Source of the DNA: Escherichia coli | GTDB lineage: Bacteria > Pseudomonadota > Gammaproteobacteria > Enterobacterales > Enterobacteriaceae | NCBI RefSeq assembly: GCF_011045215.1 | Contig: NZ_CP049201.1 | Direction: 5' to 3' (one strand) | DNA: 64,000 bases | Shown: positions 1-64,000 of the stretch, one piece after another | Layout of the letters: every line of letters begins with the position of its first letter | Position numbering within the stretch: the first letter of the stretch is position 1 | The notes under the pieces: model-generated | What the model was told of the DNA's origin: nothing | Seen by the model: only the letters and a program-made list of their open reading frames with translations | Database searches by the model: none | Position numbers and translations under genes: made by a program

Positions 1-1694
<1,694 letters not shown>

Positions 1695-1696
1695 CA

Positions 1697-2038
1697 ATGC
1701 GAATATTTGTCTACGGCAGTTTACGCCACAAACAAGGCAACAGTCACTGGATGACCAATGCCCAGTTACTGGGCGATTTCAGTATCGATAACTACCAGTT
1801 GTATAGCCTGGGCCACTATCCAGGCGCAGTTCCGGGGAACGGAACGGTACACGGTGAAGTTTATCGTATTGACAACGCCACGCTGGCCGAACTTGATGCC
1901 TTGCGCACCAGGGGCGGTGAATACGCGCGCCAGTTGATTCAGACGCCGTACGGGAGTGCATGGATGTACGTTTATCAACGACCCGTCGATGGATTAAAGC
2001 TAATTGAAAGCGGCGACTGGTTAGACAGGGATAAGTAA
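1697..2038 (+). CDS. ytfP: Gamma-glutamylcyclotransferase-family protein YtfP
   Basis: 113 aa, MRIFVYGSLRHKQGNSHWM N-terminus (GGCT/AIG2-like fold signature YGSL); conserved synteny. Confidence 0.85.
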   Translation: MRIFVYGSLRHKQGNSHWMTNAQLLGDFSIDNYQLYSLGHYPGAVPGNGTVHGEVYRIDNATLAELDALRTRGGEYARQLIQTPYGSAWMYVYQRPVDGLKLIESGDWLDRDK

Positions 2039-2050
2039 CCATATGCATAC

Positions 2051-2076
2051 GCCACCTTCGGGTGGCGTTGTTTTTT
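2051..2076 (+). terminator. Rho-independent terminator after ytfP
   Basis: GCCACC-TTCG-GGTGGC hairpin followed by GTTGTTTTTT. Confidence 0.6.
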
Positions 2077-2249
2077 GCGAGACGACTCGCATTCTGTTTT
2101 GTAATTCCCTCACCTTTTGCTTTTCTCTCCGAGCCGCTTTCCATATCTATCAACGCATAAAAAACTCTGCTGGCATTCACAAATGCGCAGGGGTAAAACG
2201 TTTCCTGTAGCACCGTGAGTTATACTTTGTATAACTTAAGGAGGTGCAG

Positions 2250-2501
2250 ATGCGTATTACCATAAAAAGATGGGGGAACAGTGCAGGTATGGTCATTCCC
2301 AATATCGTAATGAAAGAACTTAACTTACAGCCGGGGCAGAGCGTGGAAGCGCAGGTGAGCAACAACCAACTGATTCTGACACCCATCTCCAGGCGCTACT
2401 CGCTTGATGAACTGCTGGCACAGTGTGACATGAACGCCGCGGAACTTAGCGAGCAGGATGTCTGGGGTAAATCCACCCCTGCGGGTGACGAAATATGGTA
2501 A
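2250..2501 (+). CDS. chpS: Antitoxin ChpS (ChpBI) of the chpB toxin-antitoxin pair
   Basis: 83-aa product MRITIKRWGNSAGMVIP... (AbrB/MazE-like); 4-bp overlap with downstream toxin gene; SD GGAGG upstream. Confidence 0.85.
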   Translation: MRITIKRWGNSAGMVIPNIVMKELNLQPGQSVEAQVSNNQLILTPISRRYSLDELLAQCDMNAAELSEQDVWGKSTPAGDEIW

Positions 2502-2845
2502 AGAAAAGTGAATTTGAACGGGGAGACATTGTGCTGGTTGGCTTTGATCCAGCAAGCGGCCATGAACAGCAAGGTGCTGGTCGACCTGCGCTTGTGCTCT
2601 CCGTTCAAGCCTTTAATCAACTGGGAATGACGCTGGTGGCCCCCATTACGCAGGGTGGAAATTTTGCCCGTTATGCCGGATTTAGCGTTCCTTTACATTG
2701 CGAAGAAGGCGATGTGCACGGCGTGGTGCTGGTTAATCAGGTGCGGATGATGGATCTACGCGCCCGGCTGGCAAAGCGTATTGGTCTGGCTGCGGATGAG
2801 GTGGTGGAAGAGGCGTTATTACGCTTGCAGGCGGTGGTGGAATAA
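2495..2845 (+). CDS. chpB: mRNA interferase toxin ChpB (ChpBK), MazF/PemK family
   Basis: 116 aa; MazF-like sequence; overlaps antitoxin gene stop. Confidence 0.85.
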   Translation: MVKKSEFERGDIVLVGFDPASGHEQQGAGRPALVLSVQAFNQLGMTLVAPITQGGNFARYAGFSVPLHCEEGDVHGVVLVNQVRMMDLRARLAKRIGLAADEVVEEALLRLQAVVE

Positions 2846-2924
2846 GGTGTGTTTATTTATCGCGGGCATAAAAAAACCCTTACTAACCGAAGCCCGGCGT
2901 TCAGGGTTATTACGCCAGAAGAAC

Positions 2925-3455
2925 TTATTTATTCTTTGCGCGCTCGAAGGAGGCAACGATTTCAGCTTTAGCGGCTTCTGCGTTTTCCCAACCTTCAACT
3001 TTCACCCACTTGCCTTTTTCGAGGTCTTTGTAGTGCTCGAAGAAGTGAGCGATTTGCGCTTTCAGCAGTTCAGGCAGATCGTTAACGTCTTTAATGTGAT
3101 CGTATTCTTTGCTCAGCTTGCTGTGCGGAACCGCAACCAGTTTCGCATCTTCACCGGCTTCGTCGGTCATTTTCAGAACGCCAACCGGACGGCAACGGAT
3201 CACAGAACCCGGCTGCAGCGGGTACGGAGTTGGGACCAGTACGTCAACTGGGTCACCGTCCAGAGACAGGGTGTGGTTGATGTAACCGTAGTTGCACGGA
3301 TAGAACATCGCGGTGGACATGAAGCGGTCAACGAACAGTGCGCCGCTCTCTTTGTCGATTTCGTATTTGATCGGATCTGCGTTAGCCGGGATCTCAATAA
3401 CAACGTAGATGTCTTCCGGCAGATCTTTACCCGCAGGGACGTTGAGTAAGCTCAT
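2925..3455 (-). CDS. ppa: Inorganic pyrophosphatase
   Basis: 176 aa [23 protein letters not shown]...; family I PPase. Confidence 0.92.
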
Positions 3456-3764
3456 GTCTGTTTCCTTTAAAAATATGTGGCAAACAAGTGCCGAGTATTA
3501 TAGCCAACTCGCGCCGAATGTCTTCGCTTGTTTTCGTCTTCATTTTCCTTTTTCACCAGTTTTAAGACGGTATACAGAGCAGGAAAATCCATAACCGTAG
3601 CCGCATTTTTCATAGTGAGATGAAAGCGATTACAAACTTGTGATTAACGTTTTATTTACTTTTTTGAAGTGTGATGTAACGCAATCCGTTACATAACGAA
3701 TTGTCTATAGTTTTTTCGCGAACATCTTTTCACCAATAATAATTACTCCGACGAGGACAACCCT

Positions 3765-4721
3765 ATGTGGAAACGCTTACTTGTAGTCTCTGCAGTCTCG
3801 GCAGCCATGTCGTCTATGGCGTTGGCCGCTCCATTAACCGTAGGATTTTCGCAGGTCGGATCGGAATCCGGCTGGCGCGCCGCAGAAACCAATGTGGCGA
3901 AAAGTGAGGCCGAAAAACGCGGAATTACGTTGAAAATTGCCGATGGTCAGCAAAAGCAGGAAAACCAGATTAAAGCGGTACGTTCCTTCGTTGCACAAGG
4001 GGTGGATGCGATCTTTATCGCTCCGGTGGTCGCGACAGGTTGGGAACCGGTATTAAAAGAGGCGAAAGATGCCGAAATCCCGGTCTTCTTGCTCGACCGT
4101 TCCATCGATGTGAAAGACAAATCTCTCTATATGACCACCGTTACTGCCGACAACATCCTCGAAGGTAAGTTGATCGGTGACTGGCTGGTAAAAGAAGTGA
4201 ATGGCAAACCATGCAACGTGGTGGAGCTGCAGGGCACCGTTGGGGCCAGCGTCGCCATTGACCGTAAGAAAGGCTTTGCCGAAGCCATTAAGAATGCGCC
4301 AAATATCAAAATTATCCGCTCGCAGTCAGGTGACTTCACCCGCAGTAAAGGCAAAGAAGTCATGGAGAGCTTTATCAAAGCGGAAAACAACGGCAAAAAC
4401 ATCTGCATGGTTTACGCCCATAACGACGACATGGTGATTGGTGCAATTCAGGCAATTAAAGAAGCGGGCCTGAAACCGGGCAAAGATATCCTCACGGGTT
4501 CCATTGACGGTGTACCGGACATCTACAAAGCGATGATGGATGGCGAAGCGAACGCCAGTGTTGAACTGACGCCGAACATGGCGGGACCCGCTTTTGACGC
4601 GCTGGAGAAATACAAAAAAGACGGCACCATGCCTGAAAAGCTGACGTTAACCAAATCCACCCTTTACCTGCCTGATACCGCAAAAGAAGAGTTAGAGAAG
4701 AAGAAAAATATGGGGTATTGA
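3765..4721 (+). CDS. ytfQ: Galactofuranose ABC transporter periplasmic binding protein
   Basis: 318 aa with N-terminal signal peptide, sugar-binding-protein-like; operon with ytfRT-yjfF. Confidence 0.85.
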   Translation: MWKRLLVVSAVSAAMSSMALAAPLTVGFSQVGSESGWRAAETNVAKSEAEKRGITLKIADGQQKQENQIKAVRSFVAQGVDAIFIAPVVATGWEPVLKEAKDAEIPVFLLDRSIDVKDKSLYMTTVTADNILEGKLIGDWLVKEVNGKPCNVVELQGTVGASVAIDRKKGFAEAIKNAPNIKIIRSQSGDFTRSKGKEVMESFIKAENNGKNICMVYAHNDDMVIGAIQAIKEAGLKPGKDILTGSIDGVPDIYKAMMDGEANASVELTPNMAGPAFDALEKYKKDGTMPEKLTLTKSTLYLPDTAKEELEKKKNMGY

Positions 4722-4730
4722 GGGTTGCTA

Positions 4731-4842
4731 TGCCTGATGCCGATTCGTAGGCCGGATAAGGCGCTCGCGCCGCATCCGGCGATGGTGCACTGAAGCCTGA
4801 TGCGACGCTTACCGCGTCTTATCATGCCTACTGGGAGCACGC
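4731..4842. repeat. REP/BIME repetitive extragenic palindrome cluster
   Basis: Copies of GCCTGATGCGACGC...CGTCTTATCAGGCCTAC / GCCGGATAAGGCG...CGCATCCGGC motifs between ytfQ and ytfR. Confidence 0.8.
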
Positions 4843-4860
4843 TTTACACCGGGGGAAACC

Positions 4861-6363
4861 ATGACGACCGACCAACACCAGGAGATCCTCCGCACCGAAG
4901 GATTAAGTAAATTTTTCCCCGGCGTCAAAGCGTTAGACAACGTTGATTTCAGCCTGCGCCGTGGCGAAATCATGGCGCTGCTCGGTGAAAACGGGGCGGG
5001 AAAATCAACGCTAATCAAAGCATTAACTGGTGTATACCATGCCGATCGCGGCACCATCTGGCTGGAAGGCCAGCCTATCTCACCGAAAAATACCGCCCAC
5101 GCGCAACAACTCGGCATTGGCACCGTCTATCAGGAAGTAAACCTGCTACCCAATATGTCGGTCGCTGATAATCTATTTATAGGCCGCGAACCCAAACGCT
5201 TCGGCCTTCTACGCCGCAAAGAGATGGAAAAGCGCGCCACCGAACTGATGGCATCTTACGGTTTCTCCCTCGACGTGCGCGAACCGCTCAACCGCTTTTC
5301 AGTCGCGATGCAGCAAATCGTCGCTATTTGCCGGGCTATCGATCTCTCTGCCAAAGTGCTGATCCTCGATGAACCCACCGCCAGTCTCGACACCCAGGAA
5401 GTGGAGTTACTGTTTGACCTGATGCGTCAGTTGCGCGATCGCGGCGTCAGCCTGATTTTTGTCACTCACTTTCTCGATCAGGTCTATCAGGTCAGCGATC
5501 GGATCACCGTCTTACGCAACGGCAGTTTCGTAGGCTGTCGGGAAACGTGCGAGCTACCGCAGCTCGAACTGGTAAAAATGATGCTGGGGCGCGAGCTGGA
5601 TACCCACGCGCTACAGCGTGCCGGGCGAACATTGTTGAGCGACAAACCCGTTGCCGCGTTCAAAAATTACGGCAAAAAAGGAACGATCGCACCGTTTGAT
5701 CTCGAAGTACGCCCCGGCGAGATCGTCGGTCTGGCTGGATTGCTGGGATCAGGACGTACCGAAACCGCCGAAGTGATCTTCGGTATCAAACCTGCTGACA
5801 GCGGCACGGCGTTGATCAAAGGCAAACCGCAAAACCTGCGATCGCCACATCAGGCTTCGGTACTGGGCATTGGCTTCTGCCCGGAAGACAGGAAAACCGA
5901 TGGCATCATCGCTGCCGCCTCGGTGCGGGAAAATATCATCCTCGCTCTCCAGGCCCAGCGCGGCTGGCTACGTCCCATTTCCCGCAAAGAGCAGCAAGAG
6001 ATTGCCGAACGCTTTATCCGCCAGCTTGGCATTCGCACACCTTCAACTGAACAACCGATTGAATTTCTCTCCGGCGGCAATCAGCAAAAAGTGTTGTTTT
6101 CACGTTGGCTACTGACCCGACCGCAATTTCTGATCCTCGATGAGCCAACCCGCGGCATTGATGTTGGTGCCCACGCCGAGATCATCCGCCTGATTGAAAC
6201 GCTATGCGCCGATGGTCTGGCGCTGCTGGTGATCTCCTCCGAACTGGAAGAACTGGTGGGCTATGCCGACCGGGTGATTATCATGCGCGATCGCAAACAG
6301 GTGGCGGAGATCCCGCTGGCAGAGCTTTCCGTTCCGGCGATCATGAACGCCATTGCGGCGTAA
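4861..6363 (+). CDS. ytfR: Sugar ABC transporter ATP-binding protein (tandem ABC domains)
   Basis: 500 aa; Walker A GENGAGKST, signature LSGGNQQK, Walker B LILDEPT; two ATPase domains. Confidence 0.88.
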   Translation: MTTDQHQEILRTEGLSKFFPGVKALDNVDFSLRRGEIMALLGENGAGKSTLIKALTGVYHADRGTIWLEGQPISPKNTAHAQQLGIGTVYQEVNLLPNMSVADNLFIGREPKRFGLLRRKEMEKRATELMASYGFSLDVREPLNRFSVAMQQIVAICRAIDLSAKVLILDEPTASLDTQEVELLFDLMRQLRDRGVSLIFVTHFLDQVYQVSDRITVLRNGSFVGCRETCELPQLELVKMMLGRELDTHALQRAGRTLLSDKPVAAFKNYGKKGTIAPFDLEVRPGEIVGLAGLLGSGRTETAEVIFGIKPADSGTALIKGKPQNLRSPHQASVLGIGFCPEDRKTDGIIAAASVRENIILALQAQRGWLRPISRKEQQEIAERFIRQLGIRTPSTEQPIEFLSGGNQQKVLFSRWLLTRPQFLILDEPTRGIDVGAHAEIIRLIETLCADGLALLVISSELEELVGYADRVIIMRDRKQVAEIPLAELSVPAIMNAIAA

Positions 6364-6373
6364 GGAGAACAGT

Positions 6374-7399
6374 GTGATGCCTCAATCTCTTCCGGACACC
6401 ACTACGCCAAAAAGGCGCTTTCGCTGGCCGACGGGGATGCCGCAGCTGGTAGCACTATTGCTGGTGCTGCTGGTCGATAGCCTGGTAGCCCCGCATTTCT
6501 GGCAGGTGGTGCTTCAGGATGGGCGTTTGTTCGGTAGCCCCATAGACATTCTTAACCGTGCAGCTCCCGTTGCGTTACTGGCGATTGGCATGACGCTGGT
6601 GATCGCCACCGGTGGGATTGATCTCTCCGTAGGGGCGGTGATGGCTATCGCCGGAGCCACAACGGCTGCGATGACGGTCGCGGGATTCAGCCTGCCGATT
6701 GTTTTGTTAAGCGCCCTGGGCACCGGCATCCTGGCGGGATTGTGGAACGGCATACTGGTAGCGATCCTCAAAATTCAGCCGTTTGTCGCCACTCTGATCC
6801 TGATGGTCGCCGGGCGCGGCGTGGCGCAACTGATCACCGCCGGGCAGATCGTCACGTTTAACTCGCCGGATCTCTCATGGTTCGGCAGTGGATCGCTGTT
6901 GTTCCTGCCAACGCCGGTCATTATCGCGGTGCTGACGCTTATCCTGTTCTGGCTGTTGACCCGCAAAACGGCGCTGGGGATGTTTATCGAAGCCGTTGGT
7001 ATCAACATTCGGGCGGCAAAAAATGCCGGGGTAAACACGCGGATCATCGTCATGCTTACCTACGTGTTGAGCGGGCTGTGTGCGGCGATTGCGGGCATTA
7101 TCGTGGCGGCGGATATTCGCGGTGCCGATGCCAATAACGCCGGATTATGGCTGGAGCTGGACGCCATTCTCGCGGTGGTGATTGGCGGTGGTTCGCTGAT
7201 GGGCGGACGTTTTAACCTACTGCTTTCGGTGGTGGGGGCGCTGATTATTCAGGGGATGAACACCGGAATTTTGCTTTCGGGCTTTCCGCCAGAGATGAAC
7301 CAGGTGGTGAAAGCGGTGGTGGTTCTTTGCGTGCTGATTGTCCAGTCGCAACGCTTTATCAGTCTGATTAAAGGAGTACGTAGCCGTGATAAAACGTAA
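6374..7399 (+). CDS. ytfT: Sugar ABC transporter permease
   Basis: Polytopic membrane protein; SD AGGAG before GTG/ATG at 6374/6377; ORF track start 6353 probably too early. Confidence 0.8.
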   Translation: MMPQSLPDTTTPKRRFRWPTGMPQLVALLLVLLVDSLVAPHFWQVVLQDGRLFGSPIDILNRAAPVALLAIGMTLVIATGGIDLSVGAVMAIAGATTAAMTVAGFSLPIVLLSALGTGILAGLWNGILVAILKIQPFVATLILMVAGRGVAQLITAGQIVTFNSPDLSWFGSGSLLFLPTPVIIAVLTLILFWLLTRKTALGMFIEAVGINIRAAKNAGVNTRIIVMLTYVLSGLCAAIAGIIVAADIRGADANNAGLWLELDAILAVVIGGGSLMGGRFNLLLSVVGALIIQGMNTGILLSGFPPEMNQVVKAVVVLCVLIVQSQRFISLIKGVRSRDKT

Positions 7400-8381
7400 T
7401 TTGCCACTGATGATCACCATCGGCGTCTTTGTGTTGGGTTATCTTTACTGCCTGACCCAGTTTCCCGGTTTTGCTTCCACAAGAGTGATCTGCAATATCC
7501 TGACCGATAATGCCTTTCTTGGGATAATCGCCGTTGGCATGACCTTTGTGATCCTCTCCGGTGGGATCGATCTCTCTGTTGGTTCGGTGATCGCCTTTAC
7601 CGGCGTGTTTCTGGCAAAAGTGATTGGCGATTTCGGCCTCTCGCCGTTGCTGGCATTTCCGCTGGTGCTGGTAATGGGCTGTGCCTTCGGCGCATTTATG
7701 GGGCTTTTGATCGATGCCCTGAAGATCCCGGCGTTTATCATTACCCTTGCTGGGATGTTCTTTTTGCGCGGTGTCAGCTATCTCATCTCAGAAGAGTCGA
7801 TCCCGATAAACCATCCTGTTTATGACACGCTCTCAAGCCTTGTATGGAAAATCCCTGGCGGCGGTCGCTTAAGTGCGATGGGGCTGCTGATGCTGGCGGT
7901 GGTGGTTATCGGCATATTCCTCGCGCATCGTACCCGTTTTGGTAATCAGGTATACGCCATTGGCGGCAATGCGACGTCGGCAAACCTGATGGGGATTTCT
8001 ACCCGTAGCACTACTATTCGCATTTATATGCTCTCCACCGGACTGGCAACGCTGGCGGGGATTGTCTTCTCGATTTATACCCAGGCCGGATATGCGCTGG
8101 CGGGCGTAGGTGTGGAACTGGACGCTATCGCCTCAGTGGTGATTGGCGGTACGCTTTTGAGCGGTGGCGTTGGAACGGTATTAGGGACGCTTTTTGGCGT
8201 GGCGATTCAGGGACTGATTCAGACTTACATAAACTTTGATGGCACGCTGAGCTCATGGTGGACGAAAATCGCCATCGGTATTTTGTTGTTTATTTTTATA
8301 GCATTACAGCGTGGATTAACGGTGCTGTGGGAGAATCGTCAGAGTTCGCCAGTGACAAGAGTCAACATTGCGCAGCGATAA
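7386..8381 (+). CDS. yjfF: Sugar ABC transporter permease
   Basis: 331 aa hydrophobic permease paralogous to ytfT; overlaps ytfT stop. Confidence 0.85.
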   Translation: MIKRNLPLMITIGVFVLGYLYCLTQFPGFASTRVICNILTDNAFLGIIAVGMTFVILSGGIDLSVGSVIAFTGVFLAKVIGDFGLSPLLAFPLVLVMGCAFGAFMGLLIDALKIPAFIITLAGMFFLRGVSYLISEESIPINHPVYDTLSSLVWKIPGGGRLSAMGLLMLAVVVIGIFLAHRTRFGNQVYAIGGNATSANLMGISTRSTTIRIYMLSTGLATLAGIVFSIYTQAGYALAGVGVELDAIASVVIGGTLLSGGVGTVLGTLFGVAIQGLIQTYINFDGTLSSWWTKIAIGILLFIFIALQRGLTVLWENRQSSPVTRVNIAQR

Positions 8382-8413
8382 AAACGCCTCTCCGTGTGGA
8401 GAGGCGCAGGAGA

Positions 8414-9412
8414 TTACGCGTCCGGGAACTCACGGATAAAGCGTTCGACATCTTCAACCATATGGTCGTTGCCGACAAAGAACGAACGGCGCTGGTGCAG
8501 GGTTTCCGGGATAATATCCAGAATACGCTCTTTGCCATCGCTCGCTTTACCGCCCGCTTGTTCCGCCAGGAATGCCATCGGGTTGCACTCATACAGCAAA
8601 CGCAGTTTGCCGTCCGGGTGGCTGGCGGTGCTTGGGTAGAGATAAATACCGCCTTTCAGTAGGTTACGGTGGAAATCCGCAACCAGTGAGCCGATATAAC
8701 GTGAGGTATACGGGCGGTTGGTGGATTTATCTTCTTCCTGGCAGAATTTAATGTACTTCTTCACCCCGTTCGGAAACTTAATGTAGTTTCCTTCGTTGAT
8801 GGAGTAGGTTTTGCCTTTCTCCGGGAAGCGCATTCGTTCCTGGCACAGGCAGAAAACGCCCAGCGAAGGATCGTAAGTAAAGGCGTGAACACCGCATCCG
8901 GTGGTGTAAACCAGCATGGTAGAGGAGCCGTATACCACGTAACCTGCCGCAACCTGTTTGTTACCAGGCTGGAGGAAATCTTCTTCCGTTACCGGCGTGC
9001 CGACGGGCGTAACTCGGCGGTAGATGGAGAAAATGGTACCGACAGAGACGTTAACATCGATGTTGGACGAGCCATCCAGTGGGTCCATCAGCACCACGTA
9101 TTTTGCATGTTCACAGCCTTCAAAGACAACAATCTCATCTTCTTCTTCAGAGGCAATGCCCGCAACGATATCGCGTGCTTTCAGTGCGGCTTTCAGTTTT
9201 TCATTAGCGAACAAGTCGAGTTTCTGTTGAACCTCGCCCTGCACGTTCTCAGCACCGCTGGCACCCAGGATATCAACCAGTCCTGCTTTGTTGATATCGC
9301 GATGGATAATCTTGGCGCCCAGTTTTATTGCCGACAGCAAAGCAGTGAGCTCACCGGTAGCATGAGAAAACTCGTGCTGCTTTTCGACAATAAATTCACC
9401 TAACGTTTTCAT
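8414..9412 (-). CDS. fbp: Fructose-1,6-bisphosphatase class 1
   Basis: Product from [15 protein letters not shown]... (332 aa); ORF track 5' extension to 9595 is spurious (it overlaps the mpl start); ATG at 9412. Confidence 0.9.
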
Positions 9413-9587
9413 AAAACTTTCCCTGCAATGTTTATGGAGTAAAGCGACCGCAACAATCTTAACAAATAATCTCAATGTTGCGCTCAGGTGAATCGCGCCA
9501 GCAAATTGCGGATTATCCTGAAATGCGTTTCTCACTTGCCCGACATATGCGTAAAATGAGCGGCAGATTAAAAAAGGATAGTGACGT

Positions 9588-10961
9588 ATGCGCATTCATA
9601 TTTTAGGAATTTGTGGCACGTTTATGGGCGGTCTGGCGATGCTGGCGCGCCAGTTAGGCCATGAAGTAACGGGTTCGGACGCCAATGTGTATCCGCCGAT
9701 GAGCACCTTACTTGAGAAGCAATGCATTGAACTGATTCAGGGTTACGATGCCAGCCAGCTCGATCCGCAGCCGGATCTGGTGATTATTGGCAACGCCATG
9801 ACCCGTGGAAATCCGTGTGTGGAAGCGGTACTGGAAAAAAACATCCCTTATATGTCAGGTCCACAGTGGCTGCACGATTTTGTGCTGCGCGACCGCTGGG
9901 TGCTGGCCGTTGCCGGTACACACGGCAAAACCACCACCGCGGGAATGGCGACCTGGATTCTGGAACAGTGCGGTTACAAACCGGGATTTGTGATCGGCGG
10001 TGTGCCGGGGAACTTTGAGGTTTCGGCTCGTCTGGGCGAAAGCGACTTCTTTGTTATCGAAGCGGATGAGTATGACTGCGCCTTCTTCGACAAACGCTCT
10101 AAATTTGTCCATTACTGCCCGCGTACGCTGATCCTCAACAACCTTGAGTTCGATCACGCCGATATCTTTGACGACCTGAAAGCGATCCAGAAACAGTTCC
10201 ACCATCTGGTGCGTATCGTTCCGGGGCAGGGCCGTATTATCTGGCCGGAAAACGACATCAACCTGAAACAGACCATGGCGATGGGCTGCTGGAGCGAGCA
10301 GGAGCTGGTGGGCGAGCAGGGTCACTGGCAGGCGAAAAAGCTAACCACTGACGCTTCTGAATGGGAAGTCTTGTTGGATGGCGAAAAAGTGGGCGAAGTG
10401 AAATGGTCGCTGGTAGGCGAACATAATATGCACAATGGCCTGATGGCGATTGCGGCGGCTCGCCATGTTGGTGTAGCGCCGGCAGATGCCGCTAACGCGC
10501 TGGGTTCGTTTATTAATGCTCGTCGCCGTCTGGAGTTGCGTGGTGAAGCGAATGGCGTCACGGTATATGACGATTTCGCCCATCACCCAACGGCGATTCT
10601 GGCAACGCTGGCGGCGCTGCGTGGCAAAGTTGGTGGTACGGCGCGCATTATTGCTGTGCTGGAACCGCGCTCGAATACCATGAAAATGGGGATCTGCAAA
10701 GACGATCTGGCACCTTCATTAGGTCGTGCCGATGAAGTCTTCCTGCTGCAACCGGCGCATATTCCGTGGCAGGTGGCAGAAGTGGCAGAAGCCTGCGTTC
10801 AGCCTGCACACTGGAGTGGCGATGTGGATACGCTGGCAGATATGGTGGTGAAAACCGCTCAGCCTGGCGACCATATTCTGGTGATGAGCAACGGCGGTTT
10901 TGGTGGGATCCATCAGAAACTGCTGGATGGTCTGGCGAAGAAGGCGGAAGCCGCGCAGTAA
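9588..10961 (+). CDS. mpl: UDP-N-acetylmuramate:L-alanyl-gamma-D-glutamyl-meso-diaminopimelate ligase
   Basis: 457 aa Mur ligase family, GTHGKTTT P-loop. Confidence 0.9.
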
Positions 10962-10984
10962 TTCGGCCTCAGCCTGAGATAGCA

Positions 10985-11090
10985 TTGCCGGATAAGGCGT
11001 TTACGCCGCATCCGGCATTTGAGCATAGTGCCTGATGCGACGCTTGATGCGTCTTATCAGGCCTACAGGTGCACCGCATCCGGCAAACCA
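10985..11090. repeat. REP elements
   Basis: GCCGGATAAGGCGTTTACGCCGCATCCGGC and CCTGATGCGACGCTTGATGCGTCTTATCAGGCCTAC palindromic units after mpl. Confidence 0.8.
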
Positions 11091-11111
11091 TACTCACATC
11101 AACAACGAAAA

Positions 11112-11663
11112 TTACCCTTCGTTCTCCGCTAACTCGCGCAGATACTGGAAAATCTGGCGTGCGGATTTCGGCGGCTTATTCCCTTCTTTCTCTTTCTTCG
11201 CGTTGCGGATCAGCGTACGCAGTTGCTGACGATCGGCATCGGGCCACAGATTTAATACCTCAGCGATGGCGTCATCACCTTGATCGATCAGACGATCGCG
11301 CAGGTTTTCCAGTTTATGGAACAGCACCACCTGCTGGTTGTGACGGTTTTTCAGCTTATCCAGCGCCTGACGAATAGGCTCTACGTCGCGCTGGCGCAGC
11401 ATCTTACCGATGAGCTGCAACTGGCGGCGGCGACCTTCCATCTTAATACGCTGGGCGAGCTCAATAGCCGCGCGCAGATCCGCATCTAACGGGATCTTAT
11501 CCAGCGCGTTTTTCCCCAGATCAACAATTTCCGCGCCAAGGCGTTTTAGCTCCTCGGCATCACGTTTAATTTCACTTTTACTGACCCAGATAATTTCATC
11601 GTCTTCGTCTTCGATGTCATCACCGGGAACGTCGTCGAGCCAGTCTTCGGGCTGCTTAGTCAT
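11112..11663 (-). CDS. yjgA: Ribosome-associated protein YjgA (DUF615)
   Basis: 183 aa acidic N-terminus, conserved synteny next to pmbA. Confidence 0.85.
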
Positions 11664-11756
11664 CTCAGGCTCCTTAAAAAAAGAGGCTAATGTTACCAGT
11701 TAAGATGCGCACTGAAAAACGGTTCTCTGTTAGACTTCAGAGAAACTCTCTACATT

Positions 11757-13109
11757 ATGGCACTTGCAATGAAAGTAATCTCTCAAGTTGAAGCGCAGCG
11801 CAAGATTCTGGAAGAAGCAGTTTCCACTGCGCTGGAGTTGGCCTCAGGCAAATCGGACGGTGCGGAAGTTGCCGTCAGCAAGACCACCGGCATTAGCGTA
11901 AGCACGCGTTATGGTGAAGTGGAGAATGTTGAATTCAATAGCGATGGCGCGCTGGGGATCACTGTTTATCACCAGAACCGCAAAGGTAGCGCATCATCCA
12001 CCGATTTAAGCCCGCAGGCCATTGCCCGTACTGTACAGGCGGCGCTGGATATTGCCCGTTATACCTCGCCAGATCCCTGTGCCGGCGTGGCAGACAAAGA
12101 GCTGCTGGCCTTTGACGCACCGGATCTCGACTTGTTCCACCCTGCGGAAGTTTCCCCGGATGAAGCCATTGAACTGGCGGCCCGCGCAGAACAGGCGGCA
12201 TTGCAGGCGGACAAACGCATCACCAATACCGAAGGTGGCAGCTTTAACAGCCACTACGGTGTCAAAGTTTTTGGCAACAGCCACGGCATGTTGCAGGGTT
12301 ACTGCTCAACGCGTCATTCGCTCTCCAGCTGTGTAATTGCCGAAGAAAATGGCGATATGGAGCGTGATTACGCCTACACCATTGGTCGTGCGATGAGCGA
12401 TCTGCAAACGCCAGAGTGGGTTGGGGCCGACTGTGCTCGCCGTACTTTATCGCGCCTGTCACCGCGTAAACTCTCCACCATGAAAGCGCCGGTCATTTTT
12501 GCCAATGAAGTGGCAACCGGGCTTTTTGGCCATCTGGTGGGGGCGATAGCGGGTGGATCGGTTTACCGTAAATCTACCTTCCTGCTGGATTCGCTGGGTA
12601 AACAAATTCTGCCGGACTGGCTGACCATTGAAGAGCATCCGCATCTGCTGAAAGGGCTGGCGTCGACGCCATTCGACAGCGAAGGGGTGCGCACCGAGCG
12701 TCGCGATATTATTAAAGATGGCATCCTGACTCAGTGGCTGCTGACCAGCTATTCGGCGCGAAAACTGGGGCTGAAAAGCACCGGACATGCGGGCGGTATT
12801 CACAACTGGCGGATTGCCGGACAAGGTCTAAGCTTCGAGCAGATGCTCAAAGAGATGGGCACCGGGCTGGTGGTGACGGAATTGATGGGCCAGGGCGTGA
12901 GTGCAATTACCGGTGATTATTCCCGTGGTGCGGCGGGCTTCTGGGTAGAAAACGGCGAAATTCAGTATCCGGTTAGCGAAATCACCATCGCAGGTAATTT
13001 AAAAGATATGTGGCGCAATATTGTCACCGTCGGTAACGATATTGAAACACGCAGTAATATACAGTGTGGTTCTGTGCTGTTGCCGGAGATGAAAATCGCC
13101 GGACAGTAA
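11757..13109 (+). CDS. pmbA: Metalloprotease PmbA/TldE
   Basis: 450 aa [20 protein letters not shown]... Confidence 0.9.
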
Positions 13110-13288
13110 AAAACTGGCGCGACCTGCCGCGCTATAAACTAAAAAATTACACAAAATCATTCGCACTGCTTCGAGACGGAAAGTGAATGAGGGCCGGGGA
13201 GCGTACTCGCAGTACGTGACCCGGTCGAATGAGCGTAGTCGTCGATGAGGCAGTGTGAAGGATGAAGTGTAAATAAAAAAGGAAGTGA

Positions 13289-13678
<390 letters not shown>

Positions 13679-13722
13679 TTCCTCATTTCCCTGTTGCCTG
13701 CACTCAGGTAACAGGGAACTTA

Positions 13723-14187
13723 TCATCGCAAATGATGCACCACCTGATTGCTGCTGCCGCGCCAGATCAGGGAAGGGTCTTTTAAATCCTGCACAAATTT
13801 GCCGTCGACCAGCACGTTAATCAAATCAACAACCTGCATTTGCGCAGCGTTGAGTTCGTCGAGTTTATAGCCTGTCCACACCCAGATGTCTTTACCCGGA
13901 CACTCGGCGCGGATGCGTTGTACCAGTTTCAGAATATCCGGCACGTTTTGCGGATGCAGCGGATCGCCGCCGGAGAGGGAAATACCCTGGCGTTTGATAC
14001 GAGTGTCATTCAGATCGTTAATGATCTGGTCTTCCATTGCTTTAGTAAATGGCTGACCAGAATTTACCCGCCATGTGCTTTTGTTATAGCAACCGGGGCA
14101 TTCATGAACACACCCGGAGACAAACAGGGTGCTGCGTGTGCCGGGGCCGTTGACGATGTCGACAGGATAGTACTGATGATAATTCAT
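13723..14187 (-). CDS. nrdG: Anaerobic ribonucleotide reductase activating protein (radical SAM)
   Basis: 154 aa with CxxxCxxC (CVHECPGC) radical-SAM cluster motif. Confidence 0.9.
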   Translation of the reverse strand: MNYHQYYPVDIVNGPGTRSTLFVSGCVHECPGCYNKSTWRVNSGQPFTKAMEDQIINDLNDTRIKRQGISLSGGDPLHPQNVPDILKLVQRIRAECPGKDIWVWTGYKLDELNAAQMQVVDLINVLVDGKFVQDLKDPSLIWRGSSNQVVHHLR

Positions 14188-14220
14188 TATTTCGCCTGGC
14201 TTATCAGTCCGCGTGTAGGC

Positions 14221-14327
<107 letters not shown>

Positions 14328-14344
14328 TTAGCGCAGAGTGAAGA

Positions 14345-16483
14345 TTAACCTATCTGCCCATTTCCCAAATGTTTAACGCGGCGCTTAACTTCTTCCTGCT
14401 TACCGGCGTTAAACGGACGTGCATCCGGGCTACCTAAATATCCGCACACGCGGCGAGTTACCGACACACGGGAGGCGTCATGGTTACCACATTTCGGGCA
14501 AGTGAAGCCTTTGCTGGTGCACTCGAACTCACCGGTAAAGCCACACTCGTAGCACTCATCAATCGGTGTATTGGTGCCGTAATACGGTACATGCTGATAG
14601 CTGTAATCCCAGACATCTTCCAGCGCCTTCAGGTTGTGCTGAATGTTTGGATACTCGCCGTAGCAAATGAAACCACCGTTCGCCAGCGGCGGGTAAGGCG
14701 CTTCAAAGTCGATCTTGTCGTACGGGTTCACCTTCTTCTCCACATCGAGGTGGAAACTGTTGGTGTAGTAACCTTTATCGGTCACGCCCGGCACCACGCC
14801 AAACTCAGCAGTATCGAGACGGCAGAAGCGGTCGCACAGGTTTTCACTCGGCGTGCTGTAGAGACTGAAACCATAACCCGTTTCTTCTTTCCACTGATCC
14901 ACTGCCTGACGCAGACGTTCAACAATGGCGATACCTTTCGCGCGAAGCTGCTCGTTGTCGTAAACATGCTCGCCGCCGAACAGCGCGTTAATGGTTTCGT
15001 GGATGCCGATGTAACCCAGCGAAATAGACGCACGACCGTTTTTGAAGATTTCAGAAACATCATCGTCAGCATTGAGACGCACGCCACAAGCACCTTCCAT
15101 ATAGAGGATCGGGGCCACGCGCGCTTTCACGCCTTCGAGACGAGCGATACGGGTCATCAGCGCCTTACGTGCCAGCACCAGACGTTCATCCAGCAGCTTC
15201 CAGAAGGTGGCTTCATCGCCTTTTGCTTCCAGAGCAATACGCGGCAGGTTCAGGCTGATCACGCCGAGGTTGTTACGACCATCGTGGATCTGCTCGCCGT
15301 TTTCATTTTCCCACACGCCGAGGAAGCTGCGGCAGCCCATCGGGGTTTTAAACGAACCGGTGACTTTCACTACCTGATCGTAGTTCAGGATATCCGGATA
15401 CATGCGTTTGCTTGCGCACTCCAGCGCCAGCTGTTTGATGTCGTAGTTCGGATCGCCTTTTTTATGGTTCAGGCCATCGCGAATCGCAAACACCAGTTTC
15501 GGGAACACCGCAGTTTTACGGTTTTTACCGAGGCCTGCGATACGGTTACGCAGGATAGATTCCTGAATCAGGCGCGACTCCCAGCTGGTGCCCAGACCAA
15601 AACCAAAGGTTACAAACGGCGTCTGACCGTTGGCGGTGTGCAGGGTGTTTACTTCGTACTCCAGCGACTGGAAGGCATCGTAGCACTCTTTAATGGTACG
15701 AGAGTTAGCGTAGCCTTCGGCGTCCGGGATGTTCCACTCTTCTGCGGTCTTGCGATGTTTGTTGTAGCTGGCGGTGACAAACGGTGCCAGCACTTCATCG
15801 ATACGGTTAATGGTGGTGCCGCCATAAATATGGCTGGCGACCTGAGCAATAATCTGCGCAGTTACAGCGGTTGCCGTAGAGATCGACTTCGGCGGTTCAA
15901 TCTCGGCGTTCCCCATCTTAAAGCCCTGGGTCAGCATGCCTTTCAGGTCGATCAACATGCAGTTGAACATCGGGAAGAACGGCGAGTAATCGAGATCGTG
16001 ATAGTGAATATCGCCACGCTCATGTGCCTGCACCACGTCACGCGGCAGCAGGTGCTGACGTGCATAGTGTTTAGCCACGATCCCGGCCAGCAGGTCGCGC
16101 TGGGTTGGAATCACCTTGCTGTCTTTGTTGGCGTTTTCGTTGAGTAACGAGGCGTTGGTCTGCTCGACCAGGCCACGGATCTCCTGGTTCAGGCGACCGC
16201 GTTTTTCACGTTCAATGTCGCGATCGTGACGGTACTCGATGTAAGCACGAGCCAGTTGTTTGTATGGACCCGACATCAGCTGGTTTTCAACTGCGGTCTG
16301 GATCTCGTTGATATCCACCTGGTTGCGGCCCTGCATCTGCTCGCTGACAACCGCGGCAACAGTGGCGCAATAATCGGCATCATCGACTTCCGCTGCTTTA
16401 GCTGCACGCAGAATCGCTTCTTTGATGCGCTCTGATTTAAACGGCACTTTGCAGCCGTCTCGTTTCATCACATGCGGTGTCAT
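14345..16483 (-). CDS. nrdD: Anaerobic ribonucleoside-triphosphate reductase
   Basis: 712 aa; glycyl-radical C-terminus (...RVCGYLG...) and Zn ribbon CxxC...CxxC. Confidence 0.92.
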   Translation of the reverse strand: MTPHVMKRDGCKVPFKSERIKEAILRAAKAAEVDDADYCATVAAVVSEQMQGRNQVDINEIQTAVENQLMSGPYKQLARAYIEYRHDRDIEREKRGRLNQEIRGLVEQTNASLLNENANKDSKVIPTQRDLLAGIVAKHYARQHLLPRDVVQAHERGDIHYHDLDYSPFFPMFNCMLIDLKGMLTQGFKMGNAEIEPPKSISTATAVTAQIIAQVASHIYGGTTINRIDEVLAPFVTASYNKHRKTAEEWNIPDAEGYANSRTIKECYDAFQSLEYEVNTLHTANGQTPFVTFGFGLGTSWESRLIQESILRNRIAGLGKNRKTAVFPKLVFAIRDGLNHKKGDPNYDIKQLALECASKRMYPDILNYDQVVKVTGSFKTPMGCRSFLGVWENENGEQIHDGRNNLGVISLNLPRIALEAKGDEATFWKLLDERLVLARKALMTRIARLEGVKARVAPILYMEGACGVRLNADDDVSEIFKNGRASISLGYIGIHETINALFGGEHVYDNEQLRAKGIAIVERLRQAVDQWKEETGYGFSLYSTPSENLCDRFCRLDTAEFGVVPGVTDKGYYTNSFHLDVEKKVNPYDKIDFEAPYPPLANGGFICYGEYPNIQHNLKALEDVWDYSYQHVPYYGTNTPIDECYECGFTGEFECTSKGFTCPKCGNHDASRVSVTRRVCGYLGSPDARPFNAGKQEEVKRRVKHLGNGQIG

Positions 16484-16876
16484 GATCGCTCCATATTTTT
16501 AAGAACAGGTTATCCACAGAAATTGGGAAAGGCGTTTTCCGGTTTTTTCGTTTCGTTTTCCGGAGCTTTCCGCAATCGCCATCCGCTTATCCACAACGCC
16601 GCACCTTTTTCGTGGGGAGCTGTAGTAGCAATTATAGTCGATTAATACAACATATTGGGTTGGGACGCATTTTAAAGTCTATATATAGTGCTTTGCATCA
16701 AGGATGTTTGAACTTTTTTTGATGTAGCTCAAAGTAAAAAGCAGAGCGTACGGATGACGGGCGCTACAGCGTTATGTAAATTTTTTAATGAATTTGCTGG
16801 TTGAAAAATCAACAAAAACAACATGCTGACAGACAAAACCCCGGAATGACCGGCATTACCGGGGCTTAGGGAAGAT

Positions 16877-18532
16877 TTACTTATGTAACCACCAGACAGC
16901 CTCAAAAGGCCGTAAAGTCATGGCACAGGGTTGTGGTGAGGCTTCTTCGTAGTTATGCATCACAAGCTGCCAGTTGCCGCGCATTTGCTCTGGCTGCCAG
17001 GGTTGGATCTCACGGCTAAGGTTGGCAATGACCAGCAAGGTTTGCCCCTTCCATTCACGGCGATAGCACCACAATACAGGGCTGTTTGGCAGCAGATCCT
17101 GGTAATTGCCCCATGTCAGAACGGCTTCTTGCTTACGCAGTGCGATTAACTTTTGGTAGGTGTAAAACACCGAGGACTCATCGGTCAGCGCGGCTTCTAC
17201 GTTGATTTCCTGATAGTTATCGCCCAGGCTAATCCACGGTTCGCCAGCCGTAAACCCGGCATTATCGCCGTTGCTCCATTGCATGGGCGTGCGGCTGTTG
17301 TCACGGGATTTACTGGCGAGGATTGCCAATAACTCGTCGGCATCACGACCATCGTTGCGCAGCTCGGCAAACATATTGAGGCTCTCTACGTCGCGATAGT
17401 CAGTAATGCGCGTGAAATGCGGGTTGGTCATGCCAATCTCTTCGCCCTGGTAGATATACGGCGTTCCCTGCATGCCATGCAGCACCATCGCCAGCATTTT
17501 TGCCGCAGGCACGCGGTATTCACCTTCATCACCAAAGCGAGAAACAATGCGCGGCTGATCGTGGTTACACCAGAACAAGGCATTCCATGCCACGTTGTGC
17601 ATTCCTTGTTGCCAGTGGCGGAACAATGTTTTCAACGCCACAAAGTCAGGTTTAGCCAGCGTCCATTTTTCACCACCGGGATAATCGACCTTCAGGTGAT
17701 GAAAATTAAAGGTCATCGACAATTCACTGCCTGTCAGAGCCGCGTATCGCTGGCAATGCTCAAGGCTGGTGGAGGACATTTCACCTACGGTCATTAACCC
17801 GCGTGGCGTAAACACATCGCGGTTCATCTCGTGCAAAAACTCGTGTGCTCGTGGCCCGTCGGTGTAGAAGCGACGCCCGTCGCCGTCCAGGTCTTCAGGG
17901 AAACGCGGGTCTTTGGAGATCAGATTCACCACATCCAGGCGCAACCCGTCGACCCCACGATCGGCCCAGAACTCACAGACTTTTTTCAGCTCTGCGCGTA
18001 CCGCTGGATTCTCCCAGTTGAGATCCGCCTGTTCTGGTGCAAAGAGATGCAAATAGTACTGTTCGCTTTCCGCATGCCAGCGCCACGCACTACCGCCAAA
18101 TTTTGAACGCCAGTTGTTCGGTGGCGTTTCTGGTTCGCCATCGCGCCAGATATAAAACTGGCGGTAAGGGCTTTCTTTGTTCAGCGCCTCGCGAAACCAG
18201 GCATGTTGGGTAGAGGTATGGTTAAACACCATATCGAGAATGATACGAATCCCGCGCGATTTTGCCTGCGTCACCAGTTCGTCAAAATCGTCCAGCGTGC
18301 CGTAGGTGGGATCAATCGCCGTATAGTTCGCTACGTCGTAACCGTTATCGACCTGGGGAGAGACATAAAAGGGGGTTAGCCAGATGGCATCAACGCCCAG
18401 TTTATGCAGATAGTCCAGGCGTTGTATAACGCCACGTAAATCGCCGGTACCGCTACCCGTGGTGTCCTGAAAACTCTTTGGATAAATCTGGTAGATAACG
18501 CCGTTTTGCCACCAGTGGGGAAGATTAGTCAT
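16877..18532 (-). CDS. treC: Trehalose-6-phosphate hydrolase
   Basis: 551 aa from MTNLPHWWQNGVIYQIYPKSF (GH13); ORF track 5' extension to 18679 is spurious (runs into treB). Confidence 0.9.
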   Translation of the reverse strand: MTNLPHWWQNGVIYQIYPKSFQDTTGSGTGDLRGVIQRLDYLHKLGVDAIWLTPFYVSPQVDNGYDVANYTAIDPTYGTLDDFDELVTQAKSRGIRIILDMVFNHTSTQHAWFREALNKESPYRQFYIWRDGEPETPPNNWRSKFGGSAWRWHAESEQYYLHLFAPEQADLNWENPAVRAELKKVCEFWADRGVDGLRLDVVNLISKDPRFPEDLDGDGRRFYTDGPRAHEFLHEMNRDVFTPRGLMTVGEMSSTSLEHCQRYAALTGSELSMTFNFHHLKVDYPGGEKWTLAKPDFVALKTLFRHWQQGMHNVAWNALFWCNHDQPRIVSRFGDEGEYRVPAAKMLAMVLHGMQGTPYIYQGEEIGMTNPHFTRITDYRDVESLNMFAELRNDGRDADELLAILASKSRDNSRTPMQWSNGDNAGFTAGEPWISLGDNYQEINVEAALTDESSVFYTYQKLIALRKQEAVLTWGNYQDLLPNSPVLWCYRREWKGQTLLVIANLSREIQPWQPEQMRGNWQLVMHNYEEASPQPCAMTLRPFEAVWWLHK

Positions 18533-18581
18533 TACGTTATTCCTGCAAATGCGAGGGGGCGCAATTGCGCCCCGAAGAAAA

Positions 18582-20003
18582 TTAAACAATGTCCAGCGTG
18601 CCCAGGCGGTATTTCCGCTGATAGATAAACGAGGTGAGTACAATCGGGATGATGATGGCGATAGCCATTGCCAGCGCAAACACCTGCCAGTAGCTCGGTT
18701 GAATCGAGAGAATTCCCGGCAGGCCGCCTACGCCGATGCCATTCGCCATAACGCCGTTCAGGCCGCATAGCAATCCTGCCAGACCAGAACCAATCATCGC
18801 GCACAGCATCGGGAAGCGATATTTCAGGTTGATGCCGTACATTGCAGGCTCAGTGACCCCAAGCCAGGCGGAGATCGCCGCAGGCACGGAGATCTCGCGT
18901 TCATTGTGCTTGCGGCTGGAAATGATAATGCCTATCACGGCGGAGCCCTGAGCGATATTCGACAGCGCAATCAGCGGCCACACTGGCGTACCACCCATGC
19001 TTTGAATCATCTGCAAATCAATAGCAAGCGTGGTCTGGTGTACCCCGGTGATCACCAGCGGGGCGTACAGGAAGCCAAACAATGCCGCGCCAATCGGAGC
19101 AAAGCTGCCGGTCATCAGGTGACGTACCGCAAAGGCAACGCCATCGCCAATCATGCGACCAAACGGACCAATCAGCGCATGGGCGAGGAACACCGCGAGG
19201 ATCAGCGAACAGACGGGCACCACCACCAGATAGAGGTAATCTGGCACGATGCGTTTAAGGCGAGTTTCAATAACGCCCAGCGCCAGCCCGGCTAATAGTG
19301 CCGGGATCACCTGCGCCTGATAGCCCACTTTGGCGATGCTGAACATGCCAAAGTCCCACACTTCCGGCAGCTGCTGCCCGAGCAGATAAGCGTTCATCAG
19401 CTGGGGGGAAACCAGTGTCACGCCAAGCACGATACCAAGGATCGGCGTGCCGCCCATTTTTTTCACCGCTGACCAGCAAATCCCGACCGGCAGGTAGAAG
19501 AAGATCGCTTCACCGATCAACCACAGAAAATCGTAGATCGTTTGCAGGGAAGGGTACATTTGCGCCAGCGTTTGACCGTTGCTCATGGGCAAATCGCCGA
19601 TCACATTGCGAAAACCGAGGATCAAACCGCCGCTGATCAACGCGGGCAGCAACGGGAAGAAGATCTCCGCGAAATGAGAGATCAACTGCTCATGCCATTT
19701 CATATTCTGCCGGGCGGCTTTTTTTACCTGCTCTTTATCAACCTGCGCCTGTCCGGTTGACGCTATCAGTGCTTGATAGTAATCACCCACGTTGGTGCCA
19801 ATCACCACCTGAAATTGCCCGGCATTGGTGAAACAGCCTTTCACCATGGGGAGTTGCTCAATTTCTTTCGGTCTGGCATTGGCCGGTTGGTTGAGGACAA
19901 AGCGCAGGCGAGTAATACAGTGGCTCACCGTCGCAATATTGCCGCGCCCGCCGACCAGTTCAATCAACCGATCGATATCCGTTTGGTTTATTTTGCTCAT
20001 CAT
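18582..20003 (-). CDS. treB: PTS trehalose-specific EIIBC component
   Basis: 473 aa; EIIB cysteine motif (...VSHCITRLRF) then polytopic EIIC. Confidence 0.9.
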   Translation of the reverse strand: MMSKINQTDIDRLIELVGGRGNIATVSHCITRLRFVLNQPANARPKEIEQLPMVKGCFTNAGQFQVVIGTNVGDYYQALIASTGQAQVDKEQVKKAARQNMKWHEQLISHFAEIFFPLLPALISGGLILGFRNVIGDLPMSNGQTLAQMYPSLQTIYDFLWLIGEAIFFYLPVGICWSAVKKMGGTPILGIVLGVTLVSPQLMNAYLLGQQLPEVWDFGMFSIAKVGYQAQVIPALLAGLALGVIETRLKRIVPDYLYLVVVPVCSLILAVFLAHALIGPFGRMIGDGVAFAVRHLMTGSFAPIGAALFGFLYAPLVITGVHQTTLAIDLQMIQSMGGTPVWPLIALSNIAQGSAVIGIIISSRKHNEREISVPAAISAWLGVTEPAMYGINLKYRFPMLCAMIGSGLAGLLCGLNGVMANGIGVGGLPGILSIQPSYWQVFALAMAIAIIIPIVLTSFIYQRKYRLGTLDIV

Positions 20004-20121
20004 AAAGCCCCATGGCAGATGACATTTTTGGTTGGCTGCAGAATATATTGCGCGGAAAAATTTAAAAACGGGAACGTTCCCGAAACGCAGCGAAGATCAC
20101 AATTTATCGTTCAGGAAACGA

Positions 20122-21069
20122 TCAGGACAGGTTGGCGGGGATGATGATTTGTTGCGGTTCGCTGCGTCCGGTTACCTGCGCGATCAACTGGCAGGCCGCC
20201 TGGCGTCCAGCTTCGGCGTAACCAGGATCTACGGTGACGATCTCCGGATGAAGGAATTTCATTAACGGCGTATTACCGACGCTCGCCAGTTGCAAGGTGT
20301 CGATGCGTTGCTCTTGCAGGTATTTACTTGCGCCAAGTGCTAGCGTGTCGGTTGCGCACAGTAAGGCGGTAGTTTCAGGCGTAATCACTTTTGCTACGTT
20401 CTCATAGCCTTGCTTCATAGCAAGCCCTGGCAGAGCGGCAACGGGATGCAGTTTATGCGCTTTGCAGAACGCCAGGTAGGCTTCGTGACGTCGCTTACCG
20501 GTCGTCACGTCACTGTGCGGCACGCCGAGATAACTGATATTACGATGCCCCTGGTCATACAGCCGTTGCATCAGGATCTTGATTGCCCCTTCGTCGTCAT
20601 AACAGACCGAAGCAAAGCCTTTTGCGTCACGCGCCAGCAGAACCAGCGATGACTGCCAGTGGGCTAACATTTCTTCTGTTATGCCGGTAAAACCGAACAG
20701 CACTACGCCGTCGATATTACGCCGTTTCAGCACCCCCAAATGTTCGGCAACTAATTGCGGGGAAAACTGACTTTCCATCATGATTGGGTCGTAACCTTGT
20801 TCATAGAACGCTGGCAGCATGGTTTGAACGGCGAGATTTTCTGACAACGAATCCAGACGGGTAACAATGATGGCGACCACTTTATCGCTTTGCCCACGCA
20901 TAGCGCGCGCAGAGCGGGAAGGGGAAAATCCATGCTGATTCATCACTGCTTCAACACGCTCGCGGGTGCGCTGGCTCACGCCGCTTTCGTTATTCAGCAC
21001 CCGGGAAACTGTAGATTTCCCCACGCCGCTTAAGCGCGCGATGTCTTTGATGGTCAGCCGATTTTGCAT
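20122..21069 (-). CDS. treR: Trehalose operon repressor (LacI family)
   Basis: 315 aa; N-terminal HTH MQNRLTIKDIARLSGVGKSTVSRVLN. Confidence 0.9.
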   Translation of the reverse strand: MQNRLTIKDIARLSGVGKSTVSRVLNNESGVSQRTRERVEAVMNQHGFSPSRSARAMRGQSDKVVAIIVTRLDSLSENLAVQTMLPAFYEQGYDPIMMESQFSPQLVAEHLGVLKRRNIDGVVLFGFTGITEEMLAHWQSSLVLLARDAKGFASVCYDDEGAIKILMQRLYDQGHRNISYLGVPHSDVTTGKRRHEAYLAFCKAHKLHPVAALPGLAMKQGYENVAKVITPETTALLCATDTLALGASKYLQEQRIDTLQLASVGNTPLMKFLHPEIVTVDPGYAEAGRQAACQLIAQVTGRSEPQQIIIPANLS

Positions 21070-21253
21070 CCTGTTGTCCTGTAACGTGTTGTTTAATTAT
21101 TTGAGCCTAACTTTACCCGTGCATTCAGCAATGGGTAAAGTCTGGTTTATCGTTGGTTTAGTTGCCAGCAGGTATTATATCGCCATAGATGCTACGAATA
21201 TTATTGGATTCTCCTTATTATTTGCGGCGCTTTTTTCACTTACCGGAGGTTAT

Positions 21254-21307
21254 ATGGAACCTGATCCCACGCCTCTCCCTCGACGGAGATTAAAACTTTT
21301 CCGGTAA
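21254..21307 (+). CDS. mgtL: mgtA leader peptide MgtL (proline-rich, 17 aa)
   Basis: ATG at 21254 encodes [17 protein letters not shown] inside the long mgtA 5' leader. Confidence 0.75.
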
Positions 21308-21447
21308 GCCCGTCTTTTCACGGCGTTACCGGATGCGTAAGGCCGTGACGTTTTAACGTCCCTGCTCAGCTTTATTACCTTCAGGTAAGGCTTCGCCACG
21401 CCTGAAGACATTTCTGTACTGTTTCAGACAGTGCGGAGGGACTCCTT

Positions 21448-24144
21448 ATGTTTAAAGAAATTTTTACCCGGCTCATTCGCCATTTACCTTCCCGTCTGGT
21501 TCATCGTGATCCATTGCCTGGCGCGCAGCAGACAGTGAATACGGTGGTCCCGCCGTCCTTAAGTGCGCATTGCCTGAAAATGGCGGTGATGCCCGAAGAA
21601 GAATTGTGGAAAACGTTCGACACCCATCCGGAAGGGTTAAATCAGGCGGAAGTGGAATCTGCCCGCGAACAACATGGTGAAAATAAATTACCCGCACAAC
21701 AACCGTCGCCGTGGTGGGTACATTTATGGGTCTGCTATCGCAACCCCTTTAATATTTTACTCACCATTCTCGGCGCTATTTCTTACGCCACGGAAGATTT
21801 ATTTGCTGCGGGCGTTATCGCGCTAATGGTCGCTATTTCTACGTTGCTGAACTTTATTCAGGAAGCACGTTCCACTAAAGCGGCAGATGCCCTGAAAGCG
21901 ATGGTCAGCAATACTGCGACGGTGCTGCGCGTAATTAACGACAAAGGCGAAAATGGCTGGCTGGAGATCCCGATCGACCAGCTGGTGCCCGGCGATATTA
22001 TAAAACTGGCGGCGGGAGATATGATCCCGGCAGATTTACGTATCTTGCAGGCGCGGGATCTGTTCGTCGCTCAGGCGTCGTTAACCGGTGAGTCTCTGCC
22101 CGTAGAAAAAGCCGCTACCACTCGCCAGCCGGAGCACAGCAATCCGCTGGAGTGCGACACGCTGTGTTTTATGGGCACCACCGTGGTGAGCGGCACGGCA
22201 CAAGCAATGGTGATTGCTACAGGTGCCAATACCTGGTTTGGTCAACTGGCGGGGCGTGTTAGTGAGCAGGAAAGCGAGCCGAATGCCTTTCAGCAAGGGA
22301 TCAGCCGCGTCAGTATGCTGCTGATTCGCTTTATGCTGGTGATGGCACCGGTGGTGCTGTTAATCAATGGCTACACCAAAGGCGACTGGTGGGAAGCGGC
22401 GCTGTTTGCGCTTTCGGTCGCGGTAGGCCTAACGCCGGAAATGTTGCCGATGATTGTTACCTCGACGCTGGCGCGCGGCGCAGTAAAGCTGTCGAAACAG
22501 AAAGTGATCGTCAAACATCTGGATGCTATTCAGAACTTTGGCGCAATGGATATTCTGTGCACTGATAAAACCGGCACCCTGACACAGGATAAAATTGTGC
22601 TGGAGAATCATACCGATATCTCCGGTAAAACCAGCGAACGCGTGCTGCATAGCGCGTGGTTGAACAGTCATTATCAGACCGGACTTAAAAACCTGCTCGA
22701 TACAGCGGTGCTCGAAGGTACGGATGAAGAGTCAGCGCGCTCGCTGGCCAGTCGTTGGCAAAAAATCGATGAGATTCCGTTTGATTTCGAGCGTCGCCGG
22801 ATGTCGGTGGTAGTGGCAGAAAATACCGAGCACCATCAGCTGGTTTGCAAAGGTGCATTGCAGGAAATCCTCAATGTGTGTTCGCAGGTGCGTCACAATG
22901 GCGAGATTGTGCCGCTCGATGACATCATGCTGCGTAAGATTAAGCGGGTTACTGATACGCTGAATCGTCAGGGGCTGCGCGTGGTTGCGGTGGCGACGAA
23001 ATACCTGCCAGCGCGTGAAGGAGATTACCAGCGGGCGGATGAATCCGACCTGATCCTCGAAGGATATATTGCTTTTCTTGATCCGCCAAAAGAGACAACC
23101 GCTCCGGCACTGAAGGCATTAAAAGCGAGTGGAATTACCGTAAAAATCCTTACTGGCGACAGTGAGTTAGTTGCAGCGAAAGTGTGCCATGAAGTGGGGC
23201 TGGACGCGGGAGAGGTGGTCATTGGTAGTGATATTGAAACGCTATCTGACGACGAACTGGCAAATCTTGCACAGCGTACCACGCTGTTTGCCCGCCTGAC
23301 GCCGATGCATAAAGAACGCATTGTGACCTTACTGAAGCGCGAAGGGCATGTGGTTGGCTTTATGGGCGATGGTATTAATGATGCGCCCGCCTTACGCGCT
23401 GCGGATATCGGCATTTCTGTGGACGGCGCGGTAGATATTGCCCGTGAAGCGGCTGATATCATCCTGCTGGAAAAAAGCCTGATGGTGCTGGAAGAGGGGG
23501 TTATTGAGGGACGACGCACTTTCGCCAACATGCTGAAATACATCAAAATGACGGCGAGTTCTAACTTCGGTAATGTGTTCAGCGTGCTGGTGGCGAGTGC
23601 TTTCTTGCCCTTCCTGCCGATGTTGCCGTTACACTTGCTTATTCAGAACCTGCTGTACGATGTGTCACAGGTGGCGATCCCGTTTGATAACGTCGACGAC
23701 GAGCAAATTCAAAAGCCGCAGCGTTGGAATCCGGCGGATCTGGGGCGCTTTATGATCTTCTTCGGACCGATCAGCTCGATCTTCGATATTCTGACGTTTT
23801 GCCTGATGTGGTGGGTATTCCATGCCAACACGCCGGAAACGCAAACGCTGTTCCAGTCGGGATGGTTTGTGGTGGGCTTACTGTCGCAAACGCTGATTGT
23901 GCATATGATCCGCACCCGGCGTGTGCCGTTTATTCAGAGCTGTGCATCGTGGCCGTTAATGATCATGACCGTGATCGTGATGATTGTCGGGATCGCATTG
24001 CCGTTTTCACCGCTGGCCAGTTATCTGCAATTACAGGCGCTGCCGTTAAGCTATTTCCCGTGGCTGGTTGCGATTCTGGCAGGGTATATGACATTAACCC
24101 AGTTGGTGAAAGGGTTCTATAGCCGTCGTTACGGCTGGCAATAA
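21448..24144 (+). CDS. mgtA: Magnesium-transporting P-type ATPase
   Basis: 898 aa; DKTGTLT phosphorylation motif, GDGINDAPAL hinge motif. Confidence 0.92.
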   Translation: MFKEIFTRLIRHLPSRLVHRDPLPGAQQTVNTVVPPSLSAHCLKMAVMPEEELWKTFDTHPEGLNQAEVESAREQHGENKLPAQQPSPWWVHLWVCYRNPFNILLTILGAISYATEDLFAAGVIALMVAISTLLNFIQEARSTKAADALKAMVSNTATVLRVINDKGENGWLEIPIDQLVPGDIIKLAAGDMIPADLRILQARDLFVAQASLTGESLPVEKAATTRQPEHSNPLECDTLCFMGTTVVSGTAQAMVIATGANTWFGQLAGRVSEQESEPNAFQQGISRVSMLLIRFMLVMAPVVLLINGYTKGDWWEAALFALSVAVGLTPEMLPMIVTSTLARGAVKLSKQKVIVKHLDAIQNFGAMDILCTDKTGTLTQDKIVLENHTDISGKTSERVLHSAWLNSHYQTGLKNLLDTAVLEGTDEESARSLASRWQKIDEIPFDFERRRMSVVVAENTEHHQLVCKGALQEILNVCSQVRHNGEIVPLDDIMLRKIKRVTDTLNRQGLRVVAVATKYLPAREGDYQRADESDLILEGYIAFLDPPKETTAPALKALKASGITVKILTGDSELVAAKVCHEVGLDAGEVVIGSDIETLSDDELANLAQRTTLFARLTPMHKERIVTLLKREGHVVGFMGDGINDAPALRAADIGISVDGAVDIAREAADIILLEKSLMVLEEGVIEGRRTFANMLKYIKMTASSNFGNVFSVLVASAFLPFLPMLPLHLLIQNLLYDVSQVAIPFDNVDDEQIQKPQRWNPADLGRFMIFFGPISSIFDILTFCLMWWVFHANTPETQTLFQSGWFVVGLLSQTLIVHMIRTRRVPFIQSCASWPLMIMTVIVMIVGIALPFSPLASYLQLQALPLSYFPWLVAILAGYMTLTQLVKGFYSRRYGWQ

Positions 24145-24198
24145 AGAATAAACTGGGCACGATAGCCCCGATTCAGATTGCAGACAAAGTAAGCTTTG

Positions 24199-24292
24199 TT
24201 CATGCCGGATGCGGCGTAAATGCCTTATCCGGCCAACAAATTCAATAAATTGCAGGAATCACGTAGGCCTGATAAGCGTAGCGCATCAGGCG
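24199..24292. repeat. REP elements
   Basis: GCCGGATGCGGCGTAAATGCCTTATCCGGCC and TAGGCCTGATAAGCGTAGCGCATCAGGCG after mgtA. Confidence 0.75.
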
Positions 24293-24349
24293 ATTTTGCG
24301 TTTGTCATCAGACTTAATCCGGGCATGATAGCCCGGATTTCCATCAAGA

Positions 24350-24736
24350 TTAGCGACGAACAGCGATCGCTTCGATCTCAATCTTCACGTCTTTCGGCAG
24401 ACGGGCAACTTCAACGCAAGAACGTGCCGGGAAGGTGGCGTTGTGTTCGGTGAAGAAGGCTTCGTAAGTGGCGTTTACGGTTGCGAAGTCGTTCAGATCT
24501 TTTACAAACACGGTAGTTTTAACGATGTCGCCCACTTTCAGACCAGCGGCTTCGACGATCGCTTTTACGTTATCCAGCGACTGACGTGCCTGTGCAGCGA
24601 CGTCTGCCGGTACTTCGCCCGTTTTCGGATTTACCGGGATCTGACCGGAGGTGATGATCATATTGCCCAGATCAACGCCCTGTACGTAAGGGCCGATAGC
24701 TGCCGGTGCATTTTCCGTCGCGATAGTTTTGCTCAT
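24350..24736 (-). CDS. ridA: Enamine/imine deaminase RidA (YjgF)
   Basis: 128 aa from MSKTIATENAPAAIGPYVQG; ORF track upstream extension is spurious. Confidence 0.9.
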   Translation of the reverse strand: MSKTIATENAPAAIGPYVQGVDLGNMIITSGQIPVNPKTGEVPADVAAQARQSLDNVKAIVEAAGLKVGDIVKTTVFVKDLNDFATVNATYEAFFTEHNATFPARSCVEVARLPKDVKIEIEAIAVRR

Positions 24737-24808
24737 GATTTCTCCTTTATTACAGCGGTAAAAAGTCTGGCTCATTATAGGGAGCCAGACTTTTATTACC
24801 AACCGCAA

Positions 24809-37415: not shown

Positions 37416-37858
37416 TATTTCCAGGTTGCCGTATTCAGGTTGAAACCAGCCACGCGGTAGGCTTTATAGCGTTCGCGCGCCAGTTGTTTCAGAGAATCTT
37501 CATAAGGGACGAAGTCTACCACTTCTGTGAAAGCGGTGGCAAAATCTGCAAAGCTTGTTCGCAGACTAATCAATATATCGCGCGGGCTGCTGCTGCGCTT
37601 TTGCGGCCAGGCGATCTCCACCGGCGCACCGCCGCGCGGTCCTTCTCCCGCTAAATTATGCGGAACAAAGCTTTCTGCCGGACGCGCCCACAGGGCTTCA
37701 TCCAGCCGGTAAGCCTGCTTTTCATCTTCACAGGCGATGAGCACGCGCTTACCGCTGCGCCAACGTTCTGCGGCAATTTCACACACCAGTTGCTCAACGG
37801 CGCTTAAGCCATCGACGGTGGTGTCATTGTCCAGAAGGTAGAACGTCGCGTTTTTCAT
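37415..37858 (-). CDS. holC: DNA polymerase III chi subunit
   Basis: 147 aa [34 protein letters not shown]...; overlaps valS start. Confidence 0.9.
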
Positions 37859-37895
37859 AAATGGGGCTTCTTGTGGTGGATTTAAATACGCATCA

Positions 37896-39729
<1,834 letters not shown>

Positions 39730-39992
39730 CTACGCTCCTGAATCTTAAAGACAACGGCGGTGGCTACAGATAGAATTGCAAGCTTTCGTAACTCATGTCC
39801 GCTGTTGCGATGACTTCGTGTTAATCTTAACGTTATTACGGCATTGGCACGTCAGAACAAAATCTGAGAGGTGAATCCGTTGAGTATAATTATCTTAGCG
39901 ACGATTTCGACGACTCAAGAGAATAAATGACGTTTAAGCCATGAAACAAGCTAAAATCCTGCAAAAGACGAGTTTTTACGGGCGTATTTAAA

Positions 39993-41093
39993 GTGATAAT
40001 CATAAGATATCTGGTGCGGGAGACGCTCAAAAGCCAGCTGGCGATACTCTTCATCTTGCTTTTGATCTTCTTCTGTCAAAAGTTAGTGAGGATCCTCGGC
40101 GCAGCGGTTGACGGCGATATTCCGGCGAATCTGGTGCTCTCCCTTCTCGGGTTGGGCGTGCCGGAAATGGCGCAGCTTATCCTGCCATTAAGCCTGTTCC
40201 TCGGGCTGCTGATGACGCTGGGCAAACTGTATACCGAAAGTGAAATTACGGTAATGCATGCCTGCGGCCTGAGCAAAGCGGTTCTGGTGAAAGCGGCAAT
40301 GATCCTTGCGGTATTCACGGCAATCGTCGCGGCGGTTAACGTGATGTGGGCGGGACCGTGGTCATCGCGTCATCAGGATGAAGTGTTAGCAGAAGCGAAA
40401 GCGAACCCTGGCATGGCGGCGCTGGCGCAAGGGCAATTCCAGCAAGCGACTAATGGCAGCTCGGTGCTGTTCATCGAAAGCGTTGACGGCAGCGATTTCA
40501 AAGATGTGTTCCTCGCGCAAATTCGACCAAAAGGTAATGCACGTCCTTCTGTGGTGGTGGCCGATTCCGGACATTTAACCCAGCTGCGCGACGGCTCCCA
40601 GGTCGTCACTCTCAACCAGGGAACGCGCTTCGAAGGCACTGCACTGTTACGTGATTTCCGCATTACGGACTTCCAGGATTATCAGGCGATCATTGGTCAC
40701 CAGGCGGTGGCGCTCGACCCGAACGATACCGACCAGATGGACATGCGTACATTGTGGAACACTGACACCGATCGTGCCCGCGCAGAACTGAACTGGCGTA
40801 TCACGTTGGTATTCACCGTGTTTATGATGGCACTTATGGTCGTACCGCTGAGCGTGGTTAACCCACGTCAGGGACGCGTACTGTCGATGCTGCCAGCCAT
40901 GCTGCTGTATCTACTTTTCTTCCTGATCCAGACCTCCCTGAAATCGAACGGCGGTAAAGGTAAGCTGGACCCGACGCTGTGGATGTGGACCGTTAACCTG
41001 ATTTATCTGGCTTTGGCGATTGTTCTCAACCTTTGGGACACCGTGCCGGTCCGCCGCCTGCGCGCCAGTTTTTCGCGTAAAGGAGCGGTGTGA
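39993..41093 (+). CDS. lptF: LPS export ABC transporter permease LptF
   Basis: 366 aa MIIIRYLVRETLKSQLAILFILLLIFF (GTG start). Confidence 0.9.
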   Translation: MIIIRYLVRETLKSQLAILFILLLIFFCQKLVRILGAAVDGDIPANLVLSLLGLGVPEMAQLILPLSLFLGLLMTLGKLYTESEITVMHACGLSKAVLVKAAMILAVFTAIVAAVNVMWAGPWSSRHQDEVLAEAKANPGMAALAQGQFQQATNGSSVLFIESVDGSDFKDVFLAQIRPKGNARPSVVVADSGHLTQLRDGSQVVTLNQGTRFEGTALLRDFRITDFQDYQAIIGHQAVALDPNDTDQMDMRTLWNTDTDRARAELNWRITLVFTVFMMALMVVPLSVVNPRQGRVLSMLPAMLLYLLFFLIQTSLKSNGGKGKLDPTLWMWTVNLIYLALAIVLNLWDTVPVRRLRASFSRKGAV

Positions 41094-42175
41094 TGCAACC
41101 TTTTGGCGTACTTGACCGCTATATCGGTAAAACTATTTTCACTACCATCATGATGACGCTGTTCATGCTGGTGTCGCTGTCGGGCATTATCAAGTTTGTC
41201 GATCAGCTGAAAAAAGCCGGGCAGGGGAGTTACGACGCGTTAGGCGCAGGAATGTATACCTTGCTGAGCGTGCCGAAAGATGTGCAAATCTTCTTCCCGA
41301 TGGCGGCTCTGCTTGGGGCGTTGCTTGGTCTTGGGATGCTGGCGCAGCGCAGCGAACTGGTGGTGATGCAGGCTTCTGGTTTTACCCGTATGCAGGTGGC
41401 GCTGTCGGTGATGAAAACCGCCATTCCGCTGGTCTTGCTGACGATGGCGATTGGCGAATGGGTCGCGCCGCAGGGCGAGCAGATGGCGCGTAACTACCGT
41501 GCGCAGGCGATGTACGGCGGCTCGTTGCTCTCTACCCAGCAAGGTTTATGGGCGAAAGATGGCAACAACTTCGTCTACATTGAGCGGGTTAAAGGTGACG
41601 AAGAGTTAGGTGGCATCAGTATTTATGCCTTTAACGAGAATCGTCGTCTGCAATCCGTACGCTATGCCGCTACCGCGAAGTTTGACCCGGAACATAAAGT
41701 CTGGCGTCTGTCGCAGGTTGATGAATCTGATCTGACCAATCCGAAACAGATCACCGGTTCGCAGACGGTGAGCGGCACCTGGAAAACCAACCTCACGCCG
41801 GACAAACTGGGCGTGGTGGCGCTGGACCCGGATGCACTCTCCATCAGTGGTTTGCACAACTATGTGAAGTATCTGAAGTCGAGCGGTCAGGATGCCGGAC
41901 GTTATCAGCTCAACATGTGGAGCAAAATCTTCCAGCCGCTATCTGTGGCGGTGATGATGCTGATGGCGCTGTCGTTCATCTTTGGCCCACTGCGTAGCGT
42001 ACCGATGGGCGTGCGTGTGGTCACCGGTATCAGTTTCGGTTTTGTCTTCTACGTACTGGACCAGATCTTCGGTCCGCTGACGTTGGTTTATGGTATCCCG
42101 CCGATCATCGGCGCACTGTTGCCAAGCGCCAGCTTCTTCTTAATCAGCCTGTGGCTGTTAATGAGAAAATCGTAA
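41093..42175 (+). CDS. lptG: LPS export ABC transporter permease LptG
   Basis: 360 aa from MQPFGVLDRYIGK; overlaps lptF stop. Confidence 0.9.
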   Translation: MQPFGVLDRYIGKTIFTTIMMTLFMLVSLSGIIKFVDQLKKAGQGSYDALGAGMYTLLSVPKDVQIFFPMAALLGALLGLGMLAQRSELVVMQASGFTRMQVALSVMKTAIPLVLLTMAIGEWVAPQGEQMARNYRAQAMYGGSLLSTQQGLWAKDGNNFVYIERVKGDEELGGISIYAFNENRRLQSVRYAATAKFDPEHKVWRLSQVDESDLTNPKQITGSQTVSGTWKTNLTPDKLGVVALDPDALSISGLHNYVKYLKSSGQDAGRYQLNMWSKIFQPLSVAVMMLMALSFIFGPLRSVPMGVRVVTGISFGFVFYVLDQIFGPLTLVYGIPPIIGALLPSASFFLISLWLLMRKS

Positions 42176-42190
42176 CCGAATGAACGAATA

Positions 42191-42220
42191 AAGGGAGCGA
42201 AAGCTCCCTTTATTATTGTT
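42191..42220 (+). terminator. Rho-independent terminator after lptG
   Basis: AAGGGAGC-GAAA-GCTCCCTT hairpin followed by TATTATTGTT. Confidence 0.65.
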
Positions 42221-42335
42221 AGCAAAGTGTGCTTCGTTCATTCCTGAAAAATAATTAAAATTCAATATATTGCTGTGGGGTGGGCATGATAAGACGCGCC
42301 AGCGTCGCATCAGGCAAAGACAAATCTCGCCTGAC

Positions 42336-43838
42336 TTACCTTCTTCTCCCCCCCAGCAAACTCCCCAACATCCCGCGTACAATCTGATTCGTCACCTGGC
42401 GAGCGGCGCTTTTGGCCATTGTTTGCACCACACCATCTTTCTTCCCGCCGCGTGGTCCGGTAGTGCCAAACAAAATATCCTTCAATCCACCAAGAATGCC
42501 GTCATCCACCGCTACCTCTTTCCCTTTCGCGGGGGGATTATTTTGCTGCTCGGTACTGGCCTGAAAGCCTTTTTGCAACATCTCATAGGCGGATTCCCGG
42601 TCCACCTCATCCTCATATTTGCCATACACCGGGGAGTGATTAATCAAGCCATTACGCTCATCTTCCGTCACCGGCCCCATCCGCGAACAAGGCGCAATCA
42701 CCATCGCCCGTTCCACCACAGAAGGACTTCCTTTTGCATCGAGAAACGAGATTAACGCCTCGCCGGTCCCCAGTTCCTGGATTGCCTTTTCGGTATCAAA
42801 TGCAGGGTTGGGGCGCATGGTTTGCGCCGCAGCTTTTACCGCTTTCTGATCTTTGGGCGTAAAAGCACGCAAAGCGTGTTGAACGCGATTACCGAGCTGC
42901 CCGAGCACATTATCCGGAATATCAGACGGGTTTTGCGAAACGAACCAGACGCCCACGCCTTTTGAGCGAATAAGCCTTATCACCTGCTCAATCTTATCCA
43001 GCAGTACCTGCGGTGCATCGTTAAACAGCAGATGTGCTTCGTCGAAGAAAAACACCAGTTTTGGCTTCTCGAGATCGCCCGCTTCCGGCAATTGTTCATA
43101 CAACTCTGAAATCATCCACAGCAGGCTGGCGGCGTACAGTTTCGGCATCTGATAAAGTTTCTCGGCGCTGAGGATATTGATAACGCCTTTACCGTTGGCA
43201 TCGGTGCGCATCCAGTCTTTGATATCCAGCATCGGCTCACCAAAAAAGTGTGTTGCGCCTTGCTGTTCCAGCGATAACAGCCCGCGCTGGATGGCACCAA
43301 CCGATGCGCTACTGATATTACCGTACTGATTCTGGAAAGATTTGGCGTTATCGCCGATGTACTGGGTAATCGCCCGCAAATCTTTAAAGTCGAACAGTAA
43401 CAGCCCCTGATCGTCAGCAATGCGGAAGATGATATTCAGCACGCCAGATTGCACATCGTTGAGATTCAACAGCCGCGCCAGCAACAGCGGCCCCAGATCC
43501 GAAACCGTCGCCCGCACCGGATGGCCTTTCTCGCCAAAGATATCCCACACCACCACCGGATTGGCATGCGGTTGCCAGTCATTGACGCCGATATTTTTAA
43601 GCCTTGTGAGCAGTTTTTCCGATGCCGTTCCTGCCTGCGCGATACCGGTCAGATCGCCTTTCACATCAGCCATAAACACCGGCACGCCGATTTCCGACAA
43701 TGACTCTGCCAGTTTTTGCAGCGTAACGGTTTTACCCGTCCCCGTTGCGCCAGTAATCAGCCCGTGACGGTTAGCCATTCCCGGCAGTAAAAACAGTTCT
43801 GTGTCCGGCGTGCGGGCAATTAACAGGGGTTCGCTCAT
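42336..43838 (-). CDS. yjgR: P-loop ATPase YjgR (DUF853)
   Basis: 500 aa from [12 protein letters not shown]..., Walker A GATGTGKT. Confidence 0.85.
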
Positions 43839-43967
43839 GAGATTTCCTCCAGTTTCCTGCCTGGAGTATAGGCAACGGCTGCGCACTCTTCACCGCCAAA
43901 TTCAGCAGATTGCGAGACGCCTTCCAAAGAGATTTAAGTGCCGGGCGACAGGCACCCGGCAAAGAGA

Positions 43968-44987
43968 TCAGAAGTCAGCTTTCAGAACCACGCGGTAACG
44001 CGCCTTACCGTCGCGCACATGCTGGATGGCGTCGTTAATTTTCGACATCGGGAACAGTTCGGTAGTCGGCGCAACCTTGCTGCGGGCGGCAAAGCGCATC
44101 AGCTTACGCAACTCATAAGGTGTACCGGTAGCAGAGCCAGAGACACTGCGATCGCCCGCAATCAGCGTAAAGGCCGGAACCGGCAACGGCGTGAGAACCG
44201 CACCGACTGTATGGAAATTACCGCCATAGGTCAGCGCCTCAAAATAAGGCTGCCAGTCGAGGCTGACGTTCACAGTATTGATAATGAGATCAAACTGCCC
44301 CGACAGGGCTTTCAGTGCCTGCGGATCGCGGCTATTCACCACTTTATCGGCACCCATCGCCAGTACTTCCTGCTCTTTCGCCGGATTAGAACTAAAGGCC
44401 GTCACCTCGCATCCCATTGCGTGCAGAAGTTTTATAGCGATATGCCCCAGCCCGCCAATACCAATTACCCCAACGCGGCTGGTAGCAGTGATATGGTGCA
44501 TCAACAGTGGTTTAAAGACCGTGATACCGCCGCACAACAGCGGCCCGGCGGACTCGATATCAATATTTTCTGGCAGTGGAATCACCCATTGCCAGTCCGC
44601 ACGCAACTTCTCGGCAAAGCCACCGCGATTCATAATCGTCGGCACCGCACCTTGCTCGCAGTTGATCTGATTACCGCTAATACAGGCGTCGCAATGCCCG
44701 CAGCTACGCGCCGTCCAGCCAATCCCGACACGCTGACCGACCTGCAAACCTTTATCCTGCGCGGCGCTCCCGAGCGCCACCACGCGACCAATCACCTCAT
44801 GCCCGGCAACCAGCGGATATTGCGAAAATCCCCATTCGTTATCGATCATCGACAGATCGGAATGGCAGATCCCGCAGTAATCCACCTGCACTTCAACATC
44901 TTGTGGCCTCAGCTCACCGGGATCGTACTCATAAACTTCCAGTTCGCCGCCCGCTTCTTTTGCGGCATAGCTTTTTATCATCGACAT
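43968..44987 (-). CDS. ahr: NADPH-dependent aldehyde reductase Ahr (YjgB), Zn-dependent MDR family
   Basis: 339 aa from [32 protein letters not shown] and CGxCxxC zinc motifs. Confidence 0.9.
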
Positions 44988-45182
44988 TTTTTGGTCCTTC
45001 TCTGGTGTTGTTTGGGAAGTGTAGAGCATGGCAGGGCGGGGTGCCTGGAGTGTGACAAAGGTTACACATCGCTGTATGCAATGCTGAAAATTTCAGCACT
45101 TAGCGAGGTGCGAGCAAGCTGGCGCTTGCATGGTGGCGTGCGACAGGTATAATCCACAACGTTTTCCGCATACCTCTTCAGT

Positions 45183-45267
45183 GCCGAAGTGGCGAAATCG
45201 GTAGACGCAGTTGATTCAAAATCAACCGTAGAAATACGTGCCGGTTCGAGTCCGGCCTTCGGCACCA
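45183..45267 (+). tRNA. leuX: tRNA-Leu (anticodon CAA)
   Basis: 85-nt sequence GCCGAAGTGGCGAAATCGGTAGACGCAGTTGATTCAAAATCAACC...GGTTCGAGTCCGGCCTTCGGCACCA; anticodon loop TTCAAAA; long variable arm; CCA end. Confidence 0.93.
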
Positions 45268-45456
45268 TAAAAAGCTTTTTTCAAGTCTACCAACGTCTAC
45301 TTTAGTCCATAAAAACAGTAAGTTAAGCAGAGTTTTGGCCTTTCTTAGTCTGTTCACGTCTACTTACTTCTATCCACATATACCAACGAATGATGGTATA
45401 ACTGGTGGTATCTTCGGTTCGATTGATTTTGATACCAACAGCGGAGGTATCAACTG

Positions 45457-46707
45457 ATGGCACTTACTGATATCAAAGTTAGGACTACCAAGCCCTCCGA
45501 CAAACCTTTCAAACTCACAGATGGGCAGGGTATGCACCTGCTGATCAACCCCAATGGTTCAAAATACTGGCGACTCCAATACCGTTTCGATGGCAAACAG
45601 AAAGTTTTAGCATTGGGTGTTTATCCAATGGTCTCTCTTGGTGAAGCTCGCAGGAAACGAGATGAGGCTAAAAAGTTGGTATCTGATGGTATCGACCCTT
45701 CCGAGAAGAAAAAGGCAGACAAGATCGAGCAGAGCGAAGCTCTTACTTTTGAATCTGTTGCCAGGGACTGGCATAAGGCTTGTAAAAGGAAATGGTCAGA
45801 TTCCCATAGCGAGAGAGTTCTAAAAAGCATGGAAGATGGTCTCTTTACTGCTCTTGGTAAAAGAAAAATATCCGAGCTTAATACCAGAGATCTTCTTGCC
45901 CCTATCAAGGCTGTTGAAGCTTCTGGGCGACTGGAAGTTGCTTCCCGCCTACAGCAAAGAACAACGGCAGTGATGCGATATGCTGTCCAGAACGGGCTGA
46001 TAGATTACAACCCTGCCCAGGAGATGGCAGGAGCTATTGCAGTAGCTAAAAGAGTCCACAGGCCAGCTTTGCCATTCGAACGATTCTCAGAACTTTTAGA
46101 ACGAATTGATAGTTTCAAGGGTAGAAAACTCACGAAGTTAGCCGTAAAGCTGACATTGCTCATTTTCATTCGTTCCAGTGAACTTAGGTTTGCTCGTTGG
46201 TCAGAGATAGATTTCGACAATGCCATGTGGACTATCCCTGGGGAACGTGAGCCATTGCCAGGGGTCAAACATTCTCATCGAGGCTCAAAAATGAAGACAC
46301 CACACCTCGTGCCGTTAAGTCGCCAGGCTATAGAACTCCTCAAAGCTATCAAAGAAATCAGCGGTGAATGTGAACTTGTATTCATTGGTGATCATGATTT
46401 TAGAAAGCCTATGAGTGAAAACACGGTAAACAAGGCTTTAAGGTCTATGGGCTACGACACTACGGTTGAAGTATGTGGACATGGTTTTCGTGCGATGGCA
46501 TGTAGTGCGTTGATCGAATCGGGAAAATGGTCAAGGGATGCTGTTGAACGGCAGATGAGCCACCAAGAGCGAAACTCCGTTCGTGCTGCCTACATTCATA
46601 AAGCAGAACACCTTGATGAAAGAAGGCTTATGTTGCAGTGGTGGGCTGATTACCTTAATGCCTTGAAAGATAGGTTTATCAGTCCCTTTGATTTTACAAC
46701 AAAGTAG
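45457..46707 (+). CDS. intB: P4-family tyrosine integrase (IntB-like) with N-terminal DUF4102-type domain
   Basis: 416 aa, MALTDIKVRTTKPSDKPFKLTDGQGMHLLINPNGSKYWRLQYRFDGKQK N-terminus typical of tRNA-associated island integrases; C-terminal HGFRAMA...R...Y catalytic region; lies 190 bp from the leuX 3' end. Confidence 0.9.
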   Translation: MALTDIKVRTTKPSDKPFKLTDGQGMHLLINPNGSKYWRLQYRFDGKQKVLALGVYPMVSLGEARRKRDEAKKLVSDGIDPSEKKKADKIEQSEALTFESVARDWHKACKRKWSDSHSERVLKSMEDGLFTALGKRKISELNTRDLLAPIKAVEASGRLEVASRLQQRTTAVMRYAVQNGLIDYNPAQEMAGAIAVAKRVHRPALPFERFSELLERIDSFKGRKLTKLAVKLTLLIFIRSSELRFARWSEIDFDNAMWTIPGEREPLPGVKHSHRGSKMKTPHLVPLSRQAIELLKAIKEISGECELVFIGDHDFRKPMSENTVNKALRSMGYDTTVEVCGHGFRAMACSALIESGKWSRDAVERQMSHQERNSVRAAYIHKAEHLDERRLMLQWWADYLNALKDRFISPFDFTTK

Positions 46708-46794
46708 CTTGATCAACGATTAACTATCCACTGGCATAGCCGTGTGATATGATTACAATGGCTATATTTTTAATTTAAATTTAATAGGTAAAAA

Positions 46795-47934
46795 ATGTCC
46801 ACAATTAACCCCGCAATTTTTTCTTTTTTCTCTGGTTCAGGATTTCTTGATCTTGGATTTGAAAAAAATGGTTATGAAGTGGTTTTCGTGAATGAATACC
46901 ATGCTCCGTTTATGGATGCATATAAACATTCGAGGAAAAAATTAAATATAGCACCACCTCGTTTTGGGTATGCAGAGTGCAGTATTGAAGATGTAGAACA
47001 TGAAAAAATTAAGTCTTCTATGCTTCAACTTAAAAATGAGGGGCGATTGACTGGATTTATTGGTGGTCCACCATGCCCGGATTTCTCTGTAGCGGGTAAA
47101 AATAAAGGTCGAGATGGTGAAAACGGTCGGCTTTCACAAAGCTATATTGATATCATTCTTGAAATGAAACCAGATTTCTTTCTTTTTGAGAATGTTAAAG
47201 GTCTATACCGTACCAGTAAACATAGGGAATTTTTTGACCATTTAAAAACTCAATTAGAATCGGTTGGTTATTGTTTGCATGAAAAACTAATAAATTCTAT
47301 TGAATATGGTGCTCCTCAAGATAGGCAACGAATCATATTGATTGGTTTCCTTGATGAAAAATATGCAAGCCAATTCAATTGGGGGCAAAGAGTCTACCCT
47401 GAAAGAACTGCATTTGAATATAAATGGCCGACGACAAACCAATTTTCAGAAAACACTTCTGTTATAAAACCAAAGGGTATCCCAGAAGAGTTAACAGTAG
47501 AGCATTGGTTCAAGAAAAACCAGGTTGATAATCATCCAAATGCAAAGCATGTATTCGCGGCAAGAGCAGGGCTTGCGAGGTTTTTGACTGTCGAAGAAGG
47601 GGATGATAGTAAAAAATCCTATAAAAGGTTACATAGATGGAGATTTTCACCAACTGCTGCTTACGGTAATAATGAGGTACATTTACATCCTTATAAACCA
47701 AGAAGAATTACTGTTGCCGAAGCATTAGCAATTCAGTCTTTACCAAAAGAATTTGAATTACCTGCTTATATGACTCTGTCTAATATGTTTAAAACTGTCG
47801 GTAACGGTGTACCCTACTTAGCAGCGGCCGGTATTGCCAAATCTATTATAGAGCATTTAGGAATCGAATATGAGAGTAACTGCGGCGAACTTAGCACAGG
47901 CGATTGCCAATCTACCAAGAAACACGCAGTTTAA
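46795..47934 (+). CDS. DNA (cytosine-5)-methyltransferase
   Basis: 379 aa with C5-MTase motifs: I FSGSGFLDLGFE (FxGxG), IV GGPPCPDFS (Pro-Cys), VI FLFENV, VIII QDRQR, X GNGVP near C-terminus; AT-rich. Confidence 0.85.
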   Translation: MSTINPAIFSFFSGSGFLDLGFEKNGYEVVFVNEYHAPFMDAYKHSRKKLNIAPPRFGYAECSIEDVEHEKIKSSMLQLKNEGRLTGFIGGPPCPDFSVAGKNKGRDGENGRLSQSYIDIILEMKPDFFLFENVKGLYRTSKHREFFDHLKTQLESVGYCLHEKLINSIEYGAPQDRQRIILIGFLDEKYASQFNWGQRVYPERTAFEYKWPTTNQFSENTSVIKPKGIPEELTVEHWFKKNQVDNHPNAKHVFAARAGLARFLTVEEGDDSKKSYKRLHRWRFSPTAAYGNNEVHLHPYKPRRITVAEALAIQSLPKEFELPAYMTLSNMFKTVGNGVPYLAAAGIAKSIIEHLGIEYESNCGELSTGDCQSTKKHAV

Positions 47935-48946
47935 TTATGTAAATGTGCGAAATTCGGGAAGAATCATTGTAACGAATGTTCAACTTCCCGAAGGCCCAAT
48001 AGAATTCAAAAGATTCGATCCAAAAAAGGGTGAGACACTGCATAGTTCTAAATCGGAAAGCATCTCCACACAAATGTTGTGGAGATTGGCTAATGCTTTA
48101 CAGGAAGATGTCCCTGTCAATTTGGATCGTATTTTTGGTGCAAGCTATAATACACGTGCTGTTCTCGAAAGCCTTTTGGCCCATACTCCTGAGTTTTATT
48201 GGTGTAAGCTTGATCGCCTTGAGGTAATGAACACTCAGAAAAATATTAAAAAAGGTCACAAGCACCTTATTTATAGACCAAATGACCCACATGAAAATGG
48301 TGTAGCAATAGAACATACTACTAATGTTATAATTTCTGAAATGAATTTAGATGTTGTCCATCAATCAGTTGATATAGAGACAATCTTACCTACTAAAGGA
48401 ATGACGATTGAGGAAAAAAGACGTCATGCACAAATTCAAATCTCATTAGTAAAAATAGGTCATTACTTAGGTTATCGGACATGGGTTGCAGCAAATGATC
48501 GTGGCCTCCAATATAATGGAAAATCTATAGCCCAAATGGATGGGGTCATAGATAATTTAAGAAATGAACAAGTGCTTCAATCATATGATAAAGCTATCAA
48601 AGAAGCTCGGCTTATAGATTGTATTTGGTTTCGAAATGGAAAATTAATGCCTGCAGTTATGGAGATTGAGCATAGCACTGGTATTAAAAGTGGTTTGGTA
48701 AGGATGAAACAATTTTATGATTATGCACCACAGTTAAAAAATATACGTTGGACCGTTGTGGCACCTGACGAATATAGAAATAAAGTTATAGAGTTTTCTA
48801 ATATGCCACAATTTAAAGAATTAGATACTCGATTCTTCCCCTATTCTGCTGTAGAGGAACTCTATTCATTATGTGCAAGAAGGAATCCTCAAGGAATTAC
48901 AGACGATTTCCTTGATGCATTCATGGAAAAGTGTGTGACACATTAA
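47870..48946 (+). CDS. Putative nuclease-like partner of the methyltransferase (candidate restriction endonuclease); function inferred
   Basis: 358-aa ORF; ATG with AGGA SD overlaps MTase 3' end by 65 nt (translational coupling); C-terminal D...E-x-E-x(6)-K-like stretch (LIDCIWF...VMEIEHSTGIK) compatible with a PD-(D/E)xK core. Confidence 0.45.
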   Translation: MRVTAANLAQAIANLPRNTQFNYVNVRNSGRIIVTNVQLPEGPIEFKRFDPKKGETLHSSKSESISTQMLWRLANALQEDVPVNLDRIFGASYNTRAVLESLLAHTPEFYWCKLDRLEVMNTQKNIKKGHKHLIYRPNDPHENGVAIEHTTNVIISEMNLDVVHQSVDIETILPTKGMTIEEKRRHAQIQISLVKIGHYLGYRTWVAANDRGLQYNGKSIAQMDGVIDNLRNEQVLQSYDKAIKEARLIDCIWFRNGKLMPAVMEIEHSTGIKSGLVRMKQFYDYAPQLKNIRWTVVAPDEYRNKVIEFSNMPQFKELDTRFFPYSAVEELYSLCARRNPQGITDDFLDAFMEKCVTH

Positions 48947-49083
48947 TCCTTCATAATCAGTTACCGGAGCAAATTACTTTTCTCCGGTTGGTTAACTGAA
49001 TATTAGTATTAAAATCTGATGGTGTTTATTTTATAAATATCAAATGTAATGGTATTTTCAATAATTATATCTAAGAGCGGTTT

Positions 49084-49893
49084 ATGAGAGTAATTAGCCC
49101 CTTTGAGGAATTGAAGAACTGGTTTAATCTTGATAACTATGAACCGATAAAATCGTTTACAATCAAGGAACTACATAGAGAGATTGTCTTTAGAGAAGCG
49201 ATTTTCGACAGTGTAAATTTTGGATGGGAAGATGATAATCAAAATTTAAGGTCTATCCTTGAAGGTAATCCTATTTTAAGCAGACAAGATAATAATCATG
49301 GTCATTTTGGCAAGGGCCAAAGACATGTTGCGCAGGTTAGCTTTGGTGATATAAAAAAATTAGAGAATAAGTTGATAATGTTTAGCATGGATTTTTTTGA
49401 AGAAAATGGTGATTTCAAAAAAGAGTTGAAAAAGAAACCAATAACAAAAACTATGAGAGACTTTTTTCTCAACAAAAATAGCAGCAAGATGTATGTATCA
49501 TTTGATTTGGGGTTATCTAGTGATGAGGAAATTATATCAGCCCTGCAAACTATGCTTCCAACTCTAAGGAAAGAATACGAGATTGACCCAGTAAAAACAG
49601 AAAAGATAGGGCTCGCAAAAATAAGAAAACTTGTCGATTACAACATTATTCCTATGATGGACTTACTAATTTGGTCAAAATTCAAAAAAGCAAAAATCTC
49701 AAATATGGTCTTGTCTCGTGTGTTGTATCCTGATTTCACTCACGAGATTAGAGGCGAAGATCACATTAAAGATACAGACAGGCCCATTGCTGAGAAGGCT
49801 TTAAATGGAGAGATAACTCGTAGTTTGGAGTACTTTCTTAGTAAAAACAGTCATCTCATCAACATACCGATTTCAGAACTCGGATCTCTCTAG
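49084..49893 (+). CDS. Hypothetical protein (269 aa), no recognisable motif
   Basis: Long AT-rich ORF, same strand as R-M-like pair. Confidence 0.55.
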   Translation: MRVISPFEELKNWFNLDNYEPIKSFTIKELHREIVFREAIFDSVNFGWEDDNQNLRSILEGNPILSRQDNNHGHFGKGQRHVAQVSFGDIKKLENKLIMFSMDFFEENGDFKKELKKKPITKTMRDFFLNKNSSKMYVSFDLGLSSDEEIISALQTMLPTLRKEYEIDPVKTEKIGLAKIRKLVDYNIIPMMDLLIWSKFKKAKISNMVLSRVLYPDFTHEIRGEDHIKDTDRPIAEKALNGEITRSLEYFLSKNSHLINIPISELGSL

Positions 49894-50058
49894 CTATAAA
49901 TCATCATGCAATTGTCAAGGGGATGGTGAAAATATTTTTCTTCCCCTAAATTTCTCTCCATTCTTTCCTCATCTAAATTTTCAGTTATCAGCACTCCCTT
50001 CATAGATACAAATCTGTGTGGCTAATATCTCCTTAACGGAAGCGGAGGAGACAGCCAA

Positions 50059-50265
50059 ATGAATACAACCAATCAAAGCTTAATTCGTTTACCAGAAGTC
50101 TTGAAACGAACTGGTTTCGGCAAGGCCTGGATCTATCGTCTGATCAGTGAAGGTCGGTTTCCGGCACCCGTTAAGATCGGAATTCGTGCCGTTGCTTTTG
50201 TCGAGAGTGAAGTTGACGAGTGGATTCTATCAGTTATCGAAACAAACAGAATTAAAGTTGCTTAA
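50059..50265 (+). CDS. alpA: AlpA-family transcriptional regulator / excisionase-like DNA-binding protein
   Basis: 68 aa; LIRLPEVLKRTGFGKAWIYRLISEGRFPAPVKIG...VAFVESEVDEWI matches the AlpA/MerR-like HTH of prophage CP4-57-type regulators. Confidence 0.85.
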   Translation: MNTTNQSLIRLPEVLKRTGFGKAWIYRLISEGRFPAPVKIGIRAVAFVESEVDEWILSVIETNRIKVA

Positions 50266-50286
50266 TTAAACCTAGGAGAGATTTTT

Positions 50287-50601
50287 ATGAATATCGAAGA
50301 ATTTATGAATGAAGAAAACCATATGTGCAATTTAGGCGAGGATCTTTTTTGCAAGATCTTCGAACCCGGAGCGATTTATGATTTGCCGAATAGCGATTTT
50401 AATAAAGAAATCATTTACTGGCTCAGTCAGTATCTTGTCGGAAATTTGAGACAACCTTTAGACGCGATCTCTGAGCTTGATATTTTCGAGCAGTTTTATG
50501 TTTACGAGACATGGTTCTCGCTAATTAAATGCCCAGATGAAATTAGAAATTTATCGAAACGGATAATTCGATATCAGATTGGGTTAAAAACCATTCTTTG
50601 A
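50287..50601 (+). CDS. Hypothetical protein (104 aa)
   Basis: ORF immediately downstream of alpA, 21-nt gap. Confidence 0.5.
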   Translation: MNIEEFMNEENHMCNLGEDLFCKIFEPGAIYDLPNSDFNKEIIYWLSQYLVGNLRQPLDAISELDIFEQFYVYETWFSLIKCPDEIRNLSKRIIRYQIGLKTIL

Positions 50602-50732
50602 AAGAACCTATATTTAGTACTATTTTGTAAATTGCATTGTTGAAATGATAGTGCTATTTGCTTTTTGATTTACAAAACATCTTTAACTTCTTTTAAAATA
50701 ATGGGTTAACTATTTTAAGTGAAAAGAAAGGA

Positions 50733-50762
50733 TTATAATATCCCTCTAGAGGGATATTATAA
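50733..50762. promoter_or_regulatory. 30-bp perfect palindrome upstream of the recombinase operon (candidate operator or recombination site)
   Basis: TTATAATATCCCTCTAGAGGGATATTATAA is perfectly self-complementary; lies about 130 bp upstream of the first recombinase gene in an AT-rich leader. Confidence 0.5.
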
Positions 50763-50893
50763 ATTTTCGGCCGGTATGCGTCATTGTAAAAGGGAATAAT
50801 ATTAAATTCAGGAAAATATATTTGTAAATTGCTTATGTTATATGCTTTATTTATTTTCACTGACAATTAAATGTAAATAGAGGCGATATTACT

Positions 50894-52156
50894 TTGAAAT
50901 ATAAAATAAAAAGATTGAAGAATAAAGATGGTATCAGAAGTTGCATTATTATTAATGAGAGCAACGGATTACCCTTGGTTTATTCTAACTTATATATGAG
51001 TGTTATTTCACGAACAAATAGCTATTCATTTTCAACAATGGAAGCAATAGCAAATGCTTTGCTTTTATTTGAAAGATATAATGCTTACATGAATGTGGAT
51101 GTTTTTGATATGGTAAATCCTGACATCGAAAAACTTGTCTCGAACAAAGGATATTTATTCGGGTTAATGAATGCCCTTTCTTACAGAAACGACTTAGAGA
51201 ATGTTACAAGCATTCTTAAAGAACAACATGTCTCTAAAAGAACCCTTTATTTCAAGATAATGACAATTGAAAATTACGTCAAATGGTTTTTTGATAACAT
51301 TGCTATCAATAATATTGATTCTTCTCGTTATGAAGCAATCAGTCGAGCATTTGATTTTATAAAGCCAAGAATAGAGAACGGAAAGAATTACAATATTGAA
51401 AGCGAAAGCAAATCATTGACAAATGAGCAAGTTACAACTTTGACTGATATGGTAAGTGTTAAATCTAAGATTAATCCATTTTCGGAGCATGTAAGGTTTC
51501 GAAATAATCTAATAATTAAAATTTTATTAGAGACAGGTATTAGGGGAGGGGAACTACTTAATATTAAGTTGGTTGATTTTGACTATGTCCACAAAAGTCT
51601 ATGCATAGTAAGAAGGCCAGATGATCAAAACGAACCACGATTAAGGCAACCATTGGTTAAAACTTTAGAAAGAAAAATACCATTGAGTATAGAATTGACT
51701 GAGTTAATACAGAATTATATTAGTGATTTCAGAGGTAAGCAGTGTCATGCAGGGGAGCATGACTATCTGCTTGTTACTCATAGCAGTAAAGGTCAATTAG
51801 GTCATGCATTAACTATTTCAGGTTATCAGAAAATTTTCGAACAAATTAGGAAAAATAGTAATGTTTTGAGCGATATTGTGGGGCATTCGCTAAGACATAC
51901 TTGGAATGTGAAATTCTCAGAAATGATGCTCATGAATTCGAACTCTCAGGAATATATTACTTATGAGAAAGTAAGAAATTATCTTATGGGGTGGAAAAAG
52001 AATAGTACAACCTCAGATATCTATAACCAAGCATTTATAGCACAAGAAAGCCGAAAAATAATGGCTGTTATTAATCCACTCAAAAACATAGTAGAGGACA
52101 AATCCAATGTTTCAAACTCTAAGAAAGCTACAAGAAAGTCAATATTCGGTTTTTGA
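50894..52156 (+). CDS. Tyrosine recombinase 1 of a three-recombinase operon
   Basis: 420-aa ORF (TTG at 50894; first ATG at 50996); conserved ETGIRGGELLNIKLVDF (box I Arg), HSLRHTW (HxxR) and ...SDIYNQ (Tyr) catalytic elements. Confidence 0.75.
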   Translation: MKYKIKRLKNKDGIRSCIIINESNGLPLVYSNLYMSVISRTNSYSFSTMEAIANALLLFERYNAYMNVDVFDMVNPDIEKLVSNKGYLFGLMNALSYRNDLENVTSILKEQHVSKRTLYFKIMTIENYVKWFFDNIAINNIDSSRYEAISRAFDFIKPRIENGKNYNIESESKSLTNEQVTTLTDMVSVKSKINPFSEHVRFRNNLIIKILLETGIRGGELLNIKLVDFDYVHKSLCIVRRPDDQNEPRLRQPLVKTLERKIPLSIELTELIQNYISDFRGKQCHAGEHDYLLVTHSSKGQLGHALTISGYQKIFEQIRKNSNVLSDIVGHSLRHTWNVKFSEMMLMNSNSQEYITYEKVRNYLMGWKKNSTTSDIYNQAFIAQESRKIMAVINPLKNIVEDKSNVSNSKKATRKSIFGF

Positions 52157-53432
52157 AACCAAGGATGGTAATTTCAAAGTGAACTTTTCTTATTCCAAGT
52201 GGAAGATAAGTGAAAGTATAACATTGAACATTGATTCTTTAAGAGTGGTCATCAGTGCATATATACCTATCAAAACCACTTTGGCATATTTCGCTATAAA
52301 TTATAGTGCCAGTTATACTAAGAAAATGTTTTATGCAGTAAAGCATTACATTAAGGCCTGTAATACGAATGATAGCTTGTTTTCTAAAGATTGCATAAAG
52401 TATTACTATAAAGTTGTGAGCTCATTAGATTACACACATGCAGAGACAGTCAAATATTTTTTTATGAAGATGAGTGGTCTTTACCCATCTTTGTTTTCGG
52501 CAGAAGCAATCATATTTTTAGAAAATATTAAAGTTAAAAAAACAAATGCAAACAAGTCTATAAAGACACATGATTATAAAAAAGGTCCCTTTAGTGACTC
52601 GCAATTAAAGGTAATTATAGATTCTGTAGCGATAGCTTATAAGGAAGAAAAGGTAAGTCTGTCAAACTATCTGCTAACCTTCCTTGTTGCATATTCCGGG
52701 CGGCGACCTATGCAAATATCTCAACTTGAAGCTGGTGATCTCTTTGCTTTTAATGGAGAGTACTTTCTCAATATCCCAAGAATTAAACAACGAAATGGAT
52801 ATAGAAAAGAGTTTAGAAAATTACAAATTCCAGAAGAGCTTTTTAGCCAATTGACATATCTCGTTGAAGCTGTGAATTCGCTGGTCAGTGACACATTAAA
52901 AATCGATTTAAGTGAAAAACAAAAGAGAAAACTACCAATTTTTATAAACACATATCCATTCAAAAAAGGATGTGTTGAGCTAAACATGATTGAAAGTGGT
53001 GGATTAAAACTTAACCCCTATGCCATAACACTAAAAATAAGGAACACTATAAATCGTTCAATAAATGAATATCAAGCCTATCTGGGGTGTATAAATTCGC
53101 GCAGATTTAGATATTCATTAGGCACTAAGGTTGCACAATTGGGTTATAGTCCTTCACTGATAGCAAATGTTTTGGACCATTCTTCAATCAATTCTGTTAT
53201 GAGTTATATAGAAAATACAGCGGAAAATGGCAAGAGAATTAATGAAGCTGTAAATGAACTAATGAAGCCACTGGCTAACAAATTTATTGAGGGAAAAGAG
53301 CTTCAGAAAGAGTTAGATTCTTTGAAGCATTTGATAGAAGAATACTGCGGTGGATATAAAACTAACTCTTTTGATAATACAGCAATATCGTTAGTAACTA
53401 ATTCTATCGACGATATGATCAATAGCATTTAA
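52107..53432 (+). CDS. Tyrosine recombinase 2 (divergent catalytic motifs)
   Basis: 441 aa; SD AGAGGA before ATG; AYSGRRPMQISQLEAGDL (box I), RRFRYSLG...LDHSSINSVMSYIE (box II-like with Tyr); overlaps upstream gene by 50 nt. Confidence 0.7.
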   Translation: MFQTLRKLQESQYSVFETKDGNFKVNFSYSKWKISESITLNIDSLRVVISAYIPIKTTLAYFAINYSASYTKKMFYAVKHYIKACNTNDSLFSKDCIKYYYKVVSSLDYTHAETVKYFFMKMSGLYPSLFSAEAIIFLENIKVKKTNANKSIKTHDYKKGPFSDSQLKVIIDSVAIAYKEEKVSLSNYLLTFLVAYSGRRPMQISQLEAGDLFAFNGEYFLNIPRIKQRNGYRKEFRKLQIPEELFSQLTYLVEAVNSLVSDTLKIDLSEKQKRKLPIFINTYPFKKGCVELNMIESGGLKLNPYAITLKIRNTINRSINEYQAYLGCINSRRFRYSLGTKVAQLGYSPSLIANVLDHSSINSVMSYIENTAENGKRINEAVNELMKPLANKFIEGKELQKELDSLKHLIEEYCGGYKTNSFDNTAISLVTNSIDDMINSI

Positions 53433-53447
53433 AAGAAGGATAAAGTG

Positions 53448-55052
53448 ATGAAAGAAATCCATGATAAAATGATTAATAACTTCATTATCGCTAATAAGGC
53501 CCATGCGAAAAATTTTGGAAATTTTGAGTGGGATAATTCAAGTTGGGGAGGCGGAATTACATTTTTTAGCGGAATCAAGGTTAGAATGGGGAACAAGAAT
53601 AAGAAATTAATGAATTATAACATTGCAGAGTTCGCAAAAGCATATGTATGGCATGAGTGCTTTCATGATTTATCTGTAGCTTTCAGAGTGCTGAGATTAT
53701 TTAGGATATTAGAAATTGCCATAGGTAAAACAAATAAAGAAGTTAAGATTTCAAGTATAGATCATAAAGTATTAGATGAAGTTATGACTATTGTTCAAGA
53801 AAATTTTGCAATATCCACTTCTTATAAAATATATTTAGATCTTAGGGTATTATGTTCTTTTATGTCTAAGAACGAAATGTTGCCAGAATCCATTACACGA
53901 TGGTCATATCCATTTAAGGCATATGATGCTTACACAAATAGCACAATGGATTCGATGGGAAATTTATCCAATCAGAAAAAACTTCCTGATGAAAAGGCTA
54001 TAGATTTTATTGGTAAAATATTTAGCTCTAATCCAGTTAATGAAAGGGATATATTTACATCTTCTATTTTTGCATTGCTCTTATGTGCTCCATCTCGAAT
54101 TAGTGAAATTATGCTTTTAGAAGAGGACTGTGAAGTTATAGTTGAAGATAGTAATGGCATATCAAGATATGGTTTGCGATTTCTTTCTCTGAAGGGCTTT
54201 GGATACAATACCAAATGGATTCCAGACTGTATGGTTTCTGTAGCTTCAAAGGCTATCATGCGATTGAAAAAACTTACAAGGAATGCAAGGGTTGTTTCTC
54301 GGTTAATAAAAGCAGGGGAAATTAATTTATACGAGTCATTAAACAAAAGTGCGTTTGATTGTTTAACAATTGAAGATCTCCACAAACTTGGCTTTGTTAT
54401 AAATCAATTAAATATCTCCCAAGAAAATCTAAAATTCTTGGCTAAGATAAAACATGGTACAGTCAGTGTAAAAGCATTTTGGATTTATATAGAGCGAAAG
54501 AATGTTAATTCTGAAAATATTAATGCTAATTTATGCTCCATAAATCATAATTTATTGGACTCTATCAAGGGTGCTGATATTTTTACAACAATTAAGGCAT
54601 CTTCAAAGTATTTTAGAGCGGATTTTCGCACCGATAATATGAATAACATATTTCATAGGAATATACATTTTAACTGTGATGGTTCTGTTTTAATTTTCCG
54701 CAGCCATCAAATTAGACATTTACTTAATACTATAGCTCAACGAAGCGTATTGTCAGAGATACAAATTGCCCAATGGTCTGGGAGAAGGAGTGTTAAGCAG
54801 AATTCAGTATATGATCATATGTCTCACAACGAGTTATCAGAACTATCAAGGAAACTATTGAACGGAAACACCTACGAAGAAACAAAAATTTCAGCATCTT
54901 CATTTAATGAACAATCGATTATTATGAATTTGATTAAAGATAAATTTGAAAAACTAGAATTAAAAATCCAAAATTCAGATCCAAGAAAAAGAAAATATAT
55001 TCTGGAAAAAATTAAAGATTTAAGATTGGAAATTGAATACATATTAATGTGA
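53448..55052 (+). CDS. Tyrosine recombinase 3
   Basis: About 534 aa (GTG-ATG at 53445/53448); CAPSRISEIMLLEEDC (box I), HQIRHLLNTIAQ (HxxRH), ...SVYDHMSHNE (Tyr). Confidence 0.7.
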   Translation: MKEIHDKMINNFIIANKAHAKNFGNFEWDNSSWGGGITFFSGIKVRMGNKNKKLMNYNIAEFAKAYVWHECFHDLSVAFRVLRLFRILEIAIGKTNKEVKISSIDHKVLDEVMTIVQENFAISTSYKIYLDLRVLCSFMSKNEMLPESITRWSYPFKAYDAYTNSTMDSMGNLSNQKKLPDEKAIDFIGKIFSSNPVNERDIFTSSIFALLLCAPSRISEIMLLEEDCEVIVEDSNGISRYGLRFLSLKGFGYNTKWIPDCMVSVASKAIMRLKKLTRNARVVSRLIKAGEINLYESLNKSAFDCLTIEDLHKLGFVINQLNISQENLKFLAKIKHGTVSVKAFWIYIERKNVNSENINANLCSINHNLLDSIKGADIFTTIKASSKYFRADFRTDNMNNIFHRNIHFNCDGSVLIFRSHQIRHLLNTIAQRSVLSEIQIAQWSGRRSVKQNSVYDHMSHNELSELSRKLLNGNTYEETKISASSFNEQSIIMNLIKDKFEKLELKIQNSDPRKRKYILEKIKDLRLEIEYILM

Positions 55053-55061
55053 GGAGATTAT

Positions 55062-55460
55062 ATGGCAAGAAAGTTTTATGATAAAGAAATAAAAGCTATT
55101 GTTAAACTTATTGAAACCTGGAGTAAGCCTGATTTCACTTGGGATTCTTTATGCGTGGCTTGCAAAAAAATTTTAGGTAAAGTACCTACACGGCAAGCAT
55201 TAAGCCAGCATAGTGAGATTGTCGTTGCGTATAGGACCAGAAAAAGATCTGGTATGGTTAAACGTCAAAATACGAAGTTACCCGGTAGCCTGAGCCTTGC
55301 GGCGAAAAGAATAGAACGACTTGAAAATGATAATTCGGCACTAAAATATGAAAATAATAATTTACTGCTTATGATTCAAAGAATGCACGAAAATGCTTAC
55401 AGGCATAATATATTGGCTTCTATTCTTGAAGAAGAATTTCCACAGAGAGCAAGAAAATAA
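55062..55460 (+). CDS. Small basic protein, fourth gene of the recombinase operon (possible DNA-binding accessory factor)
   Basis: 132 aa, starts 9 nt after recombinase 3; Lys/Arg-rich with predicted coiled-coil C-terminus. Confidence 0.55.
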   Translation: MARKFYDKEIKAIVKLIETWSKPDFTWDSLCVACKKILGKVPTRQALSQHSEIVVAYRTRKRSGMVKRQNTKLPGSLSLAAKRIERLENDNSALKYENNNLLLMIQRMHENAYRHNILASILEEEFPQRARK

Positions 55461-55545
55461 TATTTTGATAGGTTTTATCTATTGACAGGTGATGTTAATA
55501 TGGTATTTGTAAATATAGTCAGGAAGACAAAACTAACTTGCAAGG

Positions 55546-55983
55546 ATGCAATTTATGGACAAACAACACAATTTTCCAGTGGAAACACTGGAAGAGCAGC
55601 TTATTATTATCGTTGATAAATATATCTCAAAACGGTACCAGCCGGGCGATAAAAGTTTCTCATACCAGCTATACCTGCTTTTTGTTGGCTATCACTTAAA
55701 GTATTTCTACCCCAAAAAACTTTATACTCGCTCTAATCGCAACATAGACAACATTATGACAATGTTTAGTTCTGTATACAAATGTCTTACAAGTACTTTG
55801 TTACAGCGATTAAATAATAAGGAAGCTGTTATCAGGGAGCTAAACTCTCTCGTTAACTATATTGATAACAATCAAGAACGAGCAGAAGAAATCTTTATAG
55901 CTATCAAAACTCAATATGAGATAAAAGCAATAGAGAAAGAACTAACCCATGAAGTCGTTAGAGTAAAAAATGTTAGATTATAA
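55546..55983 (+). CDS. Hypothetical protein (145 aa)
   Basis: ORF ending at an intrinsic terminator. Confidence 0.5.
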   Translation: MQFMDKQHNFPVETLEEQLIIIVDKYISKRYQPGDKSFSYQLYLLFVGYHLKYFYPKKLYTRSNRNIDNIMTMFSSVYKCLTSTLLQRLNNKEAVIRELNSLVNYIDNNQERAEEIFIAIKTQYEIKAIEKELTHEVVRVKNVRL

Positions 55984-56010
55984 AAGCTCCCGAAAGGGAG
56001 CTTCATTTTA
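55982..56010. terminator. Bidirectional intrinsic terminator
   Basis: AGCTCCC-GAAA-GGGAGCT hairpin with flanking A/T runs between convergent genes. Confidence 0.7.
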
Positions 56011-56023
56011 CTAATTTTCTTTA

Positions 56024-56287
56024 TTAATAACTTCCTACTTGCCAGCCATCATCTGATTTTATTAATTTAACTGTTCCAGCTTGCTTTGTTCCGCTCATAT
56101 CCATAATTATATTGCACTTATAGCTTTTATCAGATTCTTTTGTGCAATCTACTTTTTTTACTGAAGTCAGATAGCTTCCAGTCCATTTTCGCATAGCTTT
56201 AAAAATATCATCTTGGGAAGGCTCACTACTACATGCAGTAAGAAGAAATACGGAAATAATAACAGCAAGGACCGAAGATATTTTCAT
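56024..56287 (-). CDS. Small lipoprotein
   Basis: 87 aa; signal peptide with lipobox LLTAC. Confidence 0.6.
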   Translation of the reverse strand: MKISSVLAVIISVFLLTACSSEPSQDDIFKAMRKWTGSYLTSVKKVDCTKESDKSYKCNIIMDMSGTKQAGTVKLIKSDDGWQVGSY

Positions 56288-56311
56288 TAGACTTAATCCT
56301 GATTAAGTATG

Positions 56312-56698
56312 TTACTGAAAAATGCCAGATTTTGTATTATTATTATCAGTAGAGAATGTCCATTTGCTGACAATTTCGCCTTTAAAATCTATTTCAAGAG
56401 TTTTGGACTGAGTCTGTGAACCACCAGTTAGTAGCCCAACTACAGGAATGAAAGTCGAGGCATTGAACTGATTGTTATACATAAAATATCTCCATTGCTC
56501 GTTGCCATCATCAAGAGTCGTTCTTGTATCTGGTTCACCTAACTTAGCGAGTAGCTCGTTCTTAGTAGTCTTGTTTTTAATGATCTTTGACTGAAGACTT
56601 TGTGCAGTTTCATTTTCAATTTGTTGGTTCCCGGATGTTGAGCAGCCAGAAATTAAAAATATTGCAATGAAAAAGGCGGTAACAATAGATTTATTCAT
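56312..56698 (-). CDS. Lipoprotein
   Basis: 128 aa; signal peptide with lipobox LISGC. Confidence 0.6.
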   Translation of the reverse strand: MNKSIVTAFFIAIFLISGCSTSGNQQIENETAQSLQSKIIKNKTTKNELLAKLGEPDTRTTLDDGNEQWRYFMYNNQFNASTFIPVVGLLTGGSQTQSKTLEIDFKGEIVSKWTFSTDNNNTKSGIFQ

Positions 56699-56727
56699 TC
56701 TATCTTCCTTATTATATTTGGTCAGGG

Positions 56728-57006
56728 TTAACTTTTATGTGTGAAAACGGCTCTGTGGGCAAATTTCTTGCGTAAATAAAATCTTAAAGAAATTGCTGAG
56801 GCAAAATAGATAACGACAGTTAATATAAAACTTTGACTGATAGCGAATATGAAGAAAGCAATTACTAACAGCACAATTCCTATGAGTAAAGCTAACCAGG
56901 CCGAAGGTTCACCATAATTTATTGTTGCGTGACAGCCGATACAGACACGAACTCCGAACGGACTCTCTTTGAAGCAGAACGGGCACTTAATGGTCTCTTT
57001 ACTCAT
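56728..57006 (-). CDS. Small membrane protein with N-terminal zinc-ribbon
   Basis: 92 aa; CPFC...CIGCH then one hydrophobic helix. Confidence 0.5.
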   Translation of the reverse strand: MSKETIKCPFCFKESPFGVRVCIGCHATINYGEPSAWLALLIGIVLLVIAFFIFAISQSFILTVVIYFASAISLRFYLRKKFAHRAVFTHKS

Positions 57007-57259
57007 ACAAACTCCGTTTATTCAACAGGTTCCTGATACTACAAATTGTTTAAAAATCATCAGGTTCTTTTCAGGGATTCTCGATGAATAATTATCTTTA
57101 GTAAAATCACTTGTACCGATCGATGTTTGAATCATGATAGGTAAAAACTATCATAACTAGATTATCGATCTGTATTAACGATCAATAATTTCTTGACATA
57201 ATATAAATTAGTTACTGTATAGTTAAGAGTGTTTGAGAATAATCAATACAAGTAATTGT

Positions 57260-58405
57260 CTATAAACGAATTTTTATCGCCTTGTTTAAAGGTTTCATTG
57301 CGTAGATATTTGAGAAGGTCGTGTGTGTTTTGTGAAGAATGGTCTTACCAAAGCTTCTCAGAAGCTCGATGTAATGCTTTATGGAAGCAAGCCACTCTAC
57401 GAATCTGAGATGCTTTTGCCGTTGTACTGCATTTTTTTGAAGAATCTTTCCTACGATTTCGTTTCGTTTGTCTTCTCTAAGCCGTAATTCCAGTTCTGCA
57501 ATTTTTTCAACGATACTTTCCTTTCTCTCAGTGGTTTTCAACACTGTTGCAGGAGCAGGAGCAGCAGGTTGGTCTTTTGTCGATATGTCGCTTCGTAGAG
57601 CTTCTAAGTGGTCGGGGTTGTAGTTAAGCCGATTACTGAGATTTGCCCAGGAGTAGCTCTTGCCCAATTGTGAAGCTTTGAAAGCTATGCCTGTGTATTC
57701 GAAAGAGAAGCCGTTCATTTTACCGGTAGAGGCAATATTGGCCTTCCAAGATACTTCAGCTTCTTCCAGCCTCTTGATAAAAGTTAGAAGGTCCGGCTTA
57801 TCAGATAAACTTTTATCAAGTATCTGCTGCAGAGCTTCTCTTGGTGAAAGCACCCCGGTTCGTTCCGATAGCATTTTCTCATTACGGGACACTCTCTTCC
57901 GCTTCGGTTGTGCTTGCGAGGGGGGAGATGCAGTTTTGGTCACTGTCAGGCCATGAGCGATTTCGAGTTTACTGATGATCTGTGTGCTGATGAGGTTTTC
58001 GTTCCTACCCAAGTAGAGCTTCCCACCATTGAGATCTATGCGACTTGCGATAATGTGTATGTGCTGGCCATCGTCGTCATGAAGCACATAGCAACGAAGG
58101 TGAGTATCCCTGAACCCCATCCTCTTCATGTAGTCATCTGCGATAATGGACCACTGTTCATTCGTTAGTGTTTCACCGTCGGGTAAGCGAAGTGAGTTGT
58201 GCCAAACGGGTTTTGCGACATCTAGGCGAAGATGCTTGGTGCTATCGAATTCAGCGATCATTTCAACGGCTGAATCACTTAACATGTTCCCGCCAATGAC
58301 GACTGGATCGCTTTTGTGGTGTGCTCCCGATTGTAATACATAACGAACAACACCAGCGAAGCTCTTACCCCTCTTGATCTTCCGCATACCCTTCACGAGG
58401 GACAC
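57260..58405 (-). CDS. Mobilisation relaxase (MobA/VirD2-like nuclease domain)
   Basis: 381 aa; three-histidine relaxase motif HDDDGQHIHIIASRIDL; immediately downstream of a MobC-like gene. Confidence 0.75.
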   Translation of the reverse strand: MSLVKGMRKIKRGKSFAGVVRYVLQSGAHHKSDPVVIGGNMLSDSAVEMIAEFDSTKHLRLDVAKPVWHNSLRLPDGETLTNEQWSIIADDYMKRMGFRDTHLRCYVLHDDDGQHIHIIASRIDLNGGKLYLGRNENLISTQIISKLEIAHGLTVTKTASPPSQAQPKRKRVSRNEKMLSERTGVLSPREALQQILDKSLSDKPDLLTFIKRLEEAEVSWKANIASTGKMNGFSFEYTGIAFKASQLGKSYSWANLSNRLNYNPDHLEALRSDISTKDQPAAPAPATVLKTTERKESIVEKIAELELRLREDKRNEIVGKILQKNAVQRQKHLRFVEWLASIKHYIELLRSFGKTILHKTHTTFSNIYAMKPLNKAIKIRL

Positions 58406-58739
58406 TCCAAAAATCTGTTCTTAACAAGTTGTGACGAAGCTCTTCAAGTTGTCGCTTCACAGCGAAAAGCTCTGTATGAGTAAGCTGGCTATCTTTACTC
58501 TTACTGTCGATATGGAGAGCAATACGATTCAACTTTTGTGATATGTCAGACAATTTTTTCCAGGCTTCAGTATTAATTGTCGGTACTACTGGTGGCAGGT
58601 TTTGCAGAAATGACATGCGGAGCCATTCACCTTTACTTTTATTACCTCGTTTTATATTTAAAATCTGTAATTCATTGTTGTTGAGTCGAACACTTATACA
58701 ATGTATTCTAATTCTGTCATCTAATCTTAATTTAGCCAT
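58365..58739 (-). CDS. MobC-family relaxosome accessory protein
   Basis: 124 aa; overlaps relaxase start by 41 nt; sequence pattern typical of MobC. Confidence 0.65.
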   Translation of the reverse strand: MAKLRLDDRIRIHCISVRLNNNELQILNIKRGNKSKGEWLRMSFLQNLPPVVPTINTEAWKKLSDISQKLNRIALHIDSKSKDSQLTHTELFAVKRQLEELRHNLLRTDFWSVPREGYAEDQEG

Positions 58740-58885
58740 ATAAGTTCCTTTTATATGATTTAATATGATTAATGATAGTTATTATTTCCCATTAGTCAAT
58801 AGCAGAACGGTTTTGATATATGGGTTTAATGTGCTAAAAATAAATCTCTCTGAAATAAAGTATTCAAAGATTCCCTAAATTAAAA
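58740..58885 (-). promoter_or_regulatory. Candidate oriT / mob promoter region (inferred from position only)
   Basis: AT-rich 146-bp gap upstream of mobC with short direct repeats (ATATGATT TAAT ATGATT AATGAT). Confidence 0.3.
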
Positions 58886-60049
58886 TTAAGGATGATCTAT
58901 TGAAACAAACTTTTGACTAAACTCCAGCCATCTTGCATTATCAACATCCTTCACAAAAGCAATCAGACCTGCGACATGATTGTAAAAGCCAATTGGAGAG
59001 TCAAATTTTTCATGTCTTGCAACTTCTGAGAGACCAAATTTTTTTATTGAGTAAAGGTGGCGTTCAATACGTTTATAAGTTTGTTTAGATAATCGAGGGA
59101 CATTGCCATCAACAAGTAATCCTAAAACTATTTTTTTTGAACCAGGTCCAGCTACTCTTATTTTGCTTACGTTTTCTTTGAAATGGTGCTTACGAATGAT
59201 GCTGATAATGTTATTTTGTATTTTTCCAACCGAAACACCGTCGGGTAGAGTACCACCGCAGGATAATGTTATATCATCAGCATATCGAGTATAAGTGAAG
59301 CCATATTTATTAGCATATTCAGATAGAGAAATATCTAACTTTACAGTGGCTAAATTACTAAGCATTGGGCTACTCGGTGCCCCTTGAGGTAGCACTCCTA
59401 ACGGCCATGGTTCTGATATGTCCCAAAAAAGGCTCTTCTCTTTATTTTGTCCGTAAAGCTTATATTCCTTAGTTGAGTGCTTAGGAACAGAAATTAGAGA
59501 TTGTAAATGTTGTGGTAAACGTATAGTTGTGCATAGCCTTGATAGTTCAAATGCTATTAATGGCCGATATCCAGCATTTTTAAAAACCATATAAACATCA
59601 GATTCATTTATTGAATAAAAGAAATCGGAAATGTCGAATTGGAAGAGCCATTTAGCACCACAATGCTGTTCTGCACATTTTCTGATGCCACCATTAGGAT
59701 GGAAAGCAAAAGAAGTATTATGGGGAACTAACTTTTTTAATATTTCACTATTGATGAAATGCTGTACTTTAAATATCTCGCCAGTTACAGCATGAATATG
59801 GCGTCTTCCACCTGAACGTTTTTTTATAGCAAACATGCGATAATTTGCTGATTCACGGCGGCGTGATACAGTGGATCGTAGCAAGCGATAATCAACACCA
59901 GTAATTTTTGAAAGATGGCGTAATGTAAAAATTACAGGGAGATTATTTTTCTTCAGATTACTTGCATAATTTCTTAAGTTTAGAGCCTGTGTCTTCCCTA
60001 AGGATGACTCTGCATTTTGATAAAGTTGGTGTGCTGACCAGATTTCCAT
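58886..60049 (-). CDS. Retron-type reverse transcriptase
   Basis: 387 aa; RT motifs FQFDISDFF (A), LPQGAPSSP (B'), YTRYADDITLS (C); by-eye alignment to remembered retron Ec86 RT (QGAPSSP.LANL...YTRYADDLTLS, IDLEDFFPS); C-terminal VLGLLV in place of the retron VTG. Confidence 0.85.
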   Translation of the reverse strand: MEIWSAHQLYQNAESSLGKTQALNLRNYASNLKKNNLPVIFTLRHLSKITGVDYRLLRSTVSRRRESANYRMFAIKKRSGGRRHIHAVTGEIFKVQHFINSEILKKLVPHNTSFAFHPNGGIRKCAEQHCGAKWLFQFDISDFFYSINESDVYMVFKNAGYRPLIAFELSRLCTTIRLPQHLQSLISVPKHSTKEYKLYGQNKEKSLFWDISEPWPLGVLPQGAPSSPMLSNLATVKLDISLSEYANKYGFTYTRYADDITLSCGGTLPDGVSVGKIQNNIISIIRKHHFKENVSKIRVAGPGSKKIVLGLLVDGNVPRLSKQTYKRIERHLYSIKKFGLSEVARHEKFDSPIGFYNHVAGLIAFVKDVDNARWLEFSQKFVSIDHP

Positions 60050-60237
60050 TCACCTATCCTTTGAGCCCAGGGGGCCATCAGTGTCATACATTTTCCGAGT
60101 CCTCGATGGCCGTTAATGTATGACATTGAAGGGCGGCGTAGCCGCCTTTGCGTCAGATCTTTCCAGAGATGTTTCTCCAACATCCCCATCCGTTGTAACA
60201 AAAGCCACAACAGATTCTGTCAAACAAGCGGTGAACT
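60050..60237 (-). ncRNA. Candidate structured ncRNA (possible retron msr-msd-like template) in the PRTase-RT spacer
   Basis: 188-nt non-coding spacer directly upstream of the RT; 15-bp stem (60078-60092 pairs with 60115-60129, one G-U) with 22-nt loop; adjacent GGCGGC-GTA-GCCGCC hairpin (60132-60146). Confidence 0.4.
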
Positions 60238-61458
60238 TCACTCATCATTGTTTAACGGCTGAACGGAGTGCTGATCAGCACACCAAGACTCTGGAATGTA
60301 AAGACCAAAATCCCATACACTATCGTTTTTAACATGCCTAGAATTTACAAGTATGTCAAGTCCGAATTTAGATAATCGTTTTTGAGTTGTCAATAGTCCT
60401 AATGTCTCTGCATATATGAGTAGTTTTTCTACATACGAACAATCAACATTCAAACGTAAGGCAATGCTTTTGTTATCTCTGACACCTCTTTTTATAAGTT
60501 TTAGTAAATTTATAATTTCGGGAGATAAAGATGAATGGGGGGAAGTGTTATGCTTTGTTCCATTTTCTAACAAGGCAAGCAGCCATCCTGGAATTGCTCT
60601 ATCAGGCATTAGTCCTTGCCATTTTTTATTAGAAAACCATAGTATTCCAGGAAGGTTATTAGGGACGCTATGATAAAAAATTATATTAGATAAAACATTA
60701 CCATAGCCAAGACGAGCCCATGGAGGAATTTTGGTTTGATTTTTACAAAGATTGATTATTTCATTATACTGCTCACCCCACCGAGTTTCTAACCAATTTT
60801 CATTATATACGATGTTACTTATGAAATTGATTTTTTCAGATTTTCTATATTTTCTTACTCCATGGTCTGAGCCGCGAATAGTATTGATTATTCTATTTTC
60901 AGAACCTAGTGTTCTGGCGAAAGAAATTAAAGTTAATCTTACTAGTCCTAAACTCCACCAACTTAAAAAGGTAGGGTTATCGAGCATGGCATTAATAAAT
61001 CCGGATACTCTATCACCACTACCAATCGAATCATCAATAAGTAAAAAATCGTTGACTTTAGATTTTTTCAGATCATTGAGTGATGGATGATCTAAAAACA
61101 TAGTTTTATTAGACCGCACAAGGTTTGAAATAATTGAATATACTAAGTCTTCGCTACCTTGCGAATGACCTGGTCTATTAACAACATCACCATTAAGGTC
61201 CCATAATACTTGTTTGTCTGGATCTAATTTGCGAACTGAATAAAGGGCATAATTTTTATTTTTTGGTAAATCAGAAATGCTCTTTTGAAGCCATATGGTA
61301 AACTCATCTCTACTTACAAAAGTTAACTTGCTCAAGATGTTTTTTGCAATCGCTTTTTGGCTGCTATTAAATTGCATAAGCCATTGAGCTATTTCCTGAG
61401 AGGATTCAATTTTTTCTACTGAAAGTATTTTAAATTTAGGTTTGTCTCTTGTTTTCAT
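60238..61458 (-). CDS. Phosphoribosyltransferase-like protein (putative RT-associated effector)
   Basis: 406 aa; PRPP-binding-like motif KVNDFLLIDDSIGSGDR (hydrophobic strand, DD, small-Gly); encoded immediately upstream of and co-directional with the RT. Confidence 0.55.
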   Translation of the reverse strand: MKTRDKPKFKILSVEKIESSQEIAQWLMQFNSSQKAIAKNILSKLTFVSRDEFTIWLQKSISDLPKNKNYALYSVRKLDPDKQVLWDLNGDVVNRPGHSQGSEDLVYSIISNLVRSNKTMFLDHPSLNDLKKSKVNDFLLIDDSIGSGDRVSGFINAMLDNPTFLSWWSLGLVRLTLISFARTLGSENRIINTIRGSDHGVRKYRKSEKINFISNIVYNENWLETRWGEQYNEIINLCKNQTKIPPWARLGYGNVLSNIIFYHSVPNNLPGILWFSNKKWQGLMPDRAIPGWLLALLENGTKHNTSPHSSLSPEIINLLKLIKRGVRDNKSIALRLNVDCSYVEKLLIYAETLGLLTTQKRLSKFGLDILVNSRHVKNDSVWDFGLYIPESWCADQHSVQPLNNDE

Positions 61459-61693
61459 TTTTTTTAACCACTGTCAGGGCAATTGTTATTTCATAACATA
61501 AAAAGTAATGATGGTAAAGGTTTTGTTGTATCATTAACCTTCTTTATAACTGAGTAGACTAAGTTTAGTACTCTTATACGAAGCTAAATGAGCTAAATAT
61601 TAAATACTAAAATGTAATGGCGGATATTTTTCAACCGAAGGGCGAAAAACAAGGGAACGCAAAGAAGCGGAGCTTCGATGAGTTAGCCCTTGC

Positions 61694-62296
61694 TTATTCA
61701 TATGATTTGTATTTCTTTTCATCTACTAAATTTATTATGGACGATGAGGTTTTATATATCAACTTTACATTGTGTAAAGATATATTGTGTTTGCTAATAA
61801 AATATAAAAGATCCAATAGCATCTGTTCTTGCCGTTCTTGTGGAAACTCTAATTTTACGATTGGAGTAAATTCAACAATAAAACCACTATTCAACAGTAG
61901 TTTTATGTAGCTAAATGAGTTTGGCGTAACTGTTTTGATTTTTATTATTTTATTAGTAATTAGATGCTTATGGTTTATAATAATGTGAGGGTTGAGCAGT
62001 GCCATATCATATGACATGAATGTTAAACCATGACTATCTATTATGTTCAAGTCGATACCAAGTTGTATAAACATATCGATTATTGCTTTGCTATGTATCC
62101 AGTTATAAAATAAAGGTGTCCTTCCATAGTTATCTAAATGATTTAGGTCGGCTCCTGCAGCTAAAAGAGATGTTGTAAGTAAATAGTCATTAGAATAAAA
62201 TAATGGTGTACGACCACAATTATCCTTTAAGTTTATTAAACCATTGTCTATGAATATATTAGATAAATTATTGTGCATTTTACCTCCTTTTATCAT
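61694..62296 (-). CDS. Ankyrin-repeat protein
   Basis: 200-aa ORF; two clear ankyrin repeats (GRTPLFYS...LLAAGADLNHLDNYGRTPLFY) plus degenerate third (DSHGLTFMS). Confidence 0.6.
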   Translation of the reverse strand: MIKGGKMHNNLSNIFIDNGLINLKDNCGRTPLFYSNDYLLTTSLLAAGADLNHLDNYGRTPLFYNWIHSKAIIDMFIQLGIDLNIIDSHGLTFMSYDMALLNPHIIINHKHLITNKIIKIKTVTPNSFSYIKLLLNSGFIVEFTPIVKLEFPQERQEQMLLDLLYFISKHNISLHNVKLIYKTSSSIINLVDEKKYKSYE

Positions 62297-62339
62297 TATG
62301 TATATTAAAAAAAGGAGGTTGTCAATATTTAGAGGTTAG

Positions 62340-62588
62340 TTAACCACCAAATGTTTTTTTCTTAGGTTGTGGGGGCTCTGCATTAAGTATGATAGTTTTA
62401 ATATTTGCATTTATTTGATTGATATTATCAGTCAATATATTAATAACTGATAATGCTTCTACAGGTGTGCTAAATGATGATTCTAAAAACACGCCTGAGC
62501 CTTTCAAAAATATATGGTAAGTGAGTATGCCATTTTCTTCATTTTCATATATATCATAAAGTTCATTTACTGTTTCGTACAATTTCAT
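62340..62588 (-). CDS. Hypothetical small protein (82 aa)
   Basis: ORF between the ATPase-partner pair and the ankyrin gene. Confidence 0.45.
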   Translation of the reverse strand: MKLYETVNELYDIYENEENGILTYHIFLKGSGVFLESSFSTPVEALSVINILTDNINQINANIKTIILNAEPPQPKKKTFGG

Positions 62589-62643
62589 TATTATACTCCT
62601 TGATAATGATGGTTTATTTCAATGGGCTCGCGATATCACTACC

Positions 62644-63519
62644 TTATAAATGATCTCCAATGTGAGCAATAGCGATTTGTGCCGGTCTATCAGGAATTCT
62701 ATTAAAGAAGCCAAAGTATATTCTATTGTAGTAATAAGTTCCTTTTCGATTAGTATTGTCCATGTATTCAAGTTTATAATGGAATTCACAATTCACGTCT
62801 TTATAGATACAATCACCCACTTTAAAATCACGTTTTAATTCCCCTATGGCTCGTTTATTTTTGCCTCCACCTTCTGGTGTTACAAGATAAGGTAACGATG
62901 AATTCATAATTCTAATGTTATGTTGTGAGTCATTAGGTATAATTGTATAGTTATTAACAAAATAAAGAAATTCAGTGATGCTTTTCAAAAAATTTTCATA
63001 TCCACCTTCAATTTTCCTAATAAAATTAAAGGTTTGTGGTGGGTTATCCAAAAAAATGACATTCTTGAAAATGTTTTTAATATTGTCAGCATATTCATCA
63101 CAATCCGATGGGAATTCATCAAGGATTTTCTTAGAAAGATCAATTATTTCACTTTCACTAGAAACTGTATTATCCTTTTTTAAAGGTATGTCTGGAGATT
63201 GATAGGCACAGAGTTTTCTTTCGGCAAGTATCGATGGGGATGTATTGATGATATTTAGAAGTTCATTGCAGCCTATTTCATCCAATAAACTAATTTGGCC
63301 TATTTTATAATACTCATTAACAAGGCCACCGTAATCAGGGTTTGTTGAAAATAATTTAGTGACAAATTTTCCATCAAATTCATTGGAGCGAAGAAACTTT
63401 ATAAAATCTGAATCCACTCTCTCTACAAGTGCTTTAAGATCTTTAATCTGGTTAAAAATCTTAATTTGTTCTTCTTCAAGAGAAAAACTATCTATGAACA
63501 AGCAAACACCTGCTTTCAT
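62644..63519 (-). CDS. Hypothetical protein, partner of upstream ATPase (possible degenerate HNH-like nuclease)
   Basis: 291 aa; starts 9 nt after the ATPase gene stop; C-terminal C-x6-C-x2-H-x9-N-x10-N segment (DCIYKDVNCEFHYKLEYMDNTNRKGTYYYNRIY) loosely HNH-like. Confidence 0.5.
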   Translation of the reverse strand: MKAGVCLFIDSFSLEEEQIKIFNQIKDLKALVERVDSDFIKFLRSNEFDGKFVTKLFSTNPDYGGLVNEYYKIGQISLLDEIGCNELLNIINTSPSILAERKLCAYQSPDIPLKKDNTVSSESEIIDLSKKILDEFPSDCDEYADNIKNIFKNVIFLDNPPQTFNFIRKIEGGYENFLKSITEFLYFVNNYTIIPNDSQHNIRIMNSSLPYLVTPEGGGKNKRAIGELKRDFKVGDCIYKDVNCEFHYKLEYMDNTNRKGTYYYNRIYFGFFNRIPDRPAQIAIAHIGDHL

Positions 63520-63528
63520 GAAATCCCC

Positions 63529-64000
63529 TTAATTTTCAATATCAGGAGTATTAAATGATCCTGTCATAATGGTATACATATCAATTGATTGCTGGTCAAA
63601 GAATCCTTTCGGCCAACTAGAAAGTTTTCCATCTTTGCCAATAGATATCTTTTCTGCAGTAGATTCATTATTCTCATGTGAAATATAAAATAACGAAATT
63701 AGCTCAGGTGAAAAGTCAGGAGATGTTCTTGCTACGACACGGATTCCGTTGAGAAGGTGATCGCTATGAGTTTCTATGAATACCTGTACTCCCGCTTGAG
63801 CAGTGTAAGCTATTAATCTACCCATATAGCTTTGTCCTCTAGGGTGCAAATGGGCTTCCGGGTTTTCTAAAACTACTAATTCGCCCGGTTTTGCTAAAAG
63901 TAATGCTGAAACAATACTCAAAGCATAGCTATAACCAAAACCAATGTTTTTGGGTTTAGTTTGTTTTCCTGACTCAGCCTGTATTGTGTTATAAGCAATG
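63529..64000 (-). CDS. ABC/AAA15-type ATPase, C-terminal part (DUF3696-like); 5' end beyond window
   Basis: Frame open to window edge (ORF-track 'M' is TTG); ...GFGYSYALSIVSALLLAKPGELVVLENPEAHLHP (signature/Walker B/D-loop) and FIETHSDHLL (H-loop). Confidence 0.7.
   Translation of the reverse strand, partial: IAYNTIQAESGKQTKPKNIGFGYSYALSIVSALLLAKPGELVVLENPEAHLHPRGQSYMGRLIAYTAQAGVQVFIETHSDHLLNGIRVVARTSPDFSPELISLFYISHENNESTAEKISIGKDGKLSSWPKGFFDQQSIDMYTIMTGSFNTPDIEN

Follow-up and report, generated by a model that had tools for sequence, protein, structure and literature searches.

PemI/PemK of plasmid R100 and Kis/Kid of plasmid R1 are one and the same system, and the chp genes take their name from being chromosomal homologues of pem. 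For ChpBI/ChpBK of E. coli K-12, the sources cited in PMC5408214 are Masuda et al. 1993 and Zhang et al. 2005. MazE/MazF of E. coli (chpA locus) belong to the same Pfam families as ChpS/ChpB and are encoded in the same antitoxin-then-toxin order; mazEF lies at a different chromosomal site, where it adjoins relA. PemIK is carried on plasmids, where it acts in post-segregational killing, whereas chpSB is chromosomal.

Like ChpB, MazF is a ribosome-independent endoribonuclease acting at AC-containing triplets; ChpB differs from it by a relaxed specificity (ACY, not ACA) and a weaker toxicity, and PemK was reported to cut UAH where ChpB cuts ACY (PMC5408214). ChpBK cleaves ACY (Y = U, A or G) on either side of the A, with a 2',3'-cyclic phosphate as product, and unlike MazF lowers protein synthesis only partly, which was attributed to its acidic pI and weak affinity for RNA (PMC5408214). 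Elsewhere the ChpB site is given as ACD and the enzyme is described as less processive than MazF (PMC12151602). Deletion of chpSB had no effect on the inhibition of growth and translation by Lon overproduction (PMC7167474), and uneven carriage of chpBIK among clinical isolates has already been reported (PMC11059956). What chpSB does for the cell is a question that the literature has not settled.

Here, the chpSB locus at positions 2250–2845 of a 64,000 nt stretch of E. coli DNA (the window, to which all positions refer) was compared with these systems. The locus is already known, ordinary and well studied, and the comparison adds nothing new beyond small corrections.

Gene pair, family membership and comparison with K-12

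Coordinates and overlap of the two genes were taken from ATG-started open reading frames (ORFs). The antitoxin gene chpS (chpBI; 83 aa) occupies 2250–2501 and the toxin gene chpB (chpBK; 116 aa) 2495–2845, both on the plus strand, and the RefSeq annotation of a genome matching window positions 2100–2950 at 100% identity gives both genes identical boundaries. A Shine–Dalgarno sequence, AAGGAGG, was read at 2238–2244 (+), 5 nt before the ATG of chpS. The first possible chpS start in the ORF listing, GTG at 2244, falls inside this AAGGAGG, which leaves the ATG at 2250 as the credible one. The antitoxin gene comes first and the toxin gene second, with overlapping stop and start codons: the ATG of chpB (2495–2497) and the TAA of chpS (2499–2501) share the 7 nt stretch ATGGTAA at 2495–2501 (+). 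The same overlap of 7 nt is found in K-12, where chpS ends at 4448698 and chpB starts at 4448692 (NC_000913.3). The family scores and the identity to K-12 rule out chance ORFs.

Both proteins were assigned to families by profile searches. ChpS matches the Pfam family MazE_antitoxin (PF04014; residues 5–49, E 1.3e-11) and ChpB matches PemK_toxin (PF02452; residues 8–114, profile positions 1–108 of 109, E 7.8e-26). The NCBIfam equivalog for ChpS (NF008463) is passed with 196.5 bits against a cut-off of 101 over residues 1–83 of 83, and that for ChpB (NF007320) with 228.9 bits against a cut-off of 129 over residues 1–116 of 116. ChpS is predicted to consist of an N-terminal AbrB/MazE-type DNA-binding domain and a C-terminal toxin-binding tail, and ChpB would, by family, be a sequence-specific endoribonuclease of the PemK/MazF fold. 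Among solved structures, 16 chains of the MazF/Kid/EndoA type match ChpB at E ≤ 1e-3; a search by sequence found no solved structure of ChpB or ChpS themselves, the nearest being Kid for ChpB and MazE for ChpS.

Between the ytfP stop and the ppa stop, 7 nucleotides in 886 differ from K-12. A single difference, at 2151, lies in the ytfP–chpS intergenic region, and six lie in coding sequence, of which five are synonymous and one is a replacement. ChpS is identical to its K-12 counterpart (b4224) in 83/83 aa, with 3 synonymous nucleotide differences; ChpB is identical to b4225 in 115/116 aa, the sole difference being Arg89 here against His89 in K-12 (codon 89 at 2759–2761, CGC here and CAC in K-12). 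Gene lengths, overlap, Shine–Dalgarno sequence, upstream palindrome and neighbouring genes are shared with K-12.

Allele frequencies at codon 89 were obtained by an exact search with a 31-mer centred on this codon. The Arg89 word occurs in 2602 complete genomes and the K-12 His89 word in 380, and the His89 matches that were sampled are mostly K-12-derived laboratory strains; Arg89 is thus the majority allele and His89 of K-12 the outlier. In a large protein collection the exact ChpS and ChpB sequences are each present on at least 1000 contigs. At the site aligned to position 89, MazF has Arg, Kid has Lys and the Burkholderia homologues have Glu. Because the position is variable and Arg is the usual state in E. 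coli, the replacement gives no sign of lost function and is predicted not to be damaging.

The relatives differ from ChpS/ChpB to varying degrees. K-12 MazF is 40% identical to ChpB and K-12 MazE 33% identical to ChpS. In a BLASTP alignment R30 and T52 of ChpB stand opposite R29 and T52 of MazF, which we take to be the catalytic residues of MazF. Both ChpB and ChpS score below the MazF and MazE equivalog cut-offs, so that the two chromosomal pairs are paralogues and not orthologues. Identity between plasmid PemK and ChpB is 43.9% over 97% of the latter (tblastn), and of the solved structures Kid (1m1f) matches ChpB best (E 1.8e-21); by these sequence comparisons ChpB is marginally nearer to plasmid PemK/Kid than to MazF. 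ChpB has L79 and N81 where the alignment places R73 and D75 of Kid, presumably the catalytic residues of that toxin. With this degree of identity, with the Kid R73/D75 positions not retained and with a chromosomal context, the pair does not belong to PemI/PemK.

The nearest homologues outside Escherichia, within a plasmid collection, are ChpB-family pairs of Burkholderia with 61–62% aa identity. In those of Burkholderia glumae, B. multivorans and B. pseudomallei the two genes are likewise 252 and 351 nt long and overlap by an equivalent 7 nt, ATGGTGA; these pairs differ from the E. coli pair in being plasmid-borne beside integrase genes, in carrying Glu at ChpB position 89 and in their upstream repeats (TGTAGA/TCTACA), which are unlike the E. 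coli palindrome. The overlap geometry is a conserved trait of the family, found in K-12 and in the three Burkholderia pairs, and is consistent with translational coupling, which the 7 nt overlap probably supports.

Since both frames are intact, the gene order is kept, both proteins fall into the expected families and the sequence agrees with K-12, the genes are identified as chpSB. We hold it to be nearly certain that 2250–2845 is the intact chromosomal chpS–chpB (chpBI–chpBK) type II toxin–antitoxin (TA) operon of E. coli in its customary position between ytfP and ppa. The preliminary description had named the pair as chpSB (chpBI–chpBK), a type II TA system, at 2250–2845, exactly the span of the two plus-strand ORFs, and K-12 identity, intact frames and synteny bear it out; its description of the pair as a MazEF paralogue likewise agrees with the identities to MazF and MazE given above. 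It had proposed a comparison with K-12 as a check, and in that comparison neither a frameshift nor a premature stop appeared, the gene lengths being equal. Its figure of 4 bp for the gene overlap needs correction to 7 nt, in this strain as in K-12 and the three Burkholderia homologues.

Upstream palindrome, unit boundaries and proposed mechanism

Sequence signals around the pair were sought with inverted-repeat, promoter and terminator scans and by RNA folding. An inverted-repeat search identified an extended imperfect palindrome with 21 nt arms at 2205–2249 (+), a stretch identical to K-12. It contains a perfect 8-3-8 core, AGTTATAC-TTT-GTATAACT, at 2218–2236, adjoining the ribosome-binding site; the 64 kb window has a single occurrence of this core pattern, against 0.02 expected by chance. 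By analogy with MazE and Kis, the palindrome at 2218–2236 is likely to be an operator, and is put forward as a candidate binding site for ChpS or the ChpS–ChpB complex. Folded as RNA, 2205–2249 gives −18.3 kcal/mol (z = −4.5), and the Shine–Dalgarno sequence falls within the 3' arm of the extended palindrome; alternatively, then, the palindrome could, if transcribed, form an RNA hairpin covering the Shine–Dalgarno sequence. Consensus scans of the plus strand upstream of chpS returned no sigma-70 promoter past their thresholds. By eye, TATACT at 2221–2226 was noted as a possible −10 element.

On the upstream side an intrinsic terminator of ytfP, an 8 bp GC-rich stem followed by a T-run, was located at 2049–2068 (+) by terminator scan and inverted-repeat search. 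It is kept in genomes without chpSB, and it is the upstream boundary of the chpSB transcription unit, outside the TA system. On the downstream side, RNA folding gave a hairpin (AACCCU...AGGGUU) followed by UUUUUUU at about 2870–2908 on the minus strand, with a z-score of only −1.5 that makes the fold by itself weak evidence; the sequence is kept in relic-carrying genomes. This hairpin probably terminates ppa within the 79 nt gap between the convergent genes and would form the downstream boundary, again outside the TA system.

The pair would work as follows. ChpS would be made first, from the same transcript as ChpB, and the two are probably coupled in translation by the 7 nt overlap. The C-terminal tail of ChpS would, in line with the neutralisation described in the literature, bind and block ChpB. 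Its N-terminal AbrB/MazE-type domain probably binds the palindrome adjacent to the ribosome-binding site and represses the operon. Free ChpB would, as described in the literature for the K-12 protein, act as a ribosome-independent endoribonuclease of the MazF/PemK fold that cuts single-stranded RNA at ACY. We infer that chpSB is active in this strain.

Genomic context and distribution in E. coli

The gene order tamB–ytfP–chpS–chpB–ppa(−)–ytfQ–ytfR is the same in K-12 (NC_000913.3) and in strain OkiPb01695, with ytfP at 1697–2038 (+) and ppa at 2925–3455 (−) of the window. OkiPb01695 was the top match over window positions 2100–2950, with 100% identity, and the window is collinear with its core genes up to tRNA-Leu(CAA) at 45183–45267 and then diverges. 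Two side observations were made along this alignment. Between cybC and nrdG (window 13687–13727) about 386 nt of OkiPb01695 are absent, including an orphan antitoxin gene of the RelB/DinJ family; this is another small variable TA-related site within core genes. The ytfR gene (window 4861–6363) is an intact ORF of 500 aa; in OkiPb01695, ytfR and ytfT are marked as frameshifted by RefSeq, possibly as a result of assembly errors in that record.

The nearest island begins at the tRNA-Leu gene (leuX), 42 kb from chpSB across housekeeping genes, and takes up 45183–64000 of the window. It carries a P4-type integrase (45457–46707), a type II restriction–modification pair (C5 methylase, 46795–47934; restriction enzyme, 47870–48946), a DUF6387 protein (49084–49893) and three consecutive ORFs (50894–55052), two with matches to the phage-integrase (tyrosine recombinase) family and one without a Pfam match. 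These are followed on the minus strand by a relaxase (57260–58405), the RT (58886–60049) and PRTase (60238–61458) of a type III-A retron, an ankyrin-repeat protein (61694–62296), NsnC (62644–63519) and an ORF that matches only the C-terminal part of NsnB (63529–63921). Comparison of ChpS and ChpB with the PADLOC defence models gave no match for either protein at E ≤ 1e-5, and no link between chpSB and the leuX defence island was seen. The relevance to nearby defence islands for which the pair had originally been listed is thus weak, with the island 42 kb away and PADLOC without a match.

Presence of the pair was surveyed in 5426 complete genomes of E. coli. All but one of them (5425) have the ytfP and ppa flanks; chpSB sequence is present in 3099 and full length in about 3097 (57%), and RefSeq annotation of the pair likewise covers about 3097. 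A further 2322 genomes (43%) have at the same site a relic of chpB of about 146 nt from which chpS is deleted, so that the intact and relic forms together account for 5421 of the 5426. In the relic, chpS and its upstream signals are gone, and chpB codons ~6–36 survive at 72–82% identity and are joined to the last chpB codons at a TGGTGG repeat. Two readings of the site were ruled out: that strains without chpSB have an empty site, since the chpB relic is retained, and that chpSB is a strictly core pair, given its presence in 3097–3099 of the complete genomes. The description of the locus as core region accordingly stands for its position and flanking genes and does not extend to the pair itself.

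Where chpSB is missing, the site bears the scar of a deletion instead of being empty, and it follows that loss, not gain, made the polymorphism; the ytfP–ppa polymorphism is a deletion of a known toxin–antitoxin system. The upstream non-coding flank is 85–87% identical between intact and relic forms (about 14% diverged), and the relic variants sampled diverge among strains by up to about 7%; on account of this flank divergence and relic variation both states look old.

Several individual records were recorded separately. In Nissle an esiB insertion lies just upstream of the relic. In strain HH45 a GC-rich, low-complexity stretch replaces chpS and is followed by the 5' part of chpB, 100% identical to the window, and then by the 3' end of the relic; this locus is probably an assembly artefact, and otherwise a recombinant of the intact and relic forms. 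A few plasmid-labelled records, some of them very large (0.37–4.9 Mb), carry chpSB at 99–100% identity; these are probably chromosomal segments, F-prime-like elements or mislabelled replicons and not evidence of mobility.

Alternative explanations and significance

With loss as common as the survey shows, the copy in the window might itself be a decayed or inactivated pseudogene remnant and not a working TA pair, and ChpB is indeed one residue off K-12. Such decay is very improbable: both frames are full length without frameshift or stop, ChpS equals that of K-12, five of the six coding differences are synonymous, Arg89 is the residue of 2602 genomes against 380, and the Shine–Dalgarno sequence, the palindrome and the upstream intergenic region, all but base 2151, are those of K-12. 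A mislabelling, by which the pair would be mazEF or an integrated plasmid pemIK/kis-kid, draws on the membership of all three systems in the same Pfam families, on Kid as the best solved-structure match and on the 43.9% identity of plasmid PemK. It is already refuted, and we give it practically no weight. ChpB reaches only 63.5 bits on the MazF equivalog (NF007386; cut-off 120) and ChpS 35 bits on that for MazE (NF007312; cut-off 113), whereas the ChpB and ChpS equivalogs are passed; identities of 40% to MazF and 33% to MazE stand against 99–100% to K-12 ChpB and ChpS; the chromosomal context is that of the K-12 chpSB site; and the positions of Kid R73 and D75 are taken by L79 and N81.

A different question is why an intact pair is kept. 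It may be retained for an active role, in abortive infection against phages or in anti-addiction against plasmid PemK/Kid, and not as a neutral passenger or a general stress-response module. The near-complete split between intact and relic forms, with a flank 14% diverged, is compatible with long-term maintenance of both; the paralogue MazEF was reported to protect against RNA phages (PMC12151602); and a cross-interaction between chpB and parD (kis-kid) is credited to Santos-Sierra et al. 1998 in the passage of PMC3598666 that cites them. Against this, neither protein has a PADLOC match, RNA phages of E. coli show no depletion of the ChpB recognition triplets ACG and ACU in their genomes (PMC12151602), housekeeping genes surround the pair and the nearest island is 42 kb away, and population structure alone can preserve ancient haplotypes. 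An active role is regarded as unlikely. We are equally doubtful that ytfP–ppa is an ancient, species-wide two-state polymorphism, intact in about 57% and a diverged relic in about 43% of genomes, in which selection keeps both states; simple lineage history is the alternative.

For annotation, the value of the pair lies in completeness, and chpSB should not serve to interpret the tRNA-Leu island. As His89 is the minority allele, K-12 is not the best reference for a "wild-type" ChpB. In the pan-genome sense chpSB is not core, and its presence or absence is a lineage marker. If selection does keep both states, this would mean that chpSB makes a real contribution to fitness, for instance against plasmids of the PemK/Kid type or some phages.

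Follow-up and report, generated by a model that had tools for sequence, protein, structure and literature searches.

The mgtL-mgtA and pyrL-pyrBI leader regions in a chromosome segment of Escherichia coli: sequence parts, competing RNA folds and conservation of two characterised leader-peptide systems

The DNA analysed here, called the window below, is a stretch of 64,000 nucleotides of the E. coli chromosome that runs from tamB to the leuX tRNA gene and then into an island. Positions 1-45267 (tamB to leuX) are ~99% identical to E. coli O157:H7 PV15-279, and the genes before leuX follow the order treC-treB-treR / mgtL-mgtA / ridA-pyrI-pyrB-pyrL / yjgH. RefSeq annotates mgtL, mgtA, pyrL and pyrB at matching positions in E. 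coli genomes, including those of O157 and K-12. The positions of the parts of the two leader regions are collected in Table 1. The island beyond leuX (45268-64000), a mobile element that bears defence genes, differs from that of PV15-279. Among its genes are those for an integrase, two further tyrosine recombinases, an intact relaxase and a type II restriction-modification pair, besides a type III-A retron (RT and PRTase-wHTH), an ankyrin protein and Nsn-like genes. Complete E. coli genomes all cover less than 80% of this island, the best coverage being 74% at 97.1% identity in ETEC strains, and a search of the island for the retron msr RNA gave no Rfam match at E <= 1.

Table 1. Features of the mgtA and pyrBI leader regions, with positions in the window
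Feature	Position	Strand	Basis or remark
PhoP box, direct repeat GGTTTA-N5-GGTTTA (GGTTTATCGTTGGTTTA)	21144-21160	+	Replaces the -35 element of the mgtA promoter
-10 hexamer TATTAT, mgtA promoter	21173-21178	+	Inferred from position: 12 nt past the PhoP box, 7 nt ahead of +1
mgtA 5' leader RNA, ~262 nt	21186-21447	+	100% identical in K-12
Stem-loop A, three-way junction enclosing mgtL, OFF state	21239-21308	+	Rfam structure; -21.6 kcal/mol, z = -2.5 vs. shuffles
mgtL Shine-Dalgarno (SD) GGAGG	21245-21249	+	Read from sequence; within the 5' arm of stem-loop A (21239-21249)
mgtL leader ORF, 17 codons + stop, 4 Pro codons, ATG start	21254-21307	+	Translation; RefSeq in O157 and K-12
Stem-loop C, alternative ON state, 3' arm of A + 5' arm of B	21300-21333	+	-18.4 kcal/mol, z = -4.0 vs. 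shuffles
Stem-loop B, OFF state	21318-21348	+	-17.0 kcal/mol, z = -3.6 vs. shuffles
Distal hairpin 1	21379-21407	+	-16.2 kcal/mol, z = -4.2 vs. shuffles
Distal hairpin 2, overlaps the mgtA SD	21412-21438	+	-14.3 kcal/mol, z = -5.2 vs. shuffles
mgtA SD GGAGGG	21435-21440	+	Overlapped by distal hairpin 2
mgtA, Mg2+-importing P-type ATPase, 898 aa, regulated gene	21448-24144	+	ORF; NCBIfam TIGR01524, 1607 bits (cutoff 611)
-10 hexamer TATAAT, pyrBI promoter	26387-26382	-	Identical to K-12
Initially transcribed AATTTG, UTP-sensitive reiterative transcription	26374-26369	-	Agrees with the sequence in PMC7039003
pyrL SD GGGAGG	26366-26361	-	Invariant in 12/12 taxa
pyrL leader ORF, 44 codons + stop	26356-26222	-	Translation MVQCVRHFVLPRLKKDAGLPFFFPLITHSQPLNRGAFFCPGVRR; RefSeq annotated
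Pause hairpin GCGTCT-GAAAAA-AGACGC	26324-26307	-	Forms in the minimum free energy (MFE) fold of the leader
U-rich tract CCGUUUUUCUUCCCGUUG, RNA polymerase slow when UTP is scarce (PMC10135430)	26299-26282	-	Conserved across 12 taxa
Intrinsic terminator (attenuator), 8-bp G+C-rich hairpin + U8	hairpin 26268-26249, U8 26248-26241	-	Terminator scan
pyrB, 311 aa	26218-25283	-	ORF, annotation; Pfam OTCace_N + OTCace domains
pyrI, 153 aa	25270-24809	-	ORF, annotation; regulated operon with pyrB

The mgtA promoter lies in the DNA between mgtA and the divergently transcribed treR gene, which has its ATG at 21069 (minus strand) and shares the intergenic and promoter DNA at 21100-21185. The PhoP box consensus was taken from established knowledge, and we take the direct repeat at 21144-21160 to be a predicted PhoP site. 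The pattern has a single match in the window when both strands are searched, and the box is identical in K-12. The P1 promoter of mgtA is PhoP/PhoQ-dependent (PMC11552253). We placed the transcriptional start at 21186 by carrying over the numbering used in PMC11552253, in which GUAAGGCCGUGA corresponds to nt 152-163 and C175 falls on a C, with a possible error of one base. A preliminary description of this DNA had given the whole of 21100-21447 as a long mgtA leader. The mgtA leader and mgtL are indeed present there, but the RNA leader occupies only ~21186-21447, the remainder (21100-21185) being promoter and intergenic DNA.

Many E. coli genomes with mgtL and mgtA annotated at this place match the 390 bases from 21071 to 21460 at 100% identity, and 5425 of the 5426 complete E. 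coli genomes have the leader region. K-12 MG1655 has the same sequence over the whole stretch that begins with the -10 hexamer and ends with the mgtA ATG. It differs at mgtA only upstream of this stretch, by SNPs at 21112 (T in the window, G in K-12) and 21165 (C in the window, T in K-12), and both window variants are common to O157:H7 and many other strains.

The leader ORF mgtL, described previously as proline-rich, is intact: an acidic uORF with its ATG start and four proline codons, enclosed by stem-loop A. The SD sequence of mgtL lies within the stem, and sequestration of the uORF SD by stem A has been described (PMC11552253). The proline-codon part of mgtL is also the stretch of the leader that is richest in C and poorest in G, and the flanks of stem-loop B are pyrimidine-rich; in the closely similar corA leader, pyrimidine-rich flanks constitute the rut site (PMC11552253). 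Two other ORFs that overlap the leader, 21189-21293 (plus strand, 34 aa) and 21250-21411 (minus strand, 53 aa), were treated as probable chance ORFs, as RefSeq does not annotate them and insertions and deletions between genera would break their frames.

The Rfam family RF01056 (‘Magnesium-II’) matched 21239-21354 with 125.8 bits and E = 5.5e-25 (gathering score 40), the match covering positions 1-115 of the 115 in the model. Stem-loop C cannot coexist with A and B, because it takes one arm from each of them, the 3' arm from A and the 5' arm from B. When we folded the leader with a ribosome-sized footprint blocked, a footprint at Pro9 gave C, whereas a footprint at the mgtL stop codon gave B. 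This switching, a thermodynamic calculation only, agrees with the published model, and the predicted mutual exclusivity of A+B and C likewise draws on thermodynamic and comparative evidence rather than on structure probing. We also scanned the plus strand of 21000-21450 for a canonical intrinsic terminator and the scan was empty, so an intrinsic terminator within the mgtA leader was rejected as a candidate.

To compare leaders across genera, one genome for each of 100,044 species was scanned for the mgtL codon pattern ATGGANCCNGANCCNACNCCNCTNCC, which returned 55 loci. Three of these, in Nonomuraea, Opitutaceae and Actinacidiphila, were discarded as chance matches. The other 52, all in Enterobacteriaceae, are ORFs of 15-17 codons followed ~100-290 nt further on by an mgtA-type gene, and the genera with mgtL orthologues include Citrobacter, Salmonella, Kosakonia, Leclercia, Atlantibacter, Pseudocitrobacter, Superficieibacter, Silvania and Franconibacter. 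The peptides share the start M[DE]P[DE]PTPLP, which was imposed by the search pattern; past residue 9 they are variable and nearly always end in R. The same leader parts are kept in the 52 other enterobacterial mgtA leaders, and all 53 aligned leaders have the SD sequence GGAGG of mgtL unchanged. In the alignment of 53 sequences, the positions forming A and B were paired in 96.8% of cells, compared to 37-50% in controls in which the partner was slid by 1-3 columns. The outer helix of A was paired in 96.4% of cells and B in 98.5%, with compensatory changes at 6 of the 10 pairs of B. Across genera there is hardly any variation in the 8-bp core of C (CCGGUAA/UUACCGG), as would be expected because its bases must pair in two alternative helices.

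The second leader lies on the minus strand ahead of pyrBI. The preliminary description had placed pyrL and its terminator hairpin at 26222-26356; these coordinates are exact, and the hairpin and the U8 run are both inside the ORF. The ORF thus spans the terminator, and it stops 3 nt ahead of the pyrB ATG (26218). The terminator hairpin folds with -15.9 kcal/mol, better than each of 200 shuffles (z = -4.8). A hairpin pause in the pyrBI leader has been described (PMC10135430). In K-12, pyrL has a 3' end at +100, which corresponds to position 26275 of the window and may be a pause, a cleavage site or a product of trimming. The PyrL peptide matched Pfam PF08052 over its full length with 117.1 bits (cutoff 25; E = 3e-34), and also matched the NCBIfam equivalog NF007587 over its full length with 120.1 bits (cutoff 61); no Rfam family matched pyrL at or above its gathering score. 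An overlapping ORF at 26211-26360 (minus strand, 49 aa) was treated as a likely chance ORF on the same grounds as those over the mgtA leader, lack of RefSeq annotation and cross-genus insertions and deletions that would break the frame.

The pyrL region is present in 5424 of 5426 complete E. coli genomes, the best match being 99.6% identical. From the -10 hexamer through the start of pyrB the sequence is identical to K-12, while the -35/spacer region reads TTGCACCAC in the window vs. TTGCGCCGC in K-12, a difference of two SNPs at 26405 and 26402. The A at 26402 is unlike both of the genomes that were aligned (K-12 and O157).

Eleven of the loci fetched through mgtL also hold pyrL leaders, and we compared these with the window (12 sequences). 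All 12 keep the -10 hexamer TATAAT, the SD sequence, the ATG, the pause hairpin, the U tract and the terminator followed by T8 or T9. The initially transcribed AATTTG is kept in 10 of the 12, both Pseudocitrobacter sequences having CCGTTTG instead. Compensatory changes were found in the pause hairpin of Escherichia sp. ESNIH1 (U-A to C-G) and in the terminator of Pseudocitrobacter. The pyrL ORF has 33, 34, 44, 45 or 48 codons, and its stop is always within or past the terminator hairpin, which is what a mechanism in which the ribosome blocks the hairpin requires.

Short ORFs and hairpins can be chance features of intergenic DNA that have no regulatory role. Simple promoter and terminator scans indeed matched about as often in shuffled sequence, and chance ORFs of 20-50 codons are numerous across the region. 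However, matches to family models over their full length, at the E values given above for the RNA and for PyrL, together with 100% identity to the K-12 leaders that have been studied experimentally, near-universal presence in E. coli, and conservation across genera with compensatory base changes, leave this explanation practically without credence, and we regard it as refuted by the family scores, the K-12 identity and the cross-genus conservation. Comparison with characterised E. coli leaders, which the preliminary description had proposed as a check, gave 100% identity to K-12 MG1655 for both transcribed leaders as well as matches to the family models; the divergence that could have disrupted the leader ORFs or hairpins is absent, both leaders being intact. 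We conclude that the mgtA and pyrBI leaders are almost certainly two independent, already characterised E. coli leader-peptide regulatory regions. This identification is based on the sequence identity with K-12, each of the sequence parts, the competing folds and the cross-genus conservation, and none of the evidence speaks against it. Because all the defining features of both families that can be tested in sequence are present, the loci are ones that are already known.

How the two leaders respond to Mg2+, proline and UTP, and how transcription terminates in them, would be as described in the literature for the identical K-12 sequence. The labels used earlier, Mg2+/proline-sensing for the mgtA leader and UTP-sensitive attenuation for pyrL, agree with that literature (PMC11552253, PMC11282234, PMC5021804, PMC10135430). 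At low external Mg2+, PhoQ/PhoP activates the mgtA promoter (PMC11552253), and phosphorylated PhoP at the PhoP box would start mgtA transcription at ~21186. The 262-nt leader would then fold in one of two ways, A+B being the OFF state and C the ON state. With ample cytoplasmic Mg2+ and proline-charged tRNA, ribosomes would complete mgtL, B would form and its pyrimidine-rich flanks would be exposed, after which transcription would stop early in the distal leader. At low Mg2+, ribosomes would stall or drop off at the EPDP and proline codons, C would form and RNA polymerase would enter mgtA. Both branches follow published work, in which high cytoplasmic Mg2+ allows efficient mgtL translation and leads to the A+B OFF state and premature termination, and low Mg2+ destabilises ribosomes on the EPDP/proline codons and leads to C and read-through (PMC11552253, PMC11282234). 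Proline limitation has the same effect as low Mg2+ (PMC5021804). By analogy with the K-12 leader, we therefore commit to the reading that the mgtA leader in the window would act by translation-controlled premature termination.

The mgtA leader has also been viewed chiefly as a riboswitch that binds Mg2+ directly, in which the RNA itself would pick A+B or C and translation of mgtL would be dispensable for the Mg2+ response. Rfam files RF01056 as a riboswitch aptamer, and the window matches that family with a high score. Mg2+-dependent alternative structures seen by structural probing, and in vitro work in which Mg2+-dependent folding of the RNA was alone enough to modulate Rho termination, point in the same direction, both as cited in PMC11552253. 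In contrast, the efficiency of mgtL translation has been found to be the primary determinant, mutations in EPDP abolishing regulation (PMC11552253, PMC11282234). The N-terminal codons of mgtL are also kept in the 52 leaders from other genera, although the search pattern required them. On balance, we consider it unlikely that direct binding is the chief mechanism. Recent studies ascribe the sensing of Mg2+ mainly to how efficiently mgtL is translated, through the EPDP motif that destabilises ribosomes, rather than to a riboswitch of RNA alone, a nuance that the preliminary description lacked. Direct sensing by the RNA and sensing through mgtL translation are not mutually exclusive.

How the translation-controlled leader would end transcription is a separate question. 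Rho-dependent termination is established for the Salmonella mgtA leader and disputed for that of E. coli (PMC11552253, PMC12360218). It was not detected for E. coli mgtA by Bastet et al. (2017), as that study is reported in PMC11552253 and PMC12360218, and the last step of the model may therefore differ from Salmonella. The E. coli leader could accordingly lack Rho-dependent termination and repress mgtA at a different stage, for example through mRNA decay or through the distal hairpin, which would block translation by covering the mgtA SD. A review raises the possibility that E. coli does not share the mechanism (PMC12360218), distal hairpin 2 overlaps the mgtA SD, and the plus strand of the leader gave no canonical intrinsic terminator in our scan. 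However, Term-seq and bicyclomycin data from K-12 give a leader 3' end at 4467576, 49 nt before the mgtA ATG (PMC7815308 supplement), which maps to position 21399 of the window, within distal hairpin 1. The scores listed for this end are 1.56 for Rho and only 1.46 for an intrinsic terminator, and its entry reads ‘significant Rho termination region: Yes’ (PMC7815308). In addition, the mgtA transcript rises when mgtL translation fails (PMC11282234). We find a leader that works without Rho doubtful, and suggest that Rho probably executes termination in the E. coli mgtA leader.

For pyrBI, transcription would start at AATTTG, where high UTP would favour non-productive slippage on the T3 run. This agrees with published work in which high UTP turns initiation at AATTTG towards slippage products (AAUUUn) that are released, so that the pyrBI start region is a second UTP-sensitive control beside attenuation (PMC7039003). 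Productive transcripts would bear the 44-codon pyrL, the pause hairpin and the U-rich tract, with the terminator inside the ORF. At low UTP, the polymerase would lag in the U-rich tract, the first ribosome would catch up and physically block the terminator hairpin, and pyrBI would be transcribed; at high UTP, the polymerase would outrun the ribosome and terminate. [quoted passage not shown] As this UTP-sensitive read-through coupled to translation was demonstrated on the identical K-12 sequence (PMC10135430, PMC5021804), the pyrL leader of the window would be expected to behave alike.

Neither leader brings new biology: both are textbook cases, characterised in a laboratory strain whose transcribed sequence they share. 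The A at 26402 in the pyrBI spacer might alter basal promoter strength, and termination in the mgtA leader may proceed differently in E. coli and in Salmonella, but we hold these jointly to be highly improbable, and neither would make the locus a new kind of element. The identification does show that classic cis-regulatory leaders can be recognised from raw sequence at correct coordinates. The one open scientific point it touches is the use of Rho by the E. coli mgtA leader vs. that of Salmonella, a debate that existed beforehand and is not specific to the window.

Among known systems, the closest relative of the first leader is the mgtL-mgtA leader of E. coli K-12 (b4702/b4242; RF01056), which has the same PhoP box, MgtL peptide, stem-loops A, B and C and distal hairpins, and differs by the two SNPs upstream of the -10 hexamer only. 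The mgtA leader of Salmonella enterica (mgtL: MDPEPTPLPRWRIFLFR) shares the architecture and the peptide start M[DE]P[DE]PTPLP, with A, B and C conserved and covariation in B, but differs in the C-terminal half of the peptide and in the loop sequences. The corA-corL leader of E. coli and Salmonella likewise has a uORF in a three-way junction, exclusive OFF (A+B) and ON (C) states and pyrimidine-rich rut flanks (PMC11552253). It differs in that it serves another gene from a constitutive promoter without a PhoP box and in that its uORF starts with UUG and encodes only one proline, and it is absent from the window.

The second leader has its counterpart in the pyrL-pyrBI attenuator of E. coli K-12 (b4246), which agrees with it in the 44-aa peptide as well as in AATTTG, the pause hairpin, the U tract and the terminator, and differs by the two SNPs in the -35/spacer region. 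The attenuators of the amino-acid operons (trpL, hisL and leuL) resemble pyrL in that translation of a leader peptide decides whether an intrinsic terminator forms. In trpL, hisL and leuL, charged tRNA is sensed by ribosome stalling, with an antiterminator hairpin. In pyrL, by contrast, UTP is sensed via the speed of the polymerase, the ribosome itself blocks the terminator and antiterminator pairing is not required (established knowledge and PMC10135430).

In our comparison of the pyrBI and mgtA leaders with E. coli K-12 Term-seq data, the supplements of PMC7815308 placed a strong 3' end within pyrL at K-12 position 4472452, which is position 26275 (minus strand) of the window. This end lies at about +100 from the pyrBI start site, 7 nt short of the attenuator hairpin (26268-26249) and not at the U8 run (26248-26241), for which the K-12 Term-seq supplement text lists no 3' end under pyrL. 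Pausing, cleavage or trimming may account for the 26275 end. A further K-12 Term-seq 3' end (K-12 4467490) maps to 21313 (plus strand), directly after mgtL and stem-loop A and within the loop region of the alternative stem-loop C.

We also examined pyrL in other enterobacterial loci (L006-L056, alignment A4). PyrL length varies between genera. It is shortest in Salmonella arizonae and some Kosakonia (33-34 codons); E. coli, Citrobacter and Enterobacter Bisph1 have a PyrL of 44-45 codons, and other taxa have one of 48 codons, whose ORF extends beyond the pyrB start codon. At the nucleotide level, the leader parts were kept in all. The pyrBI promoter differs from that of K-12 in its -35/spacer segment (26402 and 26405, minus strand), reading TTGCACCAC in the window vs. 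TTGCGCCGC in K-12; the A at 26402 (minus strand) distinguishes it from both K-12 and O157:H7, and the closest of 5424 complete E. coli genomes was 99.6% identical. Farther upstream, the yjgH-pyrL intergenic region contains an 11-nt exact direct repeat, ATATGCATTTT, which may have arisen by chance, since only two copies are present.

Elsewhere on the chromosome, identity to O157:H7 falls to 87.9% between 29814 and 31913, compared to ~99% in the flanks, a difference suggesting that this segment is a recombined or divergent allele. A full-length Rfam match to Ysr276 (Yersinia sRNA 276; 184.7 bits) at 38974-39168 (plus strand) lies antisense within the pepA coding region; it is probably due to coding-sequence conservation and not to an RNA gene of its own. 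Four naRNA4 matches correspond to REP/BIME-type intergenic palindromic repeats.

Features of the window (empty cells, nothing recorded)
Feature	Coordinates	Strand	Location or match
naRNA4 matches (n=4)	4750-4828, 10986-11063, 37966-38044, 38065-38140	+	Rfam
ATATGCATTTT repeat copies	26467-26477, 26568-26578	+	101 nt apart
yjgL 3' part and argF/argI-type ornithine carbamoyltransferase gene	within 29814-31913		
P4-like integrase	45457-46707		leuX island
Dcm-type methylase, type II restriction-modification pair	46795-47934		leuX island
REase, type II restriction-modification pair	47870-48946		leuX island
DUF6387 protein			leuX island
Two further tyrosine recombinases	50894-53432		leuX island
MobA-type relaxase, intact	57260-58405	-	leuX island
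Retron reverse transcriptase	58886-60049	-	PADLOC RT_III-A, 5.6e-160
PRTase-wHTH effector	60238-61458	-	PADLOC PRTase_III-A, 2e-93
Ankyrin-repeat protein, 200 aa	61694-62296	-	
NsnC-like candidate defence gene	62644-63519	-	PADLOC 6e-94
NsnB-like/DUF3696 ATPase candidate defence gene	63529 onward, towards window end at 64000	-	

The tRNA-Leu gene leuX (45183-45264) is adjoined by an integrative island (45268-64000), in which a 535-aa protein (53445-55052) encoded next after the tyrosine recombinase pair had no family match. The island carries a type III-A retron (58886-61458, minus strand). Within 58700-62400, no Rfam match to a retron msr/msd RNA was found at E <= 1; the obvious place for a candidate msr/msd is the 235-nt gap (61459-61693) that lies upstream of the PRTase gene. 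Beyond the retron, the ankyrin-repeat gene is followed by the NsnC-like gene and then by the NsnB-like/DUF3696 ATPase gene.

None of 5426 complete E. coli genomes covered at least 80% of the island, the highest coverage being 74% (at 97.1% identity), in enterotoxigenic (ETEC) strains. In these best-covering strains the relaxase gene is interrupted by an IS66 element, whereas it is intact in the window, and the retron stretch belongs to the portion of the island that the ETEC relatives do not share.

What the first reader, a model, noticed from the sequence alone, without database searches (positions are those of the whole stretch)
43839..43967. yjgR and ahr are adjacent; the idn (L-idonate) gene cluster expected here in K-12 is absent
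From memory of the K-12 map, idnR-idnT-idnO-idnD-idnK lie between yjgR and ahr. Here only a 129-bp spacer separates them, indicating strain-level presence/absence variation next to the leuX hotspot.
Basis: established knowledge. Interest (0 to 1): 0.3.

Follow-up and report, generated by a model that had tools for sequence, protein, structure and literature searches.

The report
E. coli strain lacking the idonate operon
This E. coli strain carries the common version of the yjgR–ahr region that lacks the five-gene L-idonate sugar-acid operon found there in K-12, which is an ordinary and already known difference between strains.

Summary
yjgR (42336-43838, minus strand) and ahr (43968-44987, minus strand) are separated by a 129-bp spacer (43839-43967). 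In K-12 MG1655 the same interval holds idnR-idnT-idnO-idnD and idnK, a 5076-bp block.

The idn-less state is the majority. 3212 of 5426 complete E. coli genomes have contiguous yjgR-ahr, 2038 carry the idn block (always chromosomal, one place each), and 3371 have no idn match anywhere.

It is not a fresh deletion of a K-12-like locus. The spacer holds 78 bp that the idn-bearing version lacks: part of a terminator-like hairpin after ahr, plus a conserved stretch upstream of yjgR. The same idn-less junction occurs in E. fergusonii, E. albertii, Citrobacter koseri, C. werkmanii and C. portucalensis. The same idn-bearing junction occurs in other Citrobacter lineages and in Salmonella enterica, and idn gene divergence tracks the flanking genes. 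Both versions therefore look old.

Within E. coli, yjgR and ahr are mosaic and differ by up to 7%, which suggests the versions are swapped by homologous recombination. Which version came first is unresolved. The idn block has no repeats, IS elements or integrase and lies on the far side of ahr from leuX, so it is not part of the leuX island. Variable idn carriage is already reported. Interest is low.

The parts
42336..43838 (-). yjgR (HerA-like / DUF853 ATPase), intact, 500 aa
   Evidence: ORF list; 98.6% protein identity to K-12 YjgR; the exact protein is WP_164476005.1 / QIF15103.1 of E. coli.
43839..43967 (.). 129-bp yjgR-ahr spacer; this is the idn-less version of the interval
   Evidence: Sequence. 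Contiguous arrangement in 3212 of 5426 complete E. coli genomes. Homologous spacers in E. fergusonii, E. albertii, C. koseri, C. werkmanii and C. portucalensis.
43839..43877 (-). 39 bp directly upstream of the yjgR ATG, shared by both versions (GTTGCCTATACTCCAGGCAGGAAACTGGAGGAAATCTC); includes the GGAGG ribosome-binding site and a 6-bp stem
   Evidence: Aligns 97% with K-12 L001 13540-13578. Conserved in all Escherichia and Citrobacter loci and largely in E. cloacae and Klebsiella. The ribosome-binding role is inferred from the sequence.
43878..43955 (-). 78 bp found only in the idn-less version: the 3' part of the ahr terminator-like hairpin plus a conserved stretch upstream of yjgR (TTTGGAAGGCGTCTCGCAATCTGCTGAATTTGGCGGTGAAGAGTGCGCAGC)
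   Evidence: No counterpart in K-12. Conserved among idn-less Escherichia and Citrobacter. A promoter role is inferred only; the consensus scan found no sigma-70 match.
43939..43961 (-). Hairpin just after the ahr stop codon (UGCCGGGUG-CCUGU-CGCCCGGCA) followed by CUUAAAUCUCUUU; putative intrinsic terminator of ahr
   Evidence: Terminator-like hit in the scan. Nine-pair stem in the minimum-free-energy fold. The stem is kept in five taxa with an invariant CCGGG/CCCGG core and two pairs changed on both sides.
43956..43967 (.). 12-mer CCGGCAAAGAGA. It abuts the ahr stop here; in K-12 it lies between the yjgR leader and idnR. Under the two-event reading this places the idn block between 43967 and 43968.
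   Evidence: Exact match to L001 13580-13591, directly next to the left breakpoint. It is less conserved in idn-bearing Citrobacter and Salmonella.
43968..44987 (-). ahr (NADPH-dependent aldehyde reductase), intact, 339 aa
   Evidence: 99.4% protein identity to K-12 Ahr; annotated as ahr in matching genomes.
45183..45267 (+). leuX, tRNA-Leu(CAA), the island integration site
   Evidence: ARAGORN; Rfam tRNA, 59.4 bits.
45457..46707 (+). P4-type tyrosine integrase that opens the low-GC (35%) leuX island; context only, not part of the idn difference
   Evidence: Pfam Arm-DNA-bind_3, Phage_int_M and Phage_integrase; GC content.

Best explanation
The window carries the idn-less version of a two-version locus.

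Idn-less version (this window). The ahr stop codon is followed at once by a hairpin that looks like ahr's own terminator. Next come about 50 nt of conserved sequence upstream of yjgR, then a 39-nt leader, then yjgR.

Idn-bearing version (K-12, BL21, CFT073, IAI39 and others). A 5.1-kb block (idnK facing ahr, then idnD-idnO-idnT-idnR) starts right after the ahr stop codon and ends 14-26 nt past the idnR stop. The 78 bp holding the rest of the hairpin and the conserved stretch are missing.

Age. Each version has the same junctions in more than one genus, and idn genes diverge in step with the flanking core genes. I infer that both versions predate the present E. coli population. The state of a given strain would then be set by homologous recombination in yjgR and ahr that swaps one version for the other, not by a new deletion or a new insertion.

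Consequences (inferred from the established K-12 GntII pathway; none was tested here). The strain lacks IdnD, IdnO, IdnT, IdnK and IdnR, so it should not catabolise L-idonate through 5-ketogluconate. ahr should be terminated by its own hairpin. yjgR should be expressed from its own upstream region rather than sitting 66-78 nt behind idnR.

Shown versus inferred. Shown: the anatomy, the junctions, the frequencies and the cross-species distribution. Inferred: spread by recombination, and the metabolic and regulatory consequences. Not resolved: which version is ancestral.
For: Anatomy and breakpoints.

Frequencies: 3212 contiguous genomes, 2038 idn-bearing genomes, and only 2055 genomes with any idn match.

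Idn-less junction in other species: E. fergusonii, E. albertii and C. werkmanii, C. koseri and C. portucalensis. The spacers are homologous and fall into an Escherichia type and a Citrobacter type.

Idn-bearing junction in other species: Citrobacter sp. FP75, Citrobacter loci L101-L106, C. freundii and Salmonella enterica (species confirmed). All show the same break at GTTGCCTATACTC.

Co-divergence: idn genes are 77-83% identical between E. coli and Citrobacter or Salmonella, against 80-88% for the flanking genes, and the relative order of similarities is the same.

Recombination within E. coli: yjgR and ahr differ by up to 7.4% but do not cluster by idn state. Fixed differences between the two classes are confined to the last 20 nt of ahr. 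pepA, lptF and lptG are 99-99.8% identical to K-12.

Literature: pan-genome studies already list idn genes as variable in E. coli (PMC8545132, PMC4216125, PMC10269509).
Against: The clustering test within E. coli used only 11 strains.

Keeping both versions since before the Escherichia-Citrobacter split is demanding. Old transfer between genera followed by divergence would look similar.

The direction of change is unresolved. The conserved stretch upstream of yjgR resembles the E. cloacae region only weakly (21-25 of 56 matches, 28-606 of 5000 shuffles do as well). Klebsiella carries GCCGGAC near GTTGCC, which resembles the idn-bearing junction instead.

About 3% of E. coli genomes fall in neither class and were not examined.

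No expression or growth data were available.
Confidence: 0.6

Rival explanations
1. Recent deletion: the lineage of this strain had a K-12-like idn locus and lost the 5-kb block in a single deletion.
For: idn is present in diverse E. coli backgrounds (K-12, BL21, CFT073, IAI39) and in Salmonella and Citrobacter at the same site, so idn could be ancestral in E. coli.
Against: The spacer contains 78 bp (43878-43955) that no idn-bearing genome examined has, so it cannot be produced by deleting DNA from that version. The same junction is found in E. fergusonii, E. albertii and three Citrobacter species. The one apparent intermediate, strain MLI104K2, is homopolymer assembly garbage.
Confidence: 0.04
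2. Ancient deletion: the common ancestor of Escherichia, Salmonella and Citrobacter carried idn together with the full hairpin and the 78 bp. One old precise deletion made the idn-less version, and a separate 78-bp loss made today's idn-bearing version. The window would then be a descendant of that old deletion.
For: idn sits at this site in three genera, and its divergence tracks the flanking genes. The 12-mer TCTCTTTGCCGG lies on the yjgR side of the idn block in E. coli, as expected if the hairpin once followed idnR. Klebsiella has GCCGGAC close to GTTGCC.
Against: The postulated ancestral form was not seen in any of about 14 idn-bearing loci. Enterobacter and Klebsiella have no idn at this site, and Kluyvera has the cassette elsewhere. 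The idn block has 3-8 points lower GC than its flanks in every taxon examined.
Confidence: 0.3
3. Ancient insertion: ahr-hairpin-yjgR is the ancestral arrangement, which the window still shows. The idn cassette was inserted once, right after the ahr stop codon, with loss of 78 bp. This happened in or before the common ancestor of the three genera, and the uninterrupted version persisted alongside it.
For: Both sampled sister species of E. coli, E. fergusonii and E. albertii, are idn-less. Enterobacter and Klebsiella have no idn at this locus. The cassette occurs with the same gene order at unrelated loci in Kluyvera and in a metagenome contig. GC is lower than in the flanks. The idn-less spacer has a conserved hairpin and conserved upstream blocks that align weakly with E. 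cloacae.
Against: There are no repeats, IS elements or integrase at the cassette ends. The outgroup comparison is statistically weak and ambiguous. It requires the uninterrupted version to survive in two genera alongside the insertion.
Confidence: 0.4
4. The idn block is cargo of the leuX integration hotspot: a K-12-specific island brought in, or removed, by the integrase-driven traffic at tRNA-Leu.
For: The block lies within 1.3 kb of leuX, and each strain has a different island after leuX.
Against: The idn block is on the opposite side of ahr from leuX and on the 5' side of the tRNA gene. It has no integrase and no flanking direct or inverted repeats. It is 99% or more identical in 1969 genomes whatever island follows leuX. 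The tRNA and the ahr-leuX spacer are 99.6% identical between the window and K-12.
Confidence: 0.02

Closest known systems
GntII / idn L-idonate catabolic cluster of E. coli K-12 (idnK, idnD-idnO-idnT-idnR; Bausch et al. 1998, cited from my own knowledge)
   Same: It occupies exactly this chromosomal interval between yjgR and ahr in K-12. It is the block whose absence defines the finding.
   Different: None of the five genes is present in the window. The window instead has 78-90 bp that K-12 lacks.
yjgR-ahr junction of E. coli O157:H7 and of 3212 complete E. coli genomes
   Same: Same contiguous yjgR-spacer-ahr-leuX arrangement. Strain Z1723 aligns at 97.8% over the whole 2.8 kb and strain EF7-18-51 at 98.5%.
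   Different: Only ordinary allelic differences; yjgR differs by 2-5% among idn-less strains.
Strain-specific segments found by K-12 versus O157:H7 genome comparison (K-islands; Perna et al. 2001, cited from my own knowledge)
   Same: A block present in K-12 and absent from O157:H7 within an otherwise collinear backbone.
   Different: The block is not K-12-specific. It is in 38% of complete E. coli genomes and at the same site in Salmonella and Citrobacter. It lacks mobile-element features.
leuX-associated genomic islands (KpLE2 in K-12 and pathogenicity islands at leuX; named from my own knowledge)
   Same: It is the immediate neighbour. The window has its own integrase-led, 35% GC island after leuX.
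   Different: The idn difference lies outside the island boundary, on the far side of ahr, and varies independently of the island content.

Membership tests
idn-less version of the yjgR-ahr interval (as in O157:H7, E. fergusonii, E. albertii) | Intact yjgR and ahr orthologues, same strand, separated by about 130 bp | tested here: met
   Spacer of 129 bp; proteins 98.6% and 99.4% identical to K-12.
idn-less version of the yjgR-ahr interval (as in O157:H7, E. fergusonii, E. albertii) | Hairpin directly after the ahr stop codon, followed by the conserved TTTGGAA...AATTT...GGTGAAGAGTGC block | tested here: met
idn-less version of the yjgR-ahr interval (as in O157:H7, E. fergusonii, E. albertii) | No idn orthologues | tested here: met
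   tblastn of the five Idn proteins against the 64-kb window finds only 21-33% paralogue-level hits. The rest of this genome could not be searched, but 3371 of 5426 E. coli genomes have no idn match at all.
GntII (idn) L-idonate pathway carrier | Presence of idnD, idnO, idnT, idnK and idnR | tested here: not met
   Absent from the locus and from the window.
GntII (idn) L-idonate pathway carrier | Growth on L-idonate or 5-ketogluconate | not testable with these tools
   Needs a growth experiment.
tRNA-integrated genomic island (leuX island) as the carrier of idn | Block lies 3' of the tRNA, starts with an integrase, and is bracketed by a repeat of the tRNA 3' end | tested here: not met
   In K-12 idn lies beyond ahr on the 5' side of leuX. 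No flanking repeats. No integrase inside the block.
IS- or transposon-mediated insertion or deletion | IS element, terminal inverted repeats or target-site duplication at the breakpoints | tested here: not met
   No repeat pair joins the two ends of the K-12 block. No IS sequence in the window spacer.
Recombination-shuffled old presence/absence polymorphism | Each version has identical junctions in several species | tested here: met
Recombination-shuffled old presence/absence polymorphism | Flanking genes do not cluster by version; association decays close to the junction | tested here: met
   Eleven E. coli strains; fixed differences only in ahr positions 1003-1017. The sample is small.
Recombination-shuffled old presence/absence polymorphism | Cargo genes diverge in parallel with the flanks (no recent transfer between genera) | tested here: met
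   Pairwise identity tables.
Recombination-shuffled old presence/absence polymorphism | Known direction of the founding event | tested here: inconclusive
   Outgroup comparisons are weak and contradictory.

The most novel reading that the evidence does not exclude
The presence or absence of idn between ahr and yjgR may be a polymorphism that spans genera. Both versions, each with its own junction, have persisted in Escherichia and in Citrobacter since about the time the genera split, and idn genes have diverged along with the flanks. That would suggest long-term balancing or niche-dependent selection on L-idonate/5-ketogluconate use. The unusually diverse, mosaic yjgR and ahr genes (up to 7% within E. 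coli, against 0.2-1% for lptF, lptG and pepA nearby) would be its footprint. A side effect would be that yjgR expression is wired differently in the two versions.
Probability: 0.3. Interest if true: 0.4.

Novelty: already known. Interest (0 to 1): 0.1.

Why it matters
It matters little on its own. The result says this strain should be unable to use L-idonate through the GntII route, and it documents a routine accessory-operon difference already visible in pan-genome studies. Two points have modest value. K-12 is the minority type at this locus. And the absence is an old alternative version with its own terminator-like hairpin and its own sequence upstream of yjgR, not a scar of recent loss. 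If the two versions really have coexisted across genera, the locus would be a compact case for studying how metabolic presence/absence polymorphisms are maintained. It might also explain the high diversity of yjgR and ahr.

Tried and rejected
1. Strain MLI104K2 looked like an evolutionary intermediate. Its 928-bp spacer contained decayed idnR and idnT fragments, and part of it matched the window spacer. Reading the sequence showed long G, C and A homopolymer runs, so this is an assembly artefact. I discarded it as evidence.

I filled the gaps with exact-protein look-ups instead.

3. I tried to fix the direction of change with outgroups. E. cloacae shares spaced blocks (TGGA-N8-CGCAA-N6-GAATTTAC) with the idn-less upstream region, but the match is weak (21-25 of 56). 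Klebsiella shows GCCGGAC, which fits the idn-bearing junction better. The result is inconclusive.

4. A search for direct or inverted repeats at the ends of the K-12 idn block found nothing relevant.

5. An Rfam scan of 42000-46000 found only the tRNA and a sub-threshold naRNA4 hit outside the spacer. The sigma-70 consensus scan found no promoter in the spacer.

6. The fold of the whole spacer is not more stable than shuffled sequence (z = -0.99). Only the local hairpin is notable.

8. A possible remnant of the idnT 5' end in the spacer (GGAAGGCGTCTCGC versus GGCAGGCGTCGCGC) rested on the MLI104K2 bridge and was dropped with it.

Full report
**Observation**

The window has yjgR at 42336-43838 and ahr at 43968-44987, both on the minus strand. 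The proteins are 98.6% and 99.4% identical to K-12 YjgR and Ahr. The YjgR sequence is an exact match to an E. coli protein, WP_164476005.1. tRNA-Leu(CAA), which is leuX, lies at 45183-45267 and is followed by a P4-type integrase.

Homology between the window and K-12 runs up to 43877 and resumes at 43968, the ahr stop codon. K-12 has 5076 bp in between. No idn orthologue occurs anywhere in the 64 kb.

**Frequency in E. coli**

| State, among 5426 complete genomes | Genomes |
|---|---|
| yjgR-spacer-ahr in one contiguous place | 3212 |
| idn block at 80% coverage or more (all chromosomal, one place each, 1969 at 99% identity or more) | 2038 |
| Any idn match | 2055 |

It follows that 3371 genomes lack idn altogether. 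About 3% of genomes fit neither class and were not examined.

The idn-less junction is therefore the majority state. It includes O157:H7. K-12, BL21, CFT073 and IAI39 carry idn.

Published pan-genome work already treats idn as accessory. The genes are in 83% of pks-positive and about 31% of pks-negative genomes (PMC8545132). They are enriched in HUS-associated STEC (PMC4216125). They also turn up in a k-mer association study (PMC10269509).

**Anatomy of the two versions**

This is not a clean indel.

The idn-less spacer, read in the sense of ahr and yjgR, has four parts:
- the ahr stop codon;
- a hairpin, TCTCTTTGCCGGGTGCCTGTCGCCCGGCA followed by CTTAAATCTCTTT, which scores as terminator-like;
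- about 50 nt, TTTGGAAGGCGTCTCGCAATCTGCTGAATTTGGCGGTGAAGAGTGCGCAGC;
- a 39-nt leader beginning GTTGCCTATACTCC that includes the ribosome-binding site.

The idn-bearing version keeps the leader and the 12-mer TCTCTTTGCCGG directly before it. It lacks the 78 bp in between. It has the idn block between the ahr stop codon and that 12-mer. A K-12-like locus therefore cannot be turned into the window's spacer by deletion alone.

The ends of the K-12 block carry no direct or inverted repeats, no IS element and no integrase. The block lies on the far side of ahr from leuX, so it is not part of the tRNA-linked island. Its GC content is 47%, against 54-56% for the flanks. A gap of 3-8 points is seen in every taxon examined.

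**A false lead**

Strain MLI104K2 seemed to hold a decayed idn remnant that bridged the two versions. Its spacer is made of long homopolymer runs. This is an assembly artefact and I discarded it.

**Other species**

| Arrangement | Taxa |
|---|---|
| Idn-less junction, with a homologous hairpin and upstream block | E. fergusonii; E. albertii and Citrobacter werkmanii; C. koseri; C. portucalensis |
| Idn-bearing junction, broken at the same nucleotide before GTTGCCTATACTC | Citrobacter sp. FP75; six further Citrobacter loci; C. freundii |
| Idn-bearing junction, but yjgR itself deleted | Salmonella enterica (species confirmed by exact protein look-up) |
| A dihydroxyacetone-kinase-like gene between ahr and yjgR | Enterobacter |
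| yjgR next to unrelated genes, with no ahr | Klebsiella |
| Same idn gene order at other loci | Kluyvera and a metagenome contig |

The idn-less spacers group into an Escherichia type and a Citrobacter type. The hairpin stem is kept in five taxa, with an invariant CCGGG/CCCGG core and two pairs changed on both sides.

**Age**

idn genes are 77-83% identical between E. coli and Citrobacter or Salmonella, and 81-86% among Citrobacter and Salmonella. The flanks (pepA, lptF, lptG, yjgR, ahr) follow the same ordering at 80-91%. The cassette has therefore diverged together with its neighbours, and nothing suggests a recent transfer between these genera.

Sister species in the C. freundii group differ in state. 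C. freundii and FP75 carry idn; C. werkmanii and C. portucalensis do not. Each version keeps its own junction and its genus-specific sequence. Both versions therefore look old.

**Within E. coli**

yjgR and ahr are unusually diverse, up to 7.4% and 6.5% at the nucleotide level. idn genes differ by at most 1.6%. pepA, lptF and lptG are 99-99.8% identical between the window and K-12.

Alleles of yjgR and ahr do not cluster by idn state. For example, an idn-less strain is 1.7% from K-12 in yjgR, while two idn-bearing strains are 6% apart. The only fixed differences between the two classes lie in the last 20 nt of ahr. This mosaic pattern is what repeated homologous exchange across the interval would leave. 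It rests on only 11 strains.

**Direction of the founding event**

This is unresolved.

In favour of an ancestral uninterrupted locus:
- both sampled sister species of E. coli are idn-less;
- Enterobacter and Klebsiella lack idn at this site;
- the cassette occurs elsewhere in other genera;
- its GC content is lower than that of the flanks;
- the idn-less upstream stretch is conserved.

In favour of an old deletion:
- idn sits at this site in three genera and has co-diverged with the flanks;
- the 12-mer lies on the yjgR side of the block.

Comparisons of the sequence upstream of yjgR with E. cloacae and Klebsiella are weak and point in opposite directions. I put ancient insertion at about 0.4, ancient deletion at about 0.3, and a recent deletion in this lineage at about 0.04. 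These three are alternatives for the founding event alone. The 0.6 given for the best explanation is my confidence in the main account, which is compatible with either ancient alternative.

**Consequences**

These are inferred from the established GntII pathway and were not tested. The strain should not catabolise L-idonate. ahr should terminate at its own hairpin. yjgR should be driven from its own upstream region rather than lying 66-78 nt behind idnR with no terminator in between.

**Verdict**

The finding is an ordinary, already known accessory-operon polymorphism. K-12 is the minority type, and the difference has no mechanistic link to the leuX island. The only mildly unexpected point is that both versions, each with a fixed junction, recur across genera.

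Noticed in passing
window 58886-61458 (minus strand): A reverse transcriptase (Pfam RVT_1, 58886-60049) lies next to a PRTase-CE plus wHTH protein (60238-61458) inside the leuX island. The pair looks like a retron-type anti-phage system. The non-coding RNA was not searched for.
   Followed up: partly
window 50894-55052 (plus strand): Three consecutive, overlapping ORFs. The first two have tyrosine-recombinase domains and the third has no Pfam match. The layout resembles a recombinase-in-trio mobile element inside the leuX island.
   Followed up: partly
window 46795-48946 (plus strand): A C-5 cytosine DNA methylase is followed by an overlapping 358-aa ORF with no Pfam match. This is possibly a restriction-modification pair right after the island integrase.
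   Followed up: partly
window 45268-64000: The island after leuX has 35% GC, against about 50% for the backbone. It also encodes DUF6387, a MobA/VirD2 relaxase (57260-58405), an ankyrin-repeat protein and an AAA_21/DUF3696 fragment at the window edge.
   Followed up: partly
window 42336-44987; loci L001, L002, L003, L005, L006, L087-L091: yjgR and ahr are far more diverse within E. coli (up to 7.4% and 6.5% at the nucleotide level, in a mosaic pattern) than the adjacent lptF, lptG and pepA (0.2-1%) or the idn genes (1.6% or less). The cause is not established. Candidates are proximity to the leuX/fim hotspot, introgression, or selection linked to the idn polymorphism.
   Followed up: partly
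L004 2580-3330 (E. coli MLI104K2, NZ_CP116925.1): The yjgR-ahr spacer of this RefSeq 'complete' genome is about 750 bp of G, C and A homopolymer runs annotated as a hypothetical protein and a LacI pseudogene. This is an assembly artefact that could mislead pan-genome analyses.
   Followed up: yes
L097 9340-9545 (Salmonella enterica): Salmonella enterica has idn next to ahr but lacks yjgR altogether. idnR is followed by a remnant of the yjgR leader, REP-like sequence, and then lptG.
   Followed up: partly
L094 and L095 (Escherichia sp. TW14182-type YjgR): In these cryptic-clade Escherichia contigs no ahr gene is called upstream of yjgR. An integrase or a large AAA/PLD protein lies nearby instead, which suggests a further rearranged state of the locus.
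   Followed up: no
L001 13579-13605 versus L005 and L090: K-12 has a 12-bp deletion (CATTACACATAT) between idnR and yjgR relative to CFT073 and IAI39. BL21 has the longer 77-nt idnR-yjgR spacing of CFT073 and IAI39 by its annotation, though its sequence there was not inspected. The deletion probably explains why most genomes align to the K-12 block only from base 14-16.
   Followed up: partly
window 22000-45300: The best match in the collection of complete RefSeq E. coli genomes is only 98.9% over 23 kb. The exact YjgR protein, however, is on record from a 5.41-Mb E. coli contig. The source genome therefore seems to be missing from that collection.
   Followed up: partly

Follow-up and report, generated by a model that had tools for sequence, protein, structure and literature searches.

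Introduction

The locus described here resembles several known systems. EARL (Enterobacteriaceae-associated ROD21-like) islands include ROD21 of Salmonella Enteritidis and, in K. pneumoniae ST258, ICEKp258.2 (PMC6035254, PMC8844411, PMC10763509). GInts are genomic islands with three integrases, the Tn6571 family, and ssb is the target of several of their families (Bardaji et al. 2017, PMC5385486). In E. coli, defence systems are carried on IMEs and GInts at tRNA hotspots, and defence cargo has been reported for GInts in particular (PMC10121019). Among the defence systems themselves, Retron-Eco11 is the type III-A3 retron of E. coli EC2608, in which phage helicases acting on the msDNA-RT-effector complex render the PRTase active, with depletion of PRPP and abortion of the infection (PMC12746101). 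Here we analyse a stretch of E. coli DNA of 64,000 nt (the window), whose right part is confirmed as a real and rare AT-rich island at leuX; it is an element of ordinary type with a single unusual feature, a fixed operon of three recombinases.

An AT-rich island at the 3' end of leuX

The insertion site is defined by the following features:

45183-45267, +, tRNA-Leu(CAA), leuX (ARAGORN; Rfam tRNA 59.4 bits)
45244-45267, attL core repeat, GTTCGAGTCCGGCCTTCGGCACCA, the final 24 nt of leuX
45380-45440, unstranded, candidate arm-type integrase sites, GATGGTAT and near copies in either orientation, in the stretch separating attL from the integrase gene

To the left of leuX lie the E. coli core genes pepA, lptF, lptG, yjgR and ahr, in DNA that matches the best complete genomes at 99.4% identity; leuX is the sole tRNA gene detected by ARAGORN in the 64,000 nt. 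GC content drops from 0.513 (1-45182) to 0.351 (45268-64000); the corresponding means over 1-kb windows are 0.513 (sd 0.052) and 0.351 (sd 0.044), with a Mann-Whitney p = 8e-9, and third-position GC is 0.24-0.48 in island genes versus 0.60-0.68 in the adjoining core genes. No genome among 5,426 complete E. coli genomes covers 80% or more of 45100-64000, while the backbone is seen by megablast in 212 of them; 2 genomes have the retron, and none has the 61.7-63.3 kb segment. Because of this difference in GC and the sporadic distribution, we regard 45268-64000 as foreign. The original prediction, that GC-balanced core genes end at ahr and leuX and give way to an AT-rich, strain-specific island, is thus borne out by windowed GC, third-position GC and the genome survey; conservation of the region in most E. 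coli, which would have spoken against it, is not what we see.

The right boundary had been placed beyond the window. It could be read on a public contig from another sample (L009), 100% identical to the window across 57549-64000, where attR, GTTCGAGTCCGGCCTTCG-CACCA, matches 23 of the 24 nt of the leuX 3' end at window-equivalent 66800-66822; the island is therefore about 21.6 kb long. With respect to attL this attR has a 1-nt deletion, and 18 nt of the att core are perfect. A degenerate attR copy, which carries a small tandem duplication, occurs in an ETEC relative (L001), and the objection that there might be no attR repeat at all falls with these two copies. Of nine exact copies of GATGGTAT in the 73.5 kb of extended sequence, four are no more than 200 nt from an att core: those at 45392, 66728 and 66740 and the inverted one at 66645. 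A copy with one mismatch lies at 45404. Arm-type-like motifs are thus clustered at both island ends, and we infer that the GATGGTAT repeats are integrase binding sites. Past attR the extension contig holds further remnants, namely ORFs of 183 and 482 aa and ScoMcrA-like genes.

Backbone genes and the recombinase operon

The genes that we assign to the backbone, together with the mobilization module, are:

45457-46707, +, P4-type tyrosine integrase, 416 aa (Pfam Arm-DNA-bind_3 2e-27, Phage_int_M 3.6e-28, Phage_integrase 2e-20)
49084-49893, +, DUF6387 protein, 269 aa (Pfam DUF6387 2.4e-74), partner of the excision factor
50059-50265, +, AlpA-like helix-turn-helix protein, 68 aa (TIGR01764 excisionase domain 1.7e-4)
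50287-50601, +, conserved 104-aa protein, always before the recombinase operon
50894-55460, +, ginABCD-like operon of four genes, three tandem tyrosine recombinases and a small protein
50894-52156, +, first recombinase, 420 aa (Pfam Phage_integrase)
52107-53432, +, second recombinase, 441 aa (NCBIfam integrase_1 5e-73)
53445-55052, +, third recombinase, 535 aa (invariant family residues R218, K250, H421, R424, W444, Y456)
55062-55460, +, fourth operon protein, 132 aa, homologous to the fourth gene of ssb cassettes
55546-55983, +, backbone protein, 145 aa (ORF conserved across islands)
56024-56287 and 56312-56698, −, two predicted lipoproteins (signal-peptide-like N-termini; weak lipoprotein family matches)
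56728-57006, −, 92-aa membrane protein with a Cys-rich N-terminus (ORF conserved across islands; signal-peptide-like N-terminus)
57260-58405, −, relaxase, 381 aa (Pfam Relaxase, MobA/VirD2 nuclease, 2.3e-23; NCBIfam TraI/MobA(P) 3e-18)
58365-58739, −, candidate accessory protein, 124 aa, overlapping the relaxase gene (weak NikA-like match, E 0.025)

Every backbone gene here is a full-length ORF, including those for the integrase, the three recombinases and the relaxase. The integrase, which also matches NCBIfam PRK09692 (3.5e-71), shares 94-99% identity with its counterparts in other leuX islands. The AlpA-like protein is a candidate recombination directionality factor, as suggested by its match to the PHROG family 'excisionase and transcriptional regulator' (3.4e-10) and by the Pfam Phage_AlpA domain of its Pantoea homologue; EARL islands, ICEKp258.2 among them, have the same DUF6387/AlpA-like gene pair at their end (PMC10763509, PMC6035254). 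The 104-aa protein has no family match among NCBIfam and PHROG profiles; its identity in related E. coli islands is 75-100%, falling to 53% in MSHS 472, and in strain 135 no homologue was detected.

The ginABCD-like operon, 5.3 kb from the island end, is a fixed part of this backbone. Catalytic residues are intact in all three recombinases, the third of which has no Pfam match, and homologues of all four genes occur in cassettes following ssb on pETN48, on pPAD8 and on an Idiomarina chromosome. A complete second recombinase system of this kind is something for which a simple IME model does not account.

The relaxase has the His motif HDDDGQHIH at residue 109. Inverted-repeat scans near its gene gave no convincing oriT.

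Defence cargo and mosaic structure

Cargo occupies two slots, the first from the integrase to DUF6387 and the second from the accessory gene to attR:

46795-48946, +, slot 1, type II restriction-modification pair (PADLOC)
46795-47934, +, C5-cytosine methyltransferase (PADLOC MTase_II 1e-163; TIGR00675 dcm)
47870-48946, +, restriction endonuclease (PADLOC REase_II 2e-124)
58886-61458, −, slot 2a, type III-A retron (PADLOC)
58886-60049, −, retron RT (PADLOC RT_III-A 5.6e-160)
60026-60286, −, msr-msd ncRNA candidate (27-nt inverted arms 60260-60286 / 60026-60052; fold z = -6.3)
60238-61458, −, PRTase-wHTH effector (PADLOC PRTase_III-A 2e-93)
61627-61695, unstranded, non-coding two-hairpin element, 70 nt, separating the two parts of slot 2
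61694-62296, −, 200-aa protein with faint ankyrin repeats (faint Ank Pfam, weak ankyrin-effector NCBIfam matches)
62340-62588, −, 82-aa protein, small gene downstream of the Menshen genes
62644-64000, −, slot 2b, Menshen system, incomplete at the window end (PADLOC)
62644-63519, −, NsnC, complete (PADLOC NsnC 6e-94)
63529-64000, −, NsnB ATPase, C-terminal part only (PADLOC NsnB 1.8e-56)

Judging from these profile matches, the cargo comprises three predicted anti-phage systems, and nearly all of the identifiable cargo is putative anti-phage defence. The methyltransferase, whose closest solved relative is M.HaeIII, and its endonuclease would cut incoming unmethylated DNA; the segment 46657-49074 is missing from strains 300444 and MS 115-1. 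In the retron, the diagnostic motifs are YADD at residue 256 of the RT and DDSIGSG at residue 142 of the PRTase, a protein identical to the effector on contig L009 matches Pfam PRTase-CE and wHTH-PRTase_assc, and a mode of action like that of Retron-Eco11 would be expected. The same contig completes the Menshen genes with a full NsnB (1.2e-110) followed by NsnA (2.4e-115), so that the system would combine, as a type II Menshen, a sensor (DUF262), an ABC ATPase and NsnC as the polymorphic effector. The genes for the 200-aa and 82-aa proteins were found at the nucleotide level in none of the 5,426 complete genomes. The modules originally predicted (integrase, methylation, recombination, mobilisation, RT and ATPase) are therefore all present, and most can now be specified: the methyltransferase belongs to a complete type II restriction-modification pair, the recombination genes to a GInt-type operon of four genes, the RT to a type III-A retron with PRTase effector and ncRNA, and the ATPase is the NsnB of Menshen.

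The 70-nt element is sharply bounded, and it recurs between unrelated flanks in eight islands. Of the 5,426 complete genomes 678 have it, all but one of these (677) at full length, and its hairpins (z = -3.7 to -6.4) keep their pairing through two-sided changes. Possible roles are those of an oriT, a bidirectional terminator or a recombinase site.

The backbone is common to islands of IAI1, 300444, MS 115-1, H10407, strain 135, MSHS 472, E41-1 and Pantoea stewartii, which sit at leuX, at ssrA or at a third site, depending on the integrase that they carry. Comparison with other islands at leuX, which the original prediction had proposed, and with islands at ssrA shows this common backbone with other defence cargo. 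The cargo sets of the related islands are Abi + Menshen; KwaB-like; PLD + AAA; Hxs; ThiF/MPN; and retron + cyclase/TIR/caspase + sce7725/6 + RES. At least three donors contributed to the present island, a mosaic in which 45101-57418 has 97.8% identity to ETEC 120899, 57068-61695 has 92% identity to strain 300444, and 61695-63335 matches neither. Slot contents are swapped between related islands via recombination in the conserved backbone. Homologous recombination between islands, as seen in this mosaic, could also spread cargo without mobility encoded by the element.

Proposed mobility and origin of the island

In our judgement the region is probably the left 18.7 kb of an integrative mobilizable element of about 21.6 kb, inserted at the 3' end of leuX. 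The integrase, with the help of the AlpA-like factor, would recombine attL with attR to produce an excised circle, on which the relaxase would nick an oriT; the DNA would leave through the pore of a conjugative plasmid or ICE resident in the same cell, and in the recipient the integrase would reinsert the element at leuX. We consider it unlikely that the island is instead a decayed and immobile one, integrated a single time at leuX, fixed in the lineage and changing only by homologous recombination. Such decay would agree with the 1-nt deletion of attR here and the tandem duplication in the ETEC relative, with the splitting of the relaxase by IS elements in IS-riddled relatives, with the remnants past attR, and with the patchwork from different relatives, which has a junction within the relaxase gene at about 57420-57550. 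It is at odds, however, with the full-length backbone ORFs, the intact catalytic residues of the recombinases and the 18 perfect nt of the att core, and the occurrence of one backbone at three chromosomal sites and in several genera requires repeated transfer. A phage satellite (P4-like or PICI) or a self-transmissible ICE is very improbable. The P4-type integrase would suit a satellite, as P4-like satellites use leuX in E. coli (PMC10121019), and an AlpA-like gene is typical of satellites too; but the island is without primase-helicase, capsid-size, psu/delta/sid-like or packaging genes, its PHROG matches are confined to integrase and excisionase families, and it encodes a relaxase. Against an ICE, there are no type IV secretion, mating-pore or coupling protein genes among the ORFs of the window and its contig extension (21.6 kb).

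The recombinase operon raises the further, rather doubtful possibility of nested elements, in which a GInt-type element has inserted site-specifically into a small P4-integrase island. The host island would consist of the integrase, DUF6387, AlpA and 104-aa genes; the start of the inserted element would lie some 100-300 nt before the first recombinase gene, and its extent would be that of the four-gene cassette alone (about 50.6-55.5 kb) or of the cassette together with all DNA to its right, including the relaxase, the retron and Menshen. The operon is indeed homologous to ginABCD after ssb and organised like it, with defence cargo downstream. The non-homologous segment between island variants is exactly the cassette (50592-55453), whose proteins are 26-37% identical between variants as compared with 75-93% in the flanks, and the IAI1-type third recombinase is nearer to the GinC of ssb GInts (38-39%) than to the window type (33%); the slot was therefore filled at least twice from outside. 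In addition, the similarity of the cassette-less ssrA island of NT1F10 to H10407 ends about 160 nt before the first recombinase gene, and TATTTGTAAAT stands on either side of the cassette (50819, 55504), occurring as ATTTGTAAAT nowhere else in the window. This 10-nt repeat is weak, though, since two copies arise in 4 of 100 shuffles, and its right copy falls within promoter-like sequence that other variants have not conserved. An empty site was also absent: a search with a joined query of the 104-aa and 145-aa genes, requiring 80% coverage, found them adjacent in 0 of 5,426 genomes. Synteny is identical in Pantoea at 27-64% protein identity, so the association of cassette and backbone must be old, and the operon is internal, where GInt operons lie at the element end. 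The integrative mobilizable element remains our preferred reading.

Comparison with known systems

Like the present island, KpLE2/PR-Y of K-12 is inserted between leuX and nanS, with the gene for a P4-type integrase beside the tRNA. As had been predicted, the content is otherwise different: in KpLE2/PR-Y, of about 40 kb, intB is a pseudogene and is accompanied by several IS elements, fecIRABCDE and genes for sugar utilisation, and a comparison at the level of the K-12 annotation shows none of the present modules beyond site and integrase type.

As in Retron-Eco11, the PRTase effector has a fused C-terminal winged helix and is followed by the ncRNA and then the RT, and the a1/a2 inverted repeats overlap the effector gene at its end and the start codon of the RT. 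The allele is a different one: the PRPP-binding motif is DDSIGSG rather than TDTIGSG, the RT motif YADD rather than YSDD, the effector start MKTRDKP rather than MSSHEIT (from the cloning primer of that paper), and the C-terminal tail LYIPESW as against the consensus YYPxxLR. The Menshen genes correspond in order to those described (PMC12065111), with a DUF262/ParB-like NsnA, an ABC ATPase NsnB with a DUF3696 tail, and NsnC. NsnA has an N-terminal extension of about 225 aa (type II architecture); NsnC, the polymorphic component, has 47% identity to the IAI1 allele, against 95.6% for the adjoining nsnB DNA; and two small genes (82 aa; 200 aa) are added after nsnC on the same strand.

EARL islands, of 19-35 kb, agree with this island in low GC, a tRNA 3' end, direct repeats, a P4-type integrase, an AlpA-family recombination directionality factor with a DUF6387 gene of about 840 bp, variable cargo (which in EARL islands includes restriction-modification and TIR genes), and a relaxase without mating pore, by which EARL islands are mobilizable. 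They differ in using Asn-tRNA genes (rarely Phe or Ser), whereas this island uses leuX and its relatives ssrA, and in carrying TraD, type IV pilin genes and often an H-NS homologue, none of which is present here. Their MobA/MobL (MOBQ) relaxase has about 500 aa, whereas ours has 381 aa and scores best with MobP-type models; their integrase lies at the end opposite to DUF6387, which it adjoins here; and a ginABCD-like operon is absent from their descriptions.

With regard to GInts, their operon lies at the element end beside attL as the sole integration system, whereas here it is internal, accompanies a P4-type integrase with tRNA att sites, and has conserved backbone genes on both sides, with no boundaries of its own or empty site found. 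The downstream DNA includes a relaxase, which is not described for GInts. The likeness resides in the operon itself: its genes, which overlap or abut, encode three tyrosine recombinases and a small fourth protein, the third of the recombinases is divergent and in many cases bears the annotation 'hypothetical', variable DNA rich in defence genes directly follows the fourth gene, and the four proteins are 24-38% identical to those of the ssb-inserted cassettes, the range reported between GInt families.

Insertion site and boundaries of the island

The only tRNA gene found by ARAGORN in the 64 kb window, in agreement with Rfam, is that for tRNA-Leu with anticodon CAA (leuX, 45183-45267, + strand). 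The region from 36000 to 45182, with pepA, lptF, lptG, yjgR and ahr, is E. coli core and shares 99.4% identity with the best complete genomes. At the tRNA gene the GC content falls from 0.513 (1-45182) to 0.351 (45268-64000; one-kb windows, Mann-Whitney p = 8e-9), and GC at third codon positions is 0.24-0.48 in the island genes vs 0.60-0.68 in three adjacent core genes. Thus, the AT-rich island that the original prediction placed at leuX, from 45183 onward, is real. The island at leuX in K-12, with its intB pseudogene, IS elements and fec operon, is a different element, as had also been stated.

The left attachment site, attL, consists of the final 24 nt of leuX (45244-45267, GTTCGAGTCCGGCCTTCGGCACCA). 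A search allowing up to 3 mismatches found no second copy of this 24-mer inside the window, and none in the closest complete-genome relative, the enterotoxigenic (ETEC) strain 120899, either; an exact-word search of the latter recovered an 18-nt att core at the equivalent position, with a small tandem duplication after it. The right end was obtained by looking up the exact NsnC protein in public assemblies, which yielded six contigs. One of these, L009 (run SRR11014969), matches 57549-64000 at 100% identity and extends 9.5 kb further. It carries attR (GTTCGAGTCCGGCCTTCGCACCA) at window-equivalent 66800-66822, 218 nt past the start of nsnA; this copy retains 23 of the 24 nt of the leuX 3' end, with one G missing. 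The island therefore measures approximately 21.6 kb. Its insertion point is the leuX 3' end, and it is framed by direct repeats, the right one of which lies outside the window, as predicted. Overall, the original prediction was correct both in what it observed and in how it interpreted it.

An 8-nt motif, GATGGTAT, forms clusters just inside both island ends: of its 9 exact copies in the 73.5 kb extended sequence, 4 are no more than 200 nt away from an att core, as is a fifth copy with one mismatch. An arm-binding integrase would be expected to have arm-type sites distributed in this way, and we consider these copies as candidate sites of this type. Past attR, L009 continues with approximately 3 kb of AT-rich DNA containing two unassigned ORFs (183 and 482 aa), followed by two ScoMcrA-like SBD/HNH genes and then by nanS and nanM. 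No further leuX repeat is present in L009 1-6720 (window-equivalent 66.8-73.5 kb). This stretch consists of remnants or additional inserts located between leuX and nanS, an interval that therefore also contains older remnants.

Some features of the core region were recorded along the way. Two AT-rich stretches (GC 0.31-0.37) correspond to a hypothetical gene of 582 aa located between tabA and argF (29178-30926) and to yjgN (33308-34504); other E. coli genomes have both in the same place. At 43886-43968 ahr directly follows yjgR, the idn (L-idonate) genes, which in K-12 are just upstream of ahr, being absent here as in IAI1 and the ETEC relatives. Rfam matches in the core include four naRNA4 (REP-type) repeats (4750-4828, 10986-11063, 37966-38140), a magnesium riboswitch (21239-21354) and a Ysr276 antisense-RNA match (38974-39168). 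Inside the island only the tRNA was matched, both in an E-value scan of 45000-64000 and in a gathering scan of the whole window.

Anatomy of a putative mobilizable element

The genes and elements recognized in the island are the following.

Features of the island within the window
45457-46707, + strand, P4-type integrase, full length (Arm-DNA-bind_3, Phage_int_M, Phage_integrase)
46795-48946, + strand, type II restriction-modification pair (MTase_II 1e-163, REase_II 2e-124)
49084-49893, + strand, DUF6387 protein (2.4e-74)
50059-50265, + strand, AlpA-like helix-turn-helix protein
50287-50601, + strand, conserved 104-aa protein
50894-55052, + strand, three tandem tyrosine recombinases
55062-55460, + strand, 132-aa protein (fourth gin-like gene)
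55546-55983, + strand, 145-aa protein
56024-57006, - strand, three small lipoprotein or membrane genes
57260-58405, - strand, relaxase (Pfam Relaxase 2.3e-23; His motif HDDDGQHIH)
58365-58739, - strand, 124-aa gene overlapping the relaxase (weak NikA-like match only)
58886-61458, - strand, retron
61627-61695, no strand, conserved 70-nt element
61694-62588, - strand, two small genes
62644-63519, - strand, nsnC
63529-64000, - strand, C-terminal portion of nsnB, truncated at the window end; L009 completes the gene and adds nsnA

From its sequence, the island is predicted to encode its own integration and excision functions (a full-length P4-type integrase and an AlpA-like protein), together with a relaxase of 381 aa, whose best NCBIfam matches are Bacteroides MobB (4e-19) and TraI/MobA(P) (3e-18). 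In the complete 21.6 kb, no ORF was recognized as a T4SS, mating-pore or coupling-protein gene. As judged from these genes, the anatomy of the island is that of an integrative mobilizable element. An origin of transfer was sought as inverted repeats close to the relaxase genes; an imperfect 27-nt repeat downstream of the relaxase and AT-rich palindromes were noticed, none of them convincing. In the mechanism that we envisage, the integrase, aided by the AlpA-like factor, would recombine the tRNA repeats and so release the island as a circle. The relaxase would then nick this circle at an oriT, a co-resident conjugative element would provide the pore, and insertion at leuX would again depend on the integrase.

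Distribution and mosaic structure

The island is sporadic among 5,426 complete E. coli genomes. None contains at least 80% of 45100-64000, the best matches being six ETEC strains with 74% coverage and 97% identity, and in the closest core relative the leuX site is nearly empty. The backbone (49000-58800, megablast) is found in 212 of these genomes, with coverage of at least 80% in 9, the retron in 2, and the 61.7-63.3 kb segment in 0. A search with the genes that flank the recombinase operon returned 786 genomes, a count that is not a prevalence figure for the island family because the AlpA-type genes of other islands probably match at 60-80% identity.

The sequence is a mosaic: 45101-57418 is 97.8% identical to ETEC 120899 and 57068-61695 is 92% identical to strain 300444, with the switch between the two falling inside the relaxase gene (57420-57550); the 1.6 kb that follow 61695 match neither. 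All five public contigs that reach the relaxase gene stop exactly at 57549, as if the same genomes contained a second relaxase copy of related sequence.

Related islands share a common backbone order: DUF6387, AlpA, the 104-aa gene, the three recombinases, small genes, the relaxase and the accessory gene that overlaps it. This backbone occupies leuX in IAI1, 300444 and MS 115-1, and ssrA in H10407, strain 135 and E41-1, where it is accompanied by another P4-type integrase (35% identity) that is oppositely oriented; it is at a third site in MSHS 472, and is also present in Pantoea stewartii. The family thus spans several insertion sites and more than one genus. O55:H7 strains match most of the backbone and are not counted among the leuX sites. 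Two ParB-like genes plus a serine recombinase make up a module that is found repeatedly among related islands, those of the ssrA type and others (contigs L006, L007, L023, L024); in some of them it replaces the recombinase-relaxase backbone.

Defence cargo in two slots

Cargo is carried in two positions, between the integrase and the DUF6387 gene (slot 1) and from the accessory gene to attR (slot 2). Slot 1 holds the restriction-modification system, formed by adjacent methyltransferase and endonuclease genes, and is empty in strains 300444 and MS 115-1; the endonuclease had no match in a search against PDB, so it has no solved relative. The content of slot 2 varies from island to island: Abi with Menshen, a KwaB-like gene, PLD with a large AAA protein, an Hxs system, ThiF/MPN genes, or the retron accompanied by a cyclase/TIR/caspase set, sce7725/7726 and RES. 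Elements of this sort are established carriers of defence systems at tRNA hotspots in E. coli (PMC10121019).

The retron in slot 2 of the window is of type III-A (RT_III-A 5.6e-160, with an adjoining PRTase_III-A, 2e-93), and its effector contains the Pfam domains PRTase-CE and wHTH-PRTase_assc, the latter a winged helix. A candidate non-coding RNA, comprising the 188 nt between effector and reverse transcriptase plus the gene ends, has a minimum free energy of -80 kcal/mol (z = -6.3 vs shuffled sequences). Its arms are 27-nt inverted repeats, 81% complementary (60260-60286 and 60026-60052), the second of which spans the start codon of the reverse transcriptase. The copy in strain 300444 differs by a single aligned base, and there is no Rfam match at this location. 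The layout of effector, ncRNA and reverse transcriptase is the same as in Retron-Eco11 (PMC12746101), in which phage helicases (T4 UvsW, T5 D10) activate the PRTase effector, leading to PRPP depletion and abortion of the infection (PMC12746101). However, a YADD motif is present here rather than YSDD, and the N-terminus and tail of the effector are also different. Because the allele differs from Retron-Eco11 in these respects, we infer an anti-phage activity by analogy.

The proteins NsnA, NsnB and NsnC, which form the Menshen system (PMC12065111), are all encoded in the island, NsnC and the C-terminus of NsnB in the window, and the full NsnB and NsnA on L009. NsnA has an N-terminal extension of approximately 225 aa, corresponding to the type II architecture of the Menshen paper (PMC12065111). 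NsnC is only 47% identical to the allele of IAI1 and ETEC 120899, while the DNA of the adjacent nsnB is 95.6% identical, and the switch in similarity occurs approximately 37 nt inside nsnC. At the sequence level this change fits a putative effector swap, in keeping with the effector polymorphism of Menshen (PMC12065111). Downstream of nsnC, in the same orientation and separated by small gaps, are a gene of 82 aa and one of 200 aa with faint ankyrin repeats. At the DNA level neither occurs in any of the 5,426 complete E. coli genomes, and they may serve this Menshen variant as accessory genes.

These observations provide a natural context and a new allele for both a type III-A retron and a type II Menshen with a swapped NsnC, and one more example of E. 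coli tRNA hotspots filled by mobilizable elements with anti-phage cargo. The two-slot backbone could be used for mining defence genes, with the 82-aa/ankyrin-like pair and the unnamed genes that occupy these slots in the related islands among those still uncharacterised.

A conserved 70-nt non-coding element

Comparison of slot 2 between islands exposed a 70-nt non-coding element (61627-61695), with sharp edges and unrelated flanks in each of the 8 islands examined. By blastn it matches 678 of the 5,426 complete genomes, in 677 of which it is full length; it is always chromosomal, never annotated, and has a median of 1 copy per genome with a maximum of 3. No match was found on PLSDB plasmids or in Rfam, nor in the part of the Pantoea locus that was searched. 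The element folds as two hairpins (z = -3.7 for the copy in the window, -6.4 for that of IAI1), and its inner part reads as 11-nt inverted arms flanking an invariant GCGGAGC. Changes in the arms occur on both sides such that symmetry is preserved. By eye, there is no correlation between arm sequence and the lineage of the recombinase operon: strain 135 and MSHS 472 share the same arms, but their operon types differ. In E41-1 the element is 118 nt from the accessory gene, whereas in the window the retron intervenes; in two other islands a 77% copy adjoins the ParB-ParB-serine-recombinase module. Three candidate roles all fit these features: an oriT, a bidirectional terminator (A-run, stem, T-run), or a core site for a recombinase.

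The three-recombinase operon

Recombinases 1 and 2 match integrase models. Recombinase 3 has no Pfam match, and a profile of its family retrieved nothing meaningful from PDB sequences; it is called a tyrosine recombinase because R218, K250, H421, R424, W444 and Y456, the full signature of these enzymes, are invariant in the 31-member alignment of its family. With the small fourth gene that follows, the three genes form an operon (50894-55460) with the organisation of ginABCD of GInts, in which all four gin genes are required for excision and integration (PMC5385486). The four genes are homologous (24-39% identity) to cassettes located right after ssb in pETN48, pPAD8 and an Idiomarina chromosome; as an example, with respect to the pETN48 cassette identity is 30% for the third recombinase (E 2e-66) and 39% for the fourth protein (E 2e-23). 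Homology was measured against these ssb cassettes, which match GInts in organisation, target and identity range (PMC5385486). Their cargo includes Avs4 in pETN48, and AAA_13, a helicase and ToxN in Idiomarina.

These results can be read in two ways, with the operon as an autonomous GInt nested within the island or as an obligatory part of the backbone. The segment that differs between island variants coincides exactly with the cassette (50592-55453), its proteins being 26-37% identical and its flanks 75-93% identical. Furthermore, the third recombinase of the IAI1 type shares 38-39% identity with the ssb-GInt proteins and only 33% with that of the window type, which implies that this position was filled from outside at least twice. 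Both the replacement of the cassette and the affinity of the IAI1 type favour an autonomous cassette. Against this, the flanking genes are adjacent without the operon in 0 of 5,426 genomes, so that no empty site was recognized, and synteny of the operon is kept also in Pantoea; these two findings favour an obligatory part of the backbone. In addition, a GInt operon marks the 5' end of its element, next to its own attL, whereas here it lies 5.3 kb into the island and is flanked by conserved backbone to its left and right. On balance, we regard a nested GInt as unlikely.

The sole repeat found to flank the cassette is TATTTGTAAAT, present on both sides, including a copy 45 nt after the fourth gene (55504-55514). 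It is a 10-11-nt AT-rich match of doubtful significance, with a right copy that is not conserved in the other variants, and constitutes weak evidence for a cassette-flanking repeat. A TGTAAAG motif similar to TATTTGTAAAT occurs just after ssb in plasmid GInts. Ahead of the first recombinase gene, a perfect 26-nt palindrome (50735-50760, ATAATATCCCTCTAGAGGGATATTAT) lies between two direct copies of the 12-mer TTTGTAAATTGC, at 50624 and 50821.

A broader reading, which we offer tentatively and with considerable doubt, is that these islands represent an undescribed family of enterobacterial mobilizable elements that unite two complete systems of site-specific recombination, in which an EARL-type module (P4 integrase, AlpA and DUF6387) sets the tRNA/tmRNA site and an obligatory GInt-type ginABCD would capture or exchange defence cassettes, or fuse the island to conjugative plasmids. 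If this were true, the operon might act on the 70-nt site at 61627-61695, with plasmid fusion at ssb-type sites, and GInts would gain the route of intercellular transfer that they have so far been missing, because the relaxase sits in what would be GInt cargo. If either the operon or the 70-nt element drives cargo exchange, the movement of defence cassettes between islands would be explained. The question is also raised of why a GInt-type operon is retained in an element that already has an integrase.

Comparison with known systems

Phage satellites and ICEs were rejected on account of the absence of their defining genes. Gamma-mobile-trio elements are defined by GmtY, GmtZ and GmtX, two recombinases and an StbA-like protein (bioRxiv 10.1101/2023.03.28.534373). 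Here only GmtY gave a match, to the second recombinase (E 6e-4), and this assignment was rejected because the score of 19 bits is far under the cut-off of 340.

The closest described family is that of the EARL (ROD21-like) islands (PMC6035254, PMC8844411, PMC10763509). Common to both are the P4-type integrase, the AlpA-type RDF with its accompanying DUF6387 gene of approximately 840 bp (an arrangement of the excision module checked against Table 1 of PMC10763509), the low GC content, the size and the mobilizable design. However, EARL islands reside at Asn-tRNA genes, while this island is at tRNA-Leu(CAA) and its relatives at ssrA, and the TraD, MobA/MobL relaxase and type IV pilin genes typical of EARL are lacking; no island ORF had a family match to TraD, pilin or H-NS. 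Because of the differences in site, TraD, relaxase and pilin genes, the island is not an EARL island but a relative that shares the excision module. The gin operon and the widespread 70-nt element are unusual, yet they do not so far amount to a new kind of system: the island is a rare representative of the tRNA-integrated, mobilizable and defence-carrying islands, with an excision module of the EARL type.

Follow-up and report, generated by a model that had tools for sequence, protein, structure and literature searches.

The restriction endonuclease R.NmeDI of Neisseria meningitidis 2120 is a protein of 351 amino acid residues that has been purified and characterized and that recognizes the sequence RCCGGY (Kwiatek and Piekarowicz, 2007, PMC2095814). 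Cleavage takes place in both strands to either side of this site, at 12/7 ... 7/12, and releases a 25-bp fragment; the enzyme acts as a tetramer that requires two sites (PMC2095814). Its gene follows that of a C5-methylase, nmeDIM (RCCGGB), in the same orientation, and its first nine codons overlap the methylase gene (PMC2095814). In a later review of the Type II enzymes, NmeDI was classed as a "symmetric Type IIS enzyme" (PMC4081073, 2014). Both the family and its founding enzyme, with the unusual mode of cleavage, have thus been on record since 2007, and Pfam, PADLOC and the NCBI pipeline all recognize the family.

The locus described here lies in a 64,000-nt stretch of Escherichia coli DNA (contig NZ_CP049201.1 of assembly GCF_011045215.1), hereafter the window. 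An earlier note on this DNA had proposed that a C5-cytosine methyltransferase (MTase) coupled to a nuclease-like gene forms a Type II restriction-modification (R-M) system, and had considered that the system might be modification-dependent or otherwise atypical. The first proposal is borne out by our analysis: the pair at positions 46795-48946 is very probably a functional two-gene Type II R-M module of the NmeDI family, working along the lines set out below. The window pair is an uncharacterized orthologue of a curated family, and identical proteins are already present in public E. coli genomes.

Organization of the Locus

The flagged region contains three open reading frames of 379, 358 and 269 aa, all on the + strand (Table 1). 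The overlap of 65 nt (47934-47870+1) between the methyltransferase gene (M) and the restriction gene (R), with a Shine-Dalgarno sequence before the latter, had been described correctly in the earlier note. As R starts within M behind this sequence, the simplest reading is that the two genes are co-transcribed and that R would be translated from the M message. No unusual RNA structure that could act as a coupling device was found over the start of R (z=+1.2). The sigma-70-like site upstream of M is suggested as the operon promoter; it is weak, and such sites were rarer in the region than in shuffled sequences in the consensus scan. The terminator scan detected no canonical terminator 3' of R; no T tail follows the hairpin at 48963-48988. 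No gene for a controller protein accompanies the pair.

Table 1. Features of the R-M locus and its surroundings (positions in the window).
Feature	Position	Strand	Basis
tRNA-Leu(CAA), leuX, end of core	45183-45267		
P4-type integrase	45457-46707		
Candidate operon promoter, sigma-70-like CTGGCA-17-TACAAT	46731..46759	+	Consensus scan; 36 nt 5' of MTase start
C5-cytosine DNA methyltransferase, M subunit, 379 aa	46795..47934	+	PF00145, PADLOC MTase_II, motifs
Shine-Dalgarno-like AGGA, within MTase coding sequence	47859..47862	+	Direct sequence reading; 7 nt 5' of REase ATG
NmeDI-family Type II restriction endonuclease (REase), R subunit, 358 aa	47870..48946	+	PADLOC REase_II PDLC03534
REase N-terminal domain, aa 1-156, putative sequence recognition, winged-helix-like core	47870..48337	+	
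REase inter-domain linker, low confidence, aa 157-174	48338..48391	+	pLDDT, alignment variability
REase C-terminal PD-(D/E)xK cleavage domain, aa 175-358	48392..48943	+	
Codons of proposed catalytic residues D250; E265; E267	48617-48619; 48662-48664; 48668-48670		
DUF6387 ORF, 269 aa	49084..49893	+	DUF6387 profile E=2e-74

The Methyltransferase

In profile searches, the MTase matched PF00145 over residues 8-352 (E=5e-54) and the NCBIfam model TIGR00675 (E=6e-48), and its best PADLOC match was the Type II model MTase_II PDLC03355 (E=1e-163). The full set of C5-MTase (PF00145) motifs can be read in its translation, as the earlier note had maintained: I (F12-G14-G16), IV (P93-C94, with Cys94 as the catalytic residue), VI (E132-N133-V134), VIII (Q175-R177-R179), IX (R303..Q314, within R303-P317) and X (G336-N337-V339-P340), with a target-recognition domain (TRD) between VIII and IX. 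Motif I begins at residue 9, and the protein has no N-terminal regulatory extension and therefore no built-in HTH regulator. The best-conserved stretch of the MTase is the core of the TRD (aa 261-300), which is 72-92% identical to that of the window protein among 71 family MTases; the target-recognition region is thus not where these enzymes vary. This conservation argues that the NmeDI-family MTases may share a single specificity.

The MTase also matches the DruM models of PADLOC (PDLC00030, E=5e-142), which would speak for a methylation-linked defense other than R-M, with the MTase as a DruM-like component of Druantia or with the 358-aa protein as a Type IV, modification-dependent nuclease. 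Such a role is highly improbable. The Type II model is the better match, and no other Druantia gene, such as that of the large DruE helicase, is found nearby, the neighbors being the integrase and the DUF6387 gene; the DruM match was accordingly set aside as generic C5-MTase homology. Evidence from the nuclease and from the family, given below, bears on the Type IV variant.

The Restriction Endonuclease

The 358-aa protein matches the PADLOC Type II REase model PDLC03534 with E=2e-124, its residues 2-356 aligning with positions 5-350 of a profile whose 351 positions equal the length of R.NmeDI. The profile search that had been put forward as a check in the earlier note has thus placed the protein in a nuclease family, not in a non-nuclease one. 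In PADLOC it matches REase_II only, and the Type IV models are unmatched. A search of 5.8 billion proteins returned 1,644 relatives, the top one being P0001, a protein of 100% identity that represents 174 sequences under the name "restriction endonuclease [Escherichia coli]". PF27126, which gene-context look-ups give as the Pfam family "NmeDI_C", was found on P0001 and on every relative among the matches listed, and an E. coli allele of 75% aa (71% nt) identity carries the PGAP name "type II restriction enzyme NmeDI-related protein". By these profiles and curated names, the 358-aa protein is an NmeDI-family Type II REase with homology over its whole length.

R.NmeDI itself was absent among the 120 matches listed in two homologue searches, one with the window protein and one with an acidobacterial member of the family; the latter query was chosen on the basis that a Solibacter protein is the nearest relative of R.NmeDI (PMC2095814). 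Searches of Pfam, NCBIfam and the PDB sequences gave no match for the 358-aa protein, in the case of Pfam because the release used predates PF27126. To deduce novelty from the empty Pfam and NCBIfam results would be wrong, since PADLOC and PF27126 place the protein.

Profile searches revealed no MTase domain in the REase. A Type IIB (BcgI-like) assignment, which would call for nuclease and MTase joined in a single protein or complex and for a bipartite site, was discarded since the pair has a separate C5-MTase and a REase devoid of an MTase domain, the same distinction from Type IIB that has been drawn for NmeDI (PMC2095814).

Predicted Structure and Catalytic Residues

In the AlphaFold model of the 358-aa protein, the core of the N-terminal domain is winged-helix-like, and the C-terminal domain is of the PD-(D/E)xK type, closest to the cleavage domains of BspD6I and FokI. 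Between the two domains, pLDDT values fall below 50 at aa 157-164 and 172-174, and in an alignment of 38 homologues the linker is the most variable, indel-bearing part. The alpha/beta core of the C-terminal domain is restriction-endonuclease-like, and its central beta-hairpin bears acidic residues, D250 lying just before strand 251-255, and E265 and E267 at the end of strand 259-266, a placement that is canonical for the residues of PD...(D/E)xK. These three residues, which are followed by H268-S-T270-G271, are invariant in the 38 homologues, and every invariant residue of the family is retained in the window REase.

D250...E265-x-E267 is proposed to be the catalytic motif, a variant of PD-(D/E)xK with Glu in place of Lys. 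The tentative PD-(D/E)xK segment of the earlier note is real, sits on the hairpin of a REase-like fold, and has a variant form. A Glu-for-Lys variant of the PD...(D/E)xK motif occurs in BamHI. The predicted Type IIS-like architecture, with a recognition domain, a linker and a FokI/BspD6I-like cleavage domain, is compatible with double-sided cutting; the structure prediction would thereby support a two-domain, Type IIS-like explanation of how NmeDI cuts on both sides, which had previously been proposed from biochemistry only.

Pairing Across the Family and Selection

To survey the family, one genome per species (GTDB) was scanned; 119 relatives were found and 80 loci were kept, two of which start at a contig edge. 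The hosts comprise Proteobacteria, Bacteroidota, Bacillota, Elusimicrobia, Verrucomicrobia, Acidobacteria, Chloroflexi, a CPR bacterium and a Methanocorpusculum MAG. In all of the 78 loci with upstream DNA, a C5-MTase gene directly precedes R on the same strand, its product being 52-76% identical to the window MTase; two of these loci (L042 and L076) look disrupted. At the junction, M and R are at most 4 nt apart and overlap by as much as 107 nt; the modes are 23, 4 and 41 nt, and the overlap of the window pair also occurs in its closest relatives. Many loci have purine-rich boxes at the position equivalent to AGGA. The identities of M and R to their window counterparts drop in parallel, which indicates that the two genes are co-inherited. 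The MTase is thus paired with R throughout the family, not an orphan among conserved unrelated neighbors, the arrangement that the earlier note had named as arguing against its reading. If the nuclease were a Type IV, modification-dependent enzyme, strict coupling to an MTase that generates its substrate would not be expected; in this family the coupling is universal and holds across phyla. Together with the PADLOC results, this led to the rejection of that assignment. Nor is the locus atypical in any novel respect: by analogy, its sole atypical feature would be one already described for NmeDI, in which a symmetric, Type IIS-like enzyme cleaves beyond its recognition sequence.

The genes that lie downstream of the pair are mixed (Vsr in 5 of 72 loci, GmrSD in 4 and DUF6387 in 1). 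Vsr was consequently rejected as a conserved partner, and no Vsr gene was seen among the scanned ORFs of the window's island.

Both genes are under purifying selection. Relative to strain IAI1, dN/dS is 0.04 for R and 0.05 for M, and comparison with the 71%-nt alleles gave a pN of 0.17, far below a saturated pS of ~0.8; none of the M and R genes compared contains an internal stop. These data bear on a different interpretation of the pair, in which the nuclease is inactive or altered in specificity and the MTase is in effect an orphan epigenetic enzyme, like VchM of Vibrio cholerae (RCCGGY 5mC). Regulatory orphan methylases of RCCGGY do exist (PMC4654547), and the catalytic motif of the window REase lacks the canonical Lys. 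On the other hand, the selection acting on both genes, as strong on R as on M, speaks against a nuclease in decay next to a methylase that stands alone. The R ORF is moreover intact, of full family length and complete in its invariant residues, M and R are linked in every locus with upstream DNA, and the allele is undisrupted in the E. coli genomes that carry it (see below). The orphan interpretation is thus improbable, and an active NmeDI-family R-M pair remains the preferred reading.

The Carrier Island at leuX

The flank of the island belongs to the E. coli core (lptF, lptG, yjgR, ahr; best identity 99.1%), and the GC content changes from 51-55% in this adjacent core to 31-41% from leuX to the end of the window. 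The island encodes, in order, the P4-type integrase, the R-M pair, the DUF6387 protein, AlpA, three tandem recombinase-like proteins, a MobA-type relaxase, a type III-A retron (RT + PRTase) and Nsn-like proteins. The islands of E. coli MS115-1 and EcPF5 lack the R-M pair, and their integrase gene is directly followed by that for DUF6387. Homology to these islands ends at ~46660, ~50 nt before the integrase stop, and resumes at ~49080, at the start of the DUF6387 gene. Because it breaks on either side of the pair, the latter can be delimited as a segment of ~2.4 kb and is, judging from these alignments, low-GC cargo between the integrase and the DUF6387 gene of a mobilizable leuX island. The integrase-DUF6387 slot of this island family thus represents a cargo position within a multi-system defense island. 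The RCCGGY sites, 61 in the 45.3 kb of core and 4 in the 18.7 kb of island, were considered as a sign of avoidance and are uninformative, as the counts track GC content.

The third ORF had been noted as a 269-aa unknown on the same strand; it does exist, is now identified as a DUF6387 gene, and proves to be unlinked to the pair. It adjoins an NmeDI-like pair in only one other locus of the family, and there within the same island, in a genome labeled Kosakonia. With this single co-occurrence and the existence of integrase-DUF6387 islands devoid of the pair, a role as third component was rejected. Furthermore, the neighbors of the family are mixed, and in ICEKp258.2 of Klebsiella, an island of the EARL type (Enterobacterales-associated ROD21-like), a DUF6387 protein adjoins an AlpA regulator (PMC10763509). 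By this comparison of gene neighborhoods, the 269-aa gene is part of the island backbone and not an R-M component.

The setting of the pair also raises the question of whom it serves. Type II R-M systems are known to behave as addiction modules (Kobayashi and colleagues), and the pair might act selfishly, in post-segregational killing that stabilizes the leuX island, with phage defense as a secondary effect. Consistent with this, it adjoins the integrase of an island that appears excisable and mobilizable (integrase, AlpA, relaxase), it is gained or lost as cargo between otherwise similar islands, and the 71%-nt allele likewise lies beside leuX, where its island has decayed. A primarily selfish role is nevertheless somewhat doubtful, since the island also holds dedicated anti-phage systems, namely the type III-A retron and the Nsn-like genes, and since in other phyla the pair adjoins GmrSD and other defense genes, as is typical of defense islands. 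Addiction and defense are both compatible with the data and are not mutually exclusive.

Distribution in E. coli

An NmeDI-like pair is present in 42 of 5,426 complete E. coli genomes (~0.8%), as the window allele in 12 and as the ~71%-nt allele in 30. The window allele is 98.7-99.8% identical in its 12 genomes and undisrupted; the island with this allele occurs in IAI1, in six ETEC genomes and in five others. In strain VCSW7, the decayed island beside leuX that carries the ~71%-nt allele places it next to a phosphorothioate-sensing nuclease. Carrier genomes, including ETEC lineages and IAI1, are predicted to be methylated at one further 5mC motif, probably RCCGGY, and to present a barrier to transformation and conjugation. 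Weak m5C-type signals at RCCGGY have been reported in the methylomes of E. coli MRE600 (PMC4825418) and SF-166 (PMC5381267); the 45 genomes matching the pair include neither strain, and these signals are therefore unassignable to it. No mention of RCCGGY was found in the ETEC literature. As a practical outcome, the RefSeq "hypothetical protein" WP_015953250.1 gains a name.

Proposed Mode of Action

By analogy with NmeDI, we infer that the window pair would resemble it in recognition sequence, cleavage geometry, oligomeric state and activity in vivo. The MTase would methylate cytosine at C5 within a short palindromic site, most likely RCCGGY/RCCGGB like M.NmeDI, and thereby protect the host genome. 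On incoming DNA, the N-terminal domain of the REase would bind the unmethylated site, and the C-terminal domain, held by a flexible linker and non-specific in its cleavage, would use D250, E265 and E267 to cut at a fixed distance, first on one side and then on the other, as R.NmeDI does. Cuts are expected on both sides because the recognition site is symmetric. Also as in R.NmeDI, the enzyme may function as a tetramer in need of two sites. The position of the R start inside M, behind its Shine-Dalgarno sequence, would favor the methylase being made first.

Comparison with Known Systems

The carrier of the locus has a backbone with a tyrosine integrase at a tRNA site, a DUF6387 gene beside that of AlpA, and a MobA-type relaxase, and resembles EARL islands such as ICEKp258.2, in which DUF6387 likewise adjoins AlpA (PMC10763509). 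It differs from them by integration at tRNA-Leu (leuX) rather than tRNA-Asn, and the likeness concerns the carrier, not the R-M pair.

The pair itself is most like NmeDI. The two REases are of similar size (358 versus 351 aa) and are matched end to end by the profile, the C5-MTase gene directly precedes that of the REase in the same orientation and contains the start of R within its 3' end, a controller protein is lacking, and the nuclease has no MTase domain. The predicted two-domain, Type IIS-like build also agrees with the "symmetric Type IIS" class (PMC4081073). The differences lie in genomic location, an E. coli leuX island as opposed to the Neisseria pheS-pheT region, in the extent of the overlap, 65 nt as opposed to nine codons, and in the Vsr gene of the Neisseria locus, which is accessory rather than defining and has no counterpart attached to the window pair.

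FokI and BspD6I share with the modeled window REase a separate PD-(D/E)xK cleavage domain, but they have no detectable sequence similarity to it and are larger (~580 versus 358 aa). They further differ in their methylation partners, two MTases or a fused N6-adenine MTase rather than one C5-MTase, and in their catalytic motif, D...DxK versus the proposed D...ExE, and a palindromic site, hence cutting on both sides, is expected for the window enzyme. Finally, the orthodox RCCGGY enzymes Cfr10I, Bse634I and BsrFI, as well as NgoMIV, show no sequence homology to the window REase, in line with what has been reported for NmeDI and the orthodox RCCGGY enzymes (PMC2095814). Unlike enzymes of the NmeDI type, they cut inside their site and have a single-domain fold with a rearranged active site.

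Sequence Features of the R-M Genes

Within the genes of the NmeDI-family restriction-modification (R-M) pair, the only RCCGGY site is a GCCGGT at positions 47827-47832, in the 3' end of the methyltransferase gene, and the start codon of the restriction endonuclease (REase) gene lies 43 nt downstream of it. If the pair does recognize RCCGGY, the recognition site of R.NmeDI, its own M-R junction bears a target, and to ascribe a regulatory role to this site would be pure speculation. An inverted repeat (ACCGGAG...CTCCGGT, 7 bp with a 12-nt loop, 48963-48988), each arm of which contains CCGG, is found 17 nt past the REase stop codon; it has no T-rich tail, and the terminator scan made no call there.

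NmeDI-Like Pairs in Other Genomes

Escherichia coli VCSW7 (locus L087, 5194-10015) harbors a second NmeDI-like allele (71% at the nucleotide level), located in a decayed island and pointing towards the tRNA, with a 'phosphorothioated DNA-binding restriction endonuclease' gene and a transposase pseudogene as neighbors. Since this allele likewise adjoins leuX, that tRNA gene is suggested to be a recurrent landing site for cargo such as NmeDI-like pairs. In a record titled Kosakonia cowanii 282A-S69 (L007), a 5.5-kb stretch (1216-6725) holding the tRNA, integrase, R-M, DUF6387 and AlpA genes is 95% identical overall to the window, and its R-M proteins are 99.7% identical to those of the window. 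Either the island has moved between genera in recent times, or the assembly is mislabelled. In distant hosts, GmrSD-type (Type IV) nucleases adjoin the NmeDI-like pair, namely in Bacillus cereus (L002), where a MutH-family gene lies immediately downstream, and in Roseobacter (L003/L004), where an AAA_15/DUF3696 ATPase is another neighbor; these surroundings are typical defense-island neighborhoods.

Island Cargo and Backbone

Features of the island in the window
Feature	Coordinates	Strand	Basis or remark
DUF6387 gene	49084-49893		adjoins AlpA-family regulator
AlpA-family regulator	50059-50265		adjoins DUF6387 gene
Three tandem ORFs, slight overlaps (420, 441, 535 aa)	50894-55052	+	ORF layout, Pfam
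Type III-A retron module (reverse transcriptase, PRTase-CE/wHTH protein)	58886-61458	-	PADLOC
Ankyrin-repeat ORF	61694-62296		
Nsn-like genes	62644-63921	-	NsnC-like, E=1e-92; C-terminal part of an NsnB-like AAA ATPase, E=2e-46

In the retron module, PADLOC identified the reverse transcriptase as RT_III-A (E=4e-159) and the adjoining protein as PRTase_III-A (E=2e-93). The Nsn-like stretch, which extends towards the window end, is a candidate for one more defense system. As ORF 63529-63921 covers only the C-terminal third of the NsnB profile (positions 227-343 of 345), the NsnB-like gene may be split or mis-started.

The first two of the tandem ORFs match the phage-integrase catalytic domain PF00589, and the third has no Pfam match. 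Their layout is reminiscent of a 'recombinase in trio' element and is kept in the islands of E. coli IAI1, MS115-1 and EcPF5. Two more patches of low GC content (31-37% against a background of approximately 52%) occur in the core portion of the window, at 29001-31000 and 33001-34000; they are likely other horizontally acquired segments.

The DUF6387 and AlpA-family neighbors belong to the conserved backbone of the island. A DUF6387-AlpA-family regulator gene pair is also listed for the Klebsiella EARL-type island ICEKp258.2 (PMC10763509).

What the first reader, a model, noticed from the sequence alone, without database searches (positions are those of the whole stretch)
50059..55460. AlpA regulator followed by an operon of three tandem tyrosine recombinases plus a small fourth gene (GInt/Tn554-like recombination module)
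Three consecutive, overlapping or tightly spaced genes each carry tyrosine-recombinase catalytic boxes (R...HxxR...Y), with the second divergent, followed by a 132-aa basic protein. This four-gene layout matches what has been described for GInt-type mobile islands (ginABCD) and resembles Tn554-family tnpABC. It suggests a second, nested mobile element inside the leuX island, distinct from the P4-type integrase at the tRNA.
Basis: partly seen in the sequence, partly recalled or inferred. Interest (0 to 1): 0.7.

Follow-up and report, generated by a model that had tools for sequence, protein, structure and literature searches.

The report
GInt-type recombinase operon inside mobilizable island
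The four genes are a real ginABCD-type (GInt family) recombinase operon that is already catalogued in E. coli, but here it is a swappable internal module of a leuX-integrated mobilizable defence island, not a separately bounded nested element.

Summary
Window 50894-55460 carries four tightly packed genes. Two are clear tyrosine recombinases. The third is a 535-aa protein that no profile library recognises, but it has a Cre/XerH-like predicted fold and a complete catalytic set. The fourth is a 132-aa helical protein. All four are collinear homologues of GinA-D of a canonical ssb-inserted GInt (26-34% identity). A 99.4%-identical ETEC locus is already listed as ginC/ginD orthologues (Idola 2023), and E. 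coli "IME__GInt" islands are tabulated (Hochhauser 2023).

The "nested second element" reading is not supported. Island ends are set by a terminal integrase (leuX, ssrA or the mutS 5' end). The operon sits at a fixed slot between DUF6387-AlpA-hyp104 and an X-relaxase module. Sister islands carry either very divergent gin types or a phage-O-like HTH plus repeats in that slot. No empty site or att-like repeats were found. Exchange breakpoints lie in conserved flanking genes.

Across 80 species-level loci, ssb-linked GInts (37) and Enterobacterales island-embedded operons (29) form separate classes. AlpA most likely serves the terminal integrase. A lineage-specific palindrome lies upstream of ginA. 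What the operon recombines is unknown. Known family, under-described architecture, modest interest.

The parts
45183..45267 (+). tRNA-Leu(CAA) leuX, attachment site of the island
   Evidence: ARAGORN. The 23-nt 3' end occurs once in the window, so the distal island end lies beyond 64000.
45457..46707 (+). P4-type terminal integrase (416 aa) that sets the island's chromosomal junction
   Evidence: PHROG integrase E 5e-68. Same gene next to leuX in L001-L004 and L008. Unrelated to GinA outside the catalytic core.
46795..48946 (+). Cargo slot 1: type II restriction-modification pair (Dcm-like methyltransferase plus endonuclease)
   Evidence: PADLOC MTase_II E 1e-163 and REase_II E 2e-124. Absent from sister island L004.
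49084..49893 (+). DUF6387 backbone gene
   Evidence: RefSeq and Pfam naming in homologous loci. Terminal gene of the island in ssrA-type, Salmonella and Pantoea versions.
50059..50265 (+). AlpA-family HTH, probable RDF/regulator of the terminal integrase
   Evidence: PHROG excisionase/regulator E 3e-10. PF05930 in homologues. An AlpA+DUF6387 pair ends EARL/ICEKp258.2 islands.
50287..50601 (+). hyp104, conserved backbone ORF of unknown function
   Evidence: 78-88% identical in islands that carry a different gin type. No family hit.
50733..50762 (.). Perfect 30-bp palindrome TTATAATATCCCTCTAGAGGGATATTATAA, 132-161 nt upstream of ginA; candidate operator or recombinase core site
   Evidence: Single copy in the window, none expected by chance. 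Conserved with symmetric changes in L005, L011 and L015. Different perfect palindromes occupy the same position in other gin lineages.
50894..52156 (+). ginA homologue, catalytic tyrosine recombinase (420 aa)
   Evidence: 34% identity over 396 aa with GinA of the ssb-type GInt L019, E 1e-67. 29% over 217 aa with the P. stutzeri GinA fragment. R-K-HxxR-W-Y conserved.
52107..53432 (+). ginB homologue, tyrosine recombinase with RRFR in place of HxxR (441 aa)
   Evidence: 26% over 383 aa with L019 GinB, E 4e-43. NF041502 E 5e-73. R, K, R, H and Y conserved.
53445..55052 (+). ginC homologue, large divergent tyrosine-recombinase-fold protein (535 aa) with a full catalytic set
   Evidence: 31% over 473 aa with L019 GinC, E 1e-70. 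Invariant R218, K, H421, R424, W444 and Y456. Fold matches XerH and Cre. Listed as a ginC orthologue in Idola 2023 for the 99.4%-identical ETEC locus.
55062..55460 (+). ginD homologue, small helical protein (132 aa): N-terminal helical bundle plus a long helix at residues 75-114
   Evidence: Aligns end to end with eight GinD homologues including the ssb-type GInt (34-80% identity, 20 invariant residues). AF2 pLDDT 81. No significant fold match.
55546..55983 (+). X145, backbone gene that always follows ginD in island-embedded operons
   Evidence: 77-83% identical across islands with different gin types. Present in all 29 class-B loci by definition of the class and in none of 37 ssb-type loci. 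A diverged copy is also present in gin-less islands.
55984..56003 (+). Terminator-like hairpin closing the ginABCD-X transcription unit
   Evidence: Consensus scan; not tested further.
56024..57006 (-). Three small backbone ORFs (87, 128 and 92 aa; two lipoprotein-like)
   Evidence: ORF list. Weak lipoprotein family hits. Conserved in sister islands.
57260..58739 (-). Mobilization module: MOBP-type relaxase (381 aa) plus a 124-aa accessory ORF
   Evidence: TraI/MobA(P) relaxase E 3e-18. 79-82% identical in sister islands. PF03432 in homologues.
58886..61458 (-). Cargo slot 2: retron type III-A (reverse transcriptase plus PRTase)
   Evidence: PADLOC RT_III-A E 6e-160 and PRTase_III-A E 2e-93.

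Best explanation
Window 50894-55460 is a ginABCD operon of the GInt (Tn6571) gene family. GinA and GinB are catalytic tyrosine recombinases. GinC is a larger, very divergent recombinase-fold protein, here with all catalytic residues intact. GinD is a small helical accessory protein. The operon is not a free-standing GInt. It is an internal, exchangeable module of a leuX-integrated, relaxase-bearing mobilizable defence island. That island's ends are made by its own terminal P4-type integrase, with AlpA as that integrase's likely directionality factor or regulator. The module order is: integrase/att, cargo 1, DUF6387-AlpA-hyp104, ginABCD, X plus small ORFs plus MOBP relaxase, cargo 2. Shown here: homology, collinearity, catalytic residues, purifying selection, the fixed slot, the alternative modules, and island ends independent of gin. 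Inferred: by analogy with Pseudomonas GInts, where all four genes are needed for attL x attR recombination and integration with 6-nt staggered cuts, the four proteins form one site-specific recombination machine. That machine would give the island a second, integrase-independent recombination route on a site not yet identified. The lineage-specific palindrome upstream of ginA (50733-50762) is the best candidate for its operator or core site.
For: Homology and order. Published listing of the 99.4%-identical ETEC locus as ginC/ginD orthologues. E. coli islands tabulated as IME__GInt. Catalytic residues and fold. Purifying selection. Same backbone at leuX, ssrA and the mutS 5' end, and in Salmonella and Pantoea, always with a terminal integrase. 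Flanking backbone proteins are 77-93% identical while Gin proteins are only 26-38% identical between types. gin-less sister islands exist with the same backbone and identical chromosomal junctions. Among 80 species-level loci there are 29 Enterobacterales operons followed by X (relaxase in 20, AlpA and DUF6387 in 19) versus 37 ssb-linked operons with none of these; the ssb class forms one GinC clade and the island class lies outside it. Palindromes co-vary with gin lineage.
Against: No recombination site, circular junction or target for the operon was identified, so activity is inferred only. GinB has Arg in place of the His of HxxR. The leuX island's distal end lies outside the window. The analogy rests on Pseudomonas GInts whose proteins are under 30% identical, and only fragments of those sequences were available for comparison. 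The operon can be absent from otherwise similar islands (182 E. coli genomes carry the alternative module), so it is dispensable for island maintenance.
Confidence: 0.7

Rival explanations
1. One reading: the operon is the 5' end of an independent GInt nested in the leuX island. Its own attL would lie just upstream of ginA, with cargo (X, relaxase, retron and more) and an AT-rich 3' end carrying attR. It would excise and integrate separately from the P4-type integrase.
For: Canonical GInts have exactly this polarity, with the gin operon first and cargo starting at the ginD stop. DNA similarity between gin types resumes within 6 nt of the ginD stop. Distantly related GInts can share one target, which would fit two gin types behind the same hyp104 gene. 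A nearly identical cassette sits in diverged backbones in E. coli and Salmonella.
Against: gin+ and gin- islands at mutS share the same outer junctions and the same X-relaxase-cargo layout, so that DNA belongs to the integrase-bounded island. There is no hyp104|X empty junction in 5426 E. coli genomes. No conserved repeat pair links the ginA upstream region to downstream DNA in five islands. The E. coli/Salmonella shared segment ends inside AlpA and inside X, which indicates homologous recombination rather than att sites. Island-embedded GinC sequences lie outside the ssb-GInt clade in several deep lineages, which argues against sporadic insertions.
Confidence: 0.15
2. The operon has been co-opted by the island to form or maintain circular copies, either by strand-biased 'copy-out' as in SEs and some GInts or by multimer resolution. 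It would functionally replace the replication-type module found at the same slot in gin-less sister islands.
For: The slot holds either ginABCD or an HTH protein weakly similar to the phage replication protein O N-terminal domain (E 6e-4 and 2e-3), next to about 1 kb of non-coding DNA with a 49-bp repeat present 2.3 times. GInts and SEs often recombine attL x attR without leaving an empty site. gin type does not track the chromosomal site.
Against: Purely positional inference. The O-like hits are below the curated cut-off. No gin site was identified at or near the island ends. No experiment bears on it.
Confidence: 0.12
3. The operon is an inactive remnant of an old GInt insertion that is carried along passively.
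For: No att sites were found. GinB lacks the canonical His. One E. coli copy has an internal stop in ginC (L006).
Against: All four ORFs are intact in the window and in most relatives across genera. Catalytic residues are invariant. dN/dS is 0.06-0.21 at saturating dS. The His-to-Arg change is also present in canonical ssb-type GinB.
Confidence: 0.03

Closest known systems
[quoted passage not shown] 2017 (PMC5385486)
   Same: There are four collinear genes: two RHRY recombinases, a larger divergent recombinase-fold protein and a small helical protein. All four are homologous to those of an ssb-inserted GInt (26-34% identity). The genes are tightly packed like an operon. Downstream DNA changes right at the ginD stop. 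The island carries defence cargo.
   Different: The operon is not at the island border: 5.4 kb of island DNA, including another integrase, lies upstream. The island has its own terminal integrase, an AlpA and a MOBP relaxase, whereas GInts are described as non-mobilizable with no other integrase. No GInt-type attL/attR repeats were found. GinC here keeps the first Arg and the Tyr that were reported missing in GinC. These operons fall in a separate phylogenetic class restricted to Enterobacterales.
Strand-biased circularizing integrative elements (SE; intA-tfp-intB-srap), Idola et al. 2023 (PMC10214605)
   Same: Both have a four-gene recombination module with two catalytic tyrosine recombinases, one recombinase-fold protein and one small accessory protein. 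Both occur in Gammaproteobacteria.
   Different: Gene order differs: in SEs the non-catalytic Tfp (>550 aa) is second. The published protein networks separate GinC/GinD from Tfp/Srap. There are only marginal hits to the gamma-mobile-trio GmtY recombinase (E 6e-4) and VPA1267 family (E 0.06) models, whose link to SEs I recall only from memory and did not test.
Tn554 (tnpA-tnpB-tnpC)
   Same: It has tandem tyrosine recombinases followed by a small protein, and it shows site-specific insertion.
   Different: It has only two recombinases and is found in Firmicutes. No sequence similarity surfaced in the NCBIfam or PHROG scans. Tn554 proteins were not compared directly.
RIT (recombinase in trio) elements
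   Same: They carry three adjacent tyrosine recombinase genes.
   Different: From my own knowledge, RITs have no fourth small gene and are bounded by long inverted repeats. No such repeats flank this trio, and a GinD gene is present.
EARL/ROD21-type genomic islands such as ICEKp258.2 (PMC10763509) and integrative mobilizable elements in general
   Same: The backbone logic is shared: a terminal P4-like integrase at a tRNA or tmRNA gene, an AlpA-family RDF next to a DUF6387 gene at the other end of the circular map, a relaxase, no T4SS in the sequence examined, and defence cargo.
   Different: EARL islands carry a MOBQ relaxase, TraD and pilus genes and have no gin operon. This family has a MOBP-type relaxase and the gin or O-like module slot.

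Membership tests
GInt (ginABCD gene set) | Four collinear genes homologous to ginA, ginB, ginC and ginD | tested here: met
   BLASTP against ssb-type GInt L019: GinA 34% (E 1e-67), GinB 26% (E 4e-43), GinC 31% (E 1e-70). GinD is 34% identical with 20 invariant residues. P. stutzeri fragments hit the positional counterparts. The ETEC twin locus is listed as ginC/ginD orthologues.
GInt (element architecture) | The gin operon forms the 5' end of the island, directly beside attL and the chromosomal target gene, with no other integrase | tested here: not met
   leuX, a P4-type integrase, an R-M pair, DUF6387, AlpA and hyp104 all precede ginA. The same backbone with a terminal integrase is seen at ssrA and mutS and in other genera. 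For contrast, canonical L019 has ssb|ginA.
GInt (element architecture) | Flanking 10-17-nt imperfect direct repeats and a short AT-rich 3' end | tested here: inconclusive
   No repeat pair conserved across five islands with this gin type and no second copy of the upstream palindrome. The distal end of the island lies beyond the window.
GInt (function) | All four genes are required for excision as a circle and for site-specific integration | not testable with these tools
   Needs genetics and PCR. Only purifying selection and intact catalytic residues could be shown.
SE (strand-biased circularizing integrative element) | Order intA-tfp-intB-srap, with Tfp/Srap orthologues | tested here: not met
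   The order here is recombinase, recombinase, large fold protein, small protein. Only marginal hits to the GmtY and VPA1267 models, far below cut-off. Published clustering separates GinC/GinD from Tfp/Srap.
Tn554 family | Two recombinases (TnpA, TnpB) plus TnpC, with sequence homology to them | not tested
   The gene count differs (three recombinase-fold genes). No Tn554 sequences were available for direct comparison, and no related family appeared.
RIT element | A trio of recombinases without a fourth gene, bounded by long inverted repeats | tested here: not met
   A GinD gene is present. No inverted repeats bracket 50.6-55.5 kb.
Integrative mobilizable element (the host island) | Integrase at a tRNA gene, an RDF-type HTH and a relaxase, with no conjugative pore genes | tested here: met
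   tRNA-Leu, integrase, AlpA and MOBP relaxase. No T4SS genes among ORFs 45-64 kb. The island's distal part beyond 64 kb was not seen.

The most novel reading that the evidence does not exclude
In Enterobacterales, ginABCD operons are not free GInts. They would be an ancient, co-diversifying standard module of integrase-delimited mobilizable defence islands, interchangeable with a Rep(O-like)/iteron module at the same slot. They would supply a replication-independent way to make or keep circular island copies (copy-out without an empty donor site) for mobilization. The lineage-specific palindrome upstream of ginA would be their recognition site, bound by GinD or by the recombinases.
Probability: 0.15. 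Interest if true: 0.6.

Novelty: new variant of a known kind. Interest (0 to 1): 0.35.

Why it matters
GInts and SEs are a recently recognised, mechanistically unresolved class of multi-recombinase elements. About 7% of complete E. coli genomes carry a ginC-like gene (7.5% of replicons in Idola 2023). Most enterobacterial copies seen here are not free GInts. They are a fixed module of relaxase-bearing defence islands that already have their own integrase. This changes how "GInt" counts in Enterobacterales should be read. It also gives a tractable E. coli setting to ask what a four-protein recombinase machine adds to an island that can already excise: gin+ and gin- sister islands exist at the same sites, and there is a candidate palindromic site. 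The gene family itself and this locus are already catalogued, so the finding as written is not a discovery.

Tried and rejected
(1) Empty-site search. A chimeric hyp104+X query against 5426 E. coli genomes found 786 genomes with the backbone but none with the two halves adjacent.

(2) att-repeat search. I compared 330 bp upstream of ginA with all downstream island DNA in five islands of this gin type. Only chance-level AT-rich matches appeared, at non-conserved positions. The general repeat scan of 45-64 kb gave nothing convincing.

(3) A second copy or half-site of the palindrome in the window: none above chance.

(4) The leuX attR repeat is not in the window or in the fetched IAI1 stretch.

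(5) Profile libraries for ORF3 (Pfam, NCBIfam, PHROGs, PADLOC, PDB sequence and profile searches) returned nothing. Only the predicted fold and the family alignment were informative.

(6) The GinD fold search gave no match with E < 1.

(7) PIME family (bioRxiv 2026): rejected, because repA, trbJ and trbL, which define that family, were not seen among the ORFs listed in the window; no homology search for them was run.

(8) Promoter scan of the region: not above shuffled expectation.

(9) I first read the sharp identity breaks at the hyp104 stop and the ginD stop as element ends. I dropped this after the identity profile against Salmonella showed the shared segment ending inside AlpA and inside X. 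The ETEC comparison also showed patchy mosaicism.

(10) Two context look-ups failed because I trimmed the wrong end of minus-strand genes. They were repeated correctly.

Full report
OBSERVATION. The window is an E. coli chromosome segment. tRNA-Leu(CAA) (leuX) lies at 45183-45267, and G+C drops from about 0.53 to 0.30-0.46 beyond it. They are an AlpA-like 68-aa gene (50059-50265) and genes of 420 aa (50894-52156), 441 aa (52107-53432, overlapping the first by 50 nt), 535 aa (53445-55052) and 132 aa (55062-55460).

ORF1 and ORF2 are recognised as tyrosine recombinases (NCBIfam and PHROGs). ORF3 is recognised by nothing. In an alignment of 24 homologues down to 26% identity, R218, K250/K257, H421-x-x-R424-H425, W444 and Y456 are invariant. 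An AlphaFold model (pLDDT 77) matches only tyrosine recombinases: XerH, Cre, Tn1549 Int, XerA, Flp and lambda Int (probability 1.0 for the top hits). ORF1 keeps R, K, HxxR, W and Y. ORF2 keeps R, K, R, H and Y but has RRFR where HxxR is expected.

IDENTITY. Fragments of P. stutzeri DSM 4166 GinA and GinC, printed in Bardaji et al. 2017, hit ORF1 and ORF3 respectively at equivalent positions. The GinB fragment hits ORF2 only weakly. A better yardstick turned up in the data. Loci L019-L021 (E. coli/Citrobacter) read uvrA-ssb|415-520-677-139 aa|two reverse transcriptases|yjcB, which is the ssb-inserted GInt type that Bardaji described. They have plausible attL/attR repeats around ACATATCAA.

The four window proteins align with these in the same order. 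GinA is 34% identical over 396 aa (E 1e-67). GinB is 26% over 383 aa (E 4e-43). GinC is 31% over 473 aa (E 1e-70). GinD is 34% identical with 20 invariant positions across nine GinD sequences. The Arg-for-His change in GinB is also present in the canonical ssb-type protein, so it is a family trait and not decay. dN/dS is 0.06-0.21 against a 56-80%-identical operon.

WHAT IS ALREADY PUBLISHED. Six ETEC genomes carry this region at 99.4% identity and three O55:H7 genomes at 96.5%. For one of them (NZ_CP025916), Additional file 10 of Idola et al. 2023 lists exactly these two genes (WP_001399631, WP_004200789) among 'ginC and ginD orthologs'. That paper reports ginC-ginD blocks in 7.5% of Escherichia replicons. 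Hochhauser et al. 2023 describe GInts (Tn6571 family) as defence-carrying elements in E. coli. Their tables label some islands 'IME__GInt'. The family assignment is therefore not new.

CONTEXT. The island reads as follows:
- leuX and a P4-type integrase
- a type II R-M pair
- DUF6387, AlpA and hyp104
- ginABCD
- X145
- three small ORFs
- a MOBP-type relaxase plus a 124-aa ORF
- a type III-A retron and Nsn-like genes

The same backbone recurs in many E. coli leuX islands. It also recurs at ssrA with the integrase at the other end. It occurs at the 5' end of mutS with a 486-aa integrase. It is also found in Salmonella and Pantoea, again with a terminal P4-like integrase. Written as circles, all versions have the same gene order, with the integrase/att module swapped or inverted.

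IS THE OPERON A NESTED ELEMENT? Five tests argue against it.

(i) Between the window and IAI1-type islands, backbone proteins on both sides are 77-93% identical. The four Gin proteins are only 26-38% identical, and DNA similarity stops at 50591-50603 and resumes at 55454. This means two ancient 'alleles' of a module in one slot, not presence versus absence.

(ii) Islands without gin do exist: L008 at leuX and L016 at mutS. They carry a different module in the slot. It consists of an HTH protein weakly like the N-terminal domain of phage replication protein O (E 6e-4 and 2e-3), about 1 kb of non-coding DNA with a 49-bp repeat present 2.3 times, and a diverged X. This module occurs in 182 of 5426 genomes.

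(iii) At mutS, gin+ and gin- islands have the same outer junction, a duplicated mutS start ending in ATGATGCAGCAGTAT. The terminal integrase therefore sets the island ends.

(iv) No genome among 5426 has hyp104 directly joined to X. No conserved repeat pair links the ginA upstream region to downstream DNA.

(v) A nearly identical cassette (dS 0.03-0.07) sits in a diverged Salmonella backbone (AlpA dS 0.70, X dS 1.6). However, the shared segment runs from inside AlpA to inside X. That is the signature of homologous recombination in conserved flanks, not of att sites.

WIDER PICTURE. A scan of one genome per species returned 80 ginC loci. Of these, 37 have ssb immediately upstream of ginA and no relaxase, AlpA, DUF6387 or integrase within 10 kb. 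Another 29, all Enterobacterales, have X right after ginD. Among those 29, 20 have the relaxase pair downstream, 19 have AlpA and DUF6387 upstream, and 13 have an integrase further upstream within the flank available.

In a neighbour-joining tree of GinC, the ssb class is one clade. The island-embedded operons lie outside it in several deep lineages, with one exception (L043). The association of gin with this island backbone is therefore old and specific.

REGULATORY REGION AND AlpA. A perfect 30-bp palindrome (50733-50762) lies 132-161 nt upstream of ginA and is unique in the window. It is kept, with symmetric substitutions, in operons down to 40% GinC identity. Other gin lineages have other perfect palindromes at the same distance: 16 of 26 island-class loci have arms of 8 bp or more at -138 to -171. 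It therefore belongs to the cassette. It is most simply a binding site for a cassette-encoded dimer. GinD, with a helical N-terminal domain and a 40-residue helix, is the obvious candidate, but this is inference only. A recombinase core site (arms flanking a 4-8-bp centre) is the alternative.

AlpA with DUF6387 also ends the EARL/ICEKp258.2 islands, which encode an integrase and a recombination directionality factor; that the AlpA-family gene is that factor is my inference. The mutS-site gin operons lack AlpA altogether. AlpA is therefore better assigned to the terminal integrase than to the trio.

MECHANISM. What is shown is a conserved, selected, catalytically intact four-gene recombinase module of the GInt family at a fixed slot in an integrase-bounded mobilizable island. 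The rest is inferred from Pseudomonas GInts (all four genes essential; circle formation; 6-nt staggered cuts; often no empty donor site) and from SEs. The inference is that the proteins act together as a site-specific recombination machine. I rate the embedded-module description at 0.7. I rate the nested independent GInt at 0.15, co-option for circle formation or maintenance in place of a Rep/iteron module at 0.12, and an inert remnant at 0.03. The substrate of the machine remains unidentified. That is the main open point.

VERDICT. The gene family and this very locus are already catalogued. The embedded architecture was not found described in the papers I read (it appears only as an 'IME__GInt' label). 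It fails a defining feature of GInt elements, so I file it as a new variant of a known kind with modest interest (0.35).

Noticed in passing
window 50733-50762; also L005, L009, L011, L015, L017, L018 and 16 of 26 island-class loci among L026-L102: There are perfect palindromes 132-171 nt upstream of ginA whose sequence changes with the gin lineage but whose position and symmetry are kept. Examples are ATATCCCTCTAGAGGGATAT, TTCACCTTAAGGTGAA, TTCTTTCACGTGAAAGAA and TCCCCCTATAGGGGGA.
   Followed up: partly
L008 14663-16263; L016 7600-9150: gin-less sister islands carry, in the same slot, an HTH protein weakly similar to the phage replication protein O N-terminal domain. It lies next to about 1 kb of non-coding DNA with a 49-bp repeat present 2.3 times (L008 15686-15799). 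This may be a replication module. It is present in 182 of 5426 E. coli genomes.
   Followed up: partly
window 46795-48946: A type II restriction-modification pair (Dcm-like methyltransferase and endonuclease, overlapping by 65 nt) sits between the leuX integrase and DUF6387. It is absent from some sister islands.
   Followed up: partly
window 58886-61458 (minus strand): A retron type III-A pair (reverse transcriptase 387 aa, PRTase-like 406 aa) lies in the second cargo slot. The msr/msd non-coding RNA was not looked for.
   Followed up: no
window 61694-63921 (minus strand): An ankyrin-like 200-aa ORF is followed by NsnC-like (291 aa) and NsnB-like (130-aa C-terminal fragment ORF) defence genes. 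The NsnB ORF looks truncated, or its start was missed.
   Followed up: no
L010 1500-1870 and 21880-22100; L016, L017, L018, L022: Islands with a 486-aa integrase insert into the 5' end of mutS. They supply a new start and N-terminal codons for mutS, and they leave the original mutS promoter and first roughly 50 nt beside ygbA.
   Followed up: partly
window 52107-53432 and all enterobacterial GinB homologues (L002, L004-L006, L009, L019): GinB has Arg in place of the His of the HxxR box (RRFRY, RRLRY or RQLRI), whereas P. stutzeri GinB has HRFRH. The change is conserved, so it is probably functional.
   Followed up: partly
L043 (Erwinia mallotivora): This is an ssb-linked, canonical-clade gin operon that also has a relaxase, hyp124 and X within 6 kb downstream in inverted orientation. 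It may be a GInt lying beside, or captured by, an island of the other class.
   Followed up: no
window 29001-31000 and 33001-34000: There are two further low-G+C patches (0.31-0.37) well upstream of leuX in otherwise 0.50-0.56 G+C sequence. They were not examined.
   Followed up: no
L003 1184-8582 (E. coli CUVET19-1937): There is tandem accretion at leuX. A 7.3-kb element with a 636-aa integrase sits between leuX and a second copy of the leuX 3' end, ahead of the gin-bearing island.
   Followed up: no
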